Positions 1 to 64,000 of a stretch of DNA of 64,000 bases are shown piece by piece; position 1 is the first letter of the stretch; every line of letters starts with the position of its first letter. Source of the stretch: a virus; the IMG/VR virus record IMGVR_UViG_3300016471_000863; one strand, 5' to 3'. The position numbers and the translations under genes were made by a program. The notes below the pieces were generated by a model. That model saw only the letters and a program-made list of their open reading frames with translations. It searched no databases and was not told the DNA's origin.

Positions 1-62
1 CTCTCAATATCATCTGGACTTATTTTCTGAATCGACATATTACGTGTATATTAAGTATTACA

Positions 63-386
63 CTATTTTTTTTCAAATTCTAAAATCTTTTTTTGAAAAT
101 CTGGATTGTCCACTAATAGTGCATGAAGCCGAGGAGCTAATGCTTTTGTAACTTGATCCGTATTAATCTCATCAATTCCGGTATTGTCTAATAATCCATG
201 CAAGATCTCATGAATTAATGTCTCATTTTGAAATGTTGTTTCCAAATCCGCTCTTATATAAATTTGTGATGTCGGATATTCAATATATCCATATGCTTCT
301 TCATGTTCTTTAAACACAGAATTTTCTTCTGCATCTTGTTCATGAATTGTATATGTGCGAGCCCCTATTTTTATTTGCTTTATCAT
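63..386 (-). CDS. Small zincin-like (ImmA/IrrE-type) HEXXH metallopeptidase-fold protein
   Basis: Motif ETLIHEILH preceded by YGYIEY...QIYIR, typical of small phage ImmA/IrrE-like proteins. Confidence 0.7.
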   Translation of the reverse strand: MIKQIKIGARTYTIHEQDAEENSVFKEHEEAYGYIEYPTSQIYIRADLETTFQNETLIHEILHGLLDNTGIDEINTDQVTKALAPRLHALLVDNPDFQKKILEFEKK

Positions 387-398
387 ATTACGATACTT

Positions 399-585
399 TT
401 AATATGTTTTGTACTGATTAATATTGATTAAATCTAATATTACATGTGATATATTATTATTTTTACAAAATTCATAAGAATTTTTTATCTTCTCTAAGAG
501 ATACAACAGAACAATATTTTCGATCTGGTTTCCTATTTTTAGGACCAGATTTGCAAGTTATATACACATAATCATATTTTTTCAT
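399..585 (-). pseudogene. Possible degenerate endonuclease remnant
   Basis: ATG at 585 gives MKKYDYVYITCKSGPKNRKPDRKYCSVVSLREDKK(FL*). A shifted frame continues YEFCKNNNISHVILD. The pieces resemble the RKYCS Zn motif and the 'D.KK..FCKNNNI' tail of DUF559/Vsr-like phage endonucleases. Confidence 0.3.
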
Positions 586-644
586 ATTATAACATCTTGT
601 CTAATGATTTAATATAGAACAAGAGATATAACATTTAGACTATT

Positions 645-1859
645 TTATATATTTCTGTTTTTTTGCAGTATATTTGCCGCTTTTTTCTTAGAAAAATCAA
701 GTCGAACTTTGAAAGTTAAATCGCGTTCATCATCTTTTAGAACCGGACGACTTACTTTTGCTACTGCCAGAAGATTGTCATTTGCGTCATATAATCCTAT
801 ACTGCTTACAAAAGTAAATGTTCTTTGAACTTCTTCTTGACCTTCATCGATTACAGTTATTCTATTATTAGCATCGGTGAATGTTGGATTTGACGAATAA
901 TTGAATTCATCTGCTGCTGCCCGACAGAAGAATAGAGTACTATTGATATTTGTTATATTCTGGAAAGTTATTGAAGTCTCATTAGAGCGAGTAAATCTTG
1001 TTGAACATACATGGTCTAAGAAATCATCAATTGATGCTGAAGCCATTAAGCTTTTGAAGGATCCGGTAAAGTTTGCTTGAATACCTGTTGCAAATTGAAC
1101 GCTACTGATTGCTCCGGTTAGCGGTCCACGATCATCAAAACTTTTTTGCATATCTATAACAGCGATTCCTTTATCTAGAAATAGCAATCCTAATGGATTA
1201 TTTACGTTAGCGGAATCTACTAAGGTAGAGACTTGTCCACCGGCAGCAAAAAATTTATTTGTACTGGAATTTATATCTGTAATGATTATAGACCCTGTTG
1301 AACTTATTAAGTTTAAATTTGAAGCTGGTGATGTAAAGTTTGCACCCGTAGAAGCAAATCTTAGTGCGAATGTTTCTCTTTTTACTGCATCACGCGCAAA
1401 AAGACGTTTAAAGCAAAAGAAAAGTGCTTCTTTTATTTCGAATCCGGTAGAACCTGAAACTTGCGTTGTAAATTTCGAAGTAGAATCACCTAGAAGGTTT
1501 TGAGCAAAAAGACGATATATGTCCATCTTTTCTCTCATCATTAGATAATTTGATCCAAAGATATATTTTCCATTTGAATCAATTGTTGGATTTGCTCCAG
1601 TGACAACACCCGAATCTTTATGTAGTCCAAATGTAACATCGAATACTGCATTTGCCGTTTGCAGAGTAAAATCTTGATCGAATATTGTTTGGAATAAAGA
1701 GGAGGTGACCCCTGGACCCAATCCGCCGGTAACGAAAACTTGATATTGTCTTCTAGTAGCTGAACTGGAGATATCTGATCCTAGTATATCGACTAATTGA
1801 TTTAGATATGAGCGATTACTTTTAACATCATCGGCGCTGAACTCTTTAAATATTGCCAC
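645..1859 (-). CDS. Virion structural protein; C-terminus resembles the second half of the tail-collar fibre (DUF3751-like) domain
   Basis: C-terminal FVSSIGLYDANDNLLAVAKVSRPVLK...KVRLDF motif; GTG start; lies in the structural cluster. Confidence 0.65.
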   Translation of the reverse strand: MAIFKEFSADDVKSNRSYLNQLVDILGSDISSSATRRQYQVFVTGGLGPGVTSSLFQTIFDQDFTLQTANAVFDVTFGLHKDSGVVTGANPTIDSNGKYIFGSNYLMMREKMDIYRLFAQNLLGDSTSKFTTQVSGSTGFEIKEALFFCFKRLFARDAVKRETFALRFASTGANFTSPASNLNLISSTGSIIITDINSSTNKFFAAGGQVSTLVDSANVNNPLGLLFLDKGIAVIDMQKSFDDRGPLTGAISSVQFATGIQANFTGSFKSLMASASIDDFLDHVCSTRFTRSNETSITFQNITNINSTLFFCRAAADEFNYSSNPTFTDANNRITVIDEGQEEVQRTFTFVSSIGLYDANDNLLAVAKVSRPVLKDDERDLTFKVRLDFSKKKAANILQKNRNI

Positions 1860-1906
1860 GGTTTACCTATTTTCTTTATAGTCTAAATATTATTTCAGTA
1901 ATGTTT

Positions 1907-2620
1907 TCAAATTGTTTTATTAATTTGAGTTTGGAATTCCAATACGGCACCGGATTGGACGCCGGAAACTTTTACATAAGTTGTTATTAAATTTTTATTG
2001 AATGCTGCGCCATAAACTTGGAACTGACTTTCAGTAATAGACTTTGTAGCAATAGTGATAGTAAGCTTTGATCCACCAAGAGATGTTTCTCCGGCATCAC
2101 GAGCAATAATGTAGGTTGCTTTTTGTTGACCATCGATATTATCTGGTGCAGTTCCAATTACTTGCAAGAATTGATTATTCATCTCAACAATAAATGATTG
2201 ATCTCGTAATTCAACATCGATACTTGTTTCATTTAATATATCTTGTGAAACTGTAATTGTACGTCGTTTTTGAGTTGTATTTCCAATAGAAAGAATGTTG
2301 TTTGTCAAATCCACTCCTTCGCCCGTGAAAGTAATATTTGGTAAACGAATAAGGTTTGGATTTGATATAGAAATGCAGCGATATTTTTGTGCTAGTGAAC
2401 CATTTGTGAGGGCTTCAAAAATTGGGGTATTTTTTTCAATTTTTTCTTTACCTACAGTTCTTCCATATTTTTGGATAATCGAATAATCAACTTCATCATC
2501 CCCAAGGGCAAATTTTACTACACTAAAACTGCCGTCGTTTCGGGAAAGAAACTGTCTACCTTGATCTGTTAGAACTGCATCTAAAATAATGTTATTGGTA
2601 TCGCCTTGTAAAAATCCCAC
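1907..2620 (-). CDS. Virion structural protein; N-terminus resembles the first half of the tail-collar fibre (DUF3751-like) domain
   Basis: ILDAVLTDQGRQFLSRNDGSFSVVKFALGDDEVDY motif; GTG start with upstream AAGGA. Confidence 0.65.
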   Translation of the reverse strand: MGFLQGDTNNIILDAVLTDQGRQFLSRNDGSFSVVKFALGDDEVDYSIIQKYGRTVGKEKIEKNTPIFEALTNGSLAQKYRCISISNPNLIRLPNITFTGEGVDLTNNILSIGNTTQKRRTITVSQDILNETSIDVELRDQSFIVEMNNQFLQVIGTAPDNIDGQQKATYIIARDAGETSLGGSKLTITIATKSITESQFQVYGAAFNKNLITTYVKVSGVQSGAVLEFQTQINKTI

Positions 2621-2647
2621 TGTTCGTTATCCTTTGTAATAATCCTG

Positions 2648-4378
2648 TTGTATAATTATGGTACAACATTCTATTTCATTAAGTATGAAGAATTTTTAAT
2701 TTTGAACATTTTGTATAGGTATATAGTGAAAAAAATAAGTTATGAAAAAGCAGCAGAACGTTTTCAAATACAGGGAAGAGGCGATATCATTTTATGTGAA
2801 GATGGTTACAATGGCTGGAAAGAGAAATCTAAATTTTGGGATAAAATTATTAAAGATTGGTTTTGGGCTATACCAAAAAATGTTTATGTTCAAAAATCAT
2901 GCCATCCTGAAAGATCTATAGAAAATAGAAAAAATACTAATATAGAAAAATATGGAAACAATTGCTCATTGCACGGTGATACGGATGGAGCGATAAAAAT
3001 TCAGGAAAAAGTTAAAAAAACATTAGTAGAAAAATATGGTGTAGATAATCCATTTAAATCAGAAGAAATAAAGGAAAAGATATCTAACAAATTGAGAGAA
3101 AAATATGGAGTTGAACATATCTCACAATTAGATGAAATAAAAAACAAAAAAAGAGAAACTGCTTTTAGGAATTACGGTGTTTCGCATCACATGCAAGCAT
3201 CGGAAGTAAAAGAAAAATTTAAAAATACTAGTATGGAAAAATATAATGTTGAACATCCTAGTAAAAATGAAACGATAAAAAATCGTAAAAAAAATACATT
3301 TTTAGAAAAATATAAAGTTGAGCATCCATTTGCTTTATCTGGTGTTGTTGAAAAAAAAAATCAAACCATGATTGAGAAATATGGCACTACCAATTCTTGG
3401 TTAAAACCTACTAAAATTATTATTGAAACAAATACATCAATTAAAGATTGGTATCAATGTCAAGAGGGTATTAAGCCTTCTTATGGATGGATTCTAAAGC
3501 ATTTTAAAGGGGAAAATGAAATTAGAAAAGGGCAATTAGAGCAGATACTTTTACAATTTAATGAAAAAAAGACATCATTGGAAATTTATTCTGAAGGTAT
3601 TTTTAATTCTAAACATTATAATAAGCGAGTCGAGGCGCTAGCAAAAGCGTATAAACCAGATTTTAAACTCTCTGAAAATATATTTGTAAATGTAGATGGA
3701 CTCTATTGGCATTCGGATTTACAGAAAGAAAAAGACTATCATTTTCAGCTTAGAAAAGATTTTGAAGAACTTAATTTAAGGATTTTTCAATTCAGAGAAG
3801 ATGAAATAAGAAATAAAACTTCAATTGTTTCTTCTATCATTGATAATGCTCTTGGAAAGACGATGTATAAACTACATGCAAGAAAGTGTGAATTGTGTAT
3901 TGTCACAGCGGAAGATGCTAATATTTTCTTAGAGAAAAATCATTTAATGGGTGCAACAAATGCAAAACATTTAGGATTAAAGCATGATGGCAAGCTTGTT
4001 TCGATATGTTCCTATAAGCAAAAGGGAAATGTTTGCAAAATAGAAAGATTTTGTTCGCAAATATCGACAAATGTAGTTGGTGGATTTTCTAAATTACTAA
4101 AATATCTTGAAGATAATTTCCTATATTCAAATGTAAGCGAAATACACAACTGGGTAGACTTGCGCTACGGTACAGGCAAACATTTAGAAGAAAAAGGTTT
4201 TAGAGCCATTAGAGACACGCTAGGATGGAAATGGACAGATTATATGCAAACCTATAATCGTCTTCGCTGTAGAGCTAATATGGACAATAGAAAATTATCA
4301 GAAAAAGAATATTCTGAAGAATTAGGTTGGGAACGAATTTATGATGCTGGTCAAAGACTTTACATAAAATCTTTATAA
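2648..4378 (+). CDS. Free-standing homing-endonuclease-like protein: KYG repeats + PD-(D/E)XK (DUF559/Vsr-like) nuclease + C-terminal GNAT/Mom-like domain
   Basis: Seven EKYG(V)xxP-type repeats; KPDF...VDGLYWHS nuclease motif; C-terminal NHLMG...IERFCS...VVGGFSKLL...WVDLRY...IYDAG; antisense to flanking genes. True start is probably GTG at 2726. Confidence 0.75.
   Translation: MYNYGTTFYFIKYEEFLILNILYRYIVKKISYEKAAERFQIQGRGDIILCEDGYNGWKEKSKFWDKIIKDWFWAIPKNVYVQKSCHPERSIENRKNTNIEKYGNNCSLHGDTDGAIKIQEKVKKTLVEKYGVDNPFKSEEIKEKISNKLREKYGVEHISQLDEIKNKKRETAFRNYGVSHHMQASEVKEKFKNTSMEKYNVEHPSKNETIKNRKKNTFLEKYKVEHPFALSGVVEKKNQTMIEKYGTTNSWLKPTKIIIETNTSIKDWYQCQEGIKPSYGWILKHFKGENEIRKGQLEQILLQFNEKKTSLEIYSEGIFNSKHYNKRVEALAKAYKPDFKLSENIFVNVDGLYWHSDLQKEKDYHFQLRKDFEELNLRIFQFREDEIRNKTSIVSSIIDNALGKTMYKLHARKCELCIVTAEDANIFLEKNHLMGATNAKHLGLKHDGKLVSICSYKQKGNVCKIERFCSQISTNVVGGFSKLLKYLEDNFLYSNVSEIHNWVDLRYGTGKHLEEKGFRAIRDTLGWKWTDYMQTYNRLRCRANMDNRKLSEKEYSEELGWERIYDAGQRLYIKSL
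2945..3400 (+). repeat. Seven ~22-aa protein-level repeats (EKYGVxxP family)
   Basis: EKYGNNC, EKYGVDNP, EKYGVEHI, RNYGVSHH, EKYNVEHP, EKYKVEHP, EKYGTTNS in the translation. Confidence 0.8.
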
Positions 4379-4382
4379 GATT

Positions 4383-6209
4383 TCAAGTTCTTCGATTGTC
4401 GATTAAATTAATTTTAATATTTTCTTGTGTTTGCAGATCTACGTTTATAAGCTGTAATTGATATGAGGAATCTGCGTCTGTTTTTAACACATTTAAATTA
4501 TTTGAATTTGCATCTAATACGGTCATGAATTCAGGATTAAATACAATTTCTAAATTTTTATGATTGCTATCCCTGATGGTATCTACAAATGTATCTCTTA
4601 GCAGATATGCATTTGGATAAACTTTAGGTGCTCCCGCTAGGGAAACAGGCTTGATTATAATTTTATTAGCAAATTTATCAAAATAACATTCAAATTGAAT
4701 GCTATAATTTGAGCTATAACCGTGTGCATCAATTGCACATATCGTGTATATAAATCGCGAATCTTTTGTAAACTCTGCATCTAAGTAATAACTTTTTGGA
4801 GAGGTTAATTTTTCTATCAATTCTTGATTGGGAGTTTCTGGTAAAACTAGAGGAACTGAAGAATCATTGAAATCATACATTTTTATCAATTCAAATGGAT
4901 CTTCGATTTTATTTCTTCTAAATACTTGAAAGTATTTTATATCTCTTTGAGGATTTGGTGGAAAAGACCATGTTAATCTAGCGGCTTGTCTATAAGAATC
5001 CCATCCAACTTTAAAATCTGCTACTTCTGGCGGAGCTACAAATTCTTCTGTTTTAACAATTATTTCATTGCTTGGTTTTGAGGCAACAAGAAATGATAAT
5101 GCGGCTATAGAATTAAATTCACTGTCTTCAACGGCTATTTCTACATAAACGATACTTTTTATTTTATATCCATATGTACTTCCATATTTGATTTTAATAT
5201 CTGCGGTTGTTGAAGCGTTCTTGTTTTCTACAACTATTGGTTCTCTATCAATTGAAGTACCATCGGAAAAATATTCTTTCTTTTCTATTACATAACCAAC
5301 TACCTGTACGGTAGAATCAAATGCGTTAGGATCTATTCCAGATCTAAAGTCAATAAAATCATAGAATTCAAAATCATAATCTGACCCGTTTAACATTGAA
5401 GAATCTTTTTCTATCAATGCTTTTTCTTGGATATTTTTTGTTTCTTCTAAAATTGGCTCCAATTCATCTTTAAACAAAGATATTGTATTATTCTGCGAAG
5501 TTTTCAATATTGAATTAATAAATTTATTATTTATTTGGGCTCTGACTTTTACATTTCTCGTTCTATCTTCTAGTTGTTTAGACAATGCATCTATGCCAGG
5601 ATCAGAATTTTTTAAAAACAAGATACCATTATTTTTCATTTGCACGAATGCTTTTGCCAAAAAATTTCCATCAATCAAATCCGAAGTATTGTTATTGATA
5701 AACTTAACAACATCCAATTGAGATCCTTCAATTAATCTTTGTCTTTTTGCAGCCTCGTCAGGGTTTGCTGCCGAGTCTATATTATTTTGGTCTGTAATAA
5801 TTTCAGAAAGCTGTCTTTTGATAAAATATTGTAACTTTTGGTCTTGTCCATTATCTTGGAAAGAAATATTTGTATATTCGTCGGAAATGAAATTTTCTTC
5901 GCTATGAATTTTATTTAAATTTCTTTTTATTGAAACATTTATAGATAAATCTGGTCGATTTCCATATGGAACACTTCGCCATTCAAATCTAACCAATCTG
6001 GGAATAAATCTTTTAAAATTAATAGAATCTAAAACAACAGAATTAAGATTTTCAGAAGGACGTTCACGTAATCCTTCAATAGTTTCGTTTCCAGAATCAT
6101 TTAATCTTTCATCTTTTGTGAAAAAATTATAAACGAATTCTCCTATGAATTTTGGTACTTCAGGTGCGTCAATAATAATTGTTCTTTTTGATGGTAATGT
6201 TTGAGCCAT
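4383..6209 (-). CDS. Putative structural protein with fibronectin-III/Ig-like domains
   Basis: PPEVADF...LTWSFP...YFQVFRR...YLD...YTICAIDAHGYSS pattern; structural context. Confidence 0.55.
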   Translation of the reverse strand: MAQTLPSKRTIIIDAPEVPKFIGEFVYNFFTKDERLNDSGNETIEGLRERPSENLNSVVLDSINFKRFIPRLVRFEWRSVPYGNRPDLSINVSIKRNLNKIHSEENFISDEYTNISFQDNGQDQKLQYFIKRQLSEIITDQNNIDSAANPDEAAKRQRLIEGSQLDVVKFINNNTSDLIDGNFLAKAFVQMKNNGILFLKNSDPGIDALSKQLEDRTRNVKVRAQINNKFINSILKTSQNNTISLFKDELEPILEETKNIQEKALIEKDSSMLNGSDYDFEFYDFIDFRSGIDPNAFDSTVQVVGYVIEKKEYFSDGTSIDREPIVVENKNASTTADIKIKYGSTYGYKIKSIVYVEIAVEDSEFNSIAALSFLVASKPSNEIIVKTEEFVAPPEVADFKVGWDSYRQAARLTWSFPPNPQRDIKYFQVFRRNKIEDPFELIKMYDFNDSSVPLVLPETPNQELIEKLTSPKSYYLDAEFTKDSRFIYTICAIDAHGYSSNYSIQFECYFDKFANKIIIKPVSLAGAPKVYPNAYLLRDTFVDTIRDSNHKNLEIVFNPEFMTVLDANSNNLNVLKTDADSSYQLQLINVDLQTQENIKINLIDNRRT

Positions 6210-9200
6210 TAGAACCCTGCTTCAATTGTTGTGAAATAATCTTCAAAAATAAGACCATCTGTATTTTCTTTTAAATAAATTTTATTATCTATTCTTATAA
6301 GTTTATCTTGAATATAATTTGATCTATATGCCAACCTTCCACTATCTGTAGCGGTACTTAAAGTTTCATCTACTTCAAATTTAGTTATATCGACGGGTAT
6401 TGTAAATATTCTTTCAAATAATTTTGGCTGTAGTACAGAAGCCTTAATATATTCTGGTTCAAATACAAAGCTGCCATAAGATACAAGCGTCAATATGTCT
6501 TTGACATCAGCATTTAAATTGGGTAACTTTAACATTTCTTCGATTGATAGATTTTGAGGAATCTGTATTCCTAAAACATTTACAATGTAGCCATAAACTA
6601 AATTTAGAAGTTTAGAGTTAATTTGAGTTCCTTGCACATATTCTTTCTCTAAGAATTCATCTTCATAAAATCTTATTCCAGTAAGTAAATTAATATATGA
6701 AGCCAGAAGATAGCTTGTCAAATGATTATTGATTAATTCTCTTTTTTGATCATTTGTTAGAAATCCATATTTGGGATTTAATACGATGTTGCTCAAATTT
6801 ATCTGTTGTTTAGATTTTACATCTTCGTAATCTGTAACAGTTGCTCTTCCTATTAAATTTCTAAAACTTTCCAATGGTCTTGGTTTAATGTTTACTACAT
6901 CTATTTCTTTTTGATAAAGACTTATATCAAATAAAAATTTTTGTGGTTTAAAAACCAAATCATCAAATCGTGCATCTCGTTTATAGACATTTACTGATAT
7001 TACATCAAATTGTTTATCTCTAAATGTTCTCTGATTGATGTTACGCATATCTACTCTATCTGATAATTGCCTAGAAAACCCAGAAGGAATACCGACAGTT
7101 AATAGTTTAATTTTTTTATCTGCTTTATTTATAGCAGTATATTGAAATTGTTGTAACAATAAGTTTAATGTCCTGTTTTCTTCTGGTTGGATTACATCAG
7201 AAATAATAACGTTATTGTACGATGTTCCTGAATCCTGGTTAAATGTTTTATTTGGTATTTTTTCTTTGATTAGATCTAAAGTGTAGATACTATTTCTTAT
7301 TTGAGTAGGGTTTTGCAACAATTCTAATGTTGTAATATTGTTGTCTTTTAAAAATGTTAAAAGAGTATTTTGATTGAAAAAGGTTGTTGCATATCTGCTA
7401 CCCTGTAATAACCAAGAAGAAATAACATACAAAATGTGCAATATATTTGCAATTGTTTTTTCTTCATCAATGATTTTATTTCTTACTGAAAAAAGACTTG
7501 CTCGTGCAACTGCATATGGAGACCTATAGGAAAATATTAAATTAAGATTTAAATTATTTTGAACGATATAAGATGAAATATTGGCTAAAGAAGAAGCTTC
7601 TTGATAGTTTGATGAAATTAGTTCGTTAACATTTTCAGAATTGTCAAATGCATTTCTTACCTCTCTATTTACTTGATTAGAAATATTGGCAGAGGTCGAT
7701 GTATTCGGAGAATTTCTTTGCGAAGAATTATTTCCTGCGATTGTAGAAATTGTTCCAAATCTTGTATCTAATCCGGTTCTAAGAGATGAGTTTCTTCCTT
7801 GTTGTAAGAATGAAAGATCTAAATTTCTTTTTGTAGATAAATCAATAAAATTAGATTTTTGTATTTTATTAGTTATATCGTCTTTGGTTATTGGAGTAAC
7901 TGGAAGTGCTAATAGTTCATTAATTGTATATAGTATATTTTTATTTCCAAAATTATCGACTGTTATTTGACCTTCCAATAGATTGTCAGATCGTTCATAA
8001 GTGCAATAAACATATTTGTTTATATAGCTGGCAAAAATTTCAAAAATCATCAACAGTTGGGTTGATGTACTTAGATAGTTGTATCTCGTTCTACGTGTTC
8101 CATCATCTAATAAATAAGAATTAGTACCTTGAGAAACAGCGGCATCTTGTAAAGAATCTGATATTTTTATAAATTCTTGAATAAAATTCGTAGTGCCACT
8201 GCCAGGATTTAAAGTTTCGTGTATTAATGCTCGATATATCTTACCCTTTTGAAATTTTACTTTGGTAAAATTATTTATCGAAGATACTGCACTGGTTGTG
8301 ATATCAAAAGTATTCGGAGAAAAACTTCTTCTAGAAACGGAAGTATTAAGTCCATCATTTGTAAATGCTCGTATAACTGGTCGGCGGATTCCTTCGGTTT
8401 CACTAAAATCAAAAGTCGAAGCATAACTTGGTGAAACAATATTGGTAATTGTAAAAACTCTATCTTCAATTTGTCTAGCGATAAGACCTAAAATAAAACT
8501 AAGATTACCAGCTACCTCATTGTCATTTAATTTTCTTACAATACCTGTAGTGGCAGCAGCAGTTAGATTACTTGTTGTTACCAAATCATTCGCTAAAAGA
8601 TTATATATTTCTCTTTTTTCTGATCTCACGGTTAATTTATTAATTGTGATACCTGCCAAACAAATATATTGAAATAATAAATTTTTTAGTTGCGGATCTC
8701 TATTTGCCAATTTGAATAATGCCGATATAATAACTTGATTTAAATTTAAATTTCTTGTTAAATTTATATCCATTAATGTAGTTAAATTATTTTTAATAGA
8801 ATTTAAAAATAAATCATTTATTTTTGTAGATATTAGTGGACTGGTTGGATTGTCAAAATCAAAGATATCTTCTATGATGCCACGAGCAGCGTTGGTTATC
8901 GTAGCGAATTTTGTTACATAGTCCGTATAAGGTTTTGTATTAAACGAAGGCGTATTTTGATTAACGTTTATGATTGAATCAACAAAATAATTGCTACCTG
9001 GAACATAAACTTGCCTTTGCTCTTCGGAATCTATATATTTGCTTTCAAAAGGTAAAATCATTCCGCCACCGATATCTGTAACATACAAAAGAGAAGAAAG
9101 GCTATTTGTACCTTCGGGTTTGTCAAAAATATTAGAACCAACTTCGCCAATTATGTTATCAAATGGATTACCATTTGGTTGAGCATTGAATCTACCAGCC

Positions 9201-10471
9201 AACGTTAATTGAACGTTACGTTGACCCAAGCCTTTTGAAACTCGAAATTCTTTACTTATAAGAGTAGTTAATATTTTAATTCTATCATCAGGATTTTCAG
9301 GTAAAGAATTTATAAAAGAATTAAAGAAATTGGGTTCTGTAGCATTCACAACTCTACTCGAAGAACGCAAGGTAGAAATATTAAAATTAAAAGTTTTTGA
9401 AGTCGTATATGATTTGTCTATTTTTATGGGAGATATGTCGTTTACTCTATCATCATCTGTTATATCTAATAACGAAAATGAATAAGTTTCTAATATTGAT
9501 CTAAAATCTGATAATAATTGTAATATTATTTTTGTATCTGAAAATGATGCAAATTTTACAAGATTATATTGCATTTTCTTTTCAAAGAAACGGTCTAATG
9601 AAAGAAAATTTCTACTGTAAAGATTAGATGGTATCTGTTTTATATTAAGAGATTTTTTAACAATATCAATTGTAGATAGTGCATTAGAAAAAAAAGAAAT
9701 TGTAGTATCCAGGTTTCTTATCGTTTGATCATACTCAGTTCTAATTTCATTTACTATATTCTGTATTTCTTTTATTTTTTCTTCCCGAGCATTTAATCTA
9801 TTTTTAGAAGAACCATCTATTTTATTTATTGGAGTTACTGTAGAATTGTTTCCTAAAAGATTAGGATTTAAATAAGCTTGAGCGGCTGTAATTTTTGAAC
9901 CTTTAATATTAGAATTTGTTTTGTTTTTTACAACAGTTTTTTCAATATTGCTCATCATTCTAACTAATGTTTCTTGTCTGAGGTTAGAAGCCTGATATTG
10001 CAAATTGATTAAGTCTCCGGCAGGAGTAGTGTTTTTTGTTAAGAAAAAATTTTCCGCTCTAAATGAACTGTCTCCTGTGTAAATTGGCAAAAAATCAATT
10101 GTTGATAATATTTCTGGTCGCAATGCCGATATTCCATTTTTTGCTATTGGCTCAAATTGTCCATTTACTATAGTAGTTTGTGCAACAGATAAATTATCTA
10201 TGTCATATGTTTTTATATTTCTAAATGAAAATAGTGGTCGCAATATTTGTACAGCAGGATTTGTTTGTAGAAAAGGTCGTCCAGGTAAAATATTAGGAAC
10301 ACTGCCAGGATTTGTTGAAGCACCAGAAAATACTCCTATTCCGGTGCCGCCTGCACCAAAACGTGCTCGATCATCAGATGTGCTTACGGTTGCACTTCTT
10401 GGTTGCGTGCTCAATCCGCCTAAAGATAGAGAATTGTCGTTTCTTAATATTATACCAAATCTTGGAGTCAT
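6209..10471 (-). CDS. Large hypothetical protein (1420 aa), probably virion-associated
   Basis: Long ORF translationally coupled to its neighbours; N/S/T-rich; no recognisable motif. Confidence 0.5.
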   Translation of the reverse strand: MTPRFGIILRNDNSLSLGGLSTQPRSATVSTSDDRARFGAGGTGIGVFSGASTNPGSVPNILPGRPFLQTNPAVQILRPLFSFRNIKTYDIDNLSVAQTTIVNGQFEPIAKNGISALRPEILSTIDFLPIYTGDSSFRAENFFLTKNTTPAGDLINLQYQASNLRQETLVRMMSNIEKTVVKNKTNSNIKGSKITAAQAYLNPNLLGNNSTVTPINKIDGSSKNRLNAREEKIKEIQNIVNEIRTEYDQTIRNLDTTISFFSNALSTIDIVKKSLNIKQIPSNLYSRNFLSLDRFFEKKMQYNLVKFASFSDTKIILQLLSDFRSILETYSFSLLDITDDDRVNDISPIKIDKSYTTSKTFNFNISTLRSSSRVVNATEPNFFNSFINSLPENPDDRIKILTTLISKEFRVSKGLGQRNVQLTLAGRFNAQPNGNPFDNIIGEVGSNIFDKPEGTNSLSSLLYVTDIGGGMILPFESKYIDSEEQRQVYVPGSNYFVDSIINVNQNTPSFNTKPYTDYVTKFATITNAARGIIEDIFDFDNPTSPLISTKINDLFLNSIKNNLTTLMDINLTRNLNLNQVIISALFKLANRDPQLKNLLFQYICLAGITINKLTVRSEKREIYNLLANDLVTTSNLTAAATTGIVRKLNDNEVAGNLSFILGLIARQIEDRVFTITNIVSPSYASTFDFSETEGIRRPVIRAFTNDGLNTSVSRRSFSPNTFDITTSAVSSINNFTKVKFQKGKIYRALIHETLNPGSGTTNFIQEFIKISDSLQDAAVSQGTNSYLLDDGTRRTRYNYLSTSTQLLMIFEIFASYINKYVYCTYERSDNLLEGQITVDNFGNKNILYTINELLALPVTPITKDDITNKIQKSNFIDLSTKRNLDLSFLQQGRNSSLRTGLDTRFGTISTIAGNNSSQRNSPNTSTSANISNQVNREVRNAFDNSENVNELISSNYQEASSLANISSYIVQNNLNLNLIFSYRSPYAVARASLFSVRNKIIDEEKTIANILHILYVISSWLLQGSRYATTFFNQNTLLTFLKDNNITTLELLQNPTQIRNSIYTLDLIKEKIPNKTFNQDSGTSYNNVIISDVIQPEENRTLNLLLQQFQYTAINKADKKIKLLTVGIPSGFSRQLSDRVDMRNINQRTFRDKQFDVISVNVYKRDARFDDLVFKPQKFLFDISLYQKEIDVVNIKPRPLESFRNLIGRATVTDYEDVKSKQQINLSNIVLNPKYGFLTNDQKRELINNHLTSYLLASYINLLTGIRFYEDEFLEKEYVQGTQINSKLLNLVYGYIVNVLGIQIPQNLSIEEMLKLPNLNADVKDILTLVSYGSFVFEPEYIKASVLQPKLFERIFTIPVDITKFEVDETLSTATDSGRLAYRSNYIQDKLIRIDNKIYLKENTDGLIFEDYFTTIEAGF

Positions 10472-10475
10472 ATAA

Positions 10476-12938
10476 TTAAATAATCACTAAATTAGTTTTT
10501 GTTGCAGTACCAGGGCTATAATCAAAATATATAGGAATAATTGAATATGTTAGCGCACCAGACTCCCCGTTTGTTAATTTATCTAAAAATTGAAAATAAT
10601 TTGAATTAGTAATATTATGTGCCTTTCCAATTATTGTCTGCATTTCTAGTATATTCAATACTATAACAAAATGATCAATTTTTCCAATGTTTCCTAAAAC
10701 TTTCCATTGAATTAATACTTCATCTTTTTTCGTTCTCGTAGCTTTTACATCGGAAATCGATGGTAAAGTATCTGCCAGAGAAAGAGTTACAGATTTTATT
10801 TCCACTACTCTGCCAAAAGTAAAATCATTTTTTGCATGATTTGAAGCCAAAGTTCTTTCGGTGACAATATTGCCAGCAGTTAACGTTACAGGCTGTAGCC
10901 ATCTAGATGGACGAAAACTATAAGAAAGATTTTGACTTGTAGCTACCGTCCTAGTTAATTTAGGAAGCAGAGTCTCTGGGTTTCTTAAATATGCAGTAAC
11001 TGTATATCGATATTCAAATCCAGATTTAATTGGAGAAATTCCTTTAGGTTTCCCATATTTTAAGTCAGAAAAATTTAAACTATCTATTATTCCGAAAGAA
11101 TCCACTTGATTTGTAGTTACATTTGTTCTTGTTACACCAAAGGAAAATAATTTATTTAAATTTTCTCTATTTTCAAATATATCTTGATTAAATTGTGAAA
11201 TAAGATTTTGCTCTGTTAATAGTTTTTTAACTAATTCAAAAGAATTTGATATATAAGACCACTTAATATTAAAAACTGCATCAAAATTTTGACCAGATTC
11301 TACTACATTAGCATCATTTAATTCTATAGAAAGAATATTATTTGTTATTGGACTATATTCTACGATAATATTATTTGCTGATTTTTCGATTGTACCATCC
11401 TTGTATTCGACTTCGCAAATATATTCATATATTCTATCTTTTTTCACATCATAATCTTCATATGCGATTACATTTGTTGTATTCCCTTCGATATTAAAAT
11501 TTTCTCCAACTTGCACGAAATCTTTCTGTAGAATTTTTTTATCTCTTTTTAAAATACGTAAAATTTTAGGACCAGATGGTACACTGTTAATTTCAATACC
11601 AATGCTCTGAGCATTAATTGTCGCATTAAATCCTACAAAATATTGTTTTCTTTTTTTATTTATATTTTTAGAAATTTGTGAAGTATCAAATTTTATAACT
11701 TTACTTGTGAAAACTGCGGATAAAATTCCGTTTGAATTTACCGGTATAAACCTATAGATTATAGGATGCAAGCTCGCAGCTACATCTTCAAATCGCTGAT
11801 ATCCTTTTTCTTTATTCAAATCAATTTTACCAACAAAATTATATACAGAATCTGTATTTACGACGGTTGGCTTTAATTCTTTTTTGTAAATGTTTATAGC
11901 AACTGCATTTTCATCTTCTTGTTTGACTAAAAAAGATACTTTGCCAGGTTTATTTGCCCCTAAATCAATAACTGAAGGAGGCTCAGTTGGAATATTAATT
12001 GTAGTTAAATTATTTCCATGATTTACGTACACGGATTCAATTTCAAGAGTAGTTTTAGCATTTTGCAATTCAAAAATGACATAAAATTCATTATCTGTAA
12101 TTGCAGTGGAAGGAATTTCTATTTTTTCCGTAACTTCAACATAAGTTATTTGTTTATTAACTAATATATTGAGATAATCGGTTCCATTTAATTCTGTTTG
12201 CGAAGTTAATATTGTTTTATTTAGGAAATTTTCTACTAAAGTAGAAGCGCCTGGATTGTTTTGTAATAATTTTTGATTATAATATGGTTTATTTACGATA
12301 GTACCATCTATTACCTTCTGAGCACTGACAATAGTATTTGTTTTCAATCCATATAAATTAGCAGGATCTATGTTTTTCTCATAAAGTAGATAATTTGCTT
12401 GATTTTTTATAAATTGAGTATTTTCTGTAGGTGTAGAATTGCTATTTGCATCAATCTTATTCAGATTCATCTCAAGAACTGGTAAATTTAAATTTGAATT
12501 ATTTAATTCTTCTACTGGAGCTGGGGATAATTGTTTTATATTTTTAATTGCTATTGTTTGCTTTGTGTTAGCGTTACTCAAAGTACCAGTTAAATTATTC
12601 GGAATTTTACTAGTAATATCAGATTTTTGAGACAAAATATATTCCGTTTTTTGTTGTCTTACATAATCTTTTTGTTTTGATTTTTTTTGTAAAATATTAA
12701 GAACAATATTTTCATTAGAGTTTTTACCATTAGCAAAAACTGGGTTTATTTTTTTAATATAGGGTTTTGTAGATATGTGAATCATTACAGTAAAAGCATT
12801 AGACTGAACTGCCTTTACCGGATCTACGCGATATGTTATTTCGTATACGAATTTACCATTTTTAGATATTTCGCTTAAAATAGCGAAATTTTCCGGTATT
12901 TCTAGGTATCCTCTATCTCTTTTGGCAAAAATTTTCAT
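10476..12938 (-). CDS. Putative structural protein with tandem Fn3/Ig-like beta-sandwiches
   Basis: Repeated 'D...YxY' sandwich patterns (YEDYDVKKDRIYEY, FEYRYTVTAY, LTYSIIPIY). Confidence 0.5.
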   Translation of the reverse strand: MKIFAKRDRGYLEIPENFAILSEISKNGKFVYEITYRVDPVKAVQSNAFTVMIHISTKPYIKKINPVFANGKNSNENIVLNILQKKSKQKDYVRQQKTEYILSQKSDITSKIPNNLTGTLSNANTKQTIAIKNIKQLSPAPVEELNNSNLNLPVLEMNLNKIDANSNSTPTENTQFIKNQANYLLYEKNIDPANLYGLKTNTIVSAQKVIDGTIVNKPYYNQKLLQNNPGASTLVENFLNKTILTSQTELNGTDYLNILVNKQITYVEVTEKIEIPSTAITDNEFYVIFELQNAKTTLEIESVYVNHGNNLTTINIPTEPPSVIDLGANKPGKVSFLVKQEDENAVAINIYKKELKPTVVNTDSVYNFVGKIDLNKEKGYQRFEDVAASLHPIIYRFIPVNSNGILSAVFTSKVIKFDTSQISKNINKKRKQYFVGFNATINAQSIGIEINSVPSGPKILRILKRDKKILQKDFVQVGENFNIEGNTTNVIAYEDYDVKKDRIYEYICEVEYKDGTIEKSANNIIVEYSPITNNILSIELNDANVVESGQNFDAVFNIKWSYISNSFELVKKLLTEQNLISQFNQDIFENRENLNKLFSFGVTRTNVTTNQVDSFGIIDSLNFSDLKYGKPKGISPIKSGFEYRYTVTAYLRNPETLLPKLTRTVATSQNLSYSFRPSRWLQPVTLTAGNIVTERTLASNHAKNDFTFGRVVEIKSVTLSLADTLPSISDVKATRTKKDEVLIQWKVLGNIGKIDHFVIVLNILEMQTIIGKAHNITNSNYFQFLDKLTNGESGALTYSIIPIYFDYSPGTATKTNLVII

Positions 12939-12939
12939 A

Positions 12940-13899
12940 TCAAGAAAAGATTAATGTAAACATGTTAACAAAGGTAGACGAACCATTGTTATCGATAAAT
13001 ATCTTACCGGCAAAAAATACATGTTTTGTTGTTTTTTCATTTTCACCAGGAAATAGACCAAAATCAATTACATCTAATTTAATCATTTGTCCTTTTGATA
13101 TTTCAAAAAACTGACATACTAAATTATTTTCTCTAGAAGTTTCTGTAAAATAAATTGAATTTGAATAACCTTTATTTCTCGATTGTTTTAATTCGGATTC
13201 TAAATCCTCATATGTAAGAATTGGTGATTGATTTATGTTAACGTAATCACCTAATGGATTTTTTTCTGTAGAGCCTATTCTTGCTCTATTTACTGGCGGT
13301 AGAAAGCTGAAATTAGGAACGTGACTTAATCTTTTATCTTGAAATAAACTTTCTACTTCATTTATCGTTATCGTCTCTATTCCGTTTGTTTCTATCGGAA
13401 GATTTCCATCAGTTATTTTAAATTTTATTTCTTTAGGATTTATTATAAATTCATTATAATTTACATCTATTGGATCTGGGCTAGCTAAAATTTGTAATTT
13501 TTTGAAATTATCTATACTTGAACTCAATAATACTCCTGCCAAAGAATTAAATTGAGATCCAGAAACAGGAACTTGTTCTTCTCTGTTTGCACCGGATAAA
13601 ATTTGACCATTAGAAATTACAATTTGTTCATTTGCTTGTCCAGGAAACTTTCCAACTAATTTTCCAGAATCATCTGCTTCTAGTGTAATCAGATCCTGTG
13701 GTAAATTTGTTGCCTCAAGACATAAACGATATGTTACATCTAAACCACCAGATATGATTGTATCTAATTGATAGATTGCACCAGAATCTGAAAAAGAATA
13801 ATATTCTGCTTTTAATTTACCAGAGGCAATTTGAGCTCGACCCTCTTGAGTTACAATTGAATCAAATATTCTTTGTTTAGGATTTAAAATTCCAGCCAT
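12940..13899 (-). CDS. Putative structural protein; N-terminus similar to 1907..2620
   Basis: MAGILN...IFDSIVTQEGRAQIASG...YYSFSD aligns by eye with MGFLQ...ILDAVLTDQGRQFL...KFALGD. Confidence 0.55.
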   Translation of the reverse strand: MAGILNPKQRIFDSIVTQEGRAQIASGKLKAEYYSFSDSGAIYQLDTIISGGLDVTYRLCLEATNLPQDLITLEADDSGKLVGKFPGQANEQIVISNGQILSGANREEQVPVSGSQFNSLAGVLLSSSIDNFKKLQILASPDPIDVNYNEFIINPKEIKFKITDGNLPIETNGIETITINEVESLFQDKRLSHVPNFSFLPPVNRARIGSTEKNPLGDYVNINQSPILTYEDLESELKQSRNKGYSNSIYFTETSRENNLVCQFFEISKGQMIKLDVIDFGLFPGENEKTTKHVFFAGKIFIDNNGSSTFVNMFTLIFS

Positions 13900-13901
13900 T
13901 A

Positions 13902-16652
13902 TTAATCCTCATTTGGTCTATCAAAAAATGGTTGCCCACTTCGATAATATTTGTCATAAATACCACTGTCGTAAGGATTATATGTTGGATTTGTTGCGGT
14001 TACATAATCACGAGACTGAGTATATATTAATGTACCAGAAAGAAAATTAATTTCTATAGGGAAAAATAAAGTTCTTGGAATTGGTATATCTGTATTAGGA
14101 CTAAAATCTGCTTCTGTTAAACTAGCAACTGTAACTCTACCTTCTAATGTATCTCTTAATTGACCAAATTTTCCTCTTCTATTAATTTGTTTAGTAAATG
14201 CGGGTAAAGCATTATATAAGCCATAATGCCAACCACGAATTAGTCCACCGTATATTTTTATGGCTTCCGGTCCTCTCTCTTCCCATCCGTCATATACGTC
14301 CCAAAAAGTATTAATTGGTGCTTTTTCTATTTTTAAATTTCCACCAAATTTTGAACTAGTTTCAAATCCACCATATGGATTTTCTCCAAATTGGAAAGTA
14401 ACACCATCTCCGAATCCAAAAAAATGCTTAAATGGAACAATACTGCTTGGTATAACGTTCTTATGATAATAGTTTTCTGGTTCTAACAGTCCAGTTATTG
14501 GTCGTAATTGCAAAGCCTCGGCAAATTTACAGTTTTTACTTTCAAAATAAGATGCATATAATGCGGAACTACTGTAAATGGTTTCAATGTCAGAAATTTT
14601 TGCAAGAGTAATATTATTAGGAAAAGTATTATATTCCCAAATATTTCCTCCACCTAAAATCATAGTTTGTAAAGTTTTATATCCTTGATTTACTGAACTC
14701 GGATTTAGAGTTGCCGATGGTACACTAGCTATTCCGCAAAAAAGAGGAAAATTTCCATCCGGATCGTGCGCCCACTGCCTAAATTTTGTACCCCAGTTAG
14801 TTGTTTTATTTGCGAATTCAGACCAATTTTGTCCGTCATCTGTGCTATAGTATATTACTGGCTGATCAGACGATGTTGGATTAATCGATGTTCCTGAATA
14901 TCCAACTAAAAACCATTGTATATTTGAATCTGTTCTTTTAACCGGTATTACTTTTTTCCATGTAACACCACTGGGTAATCCAATTACTGCTGTCCAAGGA
15001 GATATTACAGGTGCGTTATTTTTTGTTGCCCTGTATGCAACGCCGTTTGTACCAGCAACAATTATCGTGCTGCTTGCAGAAGAAGATGGTCGAGCAGCAA
15101 TAGTATTAAAATCTTCAGTTATCGCTGGAGAGATTGATACGTTGTTCCATGGCAAAACGGTTCCTATATATTCTGTGCTATGTACAATTGTTCCATCATT
15201 ACCACAGGCAAACCAACGTGCTGCTGTTGCAGTTGAAGTTAAACTTATCGTAACGTCATTTAATTGTTTATTTGTTACCGGAGAGGCAATATATAGTATT
15301 GAATTCGGAGCCATAGTCGGTGCTCGATCAGCAATTAATATAAGTGGTAACGTAGAACTGTTATTTCTTCTTCCAACCATGCAAAACTTACCATCACCGT
15401 CACTCATATATGCATATGGATCATTAAATGCAATTGAGCTTATGTTAAGTTGAGTTGATACTGGCAATCCAGCCACGTATCCTCCAGTTGCTAAGTCTCC
15501 ATTGCTGTAATAAGTCCAATCTGAAGGAGTATCTGTATATGGAATTTTTTTACTTACATTTTGTATGTATATGCCTCCACCCGTTGCGCCAACCCTGGTA
15601 TTAACAATAATGTATCTTCTGTGTCGCCCAGTAGTAGCTATTCCGGTTCCATCAACAGAATATGATATTTGATCAAATTGCCCAACAATATCACCAATGC
15701 TAATGTTAGTAGTTTGTATTAGTTTATCATTAGTATTAAGTCCAGATAGCGGAAACCATTTGATTCCATTAAAAGAATAAGCCATACCAAATTTTCTTCC
15801 AACAGAAACATACACATCTTTCACGAAACCATTTACGGCATCTCCGGTACTAGAATTATATATTATATTACGTAAATCTTCTGCTGCCGGTAGATTACAA
15901 TGTTCAAAAAATAAGGTATTCGCATTTGATCCAGAGGTAACAAATAATATAGGGGATTTTATTATACCGCCATCTGTACTGGGACCAAAATTTATTGGAA
16001 GAGCCCAATATAAGGATCCTATGTGAGTACACAATGTACTTGGTATAGCGATTCCATCTAAGCTTTTCGCAATACTGGGTATATTTTCATATAACCTATT
16101 ATTAAACACAGATTGTCTGAGTATATTTTTGTATTTTGATTGATATGACCATGGACTTTCTTTCCATGAAAAGTTAATAAATTCATATGATGCATTAGAA
16201 GAAAGTATACTTCGCGAACCAATAGGACCAATTATAATTGGTATATTTGTTTCTGGTATCAAAGGTCTATTATGTATAGAGCTGTCTGATAAAAATCCAT
16301 ATTTTGAATTATTTGCTATCGTTGAGCCAAAGCTCGGTATTTTTGCATCTAGAGAATATAAAGATAATAAATCTGGAGGTATTGAATCATAATAGCGTTC
16401 ATTTGATATGCCCTGGTTGTATATGTTTTGGGTTATGGTTCCGCCTTTTGAACCGGAAATATAGTCCAACCTGTCTAAATAAGTAAAATTAATTAAATTA
16501 ATGTTATTATTTAATCCTGTATTTTTGCTTCCGATATATAAAGCAAGTGCGGTTGAACTGCTCAAAATAGGATTGATAACATTAATATTATCTGTATAGC
16601 TGCCGCTGTAAGAAAAAACTGGTTCAACTTCATATTGATCAAAGACAGGCAT
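13902..16652 (-). CDS. Beta-propeller (Asp-box/BNR-like) tail fibre or receptor-binding-type protein
   Basis: YSTDDGQNW and YSFNGIKW Asp-box-like motifs; ACGNDGTIVHS and VAGTNGVAYR blade repeats. Confidence 0.6.
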   Translation of the reverse strand: MPVFDQYEVEPVFSYSGSYTDNINVINPILSSSTALALYIGSKNTGLNNNINLINFTYLDRLDYISGSKGGTITQNIYNQGISNERYYDSIPPDLLSLYSLDAKIPSFGSTIANNSKYGFLSDSSIHNRPLIPETNIPIIIGPIGSRSILSSNASYEFINFSWKESPWSYQSKYKNILRQSVFNNRLYENIPSIAKSLDGIAIPSTLCTHIGSLYWALPINFGPSTDGGIIKSPILFVTSGSNANTLFFEHCNLPAAEDLRNIIYNSSTGDAVNGFVKDVYVSVGRKFGMAYSFNGIKWFPLSGLNTNDKLIQTTNISIGDIVGQFDQISYSVDGTGIATTGRHRRYIIVNTRVGATGGGIYIQNVSKKIPYTDTPSDWTYYSNGDLATGGYVAGLPVSTQLNISSIAFNDPYAYMSDGDGKFCMVGRRNNSSTLPLILIADRAPTMAPNSILYIASPVTNKQLNDVTISLTSTATAARWFACGNDGTIVHSTEYIGTVLPWNNVSISPAITEDFNTIAARPSSSASSTIIVAGTNGVAYRATKNNAPVISPWTAVIGLPSGVTWKKVIPVKRTDSNIQWFLVGYSGTSINPTSSDQPVIYYSTDDGQNWSEFANKTTNWGTKFRQWAHDPDGNFPLFCGIASVPSATLNPSSVNQGYKTLQTMILGGGNIWEYNTFPNNITLAKISDIETIYSSSALYASYFESKNCKFAEALQLRPITGLLEPENYYHKNVIPSSIVPFKHFFGFGDGVTFQFGENPYGGFETSSKFGGNLKIEKAPINTFWDVYDGWEERGPEAIKIYGGLIRGWHYGLYNALPAFTKQINRRGKFGQLRDTLEGRVTVASLTEADFSPNTDIPIPRTLFFPIEINFLSGTLIYTQSRDYVTATNPTYNPYDSGIYDKYYRSGQPFFDRPNED

Positions 16653-16653
16653 A

Positions 16654-18402
16654 TTATTCCATTACCTCATGTATACAATCAGATGATAACAATTGATTTG
16701 TTCCATCGTTATATTCTTGCCCTTCTCTTACGTAGGAGCCATATAGTGTTACTTTTGCAGGTCCAGCAGCAATTGTATACACCGAGGAAGTAAGTGGCGC
16801 TGGTGAAACGGATACGTTTCCAATAAATTCATAATCGTCTAAAGTAGCTGCTGCCCAACCAAATACAATATTATCCGTTGGTAAGAGTAAATATGGACAT
16901 ATTTTACTATATTCATTCGAATTTACTACTGGAACTCTTATCCCACTATAGGTTGGCGTATAATAACTATCAGGATTTATAGCAGCAATTGGACTTAAAT
17001 AATTGCGTCCACTTGGAGAACTGAGTCCTAATCCAATGGATCCTCCATTGTTAATATGACCTATACTGTCTGCTGCTATTCCTCCATCAAATACTTGATT
17101 TGCAATAGCTTTTGGAAATGATAAAATATTTTTTTGATCTGTGTCTACATTTCCAAATTTATTTGGGACTTTTATTGAAAAAGATAATTCATATCTTCCG
17201 GACCATAATGATTTTGTTGCATCAAATGTAATATTATCAATTATATTTAAATCCCTTTTCCAAGTTCCGTTGTATAATCCAGTTGGATTTATTGAAGCAG
17301 TATATGCCCATCCAAATGCATTGTTAAAAGAAGCTATCGAACCATATCCAATTAAATCACGAATAGTATTAACATTTCCATCTGGAATTTTAGTCGTTAT
17401 ATATTTTGGATAATCCCAATCATAAAATCCAGAAAATATGCTTCTTTGAGACACGGTGTAAAATCTTTGATTTAGTATAAAAAAATTATTTATAGCATAG
17501 CTACTTGAAAATTCTATAGGATCTCCATTGTAATCAAATTGTTCGCCCTTTTTAAAAACCTCTTCTATTCCAGATTGAAAAGAGCTGGTGAATTCAACAA
17601 CAACTTTTTCTAATAAAAATGGTTCATTTATATAGTTTTTCATTGATAACAATTGCGAACTAGTAGCTGCATATAAAGCATGAAACGGAAACCCAAAAGT
17701 TGTACTTGCAACACCTTTATTTGATGGGTTTAAATCATTGGTCCATGTCATTAAACTTGGAGTAAATGCCATTTTATGGGTTCCAATGTCGTTAGTTTGC
17801 CGAGGTCCATGATTGCCATTTAAGGGTTCCCATGTTTTATTTATGAAATTATAATATGCTAAATTTTTTGTTACACCAGTTCCTTGACAAAAAGAAATTA
17901 ATGAAGTAGAATCTTTGGCAGATAAATCGATTTCTATTTTATTTTTGCTCCAAAGTGGAGAACTAAAACCTTCACCAATATCAGATACTGCACTACCGAT
18001 AGCAAAGAAAGGATTGTTGGTTGATTTACCATCTACAGCCGGTTGATCATTGTCTCTAAATGGAGTAAGGTCTTGACCCGGTGTAAAATGAAAAAACGGT
18101 AAACCATCAACTACCTGAGAACGAACATTACCAGGTGCAACAATGCTAGAAGTTAAATCATTTGATGAGCTATTAGTTAACCATATATTTCCAACTGGAA
18201 ATCCTATACCTGGCAGATACGTATTTGATGATGTAAACACTACAGAATATCGATCATTAAAATTAATATTATAATCGCCGGTTCTGCCGTCTATAGAAAA
18301 CCTGACATTAGTAGGATATGATCCGGTAAGTGCATCTCGTTGTTGCAACTGAATACGTGGTGGAAGCATCCTTATTCTTGTTTTTTTCTCTTGTCTAGAC
18401 AT
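16654..18402 (-). CDS. Hypothetical structural protein
   Basis: ORF 16654..18426; the ATG at 18402 (MSRQEKK) avoids overlap with the upstream gene. Confidence 0.5.
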   Translation of the reverse strand: MSRQEKKTRIRMLPPRIQLQQRDALTGSYPTNVRFSIDGRTGDYNINFNDRYSVVFTSSNTYLPGIGFPVGNIWLTNSSSNDLTSSIVAPGNVRSQVVDGLPFFHFTPGQDLTPFRDNDQPAVDGKSTNNPFFAIGSAVSDIGEGFSSPLWSKNKIEIDLSAKDSTSLISFCQGTGVTKNLAYYNFINKTWEPLNGNHGPRQTNDIGTHKMAFTPSLMTWTNDLNPSNKGVASTTFGFPFHALYAATSSQLLSMKNYINEPFLLEKVVVEFTSSFQSGIEEVFKKGEQFDYNGDPIEFSSSYAINNFFILNQRFYTVSQRSIFSGFYDWDYPKYITTKIPDGNVNTIRDLIGYGSIASFNNAFGWAYTASINPTGLYNGTWKRDLNIIDNITFDATKSLWSGRYELSFSIKVPNKFGNVDTDQKNILSFPKAIANQVFDGGIAADSIGHINNGGSIGLGLSSPSGRNYLSPIAAINPDSYYTPTYSGIRVPVVNSNEYSKICPYLLLPTDNIVFGWAAATLDDYEFIGNVSVSPAPLTSSVYTIAAGPAKVTLYGSYVREGQEYNDGTNQLLSSDCIHEVME

Positions 18403-18407
18403 GTTAT

Positions 18408-19307
18408 TCAGCTTCCTCTTAACCAACCAGTAAATGCAATAGAATCTGTGCCATACAGGGATTGCTGCGGACCATATACCGAATATCCAGCAGTAGCAGA
18501 TTTTTGTGTATAGGTTTCTCTTATATCGTCATCTAATTCTATATGTAAAAGTTTTAGCTGGGCAATAAAATCCATGTTTGCAACAGTATCGTCTAAAGAA
18601 GAAGAAATTTGTGCCACTATCTTCTCGTCATTAGTATCGTTAAATGGATCAATATTTCTAATTAAAATAGGTGAATAACCATTTATTATTACAGAAGATG
18701 TTACAGAGGTTCCGAAATATTGTTGTCCATCATCTAGGAAATAATATGGATCTAAAGGTGGGTTGTAATCAATAAATTGTTTTATAAAACTTGACCCCTT
18801 TTTTGGATCTGCAAAGTTATTACCATCTTCTAATTCGGCGTGTACTCCCCTTGGAGGATTTGCACCCCAGATGTAATCTTTTCTATATGGAATTGTAAAA
18901 GGCTCTATTATTGCTTCCTCTTCCTGCATGGGTCCATTGTTAAAATAAATGGGGAATGGATAATTTTTGCCAGAATTAATATATTGAACAGGATCAAAAT
19001 CAATGATCATGTCATCGTAAATTTCATTATTCGTATATTCGGTCCAGCTTCTCGCCTGCCCAAAAGTTGAAATATTTACTATTTGAAAAATATTTCCAGC
19101 CCATAATTTTGGCTGAGTAGAATTATAAAGATATTTGCCTGATGTTATTTCTACGCCTTGACGATAAGGATCAATATTTTTTGTAATATATCCAGAAGAA
19201 ACTTGACTTCTAATTGCAGCCAATATTCCTACAGCAACCTGTTGAGAATCGTCAAACGGTGTAAATCTTAATCCAAGACTACTTTCTACTTGCGCTAATG
19301 TAGACAT
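18408..19307 (-). CDS. Hypothetical structural protein
   Basis: Long ORF in the structural cluster; C-terminal GTDSIAFTGW. Confidence 0.5.
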   Translation of the reverse strand: MSTLAQVESSLGLRFTPFDDSQQVAVGILAAIRSQVSSGYITKNIDPYRQGVEITSGKYLYNSTQPKLWAGNIFQIVNISTFGQARSWTEYTNNEIYDDMIIDFDPVQYINSGKNYPFPIYFNNGPMQEEEAIIEPFTIPYRKDYIWGANPPRGVHAELEDGNNFADPKKGSSFIKQFIDYNPPLDPYYFLDDGQQYFGTSVTSSVIINGYSPILIRNIDPFNDTNDEKIVAQISSSLDDTVANMDFIAQLKLLHIELDDDIRETYTQKSATAGYSVYGPQQSLYGTDSIAFTGWLRGS

Positions 19308-19400
19308 TCATTTCCTATGAAACAGCTAATTCTTAATTATTATTAAAACAAAAAATGAATTATTATAACAATAATTTATTTCTATTTCACATTTTAAAAA

Positions 19401-22400
19401 CTAATATTTTACAAAAGTTCCTGTAAAAAGTTGCAGTAGTATTACTGATCTCAACGCATCTCTATTGCTATCACCAAGATAAATTTCATTATATAAATAT
19501 TCCATCTTTGGACGTTCCAACATATGACTTTGAATTACGAAATTTGTTCCTAAAAATTTAGTTTTTCTCGGAATTAATTGAGCAACGAATGTTCCTATGT
19601 TTGTATCGAACCATTTGAAAAATTCAAAGAAATTTTTTATATTAATCTTATCAACTAATTTATTGAAATAAATTTCTCTTAAGTTTGCTAGCCCTGGATA
19701 ATCTGGCGAAAACAATAATTCTGGGCTTCCTAATACATTATCCAAGCTATCTAATGTTGAAAAGATTGTTATGATATCTTGGTCTAGAGCATCTATTACA
19801 CTAAAATCTATTGTAAATCTTGTATTGTCAGTTGGTAATTCTGATGGAACCAGTTGATAAACTGGGGCTACTTCTGCCCATGGATACAGTTGCACATTTT
19901 CAAATTCTTGAAAACTTCTAACTCTTACCTTGTCTACCGTGCTAGCTTCATCAAATTTTGGTGAAATATAACTGTAATAAAATCTTTCTGGGTTTATTAT
20001 GGACGACGTAGCTGGAAAAGAGGTGCCGGATAAATGAAAATTATTTTGAGTAAAGTCAAAAATGCTTATATTTCCTGCGCTATCTGTTTCTAGATCTATT
20101 TGATCTGTAGATGCATCAATTCTTAATCTTTCCCATGATCCACTTTTATTTGTTATAAAATTAAAATTAGTTGATGGATCTTGAACACCAACTGATTTAT
20201 AATCTAATACGTGCTCTTTCCATTCTTTTTCCGTTATAGATTTAGTCCAAAATCTTATTTGAGTTATTTTTCCATTAAAATCAGTAACACCATGAACTGG
20301 ATTTGATATCATGCTAGCATTTAAAAATGCTGGCAATGTAGTATCTATTGATTGCGATCCTACAGTAAAATAAGAGCCAGAAGCATTAAAATTAGCATTT
20401 AAAACTTGTTGTATATTAGCTCCACCACCTATTGATTCATCAAAATAGGATGATGTTTGAGCCAATTGTAAAATAGAGCCAAAGTTTTGTTTTCCAGCTC
20501 TTAAAAAATATGAAGATGAAACAATGGAGATTGTATCTGGTGGAAATAAATCGTTTCTAGTTCTGCCCAAAGAAACATACCATTGATTACCATCAAATAA
20601 ATCTACCCCTGTCAATGTCATCGTAAGTACAGGGCTAGATGAATTTGTATTTGGTCTTAAAAAGGCATTTAAGGTTCCGTTGTTTGTGCCAGATACGAAT
20701 ACAAGATTTCCCCAAACTTCATTTCCTGAGAGGCTAGAGCCTGTTGTGTTTAATCTTAGTAACGACTGTAATGATTGATATTTTTTATCCTTAGAAAAAA
20801 GATAGGTTGCTTCATAAGTCCAAGAACCAGAAGTAAATAATTCATCATTAGATGTGCCTGTAGGAATTGGTATTCCTGGTTCTATACGTGAAGCACTTAA
20901 AAATGGACTAGTAAGTAAACCACCAGATATAAAAGATAAAGCAGTAGAAACTTCCGAGCGATTGTCTCTTACGAACGATAAAGATCTTTTTGTAGGACCG
21001 CCATATTCTCTTATTCTAAAATTATTATCCGGATCTATTCCTACTGATCTAATAAATGCTTTAACGGAATGTATTGTGCCCTTTGATTGAATAACGTCTT
21101 GTAAATTGTTTAAAATTCTTCTCCAGATTTGATTTTGTATATATTGCAAAGATAAAGTATTAGTACTGATATCATCCTGAATATTTTCTGCATTTAAAAA
21201 TTGTCCAATTGATGCACCAGAAAATAATGGCGGTAAATCAATTCCATAATTTTTTGCAAATTGTAATAAAAACTGATCTGGAACCGTATCGGTTTCGTCA
21301 TAATCAATAAAATTGATATCTGCAAAAGCTTGGATGAACAATTTCATTTCATCAAAGAATTTAGCCCAGGTATAAAGTAATAATAATAATGTTTGTGTGG
21401 CACCGAGCTTTACAGATCTTGGATCTGTTCCACCTTGTAGCGTCGTTACAATTTCTCCCTCTTCAGTTTCTAGGGCACTTTCTATTTGACCTTCGTAAAG
21501 ATAATGAGGAGGTATTAATTTTGTAATCAAGTTTGGATTTTTTTGATCATATATGGAACCACTATACAGCAATTCATATCTCATGTTGCCAACTTCAGGA
21601 TATGATGGAAATAAAACCGGAGAAAATTCTAACTTTTCATAAATCATTGGCGTAGAACCGGCAATCGATCCAGTTGAAACTTCTCTTACTTTTAATGCAA
21701 TTGCAGAATTACTTAATTTACCATGTAAAGAATTAGAAGAGTGATCTATTACTAATGCACTGCTTATATTCGCTGGTTCATTTAATTTATAATAAAGTTT
21801 TAAATTTTCTTTTGCAAAAATTGATTTTTGCATGTATTCATTAATATCTGTTAAATTTCTTACCGTATGCCAAATCCTTAATTCGTCCAATGCACCAGAA
21901 AATGTTGTCTGTGGAGTAAAAAATCCAGTTAGAGTACTTCCAGAACCAATTAACAAATCAGGTTGCGAAGCATACATTTCTTGAAATTCAACACCATAAG
22001 AACTTGAGTTTTGAAAAATTCCATTTTTATATACAAAGCTTTTATAAACGCCTGGAGTTCTGTCCCATATGAATGTAAAATGATTCCAAGAACCCTTTTC
22101 TACTCCTACTGTTAAAGAATCCATCACAGTACCAGACATGACATAAAAACTCATTGAGGTATGCGTTGTTAATACTTCATTTTGTAAACCAATATAAAAT
22201 CCTTGTTTATTTACACCAGACTCTATATGCTTATCTAAGATTACTTGTTCGGTGTTTGCTTTTGCTGGAACAAATAAATAAAATTCGATAGTTAAAGATT
22301 TGTTGCCAGGATTTAATACTTGTGAACCGTTAGTGGTTCTTGAAACTGATGGATAAGAGGCTCCAGCAATGTCTTTGACCGTTATATAAGTTCCCCCAGA

Positions 22401-22832
22401 AGGTTCACCCACATTTGTTCCAGAAAAGAAAAGATATCCTTTATATTTTGGATAATTGTCATAAATCCATTTTTCAAACCCGGTTAAATTATCAAAATAA
22501 TTTTCAACTTCTTTTTGACTACCATCAAAAGGATATTCGTTTATAATTTTATCAAATGCAACATTTGTTTTTACTTGTGCAGAATTAAAAAAAGTATGAT
22601 TTTCAAATTTATTCCAATCAATATTTAATTGTTGAGTTGATTTGATTCCCTCTCCTGGGAGAGCAAACTTAATTGAATTAGATGATTCAATATTTGAGTC
22701 AGCTACAACTTCTCCATATGTAACTTTATATTCGGCATTATTGGCAATTTGATTTTTTATGTTTCTAACGACCGATGGAGTAAATAAGCTAGGCTTATTT
22801 TCAGTTATATTTTGTGAAGAATTATTTGCCAT
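19401..22832 (-). CDS. Baseplate wedge-type protein with LamG/concanavalin-A-like domains and a P2 gpI-like region
   Basis: LTIEFY...WNHFTF...FSGALDELRIW (LamG); PDQFLLQFAKNYG...IWRRILNNL...KGTIHSVKAF (gpI-like); second LamG (FNGKITQIRFW). Confidence 0.75.
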   Translation of the reverse strand: MANNSSQNITENKPSLFTPSVVRNIKNQIANNAEYKVTYGEVVADSNIESSNSIKFALPGEGIKSTQQLNIDWNKFENHTFFNSAQVKTNVAFDKIINEYPFDGSQKEVENYFDNLTGFEKWIYDNYPKYKGYLFFSGTNVGEPSGGTYITVKDIAGASYPSVSRTTNGSQVLNPGNKSLTIEFYLFVPAKANTEQVILDKHIESGVNKQGFYIGLQNEVLTTHTSMSFYVMSGTVMDSLTVGVEKGSWNHFTFIWDRTPGVYKSFVYKNGIFQNSSSYGVEFQEMYASQPDLLIGSGSTLTGFFTPQTTFSGALDELRIWHTVRNLTDINEYMQKSIFAKENLKLYYKLNEPANISSALVIDHSSNSLHGKLSNSAIALKVREVSTGSIAGSTPMIYEKLEFSPVLFPSYPEVGNMRYELLYSGSIYDQKNPNLITKLIPPHYLYEGQIESALETEEGEIVTTLQGGTDPRSVKLGATQTLLLLLYTWAKFFDEMKLFIQAFADINFIDYDETDTVPDQFLLQFAKNYGIDLPPLFSGASIGQFLNAENIQDDISTNTLSLQYIQNQIWRRILNNLQDVIQSKGTIHSVKAFIRSVGIDPDNNFRIREYGGPTKRSLSFVRDNRSEVSTALSFISGGLLTSPFLSASRIEPGIPIPTGTSNDELFTSGSWTYEATYLFSKDKKYQSLQSLLRLNTTGSSLSGNEVWGNLVFVSGTNNGTLNAFLRPNTNSSSPVLTMTLTGVDLFDGNQWYVSLGRTRNDLFPPDTISIVSSSYFLRAGKQNFGSILQLAQTSSYFDESIGGGANIQQVLNANFNASGSYFTVGSQSIDTTLPAFLNASMISNPVHGVTDFNGKITQIRFWTKSITEKEWKEHVLDYKSVGVQDPSTNFNFITNKSGSWERLRIDASTDQIDLETDSAGNISIFDFTQNNFHLSGTSFPATSSIINPERFYYSYISPKFDEASTVDKVRVRSFQEFENVQLYPWAEVAPVYQLVPSELPTDNTRFTIDFSVIDALDQDIITIFSTLDSLDNVLGSPELLFSPDYPGLANLREIYFNKLVDKINIKNFFEFFKWFDTNIGTFVAQLIPRKTKFLGTNFVIQSHMLERPKMEYLYNEIYLGDSNRDALRSVILLQLFTGTFVKY

Positions 22833-22835
22833 ATG

Positions 22836-24416
22836 TCAGTTTATAATCTTAAATATAAACCCTTTATCTTTTATGTAGTAATCTCTACCGGCATCTGTTA
22901 TCATTAATTCTATTTCGTAAAGTTCATTTATGTCCAAATCTTTTATATAAAGATCAAAATACATTCCCAAATTATCTGTTGATAACCTAGTATAAGGATC
23001 TGAAAAGGGAATAACTTCTTTTTTGCTATATGCTTTTAAAAGTCTCCATTTCATATCTTTAAGAATTAAAGATTTAGTTTCTGTTGGAAATTTATATGCA
23101 ATCATTTCTGTATTGTTATTTTGAATAAAAACTCTAAGTCTAGCTATTTCTTGCTTACTATAAGTTTGTTTCAAATTTGTAATATTAACTGTATAGTTTT
23201 TATCGAAAGTATTTGAGAATGTGCCAAATGGAACCTGATAATTTACATATTGTTTCGCATAAGTGATTTGTTTATCAAGACTTTTCCATGAGGCTAAAAA
23301 GCCTTGACTATCAGACCCGGATAAATAATTTCTTAACTCAACATCTTCTACGGTATTTAAATTAAAATTTACATTATAAATACCAGTTTGATTAATGCCA
23401 TTTAAAACAAATTGAGAACCAGAATATGTTCTGGTTAAATATGAAAGTGAACTAGTTTTATAGGTAATACTAGCAGAATGGGAAATGCTAAAACTTGTCG
23501 TTAGATAACTTACACTTTTGCTAGCTATTAATTCATAAAGTAATGAATTTGCCCCGGTAATTTGACTGCTTCCAGAAGTAAAATTAAAATAATTTCCATT
23601 TATAAAATTATAAACAAAAATACTTTGAGATACGTTAAACTGTGGATACCCTGAATCGTCTAATATTTTATCATCATAATTTACGATTAATTTTGGATGC
23701 AAAGACTTGTCATTAGTATGCCTTGATCCAAATCTTTTAACGAATCTTGTCGTAGTATCTGTTTCTTCGGCATCAACAAAACCTATTCTAAAACCATAGT
23801 TTGGTAAATTGCCACAAATACTTGCAGATACCAATTTTGTAATATCTATAAAAAGGTCTTCATCTCCTCTTGGGAAAAATTGAGAAACAGTAAGATCCTC
23901 AAGTCCATTTCCTAAATTACCAGAAGTTATTACATCTATATTTGCATTTCCTAATGTACCGGATGCTGCTGCTCCCCCTAATGACCAGCTAACAACAGTT
24001 CCATTTTCATTTGATGAGGTAATATAATTCGCAGAATCAAGATCTCTAAATGCTATTACATCAAATCCTCTTCCTTCGTTCCAAGATTTCGATAGCGGCA
24101 ATGTTCTTAAAGTAAAATTACTTGGTACTGTTTGACCACCATAGACATTTTTTAAATTTAAAAAACATTTAAATGAGGAATTATTTAAATCTAAAAAAGA
24201 AGAAGTTAACGATGTCAACTCGTCATAAGAAAATTGAATTAAAATTCTAGAAATTTCCTCTACGCTACCAGTAAAATTTGATATTATACTTTCGTTATAT
24301 AAATGAAATAAATCTAAAGTACCAGCTTGTCCAACATTAGACGTTTCGCATCTTTTTCCTGCGATTACTTTATTGGTTAGGTAGGTATCTTTACTAGCTG
24401 TTAATATTCTGTACAT
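22836..24416 (-). CDS. Structural protein with DNRLRE/CBM-like N-terminal domain
   Basis: ASKDTYL...NVG...SRILIQF...PLSKSWNEG...DITKLV...NYGF...PKLIVNY pattern. Confidence 0.6.
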   Translation of the reverse strand: MYRILTASKDTYLTNKVIAGKRCETSNVGQAGTLDLFHLYNESIISNFTGSVEEISRILIQFSYDELTSLTSSFLDLNNSSFKCFLNLKNVYGGQTVPSNFTLRTLPLSKSWNEGRGFDVIAFRDLDSANYITSSNENGTVVSWSLGGAAASGTLGNANIDVITSGNLGNGLEDLTVSQFFPRGDEDLFIDITKLVSASICGNLPNYGFRIGFVDAEETDTTTRFVKRFGSRHTNDKSLHPKLIVNYDDKILDDSGYPQFNVSQSIFVYNFINGNYFNFTSGSSQITGANSLLYELIASKSVSYLTTSFSISHSASITYKTSSLSYLTRTYSGSQFVLNGINQTGIYNVNFNLNTVEDVELRNYLSGSDSQGFLASWKSLDKQITYAKQYVNYQVPFGTFSNTFDKNYTVNITNLKQTYSKQEIARLRVFIQNNNTEMIAYKFPTETKSLILKDMKWRLLKAYSKKEVIPFSDPYTRLSTDNLGMYFDLYIKDLDINELYEIELMITDAGRDYYIKDKGFIFKIIN

Positions 24417-24425
24417 TTTTATCCA

Positions 24426-26279
24426 TCAAAGGGCAGCGCCTATTATATCATAATCTTTAAATCTTAATTCAAAAATTCCACCAGGAGGAGGAAAGACTAT
24501 TCCTTTTGTAGTGTTAGCAGCGAAATCGTATTCGATTTCAGAATAAACTCTTGGATTTGAATTTCCAACTTGACCTGATATGTTTTGTAATTCAACTGAA
24601 ACAATTGAAATTACTCCTCTTGTATTGAAGATGATATTTTGTATTTCTGCTAAAACTATAGGTTGATCAATGTAATAGTTTTTAACATCAAAAAATTTTG
24701 TTAATTTAGCCATTGCGTTTTTCATTACCAAATTTTTATTCATTGCAGGATCAATAACAACTTGAAATTTTACTTGATAATTAATAACTTTTGCATCCAA
24801 AATATCTATAGCGTCGGAAATCATTCTATATTGATTCAGATAAAAAGATAAATTCTTTTTAAGAGAATCTGGAGAAATTACTAATTGATTTTTATTATTT
24901 CTTGATATGATAAAAAGTTGAGTGGCTAATGGATTATTTGGATTTGCTTGAATCGAAGCTCTAAAGACTCTGCCAAAATTACTAGGCATTGTATATATTC
25001 TTGCTAGCAAATCTTCTTTAGTTACAATTCTAGATTGAGAATTTCTAAATGAACTAATTTTTGCCTTTAGTTCATCTGCTGAAGGGGAGTCTTCACCCCC
25101 GGTGGCAGGGCTTAAATTTTTTACATCTGTTGAACTACGCACATATTGTGCCACAGCGGGTGAAGGGTTTCTTGGAAAATTTATTATCAATTTAGTAATA
25201 TTTCTTACAACATTTGCTTCAATGTTGTGCGCTAATCCTCCGCCATGTCTATATTCTATTGTTAATGTTGTGTTAGGAGTTAAAATTCCCAATGTAGAAG
25301 TTTGTAGTAAATTACCAGGATTCAAGGTATATCTTGAAAATACTTTTTTTCCATATAAAGGTAATGCAAATTCACTTGGGTCCGGTATGATATCGTCATC
25401 TATAGACTCAGCAGATCCACCGCCGAATGTTAAAATCGTAAATCTTGTCGATAATTGACCGTCTTTGATAAATCTATACGGAGCTGGTATGGGAATTAAA
25501 TTTTCTTTTACCAATTGATTGTCTATCGAATTATTTATTATTGCTTTATAAACAGTATCTTGAGTTAAACTTTCGACTTCATAGTACTCGTTACCTCTGG
25601 AATCACGAACTGAAATAATTTCTGTTATATTTTCTTGTCCAAGAGTAATTTTTTTGAATTTTTCAAAACCATTTACTTGGATATTTTCTACTTTTCTTGT
25701 ACCAGAAATTGCAATTCCTTTTAAGCTTAAAATATATGAAGTTGGTCTGTTGTTGGAATTAGTATTACTTATTGTTACAGAAGCAATTAAATTTCCTGTG
25801 GAATCTATGGCTCCGAAATCTAAATCTTCTGTTAATTCAAATTCAATACCACCATTTGCCTTACAGCTAGTCCCAGCGTTTATTTTTGGAAGTGCATCTC
25901 GTAATGGTTGGCTAATGTCAGAAGTTAAATCAGCAGGAACTTCTATATAGAATGTTAATTCTACAACTGCTGGTGCTGCCCCTGTAATTTTAACGCCAGC
26001 ATTTTTCAAATGCCTTTCAATATTATTTAATTCAATTGAAGAATCTGGAAAATTTTCTTGAAATTGATGATCTAAATAAAAACTCTGAACATCGCCAACG
26101 TAAGCGCACATTTCAAGTAACAAGCCACCTAATCCAGCTTCACTGAAATCTTTTATTGAATCCGGGAAATATGTTCTGGCATAAGATAACAAATCTGCTC
26201 TCAAAGAATCAAAGTCTTTATTCAAATATCTTCGTTCTTTAATGGTTTTTAACAATTCTTTTTTACTTGTAGATGTCAT
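24426..26279 (-). CDS. Baseplate wedge subunit (baseplate J / T4 gp6-like)
   Basis: YLNKDFDSLRADL...DFSEAGLG...AYVGDVQSFYLD; ATGGED...SRIVTKED motifs. Confidence 0.88.
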   Translation of the reverse strand: MTSTSKKELLKTIKERRYLNKDFDSLRADLLSYARTYFPDSIKDFSEAGLGGLLLEMCAYVGDVQSFYLDHQFQENFPDSSIELNNIERHLKNAGVKITGAAPAVVELTFYIEVPADLTSDISQPLRDALPKINAGTSCKANGGIEFELTEDLDFGAIDSTGNLIASVTISNTNSNNRPTSYILSLKGIAISGTRKVENIQVNGFEKFKKITLGQENITEIISVRDSRGNEYYEVESLTQDTVYKAIINNSIDNQLVKENLIPIPAPYRFIKDGQLSTRFTILTFGGGSAESIDDDIIPDPSEFALPLYGKKVFSRYTLNPGNLLQTSTLGILTPNTTLTIEYRHGGGLAHNIEANVVRNITKLIINFPRNPSPAVAQYVRSSTDVKNLSPATGGEDSPSADELKAKISSFRNSQSRIVTKEDLLARIYTMPSNFGRVFRASIQANPNNPLATQLFIISRNNKNQLVISPDSLKKNLSFYLNQYRMISDAIDILDAKVINYQVKFQVVIDPAMNKNLVMKNAMAKLTKFFDVKNYYIDQPIVLAEIQNIIFNTRGVISIVSVELQNISGQVGNSNPRVYSEIEYDFAANTTKGIVFPPPGGIFELRFKDYDIIGAAL

Positions 26280-26283
26280 AATT

Positions 26284-26754
26284 TTATATCACAAATAATT
26301 CCACTTCGCAAAATCTTTCACCTAAATTTGCAGTCGGAACCGAATAAGCAACTGTAATTTTTACTTTTCCGGTAAATTCATTATTTTCATAATCAATTTT
26401 TGATTCAAATCCTAATAAATTAACAAATGGTAAATATATTGAAACGGCAGTATTTATTCGGATCATCGCTTCTGTATCAAAATATTCTTTATTAGAGAAT
26501 TCTGTTAATAAAGGTTTTAAATTTGTTCCAAAGGTATACAGACCTAATCTTTCGCCGTAATTTGTTAAAATTAAATTTCTAAGATTATCATCCATTTGAG
26601 ACGCTAAATCAAAATGCATTTGAAATAAACTTTTACCTTCAACATCTATTTCTAAAGGTGTTTTTATTCCAATGGGAACTGGAGCAACATTTGCTCTCGC
26701 ATTAGAATTAGAAAATGCTTTTGTTCCAACATCTTTAAAAGAAATCAATGCCAT
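26284..26754 (-). CDS. Baseplate wedge subunit / sheath initiator (T4 gp25-like)
   Basis: NLRNLILTNYGER...FGTNLKPLL signature; adjacent to baseplate J. Confidence 0.88.
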   Translation of the reverse strand: MALISFKDVGTKAFSNSNARANVAPVPIGIKTPLEIDVEGKSLFQMHFDLASQMDDNLRNLILTNYGERLGLYTFGTNLKPLLTEFSNKEYFDTEAMIRINTAVSIYLPFVNLLGFESKIDYENNEFTGKVKITVAYSVPTANLGERFCEVELFVI

Positions 26755-26800
26755 ACCTTTTTAATTACTTTTCGATTTCATTTTTAATATTTTTTTCTAA

Positions 26801-27151
26801 TCATTCTATAGGAATTATTGGTTTATAGTTGGTTATTTGAGAGGGAGAAATAATTGCATTATTAAATACACTATTTGTAACTGAACTAGCTACCGTATAA
26901 GCATTTTGCTGATTTAATGAAGAAAAAAGATTCTGAATCTCTGAATTCACATACACAATCATTACATTAGCTAACTTCTCTGCTTGCAAATCTAATTGTT
27001 TTTTAGGATAAATTGTTTCTATTTTTGGATTATCCCCACCTTCAATTACTATGTCAATTTTATCTTGAATTTTTGATAAATCTTCAACCAATGCATTCTT
27101 TATTAAATCGATTAATTCTTGTTTATTTTTTATTGACATATTATTCTCCAA
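26801..27151 (-). CDS. Hypothetical protein
   Basis: ORF overlapping the end of the spike gene. Confidence 0.5.
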   Translation of the reverse strand: MENNMSIKNKQELIDLIKNALVEDLSKIQDKIDIVIEGGDNPKIETIYPKKQLDLQAEKLANVMIVYVNSEIQNLFSSLNQQNAYTVASSVTNSVFNNAIISPSQITNYKPIIPIE

Positions 27152-28793
27152 ATATTTTCGTAGATTTTACAGTTTCAGGATCAATGTTGTCAATATTGCC
27201 TTTTATTTCCTCTATTTTTAGAGCTGTAGTTTGAGAAACGATTGGTCCAATTGAATTAAGTGAAGCAATTGGAGAATACGGTATCGCAGTAGCGGCAGTG
27301 AAAGCATTGTTATATTGATCAGTAATATCTTTTACTTGGTCTGCTAAATTTTTTATTTGTTCTTTCAAAGCACTTATAATTGATTCAAATTCGGTATATT
27401 TTATATACGGCTGTTCGCCATCGGCATCTGTTCTACCTAAATAAATTCTATTTCCATCAATTTGGATTTTGCCCTCTTCGTTTATATAAACGTATGCCAA
27501 ATCTTCATCCGTGCTGGGGGCGTCTCCAATTCCGCCGCCTGCTGGTGTTCCATGTTTGATTAATAAAATTGTTCCATTTATTTTTCTATTTGGATCTTTC
27601 CTTGCAATAATTCTTATATGATCTGCCTTACTTACAACATAAGATCTATTATATTCATCATTTGGTCCTGCGGGCACCGGTTCAACAGGGATCAATGCAC
27701 CAGTAGGATATTCTTGTACTTCGGAAGCATCTCCTGTAATCAGATAATTTAGATCAACATTGCTTTGTTGAGTTATATAAACTCTTGCAGCATCATTGAT
27801 TGGATCCGGATTTCCTTCATTTACATTTTCAGTATTATTTTCACTTCTAATGAACGGCGCTTTATCATTTTCCAAATTATTTCTTGTATTTTCAATTGTT
27901 CTACAGCTAGTGGGAGAAGTGTCGCTATCTCCTGGATTTACTCCTGGTTCTGGTAGGAATCTGCCTCTTCCGACTACAATATCTACTGTCCCTGCTTTAC
28001 CTTTTATATCAATTGGATTACTACCTGATGCTCCTGTAATTGATCCATTTCTATCTTCCCCTAGCATCAATAGAGCATTATTAGAGCCCTGTAGAACCAA
28101 TTCCTGTGGTCTTTTTATCCATCTCGGTACAGCCTCCGGAGTAATTAATGGATAAGCTAAAGAATTTTCTATAATGCTTGTATAAGGGTCTTCTCCATCT
28201 TCACCTATCGTTAAGGTAACAGAGTTACTTGTACCTCCACCATTTGGGAAATCAGGGATCGGATTTTCTGCTGGTCTGGACTCTTTATCGGAAGTAGAAT
28301 AATTTCCAGGGTTTAAATTTGCTTGAAACATTCTGTCGGCATGAGTATAGTTCAAATCTTCAATGCTTCTGTATGCGTGCCCTCTAGTTAACCAAAATCC
28401 AATTTTAGTTCCAAGATTTTGAAAATTTTCAAAAATTACATAAACTGTTTCGCCTGGATTTACAGGCATTAAAAAATGTGAAGAAAAAAATGGAAACAAA
28501 ATAATATTATTAGATCCGTCGATACCTTGATTTGAACTTACAAGTCTAGCTACAATAGAATTAATTGGCATAATATCAACAATCTCTGGATTGTTAATTG
28601 TAGTTGATAATTGATCTAAATAATCCTGTGTCAAAGAAAAAGGATCAGAAATAACCTCAATAACAACTGCTCGCTGTAATACGGGAGGCGATCCGGAGGT
28701 TCTAACATTTCTTAACTCTTCAGAAATGTTATTAACATTACTGGCTCCAACGACTCTTCTTGCTACTGTTATTCCGCGACCTTTAACTGGCAT
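27141..28793 (-). CDS. Baseplate hub/central spike (gp5/gpV-like, no lysozyme domain evident)
   Basis: OB-fold-like FLMPVNPGETVYV; LVLQGSNNALLMLG; C-terminal INEEGKIQIDGNRIYLG plus coiled coil; just upstream of the gp25-like gene. Confidence 0.7.
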   Translation of the reverse strand: MPVKGRGITVARRVVGASNVNNISEELRNVRTSGSPPVLQRAVVIEVISDPFSLTQDYLDQLSTTINNPEIVDIMPINSIVARLVSSNQGIDGSNNIILFPFFSSHFLMPVNPGETVYVIFENFQNLGTKIGFWLTRGHAYRSIEDLNYTHADRMFQANLNPGNYSTSDKESRPAENPIPDFPNGGGTSNSVTLTIGEDGEDPYTSIIENSLAYPLITPEAVPRWIKRPQELVLQGSNNALLMLGEDRNGSITGASGSNPIDIKGKAGTVDIVVGRGRFLPEPGVNPGDSDTSPTSCRTIENTRNNLENDKAPFIRSENNTENVNEGNPDPINDAARVYITQQSNVDLNYLITGDASEVQEYPTGALIPVEPVPAGPNDEYNRSYVVSKADHIRIIARKDPNRKINGTILLIKHGTPAGGGIGDAPSTDEDLAYVYINEEGKIQIDGNRIYLGRTDADGEQPYIKYTEFESIISALKEQIKNLADQVKDITDQYNNAFTAATAIPYSPIASLNSIGPIVSQTTALKIEEIKGNIDNIDPETVKSTKIFGE

Positions 28794-28796
28794 TTT

Positions 28797-29249
28797 TCAA
28801 ACCTTATTTTTTAACATGTTAATTCTATCATACATATCTTCTTCAGTTATATTTTCTTCAATTTCTTCTTCGCTAGCCTTCCCAACTAATTCAGCTAGCT
28901 TTATTAACTGTTCATTAGTTTTGTTCATTCGTTCCATGTACTTTGCTAAAGTAGCACCATGTATAGCATGTTCGGTAAGTTTTCCATGAACACTTTTATA
29001 TAAATCTATCCACATTAGATACGAATTTCTCCTATCCTGAACAGCATTTTCATATATTTGTCGCCATAAAGCTTTTGTTTTTTCTTCTACTGTAGAAAGA
29101 GAATCTAGCAAAAAAGCAAAATCTTGCATTTGTTTTTCAATTTTTGAATCAAGATCCTCTTGTTCTTTTTCAATTGTATCTAAGGTATCATCTGGTATCT
29201 GAACATTTGATGTGGGTTCTAAAATTTGATGCCGAGGTCTTTTATTCAT
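28797..29249 (-). CDS. Hypothetical coiled-coil protein
   Basis: Helical, charged 150-aa ORF co-oriented with the spike gene. Confidence 0.55.
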   Translation of the reverse strand: MNKRPRHQILEPTSNVQIPDDTLDTIEKEQEDLDSKIEKQMQDFAFLLDSLSTVEEKTKALWRQIYENAVQDRRNSYLMWIDLYKSVHGKLTEHAIHGATLAKYMERMNKTNEQLIKLAELVGKASEEEIEENITEEDMYDRINMLKNKV

Positions 29250-29316
29250 ATTGTTTACTTCTTGTAATGTAATGAATATAATAATAACATAGTTAACAAT
29301 TTTATAATTTTAATAT

Positions 29317-29934
29317 ATGAAAAAAAGATTATCAAATCTTGATAATAATATCAAAATATACTTGATTAAAGAAGCAATCTTTACAAGAATTGTTATATTT
29401 GATACAAAAAAATTTTTTAAAGCCTTAGAGGAACAAGAACTAACTAAACTAAATCCGTTTTATAAAACAGATAAAGAAAATCCAATTTTAGGTAGTATTG
29501 TAATAGAAAAAAATCCAAAAGAAGGGTGCTGGAGTACAGTTTCAATCGCAGCAGAACATGGATATGGACCATTGCTATATGAATTGGCTATGACCGATAT
29601 ATTTCCCTGTTCTCTTACTTCTGACAACCCAGACAGGGTAAGTACAGCAGCAAAGATAATTTGGGATAAATTTTATCTTAGAAAGGATACTACTAAAACT
29701 CCTAAAGAATCTTATAGAGATATTATTAAAATTCTTGAAAGCTCTAAAGGCAAAGATACCGTTAAGTGTTCTTTGTATTACCAATATAAAATAAATAAAC
29801 CTTTGCAATATCAAAAGTATCTACCAGGAAAAGCATTCTTAAAAAAGATGTCATCAAATAGATTTGATTTTGACCAAATTTTATCAGATATGGCTTCCAA
29901 TTATTTTATTGAAAATTATATTTTGCTTGACTAA
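29317..29934 (+). CDS. Hypothetical protein, possible GNAT-like fold
   Basis: SIAAEHGYGPLLYELAM...LTSD...VSTAAKIIW resembles GNAT motifs A/B. Confidence 0.5.
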   Translation: MKKRLSNLDNNIKIYLIKEAIFTRIVIFDTKKFFKALEEQELTKLNPFYKTDKENPILGSIVIEKNPKEGCWSTVSIAAEHGYGPLLYELAMTDIFPCSLTSDNPDRVSTAAKIIWDKFYLRKDTTKTPKESYRDIIKILESSKGKDTVKCSLYYQYKINKPLQYQKYLPGKAFLKKMSSNRFDFDQILSDMASNYFIENYILLD

Positions 29935-29935
29935 A

Positions 29936-30505
29936 TCAAAAATCAAGAGAAATATTAAATATTTCATGCTTGCCGCCTGCATCACCAGTAAAAGATGAAA
30001 AACATAAAAATACAGGTTCTTTTACCATTTCATAAAAGGCAATATCGTTAAAAGCATAAGCAACTACGGCTAAATCATTTACTTTAACAACAACTGTCTC
30101 CAGTTCATTATCGTAGATTACCTCTACTTCTTTATCTTGCCCATCATTAAATCGTTCTCTGCAAGCAGCTTGTGCTACTCTGGTGCCTTCAAAGTAGATA
30201 ACAACTTCATTACCGCTTTGATTTTCTAAATTTTTATATGTATCTAATGTTACTGCAAATAATTCCTGTCCAGACTCAGAACACAGTTTCATTCGAACAC
30301 CATCGCCGCCCTGACCGTCTACATCAGAAATACCTTCCGGTTCTGATATATTTACAGTAAAATTGCATCTCCATGATGAGCTTTCAAAATCAAATTTTTG
30401 TTCTATTCTAACCTCACCTTGAGAACGAAGACCAGAAGTGAGAACTATTTTTTCATTTTCTTTGCTGGCATCACCTTTTAAAGAAGCTTTTATTTCTTTT
30501 TGCAT
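29936..30505 (-). CDS. L-type (legume) lectin/ConA-like domain protein
   Basis: VLTS...G, GGDG, FAVTLDTYKN, FSSFTG...HEI match the L-type lectin pattern (ADG, AVEFDTY.N, GFSASTG). Confidence 0.65.
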   Translation of the reverse strand: MQKEIKASLKGDASKENEKIVLTSGLRSQGEVRIEQKFDFESSSWRCNFTVNISEPEGISDVDGQGGDGVRMKLCSESGQELFAVTLDTYKNLENQSGNEVVIYFEGTRVAQAACRERFNDGQDKEVEVIYDNELETVVVKVNDLAVVAYAFNDIAFYEMVKEPVFLCFSSFTGDAGGKHEIFNISLDF

Positions 30506-30561
30506 AATAAATCCTATAAAGATTATTCAGATATTAAATATTTCTTTATACAAGATTTGTC

Positions 30562-31308
30562 TCAGTATTCGTACTCTTCCATTTTACGAACTTCTTTATA
30601 GTGTCTTTTTAAAGAAGATAAAACCATAGATAATTGCTTACTTGATAAATCGGTCATTTCTCTTACATAAATAAGAATTGCTCTTTTTGAAAGTAAATCA
30701 ATGCTATCTGCACTTGTTATCAATGATTGAATTGCAGTTATGCATTTTTTTTCGTTTTCTGTCTTTACTCTTTGGGCAACTGCATTTAAAATATGTTGAA
30801 ATAAATCTTTATTTTCTTTCGCTATTAGAATTTCATCATATGATGGTATGATGCTGAAATTTTCTATCATTTCCAAATCTTCTTTAGAAATGTCTTCTTT
30901 GTTGTCTATCGATATGTAACTTTGTACTTTCTTATTATTTTGTTTGCTTTTTATTGTAAGCCAATTTTTTGCAACAACATTGAAATATGAAAAAGCTTTT
31001 GATCCTTTATCTGGATTAAATTTATCCACAGCCGTATAAAGGAATTCTAAACATTCACTTTTTAAATCATTCTTAGATTCAAAGGCAACGTTAAAACCAT
31101 AAACATTAATTAAATTCTCTACTAGAGAATCAAAAGAAGGTAGTATTTCTTTAACATAAATTACTTTTTTTACCTCTAAATCTGGTTCGTTTTTATAATT
31201 TACTATAGATTGCTGCGTAGTTTCATCAAAATAAATCATTGATTTACTTTGCCCAGGCTTTTTTCTAGTAATTTTTTTTCTTTTTTTAATTTCTAAATCA
31301 GTTTTCAT
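30562..31308 (-). CDS. Phage sigma factor (gp55/sigma70 region 2-like), probably for late transcription
   Basis: DLKSECLEFLYTAVDKFNPDKGSKAFSYFNVVAKNWL. Confidence 0.8.
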   Translation of the reverse strand: MKTDLEIKKRKKITRKKPGQSKSMIYFDETTQQSIVNYKNEPDLEVKKVIYVKEILPSFDSLVENLINVYGFNVAFESKNDLKSECLEFLYTAVDKFNPDKGSKAFSYFNVVAKNWLTIKSKQNNKKVQSYISIDNKEDISKEDLEMIENFSIIPSYDEILIAKENKDLFQHILNAVAQRVKTENEKKCITAIQSLITSADSIDLLSKRAILIYVREMTDLSSKQLSMVLSSLKRHYKEVRKMEEYEY

Positions 31309-31696
31309 TATCTAATTTCAAAAGCCTTTCTTTATTTCGCAACAATTGTTCTTCTGTAATTTCTTCTTCGACAACTTCTTCAATTATATATTTTTGGTTA
31401 CTTCGTTCAACAAATTTTTGTGCTACTTTGTTTACTTCAAATTTAGCTAATTTCACTTCTTCTAGGCAAGACTGTACTGTATTTTTTACTTCAGGACTGT
31501 CAAAAAACAATCTCATATTCAGTAATCTATCCATAGTCTTCTCTGCATTTTCTATTGCTTCGATTGCATCTGACAAATCATCTTCAAGAATCATTACTGT
31601 TCTAGCTAAATGATATGATTTATATAGTACATACCCTAGCGATGAACTTAATAACAAACAGATAATAAGTAATATTACAGCAATAAAAGTCATCAT
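31298..31696 (-). CDS. Membrane-anchored coiled-coil protein
   Basis: N-terminal hydrophobic helix followed by heptad-like acidic segment. Confidence 0.6.
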   Translation of the reverse strand: MMTFIAVILLIICLLLSSSLGYVLYKSYHLARTVMILEDDLSDAIEAIENAEKTMDRLLNMRLFFDSPEVKNTVQSCLEEVKLAKFEVNKVAQKFVERSNQKYIIEEVVEEEITEEQLLRNKERLLKLDNEN

Positions 31697-31697
31697 A

Positions 31698-32888
31698 TCA
31701 AATAACAGATTCTAATACTTTAGTATATTTTTCATTAATCGAAGCAGGAGAATGAGAAGTTTTTAGTTTTTCCGCCAGTTCGGTAGCCCATTGTTCTGGA
31801 ATCTTTGGGCTTTCATAAAATTTCAAAACTTTTCTCTTGAAATCTTCTTCTGAAGGATTTGCCCATTTAAATCCTGGTAAGTAAATTTGATTATCTACTC
31901 TGGATTCATGGACTGGTGCCAAGTTATAATCTATTTTTATAAATTTACCTTGTGAAAGAAACTCTGTGTGTGCAGACCAATTTGTTGCGATAACTGGTTT
32001 ACCGCAAACAGCAGCCTCTAGTAATGGCAATCCAAATCCTTCACCACGAGTTAGAGATACCAAAGCTTTTATTTTTGGATGCTTGTATAATCCAACAATC
32101 TCTGCGCTCGTCATTTCTCCGTGTAGTAAATAAAATTTTGGACCTACACCCTTACGAGTTTCTGATATTAATTTTGTTAATACTGAAACGCAATTAATTT
32201 CATCTAAAACTGTTTGCCTAGCCATATTTGTTTTTACAATGACTCCAACATTTGGATTATCAGCAAAAGCTTCATTAAACCATTTTATGGTATAAGGAAT
32301 GTTCTTTCTGTCATTCTCTGGATTATTTCCCGTAAATTGAGAAAAAATTAAGAAATTAAAATCTGTTTCTAATTCAAGATCTGAAAGCGGAAGGAGCGTA
32401 TTGTCCAAACATTCGGCAATAAAAGATTCTGGTACTACCTCTACCTTTGTAGTTACCTCTCCTGTGTTGGTTAAAACGCTTTTAACAAATTCAGAAGGCA
32501 CAATAACTAAATCCATTCGATTAACTGCCGAAAGCCAGGCTGGGTTGCATTTATCTGCCTCTACAGCAGCAGTTAATCCAATGTTATATTCTGCTAGGAA
32601 TGGATTCCATTCATTTGGTAACTGAAGCTGTAAACTTACGTCATAATGTGGTAGCTGTTTTGTGCTTTGCACAACTCTGCCAACTAAACCATCCTCTGCT
32701 TCTGGATCTATTAACCATGGGGTTGCGCCCCAAGGTAACGGTTCGCAAACGACTTCTAAATCATTTCTAGAGTCTTGCAATTGAAAAAGCCAACGTGCTA
32801 TTTGTCTAGCATGAACACCATAGCCACTCTGCGATAATAGCGGTGCTCTTAATATTACAACCTTTTTCTTATTCTCACTCATGTTCAC
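31698..32888 (-). CDS. Glycosyltransferase, GT-B/GT4-like
   Basis: SGYGVHAR; RKN; GEGFGLPLLEAAVCGKPVIAT. Confidence 0.9.
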   Translation of the reverse strand: MNMSENKKKVVILRAPLLSQSGYGVHARQIARWLFQLQDSRNDLEVVCEPLPWGATPWLIDPEAEDGLVGRVVQSTKQLPHYDVSLQLQLPNEWNPFLAEYNIGLTAAVEADKCNPAWLSAVNRMDLVIVPSEFVKSVLTNTGEVTTKVEVVPESFIAECLDNTLLPLSDLELETDFNFLIFSQFTGNNPENDRKNIPYTIKWFNEAFADNPNVGVIVKTNMARQTVLDEINCVSVLTKLISETRKGVGPKFYLLHGEMTSAEIVGLYKHPKIKALVSLTRGEGFGLPLLEAAVCGKPVIATNWSAHTEFLSQGKFIKIDYNLAPVHESRVDNQIYLPGFKWANPSEEDFKRKVLKFYESPKIPEQWATELAEKLKTSHSPASINEKYTKVLESVI

Positions 32889-34339
32889 TTGGCTTTCCTT
32901 TCAATTTTTTTTGCCGTAAATCCTGCTCTTATATTTTTATCTAAATCTATTAGATTTTGATCTATCGTTACTGATTTTGATGAATTTTGTACGGGTTTAT
33001 TCTGTGCCGAAGGCAATATTGGAATTAGCTTTTTAAGCTTCCATTTTTTATTTGATTTATTTTTAAATTTTTCTATTGTTTTTTCTAACGTATCATCCCA
33101 CTGTTTTACAATGGTTTCAAAATTAAATTCACTATCAACATAAGCAATATTCTTTTCTGCCAATTGCTTTTTCTCTTCTGGAGAAAGATCATGAATTTTT
33201 CGAAATGCACTAGCTAGTTCTTGAGTTCCGAAATAATCTTCATAGATATATGGAACTAGTTGCGAGCCAACTAAGCTTCTTTTTACTGCTTCTAAACCAA
33301 CGCCATGTTCCGTGCCATCTCTATGGTCTACTACTTGTCTAGTCATGCCACCGGTTTTTAATGCTATGATTGGTTTGCCGCACATCATTGATATCATAGT
33401 CGATAAACCAAATCCTTCATTTTTAGAAACGTTTACACAGCAATCAGTTATATTGTGTAATATATTCATTTCATTAAATTGAAGCCTTTGATTTGAAAAC
33501 CAAACATTGTTTTGTAATCCAAGTTGCTCAGACACCGCCAATAAATTTGGTCCTTCTGGATCGTTTGGATCTGTGTGCATGATTAACACAGCTTTCTTGT
33601 GTCCCTTTTCCTGTTCTAGACGATTTAAGAAAACTTTCCAAGAATCAAGCAAATCAGCAGGCATTTTACGAGTAGCATTACGATTTACCCACAGAACCTT
33701 AAACCAATCTGCCTTGTCTCCAAAATGCTGTTTTGATAGTTGTTGTTTTTGTTCCTCTGGCAAAGGAAAATAAACATTCTTTGGAAATGCATGTGGAATG
33801 TAGTGTGTTTTATCCGGAAAATTTGGCTTTACTAATTCGTATGTTTTATACGATAAACAATTTATAAGATCAGTGCTTTCATACCATGGAAAATTAAATT
33901 TTGGATATGGATCATTATCCCAAACATGCCAGTAAGTAATTGGACAAATTTGTTTTATTTCATCTGCCATTTCCCAAACCCAAATAAATTGTCTTGGATC
34001 TGTGAAAAGTAAAAGCGCATCTGGTTTTTCAGCATATAATATGCTTTTTAACATATCTTTATTGCCAAAACCATCTACAGGTTTAATAACAAAATCTGGG
34101 TTTACGGCAATTGTATCGTAATTGGCGTGCTTAATTGCTCCGCCAAGGCAGCGGAATGAATACTTGCCAGTTTTTATTAAACCCTCTATTAAGAATCTTG
34201 CTTGAACACCTACTCCAGAAGGAGCCAATGGATGATCTGATAGAACTACTATTTTTTTCTTTTTTACCGGTTTTATGAAAAAGTCTTCATCATCCAATAA
34301 TGATGAATCATTCGTAAGCAAACTCTCTTGTTCAGACAT
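32885..34339 (-). CDS. Glycosyltransferase, GT-B/GT4-like
   Basis: SDHP...SGVG; NRNATRK; NEGFGLSTMISMMCGKPIIA (second Glu of EX7E replaced by Ile). Confidence 0.88.
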   Translation of the reverse strand: MSEQESLLTNDSSLLDDEDFFIKPVKKKKIVVLSDHPLAPSGVGVQARFLIEGLIKTGKYSFRCLGGAIKHANYDTIAVNPDFVIKPVDGFGNKDMLKSILYAEKPDALLLFTDPRQFIWVWEMADEIKQICPITYWHVWDNDPYPKFNFPWYESTDLINCLSYKTYELVKPNFPDKTHYIPHAFPKNVYFPLPEEQKQQLSKQHFGDKADWFKVLWVNRNATRKMPADLLDSWKVFLNRLEQEKGHKKAVLIMHTDPNDPEGPNLLAVSEQLGLQNNVWFSNQRLQFNEMNILHNITDCCVNVSKNEGFGLSTMISMMCGKPIIALKTGGMTRQVVDHRDGTEHGVGLEAVKRSLVGSQLVPYIYEDYFGTQELASAFRKIHDLSPEEKKQLAEKNIAYVDSEFNFETIVKQWDDTLEKTIEKFKNKSNKKWKLKKLIPILPSAQNKPVQNSSKSVTIDQNLIDLDKNIRAGFTAKKIERKAK

Positions 34340-34415
34340 TTTTTCTAACTCCTAAGTGTTATTCAAAATATAACTTCTTGGTAGAAAAATGTTCAAAGAA
34401 ACACTAATTAGTTTT

Positions 34416-36623
34416 TTACTTTTTAGAGCCTTGCTGTTTCGCTAGATCGGCTTCATACATTAGAATTGCTAATTCTTTAAATGTAGTCTTTGGCTCCCAT
34501 CCCAAAATTCTTTTTGCTTTTGAAGCATCTCCTAACAATAGAGGAACTTCATGTGGACGAAATAATCTCCGATCAATCTTTACATGCTTCTCAATATCTA
34601 ATCCAGCGTGATTAAAAACTACTTCAAGAAATTCTCGTACTGTATGAGTTTCGCCAGTAGCAATAACATAATCATCGCCCTTTGGCTGTTGAAGCATTAG
34701 CCACATTGCTTCAATAAAATCTTTTCCATATCCCCAGTCACGTTTTGCTTCAAGATTGCCAAGATATAACGATTCCTGTTTTCCTAATTTTATATTAGCA
34801 GCAGCAATAGTAATTTTACGTGTTACAAAAGTTTCACCTCTTACTGGTGAATTGTGAACATGTGACAATCCCACTCCACAATGAAATGTACCAGATTCGG
34901 TTTCCAAATCATAAAACCAACCATCATATTCGTTTAATGAAATTATTTTCTTAACTTCATTTGATTTGATTTTTTTATGATGTATACCTTGTGGTATATA
35001 TCCACGGCTAATTTTCTGAATAAACTTTCTAGAAGCAACTCCATCTCTTGCAATCTTTCTTATGGGATTTCCAGACTCTATTTGTTTCTTAACTTCTAGA
35101 TATTTTGAATATGATCTTGATAAGCTTGACTTGCCATCAGAAAGACAATTTATATGATAATATATTTTGCTTCTCCCGTTCCTTTTTTCCGCTGTTACAT
35201 TAAAATCTTGCCCAGTAACAGATTTTAAAAGATATATCAAGCCAAGACCTAAAGTTGGAGAATTGGTTGTAAAACTCTTATATGAGTAAGTACATGAATT
35301 TTTCTTTAATCCATCTCCTTCGTTATATCCGTCAAGAAATGCCTTCTGCACTTCAGTATTAGAATTCAATATCCATTTAGGTATTTTTTTACTGCCATTT
35401 TCCGTATAAAGATCATGTGCATATGCATTTATCCAAGACCTGGCTCCATTTAAATTTAATTGCCAAATATTTTTAATACCAGTAAATCCAGATTTGGATA
35501 AATACCAAGAAGTTTTAGATTCTGTTGATATAGTCATCCAGATTTGTTCGTATTTTTCTAATATGTCTTTTTCTTTTCCAGTTAATCTAATTGCCGTTGG
35601 TTTACTTATATTACCTTCAGCAACAATAAATCCTAAAAGCTTTGCATTTATAATTTGTATATCGTTGCCTTCAGAAGAAATAGATTTAGGAATCACGTTA
35701 ACAACAGAAACCAAATCACCTTTTTCAATTTTGTCAAAATCTTTCGATTCACCATCCATCATTATATGAGGATGATTTCCGGTTGCAGAAACACAACCAT
35801 GAGCAACGTTTATTAAAGTTGTATTTTTATTTTCAATATCTGGTAAATGAGGATATCCAGATGCCCATGTTACTTTGGTCCAACCTTTTTGGTCCCAAAC
35901 TTGCAGATCAGTGTCAACGTGAGTTTGCTGATAAAATTTTTCACTTTCATTTATAGCTTGTTTTAAATCTTTTCTACTGTGATAACGAACTATTTCTGAT
36001 ATGGGCTTAATATCTATTTCTTCTTTTGAGCCTAATTTAAATATTAAAGGCATATCTCCGGTTATCGTTTCATGGTTGAATAAAATTCCGCAAGATATAT
36101 GAAGCCCGTAACCTTCACGATAATTACGGCAAAGGTTATGAGCATATAACTTGGCACAAGCATATGGAGAAGCTGGTGTCATGCGTGTCTCTTCATTCTG
36201 TGGAACACTAACGTTATCTCCATACATCTCCGAAGATGATGCTTGATAGAAACGTGCCTCCGGACAGATTAGCCTATAAGCTTCCAGAAGCTTCAAGGTG
36301 CCTCCACCTACTACGTCCAGGGTTTCCTCCGGAACTTCAAATGAAACCCTTACATGGCTCTGTGCAGCGAGGTTATATATCTCGTCGGGCTTATACTTGG
36401 TAAGAAGAGAATAGATAGAACTTGAATCGGTCATATTGCCATATTCAAGTTTAAAGTTTGGGTGACTAAATATCTCCATGTCATCAAGACGATCTGTTGT
36501 TATAAGAGAAGTACGTCGCTTCATACCTATAACACGATAACCTTTATCAAGAAGTAGCTTTGCTAAATAAGAACCATCCTGACCTGTTACGCCAGTTATA
36601 AATGCAGTCTTTTGTGTTGACAT
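34416..36623 (-). CDS. gmd: GDP-mannose 4,6-dehydratase, intein-containing
   Basis: ITGVTGQDGSYLA; NLAAQSHVRVSF; FYQASSSEMYG; SPYACAK; ILFNHE|SPVRGETFVTRKI; LGNLEAKRDWG. Exteins total 329 aa. Confidence 0.96.
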   Translation of the reverse strand: MSTQKTAFITGVTGQDGSYLAKLLLDKGYRVIGMKRRTSLITTDRLDDMEIFSHPNFKLEYGNMTDSSSIYSLLTKYKPDEIYNLAAQSHVRVSFEVPEETLDVVGGGTLKLLEAYRLICPEARFYQASSSEMYGDNVSVPQNEETRMTPASPYACAKLYAHNLCRNYREGYGLHISCGILFNHETITGDMPLIFKLGSKEEIDIKPISEIVRYHSRKDLKQAINESEKFYQQTHVDTDLQVWDQKGWTKVTWASGYPHLPDIENKNTTLINVAHGCVSATGNHPHIMMDGESKDFDKIEKGDLVSVVNVIPKSISSEGNDIQIINAKLLGFIVAEGNISKPTAIRLTGKEKDILEKYEQIWMTISTESKTSWYLSKSGFTGIKNIWQLNLNGARSWINAYAHDLYTENGSKKIPKWILNSNTEVQKAFLDGYNEGDGLKKNSCTYSYKSFTTNSPTLGLGLIYLLKSVTGQDFNVTAEKRNGRSKIYYHINCLSDGKSSLSRSYSKYLEVKKQIESGNPIRKIARDGVASRKFIQKISRGYIPQGIHHKKIKSNEVKKIISLNEYDGWFYDLETESGTFHCGVGLSHVHNSPVRGETFVTRKITIAAANIKLGKQESLYLGNLEAKRDWGYGKDFIEAMWLMLQQPKGDDYVIATGETHTVREFLEVVFNHAGLDIEKHVKIDRRLFRPHEVPLLLGDASKAKRILGWEPKTTFKELAILMYEADLAKQQGSKK
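34851..36068 (-). mobile_element. Intein (406 aa) with LAGLIDADG homing endonuclease
   Basis: Interrupts the conserved NHE/SP motif; block A TITGDMPL; block B ATGNH; LLGFIVAEG and FLDGYNEGDG; block F/G FYDLETESGTFHCGVGLSHVHN; Ser+1. Confidence 0.95.
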
Positions 36624-37570
36624 TATATTCCTCTTATATTCGGATATGCTATCTTAAACCAATCACAGGTCTTCTTTAAAGCAATATCAAATGGAGTATA
36701 GTCTTCTACACACCAGCTTGTCTTTTCTAATAATCTTTTATTTGACGAAGGTTTTCTGAATTGTCCTGATGGTTTATCTGTATTAAAAACTAATTTGCCA
36801 TCGTATTCAAGATATTCAACAAGCCGCTTTGCTACAGAAGCTATCGAGTGTTCTTCTGTGTTCCCGATATTGAGCGGGTGTTCTTCATTGTATTCTTCTG
36901 AGACTTTAATGAGTATACGGGCAATATCTCCAGCATAAGTAAACTCTCTTAGGGGGCGACCGTCTCCCCATATTTCTACAGTAGGTTTGTTGTTGAGTTT
37001 GGCTTCCCATATTTTTCTCATAAGAGCTGGGATAACATGACCATCTTCCAAATGGAAATTATCATGCTCGCCAAATAGATTATTTGGAATGACGGTAACA
37101 TAGTTGACTCCATACTGCTTACGATAAGCCCTCGTCTGCACATCTAGCATCCTTTTAGCATAAGCATAGCCAAAGTTGCTATCATGTGGTGGTCCAAGGT
37201 GTAACTGATCTTCTGTGAGCGGATAGGAGACGTATGGAGCATCTGGATAGACACAGGTTGATAATACGGAAACTACTTTTGGCACATTGAAAAACAAACA
37301 TGAACTTAAGACGTTTGTATTGATAGCAATATTTTGATCATAAAAGCTGCCAACAAATTCTGTGTTTGCTTTTACGCCGCCGACACGAGCAGCCAAATGA
37401 TATACGCAATCAATCTTGCTGTTTGCAATGTAGCTATCTACATTTTCTTTATTGGTCAGATTTAATATATCTGAACCAGGGCTTAGTATTAGTTTTGATT
37501 GGTCTGTCAATTCTTTGATTAATGCAAAACCCAACATTCCTCTTCCGCCGCTAATAAATATATTTTTCAT
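36623..37570 (-). CDS. fcl: GDP-L-fucose synthase (GDP-4-keto-6-deoxymannose epimerase/reductase)
   Basis: GGRGMLG; LAARVGGV.AN; STCVYP; YAYAK; PNNLFGEHDNF; HVIPAL; WGDGRPLREF. Confidence 0.93.
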   Translation of the reverse strand: MKNIFISGGRGMLGFALIKELTDQSKLILSPGSDILNLTNKENVDSYIANSKIDCVYHLAARVGGVKANTEFVGSFYDQNIAINTNVLSSCLFFNVPKVVSVLSTCVYPDAPYVSYPLTEDQLHLGPPHDSNFGYAYAKRMLDVQTRAYRKQYGVNYVTVIPNNLFGEHDNFHLEDGHVIPALMRKIWEAKLNNKPTVEIWGDGRPLREFTYAGDIARILIKVSEEYNEEHPLNIGNTEEHSIASVAKRLVEYLEYDGKLVFNTDKPSGQFRKPSSNKRLLEKTSWCVEDYTPFDIALKKTCDWFKIAYPNIRGI

Positions 37571-38559
37571 TGTTTGCTTGAAAGTTGAGCACTAATCCAA
37601 AGATATGTTTTTTCCAATCCATATGCTAACGGTTGAGATACCTTCCAACCAATTTTTTCTTCATATAGTCTATTATCTGAATTTCTTCCTCTAACTCCTA
37701 TTGGTCCTGGAATATGTTTTATTTTTATTTCTTTTTTTGCAATATTAGAAATAATCTCAACAAATTGATTAATGCTTACCATTTCTTCGGAACCAATATT
37801 AACTGGTCCAATAAAATCCGAAGCCATTAAACGCAATACAGCTTCAACACATTCATCAATGTATAAAAAGCTTCTTGTTTGTTCGCCATCGCCCCAAACT
37901 TCTATAGTGCCACCATTTTCAGAGGCAGCAACTTTTCTACAAAGAGCTGCTGGAGCTTTTTCTTTTCCATTATTCCATGAACCATATGGTCCAAAGATAT
38001 TATGGAATCTCGCTATTCTTACATCAAGACCATAATTTCTATTATAAGCAAGATATAGGCGTTCACTAAATAATTTTTCCCAGCCATATTCGCTATCTGG
38101 TGCGGCCGGATATGCACTATCTTCTGAGCATTTAGGATTTTCTGGGTCTTCCTGATTGTAGGCTGGGTACATACAGGCAGACGATGAGTAGAAAATTTTT
38201 GGACGCTTTTTAAATTTTACTGCCGTATCAGCCACATTAAGATTTATTGTAGCAGAATTATGCATTACATCGGCGTCATGTTCGCCGGAAAATATATAAC
38301 CAGCGCCGCCCATATCTGCTGCCAATTGATATACTTCATCAAATCCTTCTGTAAATTTTTCACCAACAGACATTGATCGATAAACTTCTTCAGGATTTCT
38401 TAAATCAGCAATGAAAAATTCATCAGCGATAGAACGAATGTTTGTATATTCATGTTCTTTTATATCAACGCCACGAACCCAATATCCAAGTTCCTTAAGA
38501 CGTTTTACCAAATGACCACCAATAAATCCACCTGCTCCACACACCAATGCTTTTTTCAT
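37567..38559 (-). CDS. GDP-mannose 3,5-epimerase (GME)-like SDR
   Basis: GAGGFIG; LAADMGGAGYI; SSACMYP; YGWEK; RFHNIFGP.G.W..GKEKAPAALCRK; WGDGEQTRSF. Confidence 0.88.
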   Translation of the reverse strand: MKKALVCGAGGFIGGHLVKRLKELGYWVRGVDIKEHEYTNIRSIADEFFIADLRNPEEVYRSMSVGEKFTEGFDEVYQLAADMGGAGYIFSGEHDADVMHNSATINLNVADTAVKFKKRPKIFYSSSACMYPAYNQEDPENPKCSEDSAYPAAPDSEYGWEKLFSERLYLAYNRNYGLDVRIARFHNIFGPYGSWNNGKEKAPAALCRKVAASENGGTIEVWGDGEQTRSFLYIDECVEAVLRLMASDFIGPVNIGSEEMVSINQFVEIISNIAKKEIKIKHIPGPIGVRGRNSDNRLYEEKIGWKVSQPLAYGLEKTYLWISAQLSSKQ

Positions 38560-39389
38560 TTTTGCTTCTCCATAAAATCTATAATTTTCTTAATTCCTTC
38601 TTTTAAATTAATTTCTGGTTTCCAAAATTTCAACACATATTCATCTGGCTCATTTCTCTTGTCTTTTTGAACCGTATCTTTTGATTCTGCCGGAGTTATT
38701 TTTACTCCGCCAAAATTTTCCGAAATAGCTTCTGCTACATCTAGTATTGTATTCCATTTAAAATTTGTTATATGGTATTCTTTTTTTCTTTCCAAAGAAT
38801 CATATAATTTACTTAAAATAAGTAAAGCATTTGCACAATCATCTGCGTGTAAAAACTGTCTTACTTCTGTCCCATCAGTAAGCATTTTTATTTCTTTTTC
38901 ATTTTTCGCTTTTAAAATAAAATCAGTTATGACATGTGATTTTTCCAAATTTTTTTCTGGTCCGTATACATTCCAAAATTTTACAGTAATTCCATTTAAT
39001 GAATCGGTATATCTTTCTCCAATTGCTTTTGCTACACCATATGGTGAATATGACATATTGGACATTTGACTTGATGCGAAAATAAATGGTTTTTTATATC
39101 GATCTAATAATTCAAAAGTATTTGACATTAACTTTACATTATTATGAAGAAATTCAAAAGTATGCTGATACTTTGATAGATATCTTGAACCTCCAACATC
39201 AAATGCCAAGAAAAACACAAAATCTGCATCTCGAATATACGTTTCTAGCAAAATATTTTTATCAATTCTTAAATCTTTTAAAGAATCATCTTCTATATCA
39301 AATTCTAAAACTTGATAATTTCTTTCTTTTAAGAAATTAACTAATGGATAACCTATTTGACCAGCAGATCCAAGAACCAAGTATTTCAT
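38556..39389 (-). CDS. NAD-dependent nucleotide-sugar epimerase/dehydratase (extended SDR)
   Basis: GSAGQIG; ASS; YGVAK; NVYGP; DGTEVRQF. Confidence 0.85.
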   Translation of the reverse strand: MKYLVLGSAGQIGYPLVNFLKERNYQVLEFDIEDDSLKDLRIDKNILLETYIRDADFVFFLAFDVGGSRYLSKYQHTFEFLHNNVKLMSNTFELLDRYKKPFIFASSQMSNMSYSPYGVAKAIGERYTDSLNGITVKFWNVYGPEKNLEKSHVITDFILKAKNEKEIKMLTDGTEVRQFLHADDCANALLILSKLYDSLERKKEYHITNFKWNTILDVAEAISENFGGVKITPAESKDTVQKDKRNEPDEYVLKFWKPEINLKEGIKKIIDFMEKQK

Positions 39390-39412
39390 TTTTTCCTCTT
39401 GATTATTTAATT

Positions 39413-40573
39413 TTAATCATTCAACCATTCTTGCAACCATTTTTCATTTGATTCTATCGTTAGATTATCATTTACAACTTTTTCATAAATTTGAATTATT
39501 TGATTTATGATTTTATCAAATGAATATTTTTCTTGAAATCTTCTTTTTGCGTTTTTCGAAAGGAGATTTCTGAGTTCTGAATTATTTTTATAATTCTTTA
39601 ACTCTTCAGTGTATTTTTCATATGTTTCGTGAACGATACCCGCATCTCCAATTGTTTCAATATGACCATTGGCATTTAAACCATTATGACTAATAATGGG
39701 CAATCCAAAATATAAAGCTTCTGCTATTGATTGCGAATTTATTTCACCGTCTTTTCTGCCATGCAGATATACATCCAATGTATTTAAAAATTTATATACA
39801 ATATTCATGTCACCAGAAAACGGAATATGAATAAAATTATTCAATTTTAATTCTTTTGCTTGTTGAATATGTTTTTCACTGCCACCAAGTAATACAAAGA
39901 TGTTGTTGTCATCAGGTAACTCAGAAAAAGCTTTTAATGGCCACGATGAAAATATGTTTTCATCATTTCTTTGATGTAATCCAACTATAAATTTATTTTC
40001 AATACCAAATTCTTTTTTAAAAGATTCTTTTGATATTATATTTGGAATTTTTATTGGCAAATAAATAACTTCTGCTTTTGATGGATTTCCGCCATTTTTA
40101 ATCCAAATATTTTTATTCCATTCACTAACATGAATAACTTTTGCAATGTTCTGTTGATTGTCAACCATTCCTGGTAAATGAATGCTGTCTATTATTGGAG
40201 TATTTGTAATTTTAGTAAATGGATACTCTGAGTGTCCTGCCCGACCTGTCTGAATAAGATCATAATTTTTTTCATTAAATTTTTCCCAAAAATCGGTATC
40301 GATCCAATCGTGAGTCGGAACGGTTATATTTTTATATTTTACATTAAATTTAATTAAATTGACATTATTTTCTTGCATGTATTGTAATCTATTTGAATCG
40401 GTATCTGCATGTTTATAATCAGATCCAAGATACGGAGCGGCATCACAATAAAAATAATCTACAATAAATTTTTCTTTAGGAAGATTTGCTGCGATTTGCT
40501 GGAGGTACTTTTCGGTGCCTCCAGCGGCTAATCCACCAAACTTAATAAAAGCTATTTTTATTTTTCTATTCAT
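39413..40573 (-). CDS. Glycosyltransferase, GT4-like
   Basis: GGTEK; GEINSQSIAEALYFGLPII. Confidence 0.85.
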   Translation of the reverse strand: MNRKIKIAFIKFGGLAAGGTEKYLQQIAANLPKEKFIVDYFYCDAAPYLGSDYKHADTDSNRLQYMQENNVNLIKFNVKYKNITVPTHDWIDTDFWEKFNEKNYDLIQTGRAGHSEYPFTKITNTPIIDSIHLPGMVDNQQNIAKVIHVSEWNKNIWIKNGGNPSKAEVIYLPIKIPNIISKESFKKEFGIENKFIVGLHQRNDENIFSSWPLKAFSELPDDNNIFVLLGGSEKHIQQAKELKLNNFIHIPFSGDMNIVYKFLNTLDVYLHGRKDGEINSQSIAEALYFGLPIISHNGLNANGHIETIGDAGIVHETYEKYTEELKNYKNNSELRNLLSKNAKRRFQEKYSFDKIINQIIQIYEKVVNDNLTIESNEKWLQEWLND

Positions 40574-40576
40574 TAT

Positions 40577-41221
40577 TTACTTTCTAATTCCTATATAAAA
40601 TGAATTTATTGAATCTCTAACTTTGTTTCGGAAAGGATATGCTGTTACATTTCTTTTATCTAAAATTTTTTGTTTCCAATGTGATTCGGAAAAAACAGAC
40701 TGGTGTAAATGAATAACATTTCCTTTGCTGTCTATTCTATCATCTGGACCTAGATTTATACTAGCAATAAAAATACCATCTGGTTTTAATTTTGATATTA
40801 TATTTTCAAAAAAAACTTCTAAATGATCTGGATGAATATGTTCTACGACTTCCCATGCAGATATTAAATCAAATAAAATTTCATCTTCTTTTTCATCTAC
40901 TACTTTAAATGTTTTTGTTAAATCTGCTGTCCATAAAACATTTTGATAATGTGCAGGCCAATTAAATTGTTTATTTTTAATATTGTAATCGCTTCCTTCA
41001 ATTCCAAATGATAAATGACCCCTATTGTGAAAATCAACAGCCAATTGACCACCGGCACATCCAATGTCCATTATGTTTATTTTTTTGTTTTGAAAGTATG
41101 ATTCTACTTCTTCTATGTAGCCAGAATGCGTTGAATTATCATTTTTTGTTCCTACTGGAAATATATGGTCTGGCGACGTTATTGCAACTGGAAAATCTGT
41201 TATTACTTTATAATGTTTCAT
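40577..41221 (-). CDS. Class I SAM-dependent methyltransferase
   Basis: MDIGCAGG; FDLISAWEVVEHI; LKPDG. Confidence 0.88.
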   Translation of the reverse strand: MKHYKVITDFPVAITSPDHIFPVGTKNDNSTHSGYIEEVESYFQNKKINIMDIGCAGGQLAVDFHNRGHLSFGIEGSDYNIKNKQFNWPAHYQNVLWTADLTKTFKVVDEKEDEILFDLISAWEVVEHIHPDHLEVFFENIISKLKPDGIFIASINLGPDDRIDSKGNVIHLHQSVFSESHWKQKILDKRNVTAYPFRNKVRDSINSFYIGIRK

Positions 41222-42131
41222 TTTTAATACTTTCTATAAGATATTTCTTTAAATCAAAAATTGAATAGGTATTTTTACCTAACATTTTTTTTAATTTAGA
41301 TATGTCCGCTAAAGTAGTTTTAGGTTCTATTCTTGGTGAAATATACTCTATTTTTGATTCATCACTACAAATCCATCGAGCAGCAACATTTAATTCGTAA
41401 TTTTTACCGGAGCCAACATTAAAAACACTGAAACCTTCAGGAGCATTAAAAGCTGCGCCATAATTTGCTTCCGCTACATTTAATACATTTACAAAATCTC
41501 TAGTTTGTTTACCGTCACCAGTAATTGTTAAATTTTTTCCTTGTTTGTATTGCCTTAGCCAGATTCCTATTACGGGAACATATGCACCTTCTGTTGGTTC
41601 TCTATTTCCATAAACATTAAAATATCTTAAACAGCAAATATTCATTTTATATAATTCACAAAATAATTTTGCGTATTGTTCTCCGTGAAGTTTTTGCAAT
41701 GCATATGGACTCATTGGATTCAATTCTGCATTTTCATCAGTAGGATGATATTTTGGTTCTCCGTAAACTGATGATGATGAAGAAAAAACAATATTTTTAA
41801 CATTATGTTTTTTACAAGCCATAAAAACATTTAACGTGCCATTTACATTTATATTATTAAACAATATTGGATCTTTTATGGAAGGTTCAACTCTGGGCAA
41901 TGCAGCCAAATGCCAAACATGAGTTGCATCTTTGAAATGAGGCTCTATTTCTTCGTAATTTGTTATGTCGGCAACTATTAATTTTGCTTTTGAATTTATA
42001 TTTTCTTTTTTTCCAGTAGATAAATTGTCTATAACAACTATCTCGTTCCACTTGCGTTCGCCATTTACGATATAATCAACTACATTACTACCAATAAAAC
42101 CTGCTCCACCAACTATAATAGCTTTAGACAT
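41208..42131 (-). CDS. UDP-glucose/GlcNAc 4-epimerase-like SDR
   Basis: GGAGFIGS; DNLSTG; HLAA; SSSSVYG; SPYALQK; LRYFNVYG; GDGKQTRDF. Confidence 0.9.
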   Translation of the reverse strand: MSKAIIVGGAGFIGSNVVDYIVNGERKWNEIVVIDNLSTGKKENINSKAKLIVADITNYEEIEPHFKDATHVWHLAALPRVEPSIKDPILFNNINVNGTLNVFMACKKHNVKNIVFSSSSSVYGEPKYHPTDENAELNPMSPYALQKLHGEQYAKLFCELYKMNICCLRYFNVYGNREPTEGAYVPVIGIWLRQYKQGKNLTITGDGKQTRDFVNVLNVAEANYGAAFNAPEGFSVFNVGSGKNYELNVAARWICSDESKIEYISPRIEPKTTLADISKLKKMLGKNTYSIFDLKKYLIESIKNETL

Positions 42132-42137
42132 ATTTCC

Positions 42138-42761
42138 TCAAATTTTTTTCTTAGCAGAAAAAGCTTTTCTTGCATCTTTTGGTCCAACTAAAGATGGACC
42201 AAAAAAATCTATATCCCAATTAATAAATCTTTTTTGCCACCAATCTTTTTCGCGTATATGCCATAAGTGCGAATGATAATCGCAGCCAAAACATTCTGAA
42301 AATGATAGCAATGAACCAGCTTTTGAAACTATATTAATTTGTTCGCAGATTTCAATAACGTCATCATCTTCCAAGTGACTTAAAACGCAAAAGCAATTAA
42401 ATATTGCTGGCTCTGATAAAGATAAATTTTTTATATGATCTTGTGCAAAACCATGCATCCAACGTATTTTATTATTGTCTGGATATATTTGCTTTCCTAT
42501 TTTTATAGCCGCTAATGATGGTTCTATTGCATAAACAGAATGCATTGTTTGAGACATTAAATTGGCTACCCAGCCGGTTCCACATCCTATATCTACTCCA
42601 ATTCCAATATTGGGATTTTCATCAAGCAACTTTCCCAAAGGAGAATCTTCGTTATATTGAACATTATTTAATGTATTATTTAAATGACATTGTTTTTCAT
42701 ATTCATATTTTCCATCTGAAATGTATTCAGAGTTATGTTGTAGATAGCTTGCACGACTCAT
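42138..42761 (-). CDS. Class I SAM-dependent methyltransferase
   Basis: VDIGCGTG; AIEPS; VLSHL. Confidence 0.85.
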   Translation of the reverse strand: MSRASYLQHNSEYISDGKYEYEKQCHLNNTLNNVQYNEDSPLGKLLDENPNIGIGVDIGCGTGWVANLMSQTMHSVYAIEPSLAAIKIGKQIYPDNNKIRWMHGFAQDHIKNLSLSEPAIFNCFCVLSHLEDDDVIEICEQINIVSKAGSLLSFSECFGCDYHSHLWHIREKDWWQKRFINWDIDFFGPSLVGPKDARKAFSAKKKI

Positions 42762-42777
42762 TTCGATATCCTTTGCT

Positions 42778-43089
42778 TTACAGAAAACGTTTTCTAAATT
42801 CAGCTACATTAATAGCTTTATCATCAATCAATAAATCAAAATGTGGTTTTTTGTTAGTGATAAGTTCATGATATAATAATCCCCAAGAATTTAATTGTTT
42901 AGAAGTAAATTCCGTCCAATCTTTACCAGAAACACTTCCTCTTGCAGTAAAAATTTTTATGTAATGACCTTCATTGTAAAGGTCATTAATTTTTTCTATC
43001 ATTTCTTTATAAGGAACCGCTTCTTCGTAAGCACTATTCTTAACTGAGGTGCAAATTGTTCCATCTATATCAAAAGCATATATAGTCAT
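42778..43089 (-). CDS. Capless HAD phosphatase (EcbF/BcbF capsule-biosynthesis type)
   Basis: FDIDGTIC; IFTARG; KP...LIDDKA. Confidence 0.85.
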   Translation of the reverse strand: MTIYAFDIDGTICTSVKNSAYEEAVPYKEMIEKINDLYNEGHYIKIFTARGSVSGKDWTEFTSKQLNSWGLLYHELITNKKPHFDLLIDDKAINVAEFRKRFL

Positions 43090-43092
43090 AAA

Positions 43093-43590
43093 TCACAAGA
43101 TGGAATGTAGATAAATTTGATGAACACATTCAACGATTCCATAGTCAGAACTATTAACCCACATATCAAATAATTTATATTTAGAGTTTAATGTTTTTAA
43201 TTTATTGTTTTCTTGAAATCCAGTTAAAGAAATAAAATTTATTTTTTGTTCTGAGCAGAAACGTGCAGCATTTAGCATGTTTATAGAATTGCCACTCGAT
43301 GAAATTATTATTACTAAAGTTTTATCATCTGCAAATTGTTTTAAAAATTCAGTATTTGCATTTTCCATTCCAAAATCATTTATATAACAAGTAAGTCTAG
43401 ATGGATCTGAAAATGTAAAAGATTTTTTTCCTAATTTTTTTGAATAATCTTGAGAAATATGTGAAGCAACAGCTTGACTTCCCCCATTTCCTAGAATTAT
43501 AATTTGGCTGTAACTTTCTACAGCTTCTTTTAATGGCGCTGTTTTTTCATATGCTAAATTTATTTCTTCTATTAATTTTTCTTTATTCAT
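43093..43590 (-). CDS. gmhA: SIS-domain phosphoheptose (sedoheptulose-7-phosphate) isomerase-like protein
   Basis: GNGGS...ASH; T...ND.G; ISSSGNS; LTGF; E..H. Confidence 0.8.
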   Translation of the reverse strand: MNKEKLIEEINLAYEKTAPLKEAVESYSQIIILGNGGSQAVASHISQDYSKKLGKKSFTFSDPSRLTCYINDFGMENANTEFLKQFADDKTLVIIISSSGNSINMLNAARFCSEQKINFISLTGFQENNKLKTLNSKYKLFDMWVNSSDYGIVECVHQIYLHSIL

Positions 43591-44570
43591 ATTTTATTTC
43601 CAATTACTCCACTTTCATTTACGTGAATCGAAATTAAATTTCCAAAATAATTTTTATTTTTTTCATTTTTAACGATATTAATAAAATTTTGAGTTTTTTC
43701 TTTGTTTACAAAAATTAAAAAATAGCCTCCGCCGCCAGCACCACATAATTTTATTGTCTGTATAACGTTGTCATTTAATAATGACATTAAAAAATCATCA
43801 ATTTTTTTTAATTCAAAAAAATCTGCTATCAAAGAAGATGTTTTTTTCTTTTGTTCCCAGGAGTCATTCAATAACTTTTCAAATAAAAAATAGTTTTTAT
43901 CTTCAATTGCCTTTTCTGTTTCTTCTACTAATTTTAAAAGTGGATAACTTTTATCTACATTTACACTTTTTAATATTTCTGTTGAGTTTCTCTTAATGTT
44001 CGTATGCAAAAGAAATAAATCATATTTTCTATAAATAAATTGATTATCAAAATATGTAAAAGAAGGTCTTTTATTTTTAACAAAAGAAATCTTTTTAAAT
44101 CCTCCAATGGCACACCCATAAGAATCTTGATATCCAGTTAATGGATTAAAAATTCTTTCTAGTTCTAGAGATATTTTAGATATTTCAAAATCTGATAAAG
44201 CCAAACCTTTATAAACACTCACTGCTTTTACACATGCGATTGTATATGCAGAACTACTAGCCAAACCAGAACCTTCCGAAAGAATATCTGTATTGAAAGA
44301 AATGGTAATCGGGTCTTTTATGTCAAAAAATTCTAAAACTACTCTCGCAATATCATTTTTAATTTCTTGAACAAATTTTACTTCTTCTTTTTTAGAATAA
44401 TTTATAATAAATTTATCAGTATGATTATCGTGAATAGAAATGTAACAAAATAAATCAGAAGGAAAACTGATTACTGATCCTGTATTATATTTTTGTATAA
44501 ATGCATCTAAGTCTGTAGATCCTCCCACTAAAGAAATTCTTAACGGACATTTAGCTACAATCATTGTCAT
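43587..44570 (-). CDS. hddA: GHMP kinase, D-glycero-alpha-D-manno-heptose-7-phosphate kinase-like
   Basis: CPLRISLVGGSTD; GSGLASSSA; GYQD; W..KK; KLCGAGGGG; adjacent to gmhA. Confidence 0.85.
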   Translation of the reverse strand: MTMIVAKCPLRISLVGGSTDLDAFIQKYNTGSVISFPSDLFCYISIHDNHTDKFIINYSKKEEVKFVQEIKNDIARVVLEFFDIKDPITISFNTDILSEGSGLASSSAYTIACVKAVSVYKGLALSDFEISKISLELERIFNPLTGYQDSYGCAIGGFKKISFVKNKRPSFTYFDNQFIYRKYDLFLLHTNIKRNSTEILKSVNVDKSYPLLKLVEETEKAIEDKNYFLFEKLLNDSWEQKKKTSSLIADFFELKKIDDFLMSLLNDNVIQTIKLCGAGGGGYFLIFVNKEKTQNFINIVKNEKNKNYFGNLISIHVNESGVIGNKI

Positions 44571-45460
44571 AAAATAATTTCTTTCCCAAAATTTTTACGA
44601 TATTCATCTTTTAAAAGATTTAAATGCCAAATATCTAAATTTTTGAAAAACCCAGGTCCACATTCTTCAAAATAATTCATAATTCTTTGAAGTCGCCAAT
44701 CTTTTTTTAAAGAAAACATATCAGGCATTATATAATCTTTATACCATTCTTCTGGTGCCAAATTTACATATACATCCGAACTATCTAGGGTTATCGAATA
44801 TTGTTGATTTATTGCATTTTCTGCGCCAGGACGCTTTATTAATTCTGCACAACGCAAATAACATTGTTTTATTTGAAAATTGGTCCAATCTGAAAACTGA
44901 TAATGCATTATTGCACCAAATTTAGGATTCAATCTTAATAACGTTTGTTCATTGTTGATGCCAGGTGTTCTGCCGACATGTAGCCATTTATAATCATAAT
45001 AAATTTTCTTATCATCACATACAATAAAATCTTTAAAATTGTTACTCCAAACGCTGTTATCATTTCTGTAATGATGAATTGATTTCCACATAGCTAACCA
45101 TTGCATGGTTAATTTTTGTCCTGGTTTTAAACTTTCTAAAATTTTTTTTGCATTTTTTGAAAATTGTGCTGTAATAGCTTCGTCAGCATCTATGCAAATG
45201 AAATGAGTACCACCAGCTTCTCTTCCTAGAGAAAGAAGTTTTTCTCTAATATGATGTTCGCTCCATCCTAAATTTGTTATTTTTTCATTGTCATAAACTT
45301 TGCATCCAAAAGAAATTGCTATTTCTTTACTTTTGTCACTCGAAGCGTCATCAATACAGATAACTTCATCGCAGACATTTTTTAAACTGGATAAACAAGT
45401 TGGAAGTATCCATTCTTCATTTTTAAAAGGAATTAGAGCAATTAATTTCATGTTTCTCAA
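44567..45460 (-). CDS. Glycosyltransferase, GT2/GT-A
   Basis: KNEE; IDDASSDKS; IDADE. Confidence 0.85.
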   Translation of the reverse strand: MRNMKLIALIPFKNEEWILPTCLSSLKNVCDEVICIDDASSDKSKEIAISFGCKVYDNEKITNLGWSEHHIREKLLSLGREAGGTHFICIDADEAITAQFSKNAKKILESLKPGQKLTMQWLAMWKSIHHYRNDNSVWSNNFKDFIVCDDKKIYYDYKWLHVGRTPGINNEQTLLRLNPKFGAIMHYQFSDWTNFQIKQCYLRCAELIKRPGAENAINQQYSITLDSSDVYVNLAPEEWYKDYIMPDMFSLKKDWRLQRIMNYFEECGPGFFKNLDIWHLNLLKDEYRKNFGKEIIL

Positions 45461-45466
45461 TATATG

Positions 45467-46303
45467 TTATATGTTATTTTTTATAAATTCATTATAATTT
45501 GGAACAAATTTTTCTATAGGCTCCCAATTGCCATCAATCAAAATTTCATTTATTTTATAATTTTTAGTCTTTTCTAGCCAAGCTTTCTCTATCTTATCAT
45601 AAATTCCATATCTTAATTCTATGACAGTTCGTTCAGTTGGCTGCTTGCCGTCACCATTAGTTGAAGCTCCTTTACCTTCATTAAGATAATAACCTAAAAC
45701 TCCTGGCGTGCATAGTATGTTTGAATTATGTATTCCCATTCTTACTGCTAGATCAAAATCTGCTCCACTTTTTAATTGCTCATCAAATAAACCAGATTTT
45801 TCAATCAATGTTTTTCTAAACATAAAAAATGGTCCCAAGACCATTCCTCTTGTAAATTCTTTGTGACCTGGATAATAAATTGAATGATCAATTAACTGAC
45901 CATTTTTTGAACCAAAGTTTTTAACTATTATAAAATTACCGTTTGCAATATCACATGATGAATTCAATTCCAATAATTTAACTTGTTTTTCTATGCTATC
46001 TGGAGTTCTAAGATCATCAACATTCCAAATTGTTAGAAATCTTCCAGATGCTTCTTTGATGCATCTATTCATTGATGTTCCTATTGGCTCAACAGGATTA
46101 ACTACAATGTGCTTTAATCTATTAGGGTATTTTTCTTGAAAATCTTTTACCCAAATTAATTCTTCTTCGGTTGGTTCATTGTGATCCAATACAACTTCAA
46201 GATGATTAAAAAATGTTTGTTTTGGTAATTCTTCTAAAAAAAGTTTCAGATATTTTTGCATTCTAAAACATGGAGTTATTGTTGATGCTACTATATTAGT
46301 CAT
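45467..46303 (-). CDS. Glycosyltransferase, GT2/GT-A
   Basis: STITPC; NRCIKEASG; NVDD; GLFDE...ADFDL. Confidence 0.85.
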   Translation of the reverse strand: MTNIVASTITPCFRMQKYLKLFLEELPKQTFFNHLEVVLDHNEPTEEELIWVKDFQEKYPNRLKHIVVNPVEPIGTSMNRCIKEASGRFLTIWNVDDLRTPDSIEKQVKLLELNSSCDIANGNFIIVKNFGSKNGQLIDHSIYYPGHKEFTRGMVLGPFFMFRKTLIEKSGLFDEQLKSGADFDLAVRMGIHNSNILCTPGVLGYYLNEGKGASTNGDGKQPTERTVIELRYGIYDKIEKAWLEKTKNYKINEILIDGNWEPIEKFVPNYNEFIKNNI

Positions 46304-46983
46304 AACCCATCTTTCATTTCATCGGAAACAAAAATAGTATTAATTTCATCGACATAGAATTGAAAATAACCATTGTTTGTAATATAGTTCCTCAACTCTT
46401 TGCACGAATTTGTAAAATTAGAAAATTTTTCAAAACTAGGATGCTGGTCTTCTATTTCAACTATCATTACTTTTGGTTTCCAGATATTTAAGTCAAACGA
46501 CTTAAACACTTCATATTCAAATCCTTCAACATCTACAACAAGTAAATCGAAGTTTACAGGAACTTGAGATTTTTGCAAAACCTTTTCCAATGGCATTTGT
46601 TTGACTTTAAAAGTTTTACCTTGGTGGTGCCCTTTTGCCCAATCAATTTGCTCATACATCTCAACTTGTTCTTTTTTCAAAGTTGTTAAACTATGACCAT
46701 AATATATGTCAACTATTTTTTCCTCTGGACCTATTGCGACATTTGCAACTAAAACTTTATTTTTAGAATGCCTATTGGCACATGCAGTTGCCAATTCTTT
46801 TATTGGCTCTATATACAATCCATTCCAACCGCAATCTGCTAAACCAGAAGTATTAGAAAAACTCTCTCCATCGTAAGCGCCTACTTCAACAAAATGGCCA
46901 TCTAATTTATTTGGTCCAAATAATTTTTCATATATATTAGACAAATTTTTTATTTGACAAGATTTTGATAGACTATAACTCAT
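46300..46983 (-). CDS. FkbM-family methyltransferase
   Basis: FVEVGAYDG...SNT; WNGLYIEP; DLLVVDVEGFE. Confidence 0.9.
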   Translation of the reverse strand: MSYSLSKSCQIKNLSNIYEKLFGPNKLDGHFVEVGAYDGESFSNTSGLADCGWNGLYIEPIKELATACANRHSKNKVLVANVAIGPEEKIVDIYYGHSLTTLKKEQVEMYEQIDWAKGHHQGKTFKVKQMPLEKVLQKSQVPVNFDLLVVDVEGFEYEVFKSFDLNIWKPKVMIVEIEDQHPSFEKFSNFTNSCKELRNYITNNGYFQFYVDEINTIFVSDEMKDGL

Positions 46984-46992
46984 TTATATTTC

Positions 46993-47844
46993 TCACTTGA
47001 ATAGATTATAATAATTCCTTGCTGATATTTCTAAGGAATGATTTTTAGTTATATAATCTCTTGGAGAATATATTTTTTTATTTACGGAATTTAAAAAATC
47101 TTCAAATTTTTTTAAATCTACATTTTCAACTATTTCGCCACATTTTTCATTAAAATATGGAACACTTGTTGCTGGCACCGTTTCATAAGCACCATCGTAA
47201 TTCCAAGTAGACTTGTTAAACACAAAGCATGGTAGATTTGTAGATAATATCTCCATGTAGCCAATTCCTTGTGATTCTGTATTGGTGAGTAATATACCAA
47301 AATTTGCCCAACTACAGGTTTCAAGTAACTGTTCCTCTGTATAAGAACCATATTGTAATTCTCTATATTCTATATTATATTTTTTTAAGATTTTTCTTAC
47401 AACATGTAAATCTTGTTGAGAACGATTTTTAAAATAAAGAAGACATTTCAAGTTATCTTCATTTCTACTTTCTACTTTCCATTTTTCTGTATCGATTCCT
47501 ACAGACCAAATATCAATTTGTGCGTGATCAAGTTCTGAGAATCTTCGATATAAATCGAAGACCCATTTTGATGGCACATTAAAATGTTTGAAATATTTTG
47601 AAAATTTTTTATTTTCTCTAGGTAAAACAAATAAATTCGGACCTACTAAAGAGTTTGCACTGCATCTTTCCCATCCATTTATTAACTGTAATATACCAAT
47701 GTGAGAATCTATTCGTTGTGATAGTAAACTTTCATTTCCAAAAACAATATTATTTTTTTGAAGACCTAATTTTAGATTTTTTACAACTTTTCCTGGTCCT
47801 CTGTAGTTCTCGTTGTCGTACAATAATACTATAGGTTTTTCCAT
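46993..47844 (-). CDS. Short GT-B-like glycosyltransferase
   Basis: GPGKV; VPSKW; GIDT; ESQGIGYMEILSTNLP (EX7E). Confidence 0.75.
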   Translation of the reverse strand: MEKPIVLLYDNENYRGPGKVVKNLKLGLQKNNIVFGNESLLSQRIDSHIGILQLINGWERCSANSLVGPNLFVLPRENKKFSKYFKHFNVPSKWVFDLYRRFSELDHAQIDIWSVGIDTEKWKVESRNEDNLKCLLYFKNRSQQDLHVVRKILKKYNIEYRELQYGSYTEEQLLETCSWANFGILLTNTESQGIGYMEILSTNLPCFVFNKSTWNYDGAYETVPATSVPYFNEKCGEIVENVDLKKFEDFLNSVNKKIYSPRDYITKNHSLEISARNYYNLFK

Positions 47845-47845
47845 T

Positions 47846-48490
47846 TTATTTTCTCAAGTACAAGGCATCTCCCCAATTATATTGAGTGTTTACAGTAATA
47901 ATTCTTTCAAACCCAAAAACTTTAAGATATTCATCAATTTCATTTACTAAAGGAACATTTTTATATAAATGCTCAAAATTAACTTCTGTATAAATGCATT
48001 TGATAGATTCTAATCTTAATAAATCTTTAAATCCTTTCAGTACTTTTAATTCAGCACCTTGTACATCAAGATTAATAAAATCAAATTTTTGAATTTCAAA
48101 TTTTTGTTTATTTGCATGGTAAAATGAATTAAATGAAATAGTTTTTAATTTTTTAGTTTCAACAACTTTAATATGAGGATAATGTTTTTCTACAGTTCCA
48201 AGCTCTAAAATAGAGCTTGCTTGTGGATCATTTGTTATATGAAACTCAACATCTTCATTGTCGTTATCAGATAAAACTTGACAAAAATATTCCTGATTAA
48301 CATTTGAATATCTGTTTGTATTATCAAAAAGATTTTTCATTAATGTCTTATTAGCCTCAAACCAAACAACAGCTTTAACGTTTGCCTCTGCATAATCTTT
48401 TATCTCTTCACCATGATGAGCACCAATATGAATTACTCCGTTTATTGGGTTACCATATGTTTGAAGACATTTTTTAAAACTTATTAACAT
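47846..48490 (-). CDS. FkbM-family methyltransferase
   Basis: IHIGAHHGEE; WFEAN; SSIL; FINLDVQGAELKVLKG; WGDALY. Confidence 0.9.
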   Translation of the reverse strand: MLISFKKCLQTYGNPINGVIHIGAHHGEEIKDYAEANVKAVVWFEANKTLMKNLFDNTNRYSNVNQEYFCQVLSDNDNEDVEFHITNDPQASSILELGTVEKHYPHIKVVETKKLKTISFNSFYHANKQKFEIQKFDFINLDVQGAELKVLKGFKDLLRLESIKCIYTEVNFEHLYKNVPLVNEIDEYLKVFGFERIITVNTQYNWGDALYLRK

Positions 48491-48499
48491 GATACTTAA

Positions 48500-49045
48500 T
48501 CAAAGCTTTATATAAAAAGCTTCTCCCCAGGTTTCATGACTTGCTCTTGTTAACGATCTTACAAAGCCATAACTTGATAAAAAATCGTCCATTTCTTTTG
48601 TACCACGAATCTTAGTATAAATTGCTTTAAAAGCCGAATGTCTTGGATCAGATAGATATTGTCCAAAACCTTCTAAAACATTTAATTCATTACCAAATTC
48701 AACTTCATTGATTATTAAATCGTAATTTTCTAATTCTACTAATGCAAGATTCTTCTTGTAGAAAGAATCAAATCTCATGCTTGTACCACTTCTGTCAATA
48801 TTCGAAAATATATCACAAACATAATGTTGCTTTGCCGGTAAAAATTTTGTCGAATTATATAAATCTGCCATCCTCATCTTTTCAGATTCCATCCAAAGGA
48901 TATTGGAAATACCAGATTCAACTAATAACGTACCATTAGTTCCTAAATTTTTGCCAAAATAAATGGCACCTTTTAATTTATCATTTCTTTTTTCTTGATA
49001 CGTTTTTATACATTCTTTTATTGGAATTAACATTTCATTCTCCAA
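48500..49045 (-). CDS. Divergent FkbM-like paralogue, possibly inactive
   Basis: Colinear with 47846..48490 (MLIPIKEC, ELNVLEGF, WGEAFY), but the SAM-binding and DxxG motifs are altered. Confidence 0.65.
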   Translation of the reverse strand: MENEMLIPIKECIKTYQEKRNDKLKGAIYFGKNLGTNGTLLVESGISNILWMESEKMRMADLYNSTKFLPAKQHYVCDIFSNIDRSGTSMRFDSFYKKNLALVELENYDLIINEVEFGNELNVLEGFGQYLSDPRHSAFKAIYTKIRGTKEMDDFLSSYGFVRSLTRASHETWGEAFYIKL

Positions 49046-49853
49046 TCCACTTTAAGGGAAGCTCAACATGAACAGTATTATTAGAATAATTGATTATGTG
49101 TTCATAAGATAATCTTTTACCAGAAAGAAAATTGTTATTTAATTCTTCTGCGCTTAATATGTTGCCATGTCGATTGGCATATACATCCTGTACTATATTT
49201 GCAGGTATATTTAACAATTTACTCCCTTTTGCATAGCATGACATATATTGTTTCGTGCGATCTGCCGTTGCCGCAAGACCAGCTTCTAATTGATTTGGAT
49301 TTTTAAAATTAATTTGATTTATTTTTTCAAATATAAAATCTGTTCTATAAATGTTTCCATCAACAGACATTGGATAATTCCAATCACCAGCAGCCGCCGT
49401 CCAATTCCAAATGCATCCCTTTACAAATTTTGGTATTGAATTTGGATTATTTGTAGCATAGCAGTGATCAATGCCATTCCAAAGTCTCAAGGAATGCGCT
49501 ATAATCTCATTGTTGTTCTTAACAAACTGTATTTCATTGTCATTTAATGACCATTCCGATTTAAAAACAATATCATCAACCAAAAACATGGTCAACTTGT
49601 TATTAATATTTAAACTCTTAATTAAAGACTGTTTAAATGAACCATATAAATTATCTGAAATAAATTCTACAGAATTCATATTCTCTTGCTGGCTAGACAA
49701 TTGAAGATAACTTTTTTGAAATAATTCATTGCTAAAATTATAGCATACATTAATTTTTAACGAATCTGATTCTCTGAGAGAAGATTTAAAACTTCTTAAA
49801 AGTAAATCTAATTGAGCAGCTCTATCTTTTGAAAATATAATAATATTAAGCAT
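49035..49853 (-). CDS. GT-A-fold glycosyltransferase-like protein
   Basis: IIIFSKDRAAQL; MFLVDD; SLRL; YPMSVDG; NPNQLE. Confidence 0.7.
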   Translation of the reverse strand: MLNIIIFSKDRAAQLDLLLRSFKSSLRESDSLKINVCYNFSNELFQKSYLQLSSQQENMNSVEFISDNLYGSFKQSLIKSLNINNKLTMFLVDDIVFKSEWSLNDNEIQFVKNNNEIIAHSLRLWNGIDHCYATNNPNSIPKFVKGCIWNWTAAAGDWNYPMSVDGNIYRTDFIFEKINQINFKNPNQLEAGLAATADRTKQYMSCYAKGSKLLNIPANIVQDVYANRHGNILSAEELNNNFLSGKRLSYEHIINYSNNTVHVELPLKWIGE

Positions 49854-49868
49854 TTGTCAAATTCCGTT

Positions 49869-50603
49869 TCATAAATTTTCTAGCCATGCTGGATTTGTAG
49901 AGGTATTTCTCCTATAGAAATATAAGGATTCCATTACTATGGAAGTTTTTTGCAGCAATAAAGTCATTTTGGTGTTGAAGTCACTGTCTTCTGCACGCTG
50001 ACATCTTAATCCCATGTTGCCTGGTAAAAATTTCATACCATTTTCCCAAAGTTGTTTATAAAACAAACATGATGCACCATGAGCTTCAAAATTTGGTCCA
50101 ACATAATAATGATTAATCCCCGATGTTTTAAACCCAAGATGTACAAATTTTGTAACAGTTGAATGATCCATCACTTTTGGATTTAAATTTTTATTTACAC
50201 TTTTATATTTTTGAATATCATCTTCTGAGTAACAATGAAAAAAGCCACACAAATTATGATAGCTTTTCATTCCTTGCATAACTTCATATTGAAGTTCTAA
50301 TCTGTATTGGCTGCAAGCGTCATCTGCGTCCTGGAGGGTAATAAGCTCTCCAGTTGCTTTTTCAATCGCCGTATTTAAAGCAAACCACTTTCCTCTATTC
50401 TTTTCTAAAAAGATAGTTTTTAATGGAAATCTTAAGTTTTCTTTTTGCAAAGATAAAATCTTTTCTTTACTGTCATCCGTAGAACAATCATCTATAACAA
50501 TCAATTCTATATTTTCATATGATTGTTTTTGAATTGAATCAATTGCAGTTTCAATATATTGAGAATGATTATAATTTGTTACAATAACAGATATTTTCTT
50601 CAT
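49869..50603 (-). CDS. Glycosyltransferase, GT2
   Basis: ISVIVTNYN; IDDCSTD; QDADD; AEDSDF. Start reassigned to ATG 50603 (ATGA overlap with the upstream stop). Confidence 0.9.
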   Translation of the reverse strand: MKKISVIVTNYNHSQYIETAIDSIQKQSYENIELIVIDDCSTDDSKEKILSLQKENLRFPLKTIFLEKNRGKWFALNTAIEKATGELITLQDADDACSQYRLELQYEVMQGMKSYHNLCGFFHCYSEDDIQKYKSVNKNLNPKVMDHSTVTKFVHLGFKTSGINHYYVGPNFEAHGASCLFYKQLWENGMKFLPGNMGLRCQRAEDSDFNTKMTLLLQKTSIVMESLYFYRRNTSTNPAWLENL

Positions 50604-51274
50604 TTGGGTTTGCTCACAACAGCCGCATAATATCCATTCCACCAGCCCGCAATATCGTGATCTGTATTGTTTGGTGTTTTCATTACCCATTCTTTATGAA
50701 TGGATAAATTCAAGTCTCGGAAAGCTTCTCTGGTTCCAACTTCAACATCATCTGTCCAATTCCAGTCATCGCATAAATAAACAAAATCATCTTCTACAAA
50801 ATCTATAAATTTTGTCAAAGCCTCATAGTGATGTTGTTTTTTGTGAGGACCATCATACAAACATATTGGAAACCGTCCATATTCCTCAATGTGTAAGTCT
50901 TCAGAAGTAATTTCAAAACAATTTTTTTCTAAAAACTTTATTGGAAGATTGTCTATATCAATGTATTTTTGAACATTTGATAAGAATTCATATTTAGGTC
51001 CAGTAAATTCAGACCAATTATCGCAAGCAACAGAATATTCGTTTACTTTACTGCCATTTAATGCAGAGCAAAATGTAGATCCTGCCCAAACTCCAATTTC
51101 TAAATATCTACCACCTATTCCTTGAACAAGATTGTTTAAAAAATGCCTAGTTTTTGTACCAGAAAATCCCTTTATTCTTGTAAGTTCTGGGTTTAATAAC
51201 GACTTATATTGTTCGGCATTTTCTAAAGATTTATCAATTATATTTAACCAATTATTAATTTTATCAGATCTCAT
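50600..51274 (-). CDS. SAM-dependent methyltransferase (Methyltransf_24-like)
   Basis: YLEIGVWAGST; YDGPH; DDWNW. Confidence 0.85.
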   Translation of the reverse strand: MRSDKINNWLNIIDKSLENAEQYKSLLNPELTRIKGFSGTKTRHFLNNLVQGIGGRYLEIGVWAGSTFCSALNGSKVNEYSVACDNWSEFTGPKYEFLSNVQKYIDIDNLPIKFLEKNCFEITSEDLHIEEYGRFPICLYDGPHKKQHHYEALTKFIDFVEDDFVYLCDDWNWTDDVEVGTREAFRDLNLSIHKEWVMKTPNNTDHDIAGWWNGYYAAVVSKPK

Positions 51275-52271
51275 GTTTTTTAACCCAATCGTTTATAAAA
51301 AATGGCAACGGTTTATCAATTCGTACACTATTTGTTTTTTGTCCAGTCCAAGCAGTATGAAATATATGACCACCCGTTTCACTTGCTAGTTGTTTGGCTT
51401 TCATTTTAATTTCTTCACCAGAAACATCATTCAATGATTTTTGAAAAAATGGATTCCAACCTTCAGGCTTAGAAGCCTTCTCTCCATATAATGAAAGCCA
51501 AGAATCATTCCAAAAATATTTGTATTTATGTATTTTTGAAGCAATACTCCACCAAGAAAAATGGTAAACTGTTGGTAAGTTTTCTACACTAGCATTGAAC
51601 CATTTTTCATATTCTTTTGCAGCATTCGTATCTGAAACTGCCTTTACTCTTATGTCGTCTACTTCTTTTGTTATAAAGTTTAAACACGGCACAATAAGCC
51701 CATTTTTTTTATTTATATAATCACAACCATCGCTTCCAGGTTTTGAATAGAGTAATCCATCCTTCTCCCATCTCAAAGGAGATGGAATACCATGAGTAAT
51801 ATTTGGATCATTTCTAGAAATTCTCCACTTCCACGGATTAACATCAACCCTTACCTTTTCTATTCCACCCCAATATTCAACAACAGGTAAAGCTAATAAC
51901 GGCACATCTTTCAAATAATTTGTTTTTTGCAATACAGATTCTATTTTCTTTCTCGAATTGGGCTCTACAACTTCATCTGCATCAATTTGCCATAAAAAAT
52001 CACCAGTACATTGCTCACGAGCAAATGCTTTGGTCATACCATCATATATTCCATGATTAGGAGCATTCCAGGGAATTTGGATTTGATAAACATTGAGTGA
52101 TGGAATTTCATCCATTAAAGCCTCTAAACGAGCCGAGGTGCCATCTTCTTTATCTGATGAGTCTACCACTACAATCTCATCACAAAAATCCGCTAATGAC
52201 CTTATGGTGGCTTCAAATGGATAGTCCATCTCTACAGCATTTCTTATTGTTGTATATCCACTTATTTTCAT
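51264..52271 (-). CDS. Glycosyltransferase, GT2/GT-A
   Basis: ISGYTTIRN; DEIVVVD...DGT; QIDADE. Confidence 0.85.
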   Translation of the reverse strand: MKISGYTTIRNAVEMDYPFEATIRSLADFCDEIVVVDSSDKEDGTSARLEALMDEIPSLNVYQIQIPWNAPNHGIYDGMTKAFAREQCTGDFLWQIDADEVVEPNSRKKIESVLQKTNYLKDVPLLALPVVEYWGGIEKVRVDVNPWKWRISRNDPNITHGIPSPLRWEKDGLLYSKPGSDGCDYINKKNGLIVPCLNFITKEVDDIRVKAVSDTNAAKEYEKWFNASVENLPTVYHFSWWSIASKIHKYKYFWNDSWLSLYGEKASKPEGWNPFFQKSLNDVSGEEIKMKAKQLASETGGHIFHTAWTGQKTNSVRIDKPLPFFINDWVKKHEI

Positions 52272-52352
52272 TTTATTTTCCTGACATTGTAATAGTTTTA
52301 ATAAAAATTATTATAGTAATCAACAAAATTAATGAATTAATAAAAATGCTAA

Positions 52353-53270
52353 TCATATACAATATTTGGTGCCGCTATAAACGCAATACATGCAACTATT
52401 CCTGTTTTTAACAAATCTTCGCTGTTGCAATTGATTTATCATGTTTTGAACTATATCAAGAGCTTTTTCCTCAGTTTTAGGTCCAACTGAAACAGGAACG
52501 AATTCACATCTAGAACCATCTTTTTTGGGAGTCCTTTTCAGGAGAACAAATCCTGTCTTTACCTGCGTTAAATCTAAGTTATTTAACTTACACCAAAAAT
52601 GTTTGTATAGTACAAGTTGCAATTGTTTTTGAAAATCTCGTTTTTTATCTGGAGTCCATCCAAAAGACGTAGTTTTCCAATCTAGAATTATTGTCTGATA
52701 CTCATCATTTGAGTGATCTTCGCCAGTTAACTCTGACAATCTCATTGGAGAATTTTTATTTATAGCTTTTCTTTGCTTTACAGGAACTTTGATTATGCAA
52801 TCAATGAATCCTTTGAAATATTTTTCTTTTTGATTTTGAACTTCTTCAAATAAATTCCATTCAGTAGCTACGGGTAGCCAACCTGGAAAAGTTTCATCTA
52901 ACCATCCTGGTACTTGTTTTAGGATTGGTCCAATTGCTTCAGAAAATTCTTCTATTTCTTTTTCTGAATACAGCGAAGGATCAATCTCTTTGAGTTTCAA
53001 CATTCTTTCGGAAAAATCTTTTATAGTCTTCTCTACTACTTCTTCCGTCATAGAATGACGGGTCATAATAAATTCTTCTAAAGTATCGTGTATCGAACTT
53101 CCGAATTCCGTATGAATACTCGGCTTATCTAACGATATTTTATCTATATGCTTTAACTTGTGGCGAAAGCTACATTGTAACCAATCGTAAGCTTCTGAAT
53201 ACGAAATTGAATGTTTACCGGTTGGCAACATATATTTTTCATTTAATACTGGAAGTTCTTTTTTTTGCAT
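52353..53270 (-). CDS. PD-(D/E)XK Cas4/RecB-like exonuclease with probable Fe-S cysteines
   Basis: ISYS...C; FGSSIH; GFID; ILDWKT; QLVLY; C-terminal CMYC......C. Confidence 0.85.
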   Translation of the reverse strand: MQKKELPVLNEKYMLPTGKHSISYSEAYDWLQCSFRHKLKHIDKISLDKPSIHTEFGSSIHDTLEEFIMTRHSMTEEVVEKTIKDFSERMLKLKEIDPSLYSEKEIEEFSEAIGPILKQVPGWLDETFPGWLPVATEWNLFEEVQNQKEKYFKGFIDCIIKVPVKQRKAINKNSPMRLSELTGEDHSNDEYQTIILDWKTTSFGWTPDKKRDFQKQLQLVLYKHFWCKLNNLDLTQVKTGFVLLKRTPKKDGSRCEFVPVSVGPKTEEKALDIVQNMINQLQQRRFVKNRNSCMYCVYSGTKYCI

Positions 53271-53411
53271 AAAATCTACAATAACATGTTAAAATTTCAT
53301 TTTTAAACATAAACTCGCTCTTAAAGAGCATTGGAATAAAATTTTTTAGAGAGGACTAAAAATAATGATTTGCAATTATCGTTTTAGATAACTGTTGATA
53401 TCTGTAAATAG

Positions 53412-53435
53412 AAATACCCCGCTATCGGGGTATTT
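53412..53435 (-). terminator. Intrinsic terminator downstream of the IMPDH/GMPR gene
   Basis: Perfect stem AAATACCCCG-ctat-CGGGGTATTT a few nt past the stop codon. Confidence 0.75.
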
Positions 53436-53439
53436 TCGT

Positions 53440-54459
53440 TCACTTCATTGCTGTATGTCTTATGCCAAACTTTGCATTCATTTGGAATTCGCAGAGATTA
53501 CAAGAATTAGAATAAGAGAAGGAACTCTGCAACCCACCCTTAATCTGATTTACAATATCAACTGCGCTATGCTCACTTGCGTCAATCAATGTTGAAACTC
53601 CTTCTGCCGTTGGCAATGAAGAAGAATTACGAATGGTTAGCATTGCATCCTTGCTTGCCATGCCACGATAAACCTTCTTACCGCCTACACGTTCACCAGG
53701 AGCTTCACGGGCACCAGCAAACAAACGTCCACACATGACAAGATTAGCACCAGCGGCAAGAGCCTTGGCAATATCACCAATCTCAGTAATACCACCATCA
53801 GCTACAATAAGAGGCTTATTGCCATATATATCATGCAGAGCACTTGCACATTCCATTACAGCACTAAACTGAGGAACGGTAACGCCAGTAACATTCTTTG
53901 TGATGCAAACATTTCCGGGACCAATACCAGTCTTAATAGCATGAGCACCCCAGGAAGCAAGATCCTTAACAGCTTGTGCAGTAGCTACATTTCCTGCCAT
54001 AACATACACATCTGAATATGTTTCACGGAGCCATGTAATCATATCACGCATCATTCGTGAGTGACCATGTGCGATATCAATAACAAAGTTACGGGCACCG
54101 GCAGCATGAAGAAACCGAGCACGATCTTTACTTTCTTCATTTACCCCGATGGATACGAAACAAGGATGGGATTTATTACCGGATGCGGTTTGAAACTCAT
54201 GGATATTCTGTTCAACCGTCATAAAACGGTGAATGGCTCCAATAGCACCACCTTCTGCCATAGCATGAGCCATTTCACCAGCAGTAACGGTATCCATATT
54301 AGCGGAAATGACGGGAACATCAATCTTAAAGTCGCCAATATGAACACTTGTATCTACTTGAGAACGAGAAGTAACTTCGCTGTATTGAGGTACTATATAC
54401 ACATCCTTATAGTCCAAATCTCCAGAATTATTAAATTCTTTTAAAAACTTATCAGCCAT
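53440..54459 (-). CDS. IMP dehydrogenase / GMP reductase family protein (no CBS domains)
   Basis: ANMDTVT; IDIAHGHS; AGNVAT; GIGPGNVCITK; ADGGI...GDIAKAL; YRGMAS; AEG. Confidence 0.92.
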   Translation of the reverse strand: MADKFLKEFNNSGDLDYKDVYIVPQYSEVTSRSQVDTSVHIGDFKIDVPVISANMDTVTAGEMAHAMAEGGAIGAIHRFMTVEQNIHEFQTASGNKSHPCFVSIGVNEESKDRARFLHAAGARNFVIDIAHGHSRMMRDMITWLRETYSDVYVMAGNVATAQAVKDLASWGAHAIKTGIGPGNVCITKNVTGVTVPQFSAVMECASALHDIYGNKPLIVADGGITEIGDIAKALAAGANLVMCGRLFAGAREAPGERVGGKKVYRGMASKDAMLTIRNSSSLPTAEGVSTLIDASEHSAVDIVNQIKGGLQSSFSYSNSCNLCEFQMNAKFGIRHTAMK

Positions 54460-54462
54460 AAA

Positions 54463-55350
54463 TTATTCCTTGTTTATAATTTTCCAAAATCTGTTGTATG
54501 AATTTTTTAGATAGTTTATGGTATCATCTATATTTTCTGTTCTAAACCATTCTTCATCTTTATGTTGAACATTTTCATTTAGATCTAATTGTAGCCCCAT
54601 GAGTTTTGCTTCAATTACAAGTCGTGGGCAGGTATCGAATCCGGCAGGATGAAATATTAAACCTTTGTATTCTCCAAGTTTTTGAATAAACTGTTCATAT
54701 GGCAAACCGCCAATTAAATCATAATCTAATCCTTTAGATTTGGCATATGCTTCTGTAGCTTCTTGAGCTTTAATCCATGATCCGCCTTTGAGTATTGCCC
54801 ATTTATCATTGGATGCTCTATTATTTCTTATTTCAAGTAGGACTTTATAATCTTTTTCTTCCCAAGCAGAAGACAATACTTTTGCATTACTTTTCAGTGC
54901 GGGAAACCATTTGCAATATTCATTCATTTGTCCTGTTGACATGAAAAATAAATGCTCTGCCCTCCTGTAGAATGATGCTACCCATTTTCCGTAGGAGTCT
55001 GTGTGACAATCACAATCAACTTGCGTTTTTAACTTATGTAAATGGCTTGATCTATATTTGCAATATTTGTAATCATATTCGATAATTGAATATTTGCAAC
55101 CAGATTGTACTAACTGAATTCTACCTTCAATTGGAGATTGATTCCAATTACATAAAACCCAATATTTATCTGTATTTTTTTGAACTAATTCAGGAGTTAG
55201 TGATTCGCTGTGCAGTTTAAATACGTTTTTTTTGCTACAATTAATAATTGCATCGGTTGTTAATTCAGCACCGCCAATATATTCATTAGAATATAAATCG
55301 GCTACAAATATTACTTCTGTAGTTGGTGGAATGAAATATTCTTTAGGCAT
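54463..55350 (-). CDS. GT-B-like glycosyltransferase
   Basis: GGAELT; DTCPRLVIEAKLMG; likely start ATG 55350 overlapping the upstream stop. Confidence 0.7.
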   Translation of the reverse strand: MPKEYFIPPTTEVIFVADLYSNEYIGGAELTTDAIINCSKKNVFKLHSESLTPELVQKNTDKYWVLCNWNQSPIEGRIQLVQSGCKYSIIEYDYKYCKYRSSHLHKLKTQVDCDCHTDSYGKWVASFYRRAEHLFFMSTGQMNEYCKWFPALKSNAKVLSSAWEEKDYKVLLEIRNNRASNDKWAILKGGSWIKAQEATEAYAKSKGLDYDLIGGLPYEQFIQKLGEYKGLIFHPAGFDTCPRLVIEAKLMGLQLDLNENVQHKDEEWFRTENIDDTINYLKNSYNRFWKIINKE

Positions 55351-57190
55351 TAGAATTCTCTGCTTTTGTATCTGTAGTTTCATTCGAGGGTGCATGGGTA
55401 GCTTCTGTTTCGGGAGCAGAAGGTTCTGCGCTAGCCTTCTCTTCCTCTACTAGTCTAACCTTATATTCAACCTCTAGTTCGACTCCGTATGGCTTATCAT
55501 CTCTCATAAGAATCTCTGCAAATCCAATTGCATTAGCAATTGACATATCTTCAAAAGTAACTTCGACATCAAATTGATTCTTTAGATTTGCCACATCCTT
55601 GCCATAAAGAATATCATTTTCAATCTTTTCGATCTTCATCTTTGTTGCAACATAGCCCTTACCCTCTTGGAATTGACCAATTCCAATAATATCGCCAGGA
55701 AGTATAGAATCAAAAAGTTGTGCAGTAGATTCCTCGTCTAAAACTAGAGATTTATTTTCCATTTCCGATAGTTGTTCGGGCTCAAGAATTCCCATAAGTT
55801 TCATAATTGCATTTGAAGTCTCTTGCGAAGCACGACCGGGATACTTGTGTTCATTTGGATGATTCTTTCTCTTAATCTTAATTGTCTGTTCTTCAACGAC
55901 CTTCATTGTCATATTGATTGACTCCATGTTTAAGTTTTGCAACTCTGTTTGTTCTATATTATCAAGATAATTGTTGAATATAAACATATTGAATGTTACA
56001 TTCCAAAGATTATTATTTTTAGTTCTCTTTCTTTCGAATCCCATTTCTCTTAATTTTGCCGCCAATAAATGATTTGGGTATTTAGAATATGATTTCAATC
56101 CATTTGATTTGAATAATCTTTCTCTTTGTAATGCTATTTCTTCAATTCCGACATAAGAAGATTTATCTGTGGCTACGGATAAGCTGTTGAAGAAATCTTT
56201 ATCTAACTTCAGTATCAATTCCTTTCTTTCTTTAGAAAGAAAGATTCTTTTTTCTTCCATAAATTGGAAATAAGATTCATTTACTTTTGTATGTGAGGTA
56301 TTTCTACTCTCATACTTGCATACAGAACCAACAATACATTTAATTTCTTCATTGCTTATGTTTTCTGCATTTTCGCAGAAGCTTACGTATTCTGATGCGT
56401 TCAAGTAAAGTTCAGCTTGAGATGCAATACCATTAGCTCTGTCAGAAGATAGTAATCTATGAATAGTGGTATTGCGTATACCATTTGGAATTTTCTTACC
56501 AGAAGAAATCATATCCCTTAATTCTTTAATTGAAAATTGTGACCAGGATCTTAAATCTTCTGTTACTACATGTTTTTTTTGTTTTTTCTTATTTGCTGAA
56601 TCTTTTATAGAAGACTCAATATTTTTCTTAGAAAAAAGAGCATCTAAAAATTCTTTAGGTAAATCTAAAATTTCCTGTTCTATAGATTCTGTAAATTCAA
56701 AATTATATCTATTTCCACTTTTATGAATAGAAGGTGGAATTATAACATATCCGTTTGTTCCTCTAATGTCAACCTTGTCTGCCAAATAGCTAACAGAATT
56801 GGGAATAGAATATTTACTCCAAAACCAATAATGCCAACCGCCGCTACCAGTCTGATAACGAAAAGTTTTAGGTAGACGATTTATAATCTCATGTTGTGAA
56901 TTATCAACATCTATTACAATTAATTTTTTATTTGTAACGCTAGAGAGACGACCAGTAGCTACCGCATAATTCACACCAGTTTTATTGAACCATTTATTTA
57001 TGTTTTCAATTTTATTTGTAGCAGAAAATTTCCAATTGTATTTCAATAAGGGATGTTTCCCAGGAGAACTGCATGAGGAATTACCACATGTACACTTCCC
57101 TTGCACCATAGAATGCAAAGGAAACATATAAAGATCATTCTTGATGAGAAATGAAATAACTTTATTTTTTATATTGCTTTCTGATTCCAT
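55343..57190 (-). CDS. Bifunctional DNA primase/polymerase (Prim-Pol) with PriCT-like region and an unrelated C-terminal domain
   Basis: CTCG...C.SPGKHP; NYAVATG; VIDVD; TGSGGWHYWF; DIRG..GYVIIPPSIH; G.RN; no Walker A motif. Confidence 0.88.
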   Translation of the reverse strand: MESESNIKNKVISFLIKNDLYMFPLHSMVQGKCTCGNSSCSSPGKHPLLKYNWKFSATNKIENINKWFNKTGVNYAVATGRLSSVTNKKLIVIDVDNSQHEIINRLPKTFRYQTGSGGWHYWFWSKYSIPNSVSYLADKVDIRGTNGYVIIPPSIHKSGNRYNFEFTESIEQEILDLPKEFLDALFSKKNIESSIKDSANKKKQKKHVVTEDLRSWSQFSIKELRDMISSGKKIPNGIRNTTIHRLLSSDRANGIASQAELYLNASEYVSFCENAENISNEEIKCIVGSVCKYESRNTSHTKVNESYFQFMEEKRIFLSKERKELILKLDKDFFNSLSVATDKSSYVGIEEIALQRERLFKSNGLKSYSKYPNHLLAAKLREMGFERKRTKNNNLWNVTFNMFIFNNYLDNIEQTELQNLNMESINMTMKVVEEQTIKIKRKNHPNEHKYPGRASQETSNAIMKLMGILEPEQLSEMENKSLVLDEESTAQLFDSILPGDIIGIGQFQEGKGYVATKMKIEKIENDILYGKDVANLKNQFDVEVTFEDMSIANAIGFAEILMRDDKPYGVELEVEYKVRLVEEEKASAEPSAPETEATHAPSNETTDTKAENSNA

Positions 57191-57254
57191 CTAGTTCAGT
57201 CTAGAGTAGGAACGTAAAACAATATATGTATTATACTAAGATTCTATCTTCTTA

Positions 57255-57968
57255 TTATGGTAGGCTTCCACTCACTGGGGGAACCCCCCCTAATTCAGCT
57301 CTTTTTTGAGCAACTAACCAATTTTTAATTTTTATATAAATTTCTTCTTTTTCGTATTCTGTTTTCATTAATTTATTAATGACATAATTCCTAAATGGAA
57401 ACATGAAATAATATGCTGAACTACAGAATTGCGTATCTGCTATCCATTCGGCATAGTATTTGGGGTCGTATCTATGTAAACGTGCGACCATCATGTTTAT
57501 ATGAAAGCCTCTAATCTCAGCCGCCGCCCGCCCCGGAGCTGGAATGGGAGCGAGAAATAAAAGAAACGCTAGACACAGTAGCCACCAAGGATTCCATATT
57601 GCTCCAATTGCTCCTAGAGCAAATATTGCTAATATTTGAGGAAATGCGTATGCTATTGTGTATAGAACAGTACCAAAGCGTTTTCTATCATACTCATGTA
57701 TTACTTCATGAGCCAATATTTCTATAACTTCGTTTACTCTATCTTCTTTTAAATTTCCAGAAGTATCAAAGTAATCTGCTGGATACCAACATTCACCTAG
57801 AGAAACTGTTATATATTTTGTATCTAATTCTGGATTAAATATTTTTCCAAAAAAACTAGCTATTGCATATAATCCAGTTTTGTGTTCTTTGTTTTTTATT
57901 TTAAAATTGGGATTAACAGGATAAGCAATGTCTTCTATAAATTTTTGAACTTTTGCTGGTATGATCAT
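57255..57968 (-). CDS. Membrane-embedded HEXXH zinc-metalloprotease-like protein (paralogue B)
   Basis: LAHEVIHE, hydrophobic hairpin, downstream EIRG. Confidence 0.7.
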   Translation of the reverse strand: MIIPAKVQKFIEDIAYPVNPNFKIKNKEHKTGLYAIASFFGKIFNPELDTKYITVSLGECWYPADYFDTSGNLKEDRVNEVIEILAHEVIHEYDRKRFGTVLYTIAYAFPQILAIFALGAIGAIWNPWWLLCLAFLLFLAPIPAPGRAAAEIRGFHINMMVARLHRYDPKYYAEWIADTQFCSSAYYFMFPFRNYVINKLMKTEYEKEEIYIKIKNWLVAQKRAELGGVPPVSGSLP

Positions 57969-57991
57969 AAAAACTCCTGCGCCTACTTAGA

Positions 57992-58660
57992 TCAATTATT
58001 TTCAAACCATGTTTTTATTTTACTGTAAATTTCTTCTTTTTCGTATTCAGTCTCTAAGAGACGCTTGACTACATAAGATTTAAATGGAAACATGAAATAA
58101 TATGCCGCACTGCAAAATTGTGTTTCTGCCGCCCATTCAGCTAATGCTTGTGGATTTCCATAAGATTTCATGCGGCTTAACATCATATTTGTATGATAGC
58201 CTCTTATTTCAATATAAGCTCTACCTGGAGATGGTATTGGAGCCAATAACAATAAAAATAGCAAGCATAATAACCACCATAAATTCCATATAGCACCGAT
58301 AGCTCCAAGAGCTAGCACAGCAAATATTTGAGGAGAAGCATACAGTAGCGTATATGGAACCGTTCCAAGTCTTTTCCTATCATATTCATGAAGCACTTCG
58401 TGTGCCAATACTTCAACAGCAGATTCAGCTCTATCTTCTCGAAAATCACCATTTTCATCAAAATAATCAGCAGGAAACCAGCATTCGCCTAGTAGTACTG
58501 TAATATATCTTGTATTTAATTCAGGGTTAAAAAGTTTTCCAAAAAATGTTAAAAAAGCATGTAATCCAGAGTCGTGTGCTTTGTTTTTTATCTTAAAATT
58601 TGGATTAACAGGATAAGCAATATCATTTAAAAATTTTTCCATGCGTGCAGGTAGTTTCAT
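57992..58660 (-). CDS. Membrane-embedded HEXXH zinc-metalloprotease-like protein (paralogue A)
   Basis: LAHEVLHE, hydrophobic hairpin, EIRG; colinear with its neighbour; AGGAG RBS. Confidence 0.7.
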   Translation of the reverse strand: MKLPARMEKFLNDIAYPVNPNFKIKNKAHDSGLHAFLTFFGKLFNPELNTRYITVLLGECWFPADYFDENGDFREDRAESAVEVLAHEVLHEYDRKRLGTVPYTLLYASPQIFAVLALGAIGAIWNLWWLLCLLFLLLLAPIPSPGRAYIEIRGYHTNMMLSRMKSYGNPQALAEWAAETQFCSAAYYFMFPFKSYVVKRLLETEYEKEEIYSKIKTWFENN

Positions 58661-58746
58661 ATAATTCTCCTATTGGTAAATAGGAATCAAATCACTTAAC
58701 TTATATTTACATTTCTTATTAGATATAAAATACTAATCTGGTACAT

Positions 58747-59391
58747 ATGAAAATTAATTCATCAGAACTCAATCCAGAAATTAAAACCCCGCAAATCCTT
58801 CTATTTAACCGGATTAAAACCAAATCTATTGCATATAACACAGCTAAACCGGTTGGTATAGGAGAAACTAAAGCCCTATTGCAAAAGATGGTTAAGGCTT
58901 GTTTATCGGATGATGGAGTTGGACTTGCTGCTCCTCAAATAAACATATTCAAACAACTGTTCATAATCCGTGAGATGGATGGGGAAGGAAAGCCCCTGGA
59001 AAGCTTTATAGCCTATTTTAATCCTGAGTGGAGAGCAGTAGCCGAAGAGGGTAAGGAAGAGGGCATAGAGGGCTGTTTAAGCGTTCCTGGGATACCATTT
59101 GTGGTTAGCCGCTGGAAGACTATAGATGCTACATGGTGGGAACTCCAAGAAGATGGAAGCTTTGTAGAACGTAAAGAAAGATTTACTGGATATAAGGCAA
59201 GAATATATCAACATGAGTGGAACCATCTTTCTGCAAAGAGTATTGTAGATATTGGCAAGCCTCATGGTGATGATCGGCTTATTGCTGAAGATAAGAAGCA
59301 GCAAAAGGTATTGAATACGGGCACTAATCTCAAGAATAAGGCTGTTAAAGTATCTGGTGGTGCATCTGGAGCAAGACCAAAATATAGTTGA
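58747..59391 (+). CDS. def: Peptide deformylase
   Basis: GVGLAAPQI; EGCLSVP; QHEWNHL. Confidence 0.95.
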   Translation: MKINSSELNPEIKTPQILLFNRIKTKSIAYNTAKPVGIGETKALLQKMVKACLSDDGVGLAAPQINIFKQLFIIREMDGEGKPLESFIAYFNPEWRAVAEEGKEEGIEGCLSVPGIPFVVSRWKTIDATWWELQEDGSFVERKERFTGYKARIYQHEWNHLSAKSIVDIGKPHGDDRLIAEDKKQQKVLNTGTNLKNKAVKVSGGASGARPKYS

Positions 59392-59397
59392 AAAAAG

Positions 59398-59421
59398 AAG
59401 GGGAGCTTTCATGCTCCCCTT
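59398..59421. terminator. Terminator hairpin between convergent def and hsp20
   Basis: AAGGGGAGC-tttcat-GCTCCCCTT with an A-run on the left (U-tail on the minus strand). Confidence 0.8.
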
Positions 59422-59453
59422 GTTATCCTGCTTGATTGGTTTTATCTAAATAT

Positions 59454-59804
59454 TCACAAGACCGGAACGTTTACTACTCCATCTTCTTCTTTTTTAAGAT
59501 TTGCTGAAACGGTAAGGATACCATCTATGCATTCAGCCTTAAGAGTAGTTGTATCTATATCTGGGAATGATACACGGAAGCTTGTAGAGCGTCCACCATT
59601 CTTACCGGATATAGAGAGTTGATCATCTTTCCAGGATACGGATATTTTATCTTTTGGAATACCTGGAAGTTCATAGGATACGGATGCAACGCCGTCTTTA
59701 ACTTTTATATTGTTAGCATAAGATGGGGTATATGTTTCCCAGGCATTGTTCCATACATCGTTGAATAGACGATCAAGAGCACGAGTTGAGTATAGTGTTA
59801 ACAT
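59454..59804 (-). CDS. Small heat-shock protein (Hsp20/alpha-crystallin)
   Basis: ELPGIPKDKISV; LSISG; AECIDGILTV; AAGGAG RBS. Confidence 0.9.
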   Translation of the reverse strand: MLTLYSTRALDRLFNDVWNNAWETYTPSYANNIKVKDGVASVSYELPGIPKDKISVSWKDDQLSISGKNGGRSTSFRVSFPDIDTTTLKAECIDGILTVSANLKKEEDGVVNVPVL

Positions 59805-59857
59805 AATTTATCTCCTTTTGTTATAGCGCCGATAGTTGTTGGCGCTTGGATAATTGG

Positions 59858-59885
59858 ATGATAAACAGGGAGAAAAACTTGTCAA
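59858..59885 (-). promoter_or_regulatory. Sigma70-type promoter for hsp20
   Basis: TTGACA (59885-59880), 16-nt spacer, TATCAT (59863-59858). Confidence 0.6.
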
Positions 59886-59915
59886 GGGGGTAGATGAAAA
59901 TATTTTTGACAGCTT

Positions 59916-59953
59916 AAAAAGAAAAAGGAGCACCGGTTTTTAATCGGCACTCC
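59916..59953 (-). terminator. Intrinsic terminator ending the paralogue operon
   Basis: GGAGTGCCGATT-aaa-AACCGGTGCTCC (G-U pairs, one mismatch) followed by TTTTTCTTTTT. Confidence 0.75.
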
Positions 59954-60029
59954 AGTTTCAAGCAGGAGAAATCATAGCTATATGATTTTATTAATCATGC
60001 AATGACGAACCAAAAAATGTATAAAATTT

Positions 60030-60323
60030 TCATTCATAACCGACTATGATTACATCAGAAGCTCCTGGTGGTGGCGTTCCTACCGAATAAACATATTGTC
60101 CAGACAAGAAGCCTCTATATACAGGTTGTAGTGGTGTTCCAATGGTTACAGTTCCTATTTCATTTAAATCATTTGCTAATGTGTCACCCCTGCCGTATGC
60201 CCCATAGCTATTTGCGGTATCTGTTACTGTTGGAGGTTTATTAATAGCGGTGCCTATAAACGAACCATAAGCATTTGCTATAACGTTATTTACACCGACA
60301 CTTGTTGTTGCCACATTAGCCAT
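60030..60323 (-). CDS. Small hypothetical protein, possibly structural
   Basis: G/T/S/N-rich 97-aa ORF co-transcribed with the paralogues. Confidence 0.55.
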   Translation of the reverse strand: MANVATTSVGVNNVIANAYGSFIGTAINKPPTVTDTANSYGAYGRGDTLANDLNEIGTVTIGTPLQPVYRGFLSGQYVYSVGTPPPGASDVIIVGYE

Positions 60324-60329
60324 ATATTA

Positions 60330-61553
60330 TCATCCATAATCCTTTGTCCAGGTATAAGTATAACCTTCTCTTGACGAGCCAACATATCCGGGTGCAAATG
60401 AGCCGGTCCATGGTAAAGTTAGTTTTCTATTTGTGATATTTGTATTTCCTCCCAAAACAAATCTGGATAAATCTTGAGTTACGGTATAACTTTGCGCTCC
60501 TATAATACCCTTAAACATATCAATAGTTCCGAGAAAGCCAAAATAGGGAGTTTCTGCAACTCCTACATATACCGGAAATTCGTCAAATTTACCTATTAAT
60601 AGGTTAGGCTGATATGTAGTTGAAATAAAGTTTGACATTACTTGAAGTATTCCTGCTCTTGAACCGCTTACCATTATACCAATCGGAACCCCGACGCCGC
60701 CTTGTGGATCAAAGGAAGTACCAGCAGTATCTCCAAATGCTGTATTTGTAAAAAAAGTATCCGTGGCTGAATAGCCGGTATACATAATAAATCCTTTTGT
60801 CCCGCCTGCAATGCCAGAACCACTTAAAGAAGGATTTAAATCAAATGCTCCAAAATATCTAATGTCAATACCACGACTATAATTCCAATCGCTCCCGGCA
60901 TACATTCCATCCCCATCATATATGTAGTGATTAGTTGCTTGATTTGTTGTTCCAATTTGAGCAACGGTGACTGTCATGCTGTTATTCCTTGATGTAGTAT
61001 GAGAACCACCCAAATCATTGCTTCTTGGTAAAACATACATAGTTCTATCGGTAGAGCCGGGAACCCATCTTGGATTTGCTGCCGTGGAGTTGCCGTCACT
61101 AATCGTTCCATTCCACGGATTAAAGGAAGTTGAACCAGAAAAACATGCAGCGGTTTGGATTATAACACCTCTAAATTGAAAATTATTTGCTATATTAGTA
61201 GAGCCGCCATTTACAATTGGTTGATTAAATGTTTCGTTAGCAACGGCGGCACTTCCGCTAACAACTTGCACATACATATACCAATCCCATGGACGTTCTG
61301 TATTGCTTTTCATTCTCCAAAGTGAATGTGCCCCTAAACCAAAAGGTCTTGCTCCATCCCAATAGGTTCTTGTATCAAAACTTCCGGAAACTGCTCCACT
61401 TCCACTATTCCAAGATACTAAATCTGCTACACCGGAGCCAGTCAAATAACTCATAAAATCCATTAATGATTTATATTGTTCATTTGCTATATTTTCTTTG
61501 TTAACTGGATTTGAAATGCAGTTTAGTTTTGCATAATATGTTTTAGTTGTCAT
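60330..61553 (-). CDS. Putative virion surface/fibre protein, tandem paralogue 1
   Basis: Shared motifs SWNSGS, RTYWDG, CFSGST, YVLPRSND, DEFPV, PWTGS, YTWTKDYG. Confidence 0.6.
   Translation of the reverse strand: MTTKTYYAKLNCISNPVNKENIANEQYKSLMDFMSYLTGSGVADLVSWNSGSGAVSGSFDTRTYWDGARPFGLGAHSLWRMKSNTERPWDWYMYVQVVSGSAAVANETFNQPIVNGGSTNIANNFQFRGVIIQTAACFSGSTSFNPWNGTISDGNSTAANPRWVPGSTDRTMYVLPRSNDLGGSHTTSRNNSMTVTVAQIGTTNQATNHYIYDGDGMYAGSDWNYSRGIDIRYFGAFDLNPSLSGSGIAGGTKGFIMYTGYSATDTFFTNTAFGDTAGTSFDPQGGVGVPIGIMVSGSRAGILQVMSNFISTTYQPNLLIGKFDEFPVYVGVAETPYFGFLGTIDMFKGIIGAQSYTVTQDLSRFVLGGNTNITNRKLTLPWTGSFAPGYVGSSREGYTYTWTKDYG
61209..61268. repeat. 60-bp exact direct repeat, copy 1 (copy 2 at 63693-63752)
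   Basis: atttacaattggttgattaaatgtttcgttagcaacggcggcacttccgctaacaacttg is present at both sites. Confidence 0.85.
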
Positions 61554-61556
61554 AAA

Positions 61557-62810
61557 TCATCCGTAATTTTTTGTCCAGGTGTAGTTGGAACCGGTTCTGC
61601 TTGTGCTGACGCCGATAGCTACCGAGCCGGTCCATGGTATTGATATTTTATTATCTGTTAAAGTAGTTGTGCCGCCAACTATTGCTCTGCTGAAATCATC
61701 TTTCATATCATGTGTTTGAAGATCGTTAACATATCTAACTAATCCATGGTTCATATTTCCCAAATAACCTGCACTTCCACCTTCTGAACTGCCAACATAT
61801 ACTGGAAATTCATCATAAGTGCTTGTCAATGTGTTTGGTTGATATGTTGCCCCTAAAAAGTTTGCAATACTTTGTGGCACGCCAATTTTGGAACCATTTA
61901 TCATCCTTCCCACTGGAACAGCCACGCCTCCTTCAGTATTTAAACTAGTTCCAGCAATACTTCCAAAGCTTGTATTTATTGGAATAGAATTTGCTATATT
62001 TGCCTGAAATTCACATGCTAAAAATCCATAGTCTGATCCACATATGCCTGAAGCAGTTAAAATATTTCGTAGTTCAAATCCGCCAACATATGAAAAAGCA
62101 TAGGTATTATCGTTCCCAGCATCTTTTGCTACAAATAATGCATCTCCGTCATATATAAAATGATATCGCATTGCAGTGTCTGATGTGGTATGGACGCTTG
62201 CTAACATGATGGCATTTTGTTTTCCCGTGCTTGTAGCGCCCTCTGCATCATTACTTCGTGGAAGAACATAAAGGGTTCTGTTGTTTGCTCCAGAAACCCA
62301 TCTAATAGATCCATTTCCAGCCCCTTGAGAAGCATTTCCGGAACCATCCGATAAAGATCCATTCCATGAATTAAAAAATGTAGAACCAGAAAAGCAGACT
62401 GCTGCCTGCATTAATATTCCAACATAACTTTGATTACCCGCTGGCGCATCAAAGCCGTTTGCATACCCATCTATAGGAGTATTAAATGCATATCTTAGAG
62501 CAGAATTGTTTCCGCTAACAACTTGAGTATATAAATACCATTCCCAATTTCTTGTAGAGCTGGTATGAAATCTCCAAAGAGTATGGGAACCTAAGCCAAA
62601 CGGATTTGCCCCATCCCAATAAGTTCTTGCATCAAAACTTCCTGATACAGCGCCGCTCCCGCTATTCCATGAAACAAGTGTTGCAACATTAGAACCGGTA
62701 AGATAACTCATGAAATCGCAGAAAGATTTATAATATTCGCCAGTAGCATTTGCAGATGCTGCAACGCTTGTAAAACAATCTAATTTTCCGTAATATGTTT
62801 TAGTTGCCAT
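61557..62810 (-). CDS. Putative virion surface/fibre protein, tandem paralogue 2
   Basis: Same motif set as its neighbours. Confidence 0.6.
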   Translation of the reverse strand: MATKTYYGKLDCFTSVAASANATGEYYKSFCDFMSYLTGSNVATLVSWNSGSGAVSGSFDARTYWDGANPFGLGSHTLWRFHTSSTRNWEWYLYTQVVSGNNSALRYAFNTPIDGYANGFDAPAGNQSYVGILMQAAVCFSGSTFFNSWNGSLSDGSGNASQGAGNGSIRWVSGANNRTLYVLPRSNDAEGATSTGKQNAIMLASVHTTSDTAMRYHFIYDGDALFVAKDAGNDNTYAFSYVGGFELRNILTASGICGSDYGFLACEFQANIANSIPINTSFGSIAGTSLNTEGGVAVPVGRMINGSKIGVPQSIANFLGATYQPNTLTSTYDEFPVYVGSSEGGSAGYLGNMNHGLVRYVNDLQTHDMKDDFSRAIVGGTTTLTDNKISIPWTGSVAIGVSTSRTGSNYTWTKNYG

Positions 62811-62813
62811 AAA

Positions 62814-64000
62814 TCAACCATAATCCTTTGTCCAAGTATAATTGGATCCAGTTCTTGCAAACGAAACACCCGGCGCAAAAGATCCAGTCCACGGAACAGA
62901 TACCATTAAATTACCAACTGTTGCGCCAATACCACCAAAAACAGCTCTACTTAAATCTGAAACCGTATCATGTGATAATGGTCCTCTGACAGTTCTATAT
63001 AATCCATAATTTAATTGCCCTAAAAGTCCAAAATTTGGATTTTCATTTACGCCTACCATTACTGGAAACTCATCATATTTTTGCGTAAAATAATTTGGCT
63101 GATATGTTGTAGAACCACCAAACGTTTGAACAATATCGGAAATACCACCTTGTGAGCCAGAAACTAATGTTCCAATCGGAACTCCTATGCCGCCCTGTGG
63201 ATCGAAAGTGGATCCGGCAGTATCTCCAAAAGTTGAAGCAAGTAAAGGAGTATTTGCTGTTTGACCTACATACATTCCAAATCCATATGGACCTCCGCCA
63301 ATCCCAGAACTGGTTAGCGAATTGCGTAATTCAAATGCGCCAACATATTGTGGCGCATATTCAGGAAGAGTAGATATAGGAGTTACAAATAAAAATGCGT
63401 CACCATCAAATAGTATATGATAACGAGCTGACGTTACATTTTGATTAAGAAACGCACCGACGCTATTATTTCTTGATGTAGCATGTGAGCCACCTAAATC
63501 ATTGCTTCTTGGTAAAACATACATATTTCTACTGGTGGACCCAGACACCCATCTTGGATTTGCGGCGGTTGAGTTTCCTTGACTTATGGTTCCATTCCAT
63601 GGATTAAAAGAAGTTGAACCGGAGAAACACACAGCCGCTTGCATGAGTACTCCTCTAAAATTGAAGTTATTAACAAAATTAGCATAACTGTAATTTACAA
63701 TTGGTTGATTAAATGTTTCGTTAGCAACGGCGGCACTTCCGCTAACAACTTGTGCATACATATACCATTCCCAATTTCTTGTAGAACTGGTATTTATTCT
63801 CCATACAGCGTGTGCTCCTCTTCCAAATGGAAGATTACCGTCCCAGAATGTTCTATTTTCAAAAGAACCTGTTGCTGCACTACTCCCACTATTCCAAGTT
63901 ATTAATGTAACTTTATCTGAACCAGAAAGATATGTCATGAAATCGCATAAATTTTTCCATTGTTCGCCAGCAATATGTTCTATATTTGTAGTTGTCGAAT
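62814..64000 (-). CDS. Putative virion surface/fibre protein, tandem paralogue 3 (5' end outside the window)
   Basis: The frame stays open upstream of 63938 (HIAGEQWKNLCDFMTYL aligns with ATGEYYKSFCDFMSYL). Confidence 0.6.
   Translation of the reverse strand, partial: STTTNIEHIAGEQWKNLCDFMTYLSGSDKVTLITWNSGSSAATGSFENRTFWDGNLPFGRGAHAVWRINTSSTRNWEWYMYAQVVSGSAAVANETFNQPIVNYSYANFVNNFNFRGVLMQAAVCFSGSTSFNPWNGTISQGNSTAANPRWVSGSTSRNMYVLPRSNDLGGSHATSRNNSVGAFLNQNVTSARYHILFDGDAFLFVTPISTLPEYAPQYVGAFELRNSLTSSGIGGGPYGFGMYVGQTANTPLLASTFGDTAGSTFDPQGGIGVPIGTLVSGSQGGISDIVQTFGGSTTYQPNYFTQKYDEFPVMVGVNENPNFGLLGQLNYGLYRTVRGPLSHDTVSDLSRAVFGGIGATVGNLMVSVPWTGSFAPGVSFARTGSNYTWTKDYG
63693..63752. repeat. 60-bp exact direct repeat, copy 2
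   Basis: Identical to 61209-61268. Confidence 0.85.

Follow-up and report, generated by a model that had tools for sequence, protein, structure and literature searches.

The glycosylation pathway of the chlorovirus major capsid protein is autonomous and has Vp54 as its acceptor. GtfA and GtfB, of which GtfB is non-catalytic, form the O-GlcNAc transferase complex of serine-rich-repeat adhesins. The methylmannose polysaccharide of mycobacteria provides the comparison for a free, methylated polysaccharide made in the cytoplasm. Among bacteriophages, the jumbo phage XacN1 has virion glycoproteins (PMC5852040, which also cites chlorovirus glycosylation), and mycobacteriophages bear capsid and tail glycans, as cited in PMC12619734.

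The locus considered here lies in a window of 64,000 nucleotides from IMG/VR virus record IMGVR_UViG_3300016471_000863, a record of 128.9 kb from a very large, uncultured phage that covers only about 28% of the genome. A co-directional, minus-strand block of about 24 genes (31698-52271, ~20 kb) is devoted to sugar synthesis and sugar joining. As originally predicted, many start and stop codons overlap (10 of 23 junctions), and all but two of the gaps are 20 nt or shorter. The block and its immediate neighbours are as follows.

30562-31308, minus: sigma-factor-like protein (fold matches only)
31298-31696, minus: 132-aa protein with a single membrane helix at its N-terminus (Kyte-Doolittle 2.68, residues 1-27) and an acidic coiled-coil tail
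31698-32888, minus: core glycosyltransferase GT396, GT4-like (Pfam Glycos_transf_1, C-terminal half)
32885-34339, minus: core glycosyltransferase GT484, retaining GT4 fold (Pfam Glycos_transf_1)
34416-36623, minus: GDP-mannose 4,6-dehydratase (GMD) with an intein (NCBIfam equivalog TIGR01472, 432.5 against a cut-off of 415)
36623-37570, minus: Fcl/GMER-like SDR, GDP-L-fucose synthase-like (best match NF047922, 244.7 bits, below the cut-off of 500)
37567-38559 and 38556-39389, minus: two SDR epimerase/reductase genes (Pfam Epimerase; NCBIfam weak Fcl-type matches only)
39413-40573, minus: third GT4, variable-island member (Pfam Glycos_transf_1, 3.2e-11)
40577-41221, minus: SAM methyltransferase (Pfam Methyltransf_23/25)
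41208-42131, minus: GalE/TviC-like SDR (Pfam Epimerase; best NCBIfam match GalE, 149 bits, below cut-off)
42138-42761, minus: SAM methyltransferase (Pfam Methyltransf_23/25)
42778-43089, minus: small HAD phosphatase (best Pfam/NCBIfam match well below the equivalog cut-off)
43093-43590, minus: GmhA-like SIS isomerase (NCBIfam 56.8 against a cut-off of 265)
43587-44570, minus: HddA-like GHMP kinase (NCBIfam 96 against a cut-off of 600)
44567-45460 and 45467-46303, minus: two GT2 (GT-A) glycosyltransferases (Pfam Glycos_transf_2)
46300-46983, minus: FkbM methyltransferase (Pfam Methyltransf_21)
46993-47844, minus: short GT4-like protein (family membership)
47846-48490, minus: FkbM methyltransferase (Pfam Methyltransf_21)
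48500-49045, minus: probable methyltransferase, FkbM paralogue with no Pfam match (phmmer 2e-20 against 47846-48490)
49035-49853, minus: candidate glycosyltransferase, GT-A-like by motif only
49869-50690, minus: GT2 (Pfam)
50600-51274, minus: probable methyltransferase, Methyltransf_24-like (sub-threshold Pfam match; PHROG 1458)
51264-52271, minus: GT2 at the upstream end of the island (Pfam)
52353-53270, minus: PD-(D/E)XK nuclease, conserved left-hand neighbour of the GT pair (Pfam PDDEXK_1)

The original prediction had extended the glycan genes over 31698-55350, of which 31698-52271 stands; the remainder (52353-55350, its genes running to 55395) encodes the nuclease, an IMPDH/GMP-reductase-like protein and one unknown gene, none of them glycan-related by Pfam. 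Rather than about ten glycosyltransferases, eight are supported, namely seven by Pfam (three GT4/GT-B, four GT2) and the short GT4-like protein, some homologues of which carry PF13439 or PF00534 and some of which are fused to methyltransferases. A ninth is a candidate, and none of its 320 homologues has a Pfam domain. The six methyltransferases divide into four firm ones (two SAM, two FkbM) and two probable ones. The GMD call is upheld, the gene being interrupted by a 406-aa LAGLIDADG intein (34851-36068; LAGLIDADG and intein matches); the L010 homologue is intein-free and reads straight through the junction. The supposed Fcl is better termed Fcl-like (83% identity to the L010 gene), and no GME is identifiable; the block has three SDRs besides GMD and the Fcl-like gene, two of which (37567-38559 and 38556-39389) are paralogues of the latter (phmmer). 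By sequence similarity at scores far below the cut-offs, the phosphatase, isomerase and kinase (42778-44570) resemble the first steps of GDP-D-glycero-D-manno-heptose synthesis, a tentative heptose assignment that retains part of the proposed heptose module; the trio lacks the nucleotidyltransferase step. Because no sugar nucleotidyltransferase is encoded (no NTP_transferase in the 128.9-kb record), 'self-contained' was an overstatement. A Kyte-Doolittle scan found no membrane segment in any glycosyltransferase of the block, as had been claimed.

Comparison with 82 related IMG/VR loci divides the block in two. GT484 is kept in all 82 (median identity 64%) and GT396 in 81 (55%), whereas each island gene, generic SDR matches aside, occurs in one to eight loci, the third GT4 in only six; nothing else within the block is conserved. 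In about 24 of the 82, a GMD gene is the immediate neighbour of GT484. Upstream ORFs of the related loci are mostly SDR sugar enzymes, DegT aminotransferases, CapD-type enzymes, methyltransferases and GT2, and 512 of them form 322 clusters at 60% identity. The island sits inserted between the nuclease gene and GT484; among the 29 loci showing both, the two are directly abutting in 12, and the gap ranges from 5 bp to >9.6 kb. GT484 has >2678 homologues, the best 120 at 58-86% identity (59-86% by BLASTP, 58-86% in alignment A1) on contigs of up to 364 kb, and homology searches indicate that the pair is common to hundreds of related phages.

The GT396 and GT484 genes overlap by 4 nt. Both proteins retain GT4 catalytic-type motifs, the GEGFGLP...E motif of GT396 being invariant. 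Their modelled complex reaches an ipSAE of 0.88 in all three runs, against 0.00 for the best of three controls; among solved complexes 58 of 80 attain that mark, among mismatched pairs 2 of 110. At least 58% of contacts are shared between the runs, with a partner pLDDT of at least 91. In the predicted interface, a C-terminal W-x-L-x-x-(I/L) strand of GT484 (residues 431-442) docks on GT396, and this W-x-L tail is conserved across homologues (alignment A1). On this modelling, the two probably work as a heterodimer. The AF2 model of GT484 (pLDDT 79.5) has MshA, chlorovirus NY-2A B736L and BshA as its best Foldseek neighbours; such fold matches point to generic GT4 enzymes that act on small molecules or polysaccharides, not to known protein glycosyltransferases.

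Between GT396 and the sigma-like gene lies the translationally coupled gene for the 132-aa protein, with a homologue in 64 of the 82 loci. The sigma-like gene itself (79 of 82 loci) had been called a late sigma factor; it has no Pfam or PHROG match, and the assignment is carried by an AF2 model (pLDDT 67) for which nearly all of the best 40 or so Foldseek matches are sigma factors, the best with an E-value of 0.04. In immuto and LR756508.1 this gene is upstream of baseplate genes. Since the GT pair is translationally coupled to it, the pair is probably expressed before the late structural genes, not alongside them.

In Flavobacterium phage immuto, Microcystis phage Mel-JY01, Rhodothermus phage RM378 and LR756508.1, the pair occurs among replication and nucleotide genes, in the company of the nuclease and IMPDH-like genes and not beside the baseplate. 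Adjacency to the nuclease recurs in immuto, Mel-JY01 and LR756508.1. The two GTs remain mutually adjacent in the Flavobacterium, Microcystis and Rhodothermus phages (in RM378 the neighbour, p014, is a remote GT396 homologue; hhalign 90.8%), and different sugar genes directly flank them in two of these three. Mel-JY01 has a C5-methyltransferase adjoining the nuclease, and in LR756508.1 a ThyA homologue, somewhat atypical, lies 2 kb upstream of the pair. Baseplate adjacency is specific to the present lineage, and the earlier argument from that position is weak because distant relatives place the pair on the replication side.

The negative premises of the original prediction fare better. The 128.9-kb record contains no phosphoglycosyl transferase, Wzx, multi-pass polymerase-type protein, ABC ATPase, base hydroxymethylase, ThyA-family gene or C5-methyltransferase, although such absences are weak evidence alone because so little of the genome is covered. 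They extend, however, to a complete 305-kb relative with terminal repeats and six partial relatives, all carrying the same GT pair, in which no Bac_transf/WecA-type priming enzyme, Wzx, ABC ATPase, C5-methyltransferase or DpdA/TGT was found; the complete relative also lacks a polymerase-type protein. TET/JBP was found neither in the record nor in four cultured or uncultured distant relatives, in a search whose control likewise matched nowhere. Thymidylate synthases of the relatives are of the canonical type only, that of the complete relative scoring 345.9 bits and having the Asn of PFNIAS.

These features are best read, tentatively and at a little under an even chance, as a two-part cytoplasmic system, encoded by large aquatic phages of a widespread lineage, that glycosylates the virion or another phage protein. 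The soluble, retaining GT4 pair, probably as a heterodimer, would initiate the glycan on an acceptor that is conserved and encoded by the phage, presumably using a common host nucleotide sugar. The 18-kb strain-specific island (34416-52271) between the pair and the conserved nuclease gene would then supply tailored donors, a GDP-6-deoxyhexose via GMD and the Fcl-like enzyme as well as other SDR products and, perhaps, a sugar of the heptose type. About six further GTs may lengthen the glycan, in an order we can only infer, and four to six methyltransferases may O-methylate it. The most likely acceptor would be one or more virion proteins, in which case the particle would wear a variable, serotype-like glycan coat. 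If the acceptor is conserved across hosts of different phyla, a phage product accounts for this more readily than does an intermediate of the host envelope. Against the virion stand the probable early expression of the pair and its replication-side position in distant relatives, which is more typical of DNA-directed or early functions.

A less likely alternative is remodelling of the host surface, in which soluble phage enzymes at the inner membrane face would modify undecaprenyl-linked host intermediates, relying on the host for a priming enzyme and a ligase and for a flippase or ABC exporter. The outcome would be an altered O-antigen or capsule during a long infection, for example to block superinfection or keep progeny from re-adsorbing to debris. 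The lack of membrane segments does not count against this, since O-antigen and capsule GTs are normally peripheral and without helices; soluble GTs being normal in lipid-linked pathways too, use of a host carrier and exporter is possible. The island content (GMD/Fcl, DegT, CapD-type, WbqC, UDP-glucose dehydrogenase and FkbM) is typical of O-antigen loci, a small membrane-anchored protein is conserved immediately after the pair, the known hosts of relatives are all Gram-negative, and similar hypervariable islands of pelagimyophages and cyanomyophages have been read in this way (PMC7029224). The missing priming and export genes weigh on the other side, as does a highly identical core pair spanning host phyla with differing envelope glycans, which is hard to fit to a host-specific lipid-linked acceptor. 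A nine-enzyme glycan would, moreover, have to suit a foreign flippase or ligase, a demanding condition, and no experimental case is known for a strictly lytic large phage.

It is improbable that the product is instead kept off the virion to reprogram the infected cell, whether free, as a polymethylated cytoplasmic oligo- or polysaccharide, or attached to a non-structural phage protein or a cytoplasmic host protein. The gene set would fit, since methylated polysaccharides of the cytoplasm can be made by soluble GT4 enzymes and methyltransferases with neither carrier nor exporter, and the pair shares a transcript with a regulatory gene, not with structural genes. Among the fold neighbours, MshA, BshA, sucrose-phosphate synthase and glycogen synthase use small-molecule or glycan acceptors and a methylmannose-polysaccharide mannosyltransferase (7qsg) ranks 30th, but these neighbours are generic for GT4. 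No phage precedent is known, and the strong strain-to-strain diversity of the island suggests an exposed product under diversifying selection, not an internal metabolite.

DNA is an unlikely acceptor. A hypermodification in which the pair glycosylates a modified base and the island varies the glycan against restriction and modification-dependent nucleases could draw on the nuclease-GT-GT order kept in immuto, Mel-JY01, LR756508.1 and the present lineage, on the Mel-JY01 C5-methyltransferase and LR756508.1 ThyA homologue, and on published cases: phage GTs attach glycans of one to three sugars, heptose among them, to 5hmC, and those of the GT-B type accompany ThyA homologues (bioRxiv 10.1101/2023.12.21.572611), and arabinosyl-5-hydroxycytosine is made via a ThyA homologue (PMC13326640). 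It is very improbable given the base-modification genes missing above, a gene set (about nine GTs, with as many as six methyltransferases) well beyond any known DNA glycan, and immuto_2-6A, a relative only about 31% identical that carries a homologous GT pair along with sugar genes of its own, whose DNA yielded dA, dC, dT and fdPreQ1 and no glycosylated nucleoside by LC-UV-MS (PMC10516641).

New here are the division between a conserved GT4 pair and a locus-specific island (82 loci), the predicted heterodimer, the position of the pair beside a PD-(D/E)XK nuclease in the replication module of cultured distant relatives, and a complete 305-kb relative in which no priming transferase, Wzx flippase or ABC ATPase was found. 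Phage DNA sugar hypermodification (T4 alpha/beta-glucosyltransferases; MT+5mYOX+GT; ThyA homologue+GT) shares GT-A/GT-B enzymes beside replication genes and nucleases, and its glycans may hold heptose and several residues with sugar-tailoring genes nearby; it differs in its defining base-hydroxylating enzyme, absent here and in the complete relative, and immuto DNA is not glycosylated. The host recognition cluster of pelagimyophages and cyanomyophages (PMC7029224) likewise belongs to large, T4-type aquatic phages and is a non-syntenic, LPS-like island by tail genes, rich in GTs and deoxy-sugar enzymes and with no export genes described. It differs in phage lineage, GT families (GT8 dominant there) and genome position, no anchoring conserved GT pair is described, and its authors favour host O-chain modification.

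As described in PMC12619734, moraphages are jumbo aquatic Bacteroidota phages of up to 307 kb; marker trees relate them to the Rhodothermus phage, and their core genes include a sigma factor and four GT orthogroups. On that description they are probably the same or a sister lineage, and the complete 305-kb relative also carries the present pair. The passages on the moraphage GTs list them and describe no island architecture, association with a nuclease or complex between GTs. The O-glycosylation of mycobacteriophage virions (Freeman et al. 2023, as cited in PMC12619734) shares phage GTs, sometimes an O-methyltransferase, and cytoplasmic capsid and tail decoration, and XacN1 (PMC5852040) demonstrates that jumbo myoviruses of Gram-negative hosts can bear glycoproteins. 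Those systems comprise 2-4 genes within a structural operon, whereas the present one, hypervariable and with about 24 genes, supplies donors of its own; unlike them, its core pair is tied to a nuclease/replication module in distant relatives.

Capsid glycosylation in chloroviruses PBCV-1 and NY-2A shares virus-encoded GMD and GMER/Fcl-type enzymes, several soluble cytoplasmic GTs, sugar O-methyltransferases and independence from ER/Golgi or lipid-carrier machinery, and the NY-2A GT B736L (3oy2) ranks third among the fold neighbours of GT484. Chloroviruses have a eukaryotic host and an established acceptor, Vp54, and have neither a conserved heterodimeric GT4 pair nor a hypervariable island at a fixed position; the homology of their multi-domain GTs to the present ones does not go beyond fold. 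GtfA-GtfB offers the parallel of two adjacent GT-B-fold proteins that, as a complex, prime cytoplasmic protein O-glycosylation for extension by soluble GTs. No sequence relationship to the phage pair is detectable, and GtfA falls outside the best 50 fold neighbours of GT484. Whereas GtfB is non-catalytic, both phage GTs have catalytic-type motifs, and, unlike GtfA-GtfB, their predicted interface is formed by C-terminal strand addition.

The locus is a conserved glycosyltransferase pair joined to a swappable island of donor-tailoring and extension genes at a fixed genomic position, as established by synteny counts across related loci. We refer to the two members of the pair as GT484, a 484-aa GT4 enzyme, and GT396, its GT4-like partner, and to the variable sugar genes between GT484 and a PD-(D/E)XK nuclease gene as the island (34416-52271). 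The window corresponds to bases 31073-95072, reverse strand, of an IMG/VR virus record 128,872 bp long with a G+C content of 0.33, which CheckV rates as 28% complete, so that the whole genome should measure some 460 kb. Between 52271 and 31298 all genes lie on the minus strand in tight packing, with overlaps at 10 of 23 junctions and only two gaps exceeding 20 nt, one of 76 nt ahead of 32885-34339 and one of 23 nt ahead of 38556-39389. The sugar genes are as follows.

31698-32888, 32885-34339 and 39413-40573, minus strand: three GT4 genes (Pfam/NCBIfam), the first two being GT396 and GT484
34416-36623, minus strand: GDP-mannose 4,6-dehydratase, GMD (TIGR01472, 432.5 against a cut-off of 415, intein allowed for)
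36623-37570, minus strand: Fcl-like SDR (244.7 against a cut-off of 500)
44567-45460, 45467-46303, 49869-50690 and 51264-52271, minus strand: four GT2 genes (Pfam/NCBIfam)
46993-47844, minus strand: member of a 538-protein family, without a family match itself; some members carry GT4 Pfam domains or methyltransferase fusions
48500-49045, minus strand: paralogue of its FkbM neighbour (phmmer 2e-20), without a family match
49035-49853, minus strand: member of a 320-protein family without a Pfam domain, with GT-A-like motifs only
Within the island, minus strand: three SDRs besides the Fcl-like gene (Pfam/NCBIfam)
Within the island, minus strand: two class-I SAM and two FkbM methyltransferases (Pfam/NCBIfam)
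Within the island, minus strand: a trio of HAD phosphatase, SIS isomerase and GHMP kinase, with best matches of GmhB, GmhA and HddA type

The original prediction, a self-contained phage glycan factory running to 55350 with some ten glycosyltransferases and six methyltransferases, was about right in its gene counts, with eight supported glycosyltransferases plus one candidate, and four firm plus two probable methyltransferases; a hydropathy scan likewise found no membrane segment in any of these enzymes. Its extent was too generous, as 52353-55395 holds the PD-(D/E)XK nuclease, an IMPDH/GMP-reductase-like gene and an unassigned gene, all outside the system, and no gene in the locus can be given the name GME. 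Nor is the system self-contained: with no sugar nucleotidyltransferase in the record, either the host or the unseen remainder of the genome has to supply GDP-mannose and whatever activated heptose is used. A Megablast comparison of the island with 50,697 phage records gave no matches, PHROG scans of the flanking and family-less genes gave nearly none, and phmmer of the three family-less proteins (46993-47844, 48500-49045 and 49035-49853) against PDB sequences returned none. Scans for sigma-70 promoters and terminators gave counts equal to those of shuffled controls, and comparison of intergenic regions by eye revealed no common motif. Proteins 100% identical to those of 46993-47844 and 49035-49853 occur in other assemblies, on contigs as long as 212,047 bp, so that a longer assembly of the same phage probably exists. 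Elsewhere in the window are a peptide deformylase (58747-59391, plus strand), also found downstream of the glycosyltransferase cluster in Microcystis phage Mel-JY01, and an Hsp20-type small heat-shock protein (59454-59804), adjoined by two neighbouring proteins of about 230 aa, each with a central hydrophobic segment (57255-58660).

IMG/VR holds 236 related loci, 82 of which were examined. The order GT484, GT396, 132-aa membrane-anchored protein, sigma-like gene and baseplate genes is near-invariant among them, with GT484 present in 82, GT396 in 81, the sigma-like gene in 79 and the membrane protein in 64. The protein collection contains over 2678 homologues of GT484, of which the best 120 are at least 58% identical (59-86% by BLASTP, 58-86% by alignment) and lie on contigs of up to 364 kb. 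Upstream of GT484 there is no such conservation: generic SDR similarity aside, each island gene recurs in just 1-8 of the 82 loci, with best matches spread over different relatives. Where both genes are visible, in 29 loci, nuclease and GT484 are separated by anything between 5 bp and over 9.6 kb, the two abutting in 12; in the window the distance is 18 kb. Clustering at 60% identity sorts the 512 upstream ORFs into 322 groups, and among 148 group representatives counted by Pfam family the most frequent are SDR dehydratases/epimerases (22), DegT aminotransferases (8), CapD-type proteins (8), methyltransferases (about 8) and GT2 enzymes (7), with fewer UDP-glucose dehydrogenases, FkbM and WbqC proteins. 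In about 24 of the 82 loci the gene immediately adjoining GT484 is a GMD gene. A second small variable slot lies between the sigma-like gene and the baseplate block, where 29936-30505 encodes a 189-aa protein with a match to the legume-lectin beta-sandwich (PF00139, 28.1 bits against a cut-off of 26.3); no homologue of it was found in the 82 related loci.

Both members of the core pair have GT4 catalytic-type glutamate motifs as invariant alignment columns; a role for GT396 as an inactive chaperone of the GtfB kind was set aside on this ground. The AF2 model of GT484 (mean pLDDT 79.5) has a standard retaining GT4 fold, whose nearest solved structures by Foldseek are MshA, the chlorovirus NY-2A glycosyltransferase B736L, BshA, glycogen synthase and sucrose-phosphate synthase. 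These are generic retaining GT4 neighbours, so they do not tell acceptor types apart, and phmmer of both proteins against PDB sequences gave generic GT4 matches and nothing more. Complex prediction supports the binding of GT484 to GT396 as a heterodimer via a conserved C-terminal strand, with an ipSAE of 0.88 in three of three runs, against 0.00 for the best of three controls, contact agreement of at least 58% and partner pLDDT of at least 91. Among solved complexes 58 of 80 attain this mark, as do 2 of 110 mismatched pairs, a calibration that is approximate here, custom alignments having been used; the score itself is a model confidence. The predicted interface centres on GT484 residues 431-442, disordered in the monomer model, where a W-x-L-x-x-(I/L) strand would extend the GT396 sheet at residues 251-259. 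This motif is kept in nearly all GT484 homologues, and the flanking tail is variable. After the strand, residues 443-484 or thereabouts form a Pro/Gln/Ser-rich linker that varies among homologues, many of which terminate in a conserved basic peptide, (A/T)KK(I/L)ERK(A/P)K, which could be a targeting or tethering signal.

The pair also occurs in distant phages. By tblastn, GT484 homologues of 24-31% identity were found in five places, spread over the Flavobacterium phage vB_FspM_immuto, the Microcystis phage Mel-JY01, the Rhodothermus phage RM378 and LR756508.1, a 484-kb uncultured phage that is the nearest by baseplate protein. A GT396-like gene follows GT484 in immuto, Mel-JY01 and RM378 (hhalign 90.8% in RM378), the immuto pair being just about 31% identical to that of the window. 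In immuto, Mel-JY01 and LR756508.1 the PD-(D/E)XK nuclease again stands ahead of the pair, and in immuto and Mel-JY01 differing sugar genes (GT2, WecE-type aminotransferases, methyltransferases, epimerase) directly follow the pair. Since variable sugar genes have thus been joined to the pair on either side in separate lineages, a functional connection between them is supported. An island common to LR756508.1 was ruled out, as that phage lacks any GT2 gene. The IMPDH/GMP-reductase-like gene (53440-54459, 339 aa, no CBS insert) is conserved beside the nuclease (52353-53270) in the window lineage and also in Mel-JY01 (39% identity), and has a homologue in LR756508.1; it lies between nuclease and pair in Mel-JY01 and upstream of the nuclease in the window.

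These relatives bear on an argument that the original prediction had drawn from the neighbouring baseplate genes. The pair adjoins the sigma-like and baseplate genes in 79-82 of the 82 loci of the window lineage, but in immuto they lie about 30 kb apart, and in immuto, Mel-JY01 and RM378 the pair is located among replication and nucleotide genes; its neighbours in distant relatives include ribonucleotide reductase, helicase, Erf, clamp loader and SAM synthetase. The adjacency is therefore a junction of two modules particular to the window lineage, and the nuclease-GT-GT order in cultured distant relatives weakens the argument built on it.

The gene called a late sigma factor (30562-31308) earned that name in part: its Foldseek ranking consists mostly of sigma factors, which is suggestive, but no match reached E ≤ 0.001. 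GT396 is followed after 1 nt by the gene for the 132-aa protein, which in turn overlaps the sigma-like gene by 11 nt. If the latter is a late sigma factor, this translational coupling would probably place synthesis of the pair ahead of that of the late proteins, a timing that would probably count against a virion acceptor. The conserved 132-aa protein itself (31298-31696) has a single N-terminal membrane helix and an acidic coiled-coil tail, which should be cytoplasmic given the positive residues after the helix; it could anchor the glycosyltransferase pair at the membrane or have the sigma-like protein as its target.

As to the sugars supplied, Gmd is confirmed by its score, whereas the Fcl-like gene falls short as an equivalog, so that the pathway could end in fucose or in a different GDP-6-deoxyhexose. 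The proposed heptose module keeps its best matches to GmhA-, HddA- and GmhB-type enzymes, but the scores are far below the curated NCBIfam cut-offs (GmhA 56.8 against 265, HddA 96 against 600, HAD-IIIA 29.3 against 44.6) and HddC is missing; no NTP_transferase was found in the record or in those of seven relatives. One related locus (L010) encodes a HAD-nucleotidyltransferase fusion. The GMD gene is interrupted by a 406-aa LAGLIDADG intein (34851-36068, between ...ILFNHE and SPVRGETF...), whose first residue is an unusual Thr in place of Cys, Ser or Ala. The intein-free GMD homologue of L010 is continuous across this junction, and that of locus L009 (738 aa) also carries an insert. The record is intein-rich in general (L005:333-2507, L004:14686-18663, L004:11110-13581, L003:2385-5888 and L002:318-3515), with Hint/LAGLIDADG insertions in its volactin (actin-like), DnaB-type helicase and DNA polymerase III alpha genes, two Intein_splicing stretches in ribonucleotide reductase, and Intein_splicing and LAGLIDADG domains of two different families in a PIN-PhoH protein. 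It also encodes a free-standing GIY-YIG/NUMOD3 endonuclease.

What, then, receives the glycan? The phage enzymes may work through the lipid-carrier and export machinery of the host and so remodel its surface. O-antigen glycosyltransferases are normally soluble or peripheral, which makes the missing export genes compatible with such borrowing, and the clustering of nucleotide-sugar synthesis genes (GMD, Fcl-like, SDRs) with GT2 and GT4 enzymes is a trait of O-antigen and capsule loci. In pelagimyophages and cyanomyophages, LPS-like sugar islands adjoin tail genes and are read as modifying the host O-chain (PMC7029224). The absence of an initiating enzyme or exporter was upheld in the 128.9-kb record, which contains no Bac_transf (PF02397) match and, by hydropathy scan, no protein of 10-12 TM segments, its sole multi-pass membrane protein having 170 aa and three TM segments. 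The search was extended to six partial relatives (44-70%) and a complete one of 305,036 bp that has direct terminal repeats (CheckV 100%). PF02397 and the WecA/MraY-type PF00953 were absent from all seven, Wzx (PF01943) gave no match and no ABC_tran match rose above cut-off, within the limits of family searches, which overlook very divergent enzymes. Export or priming genes elsewhere in the genome had been named as signs of host-surface conversion; none occurs in the complete relative, a result that describes the relative's genome, the record itself being 28% complete. If the glycan is on the host surface instead, the locus would be an unusually large case of the LPS-like auxiliary gene sets of marine myoviruses. 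Another possible product, which fits the gene set, is a free cytoplasmic methylated glycan or a glycosylated non-structural protein.

A DNA base is an unlikely acceptor. Evidence from a relative comes from immuto_2-6A, which carries the homologous pair with adjacent sugar genes and whose DNA, by LC-UV-MS, contains dA, dC, dT and fdPreQ1 in place of dG, with no glycosylated nucleoside (PMC10516641). The record, 28% complete, lacks a ThyA-family gene, a C5-methyltransferase and TET/JBP, the last absence being weak evidence, as the control search matched that family nowhere. The seven relatives are devoid of C5-methyltransferase and TGT/DpdA matches; four have ThyA homologues (346-408 bits), and the translated ThyA of the complete relative bears the canonical uracil-specifying Asn. 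In favour of DNA are the nuclease as conserved neighbour of the pair, a C5-methyltransferase adjoining that nuclease in Mel-JY01, in LR756508.1 a slightly unusual ThyA homologue at 2 kb from the pair, and phage glycosyltransferases that assemble mono- to trisaccharides, heptose included, on 5hmC (bioRxiv 10.1101/2023.12.21.572611). The LR756508.1 homologue (302656-303450; L018:1501-2295), upstream of the pair, retains both the catalytic Cys and the uracil-specifying Asn; the sequence about this Asn is ...GAVWNWTSY... where the canonical one is ...GVPFNIASY....

Our preferred but tentative reading, on indirect evidence, is that the glycan is placed on the virion or on another phage protein. Across phages of Bacteroidota, Rhodothermus and Cyanobacteria the core pair shows a capsid-like degree of conservation, which favours a phage-encoded acceptor over a host-specific one, and the hypervariability of the island is as expected of an exposed product under diversifying selection. 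In its soluble glycosyltransferases, methyltransferases and donor-synthesis genes, the gene set matches that expected of virion-glycosylation systems of the mycobacteriophage or chlorovirus type. Chlorovirus capsids are one precedent for virus-encoded glycosylation. Others are the glycoproteins of jumbo phage XacN1 (PMC5852040) and the capsid and tail glycans of mycobacteriophages cited in PMC12619734. As a candidate glycosylation sequon we considered [ST]G[ST], which is otherwise rare (2.8 per 1000 residues overall) and is enriched over own composition in fibre-like proteins (z 2.6-7.1). These are three paralogues of about 410 aa, a 1034-aa YadA-repeat fibre protein and four large, probably structural, proteins (60330-64037 and 19401-24416 in the window; w64049-67153, w-2298..38 and w-29128..-27446 beyond it). 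The enrichment is confined to such proteins, and the candidate was rejected; such turns are common in fibres, so it carries no weight.

The architecture is striking and very widespread. A glycan on the virion would mean globally abundant large aquatic phages with strain-specific sugar coats, with a bearing on adsorption, on how virions withstand proteases and grazers, on whether host defences recognise them and on the evolution of phage 'serotypes', and would offer a carrier-free route to complex methylated glycans, usable in glyco-engineering. Three cultured carriers of the core pair, immuto, Mel-JY01 and RM378, make the acceptor question testable.

The source phage probably belongs to the lineage of the 'moraphages', or to a sister lineage. 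These aquatic jumbo phages of Bacteroidota have four core glycosyltransferase orthogroups and a core sigma factor, to which PMC12619734 assigns no role. Phage glycan gene islands and virus-encoded glycosylation are of kinds already known. New here are the predicted GT484-GT396 heterodimer formed via a conserved C-terminal strand, the nuclease-GT-GT order conserved in cultured distant relatives, the whole-genome negative searches in a complete relative, and the use of the immuto LC-MS result (PMC10516641) as experimental evidence against a DNA acceptor. A bolder proposal, which we advance tentatively and would not expect to hold in full, is that the GT4 heterodimer is a lineage-wide primer of cytoplasmic virion-protein glycosylation, carried by Rhodothermus, Flavobacterium and Microcystis phages and hundreds of uncultured jumbo phages, onto which the island would build a strain-specific, O-methylated deoxy-sugar 'serotype'. 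If true, phages would here have an equivalent of the O-antigen diversity of bacteria, achieved without a lipid carrier or export.
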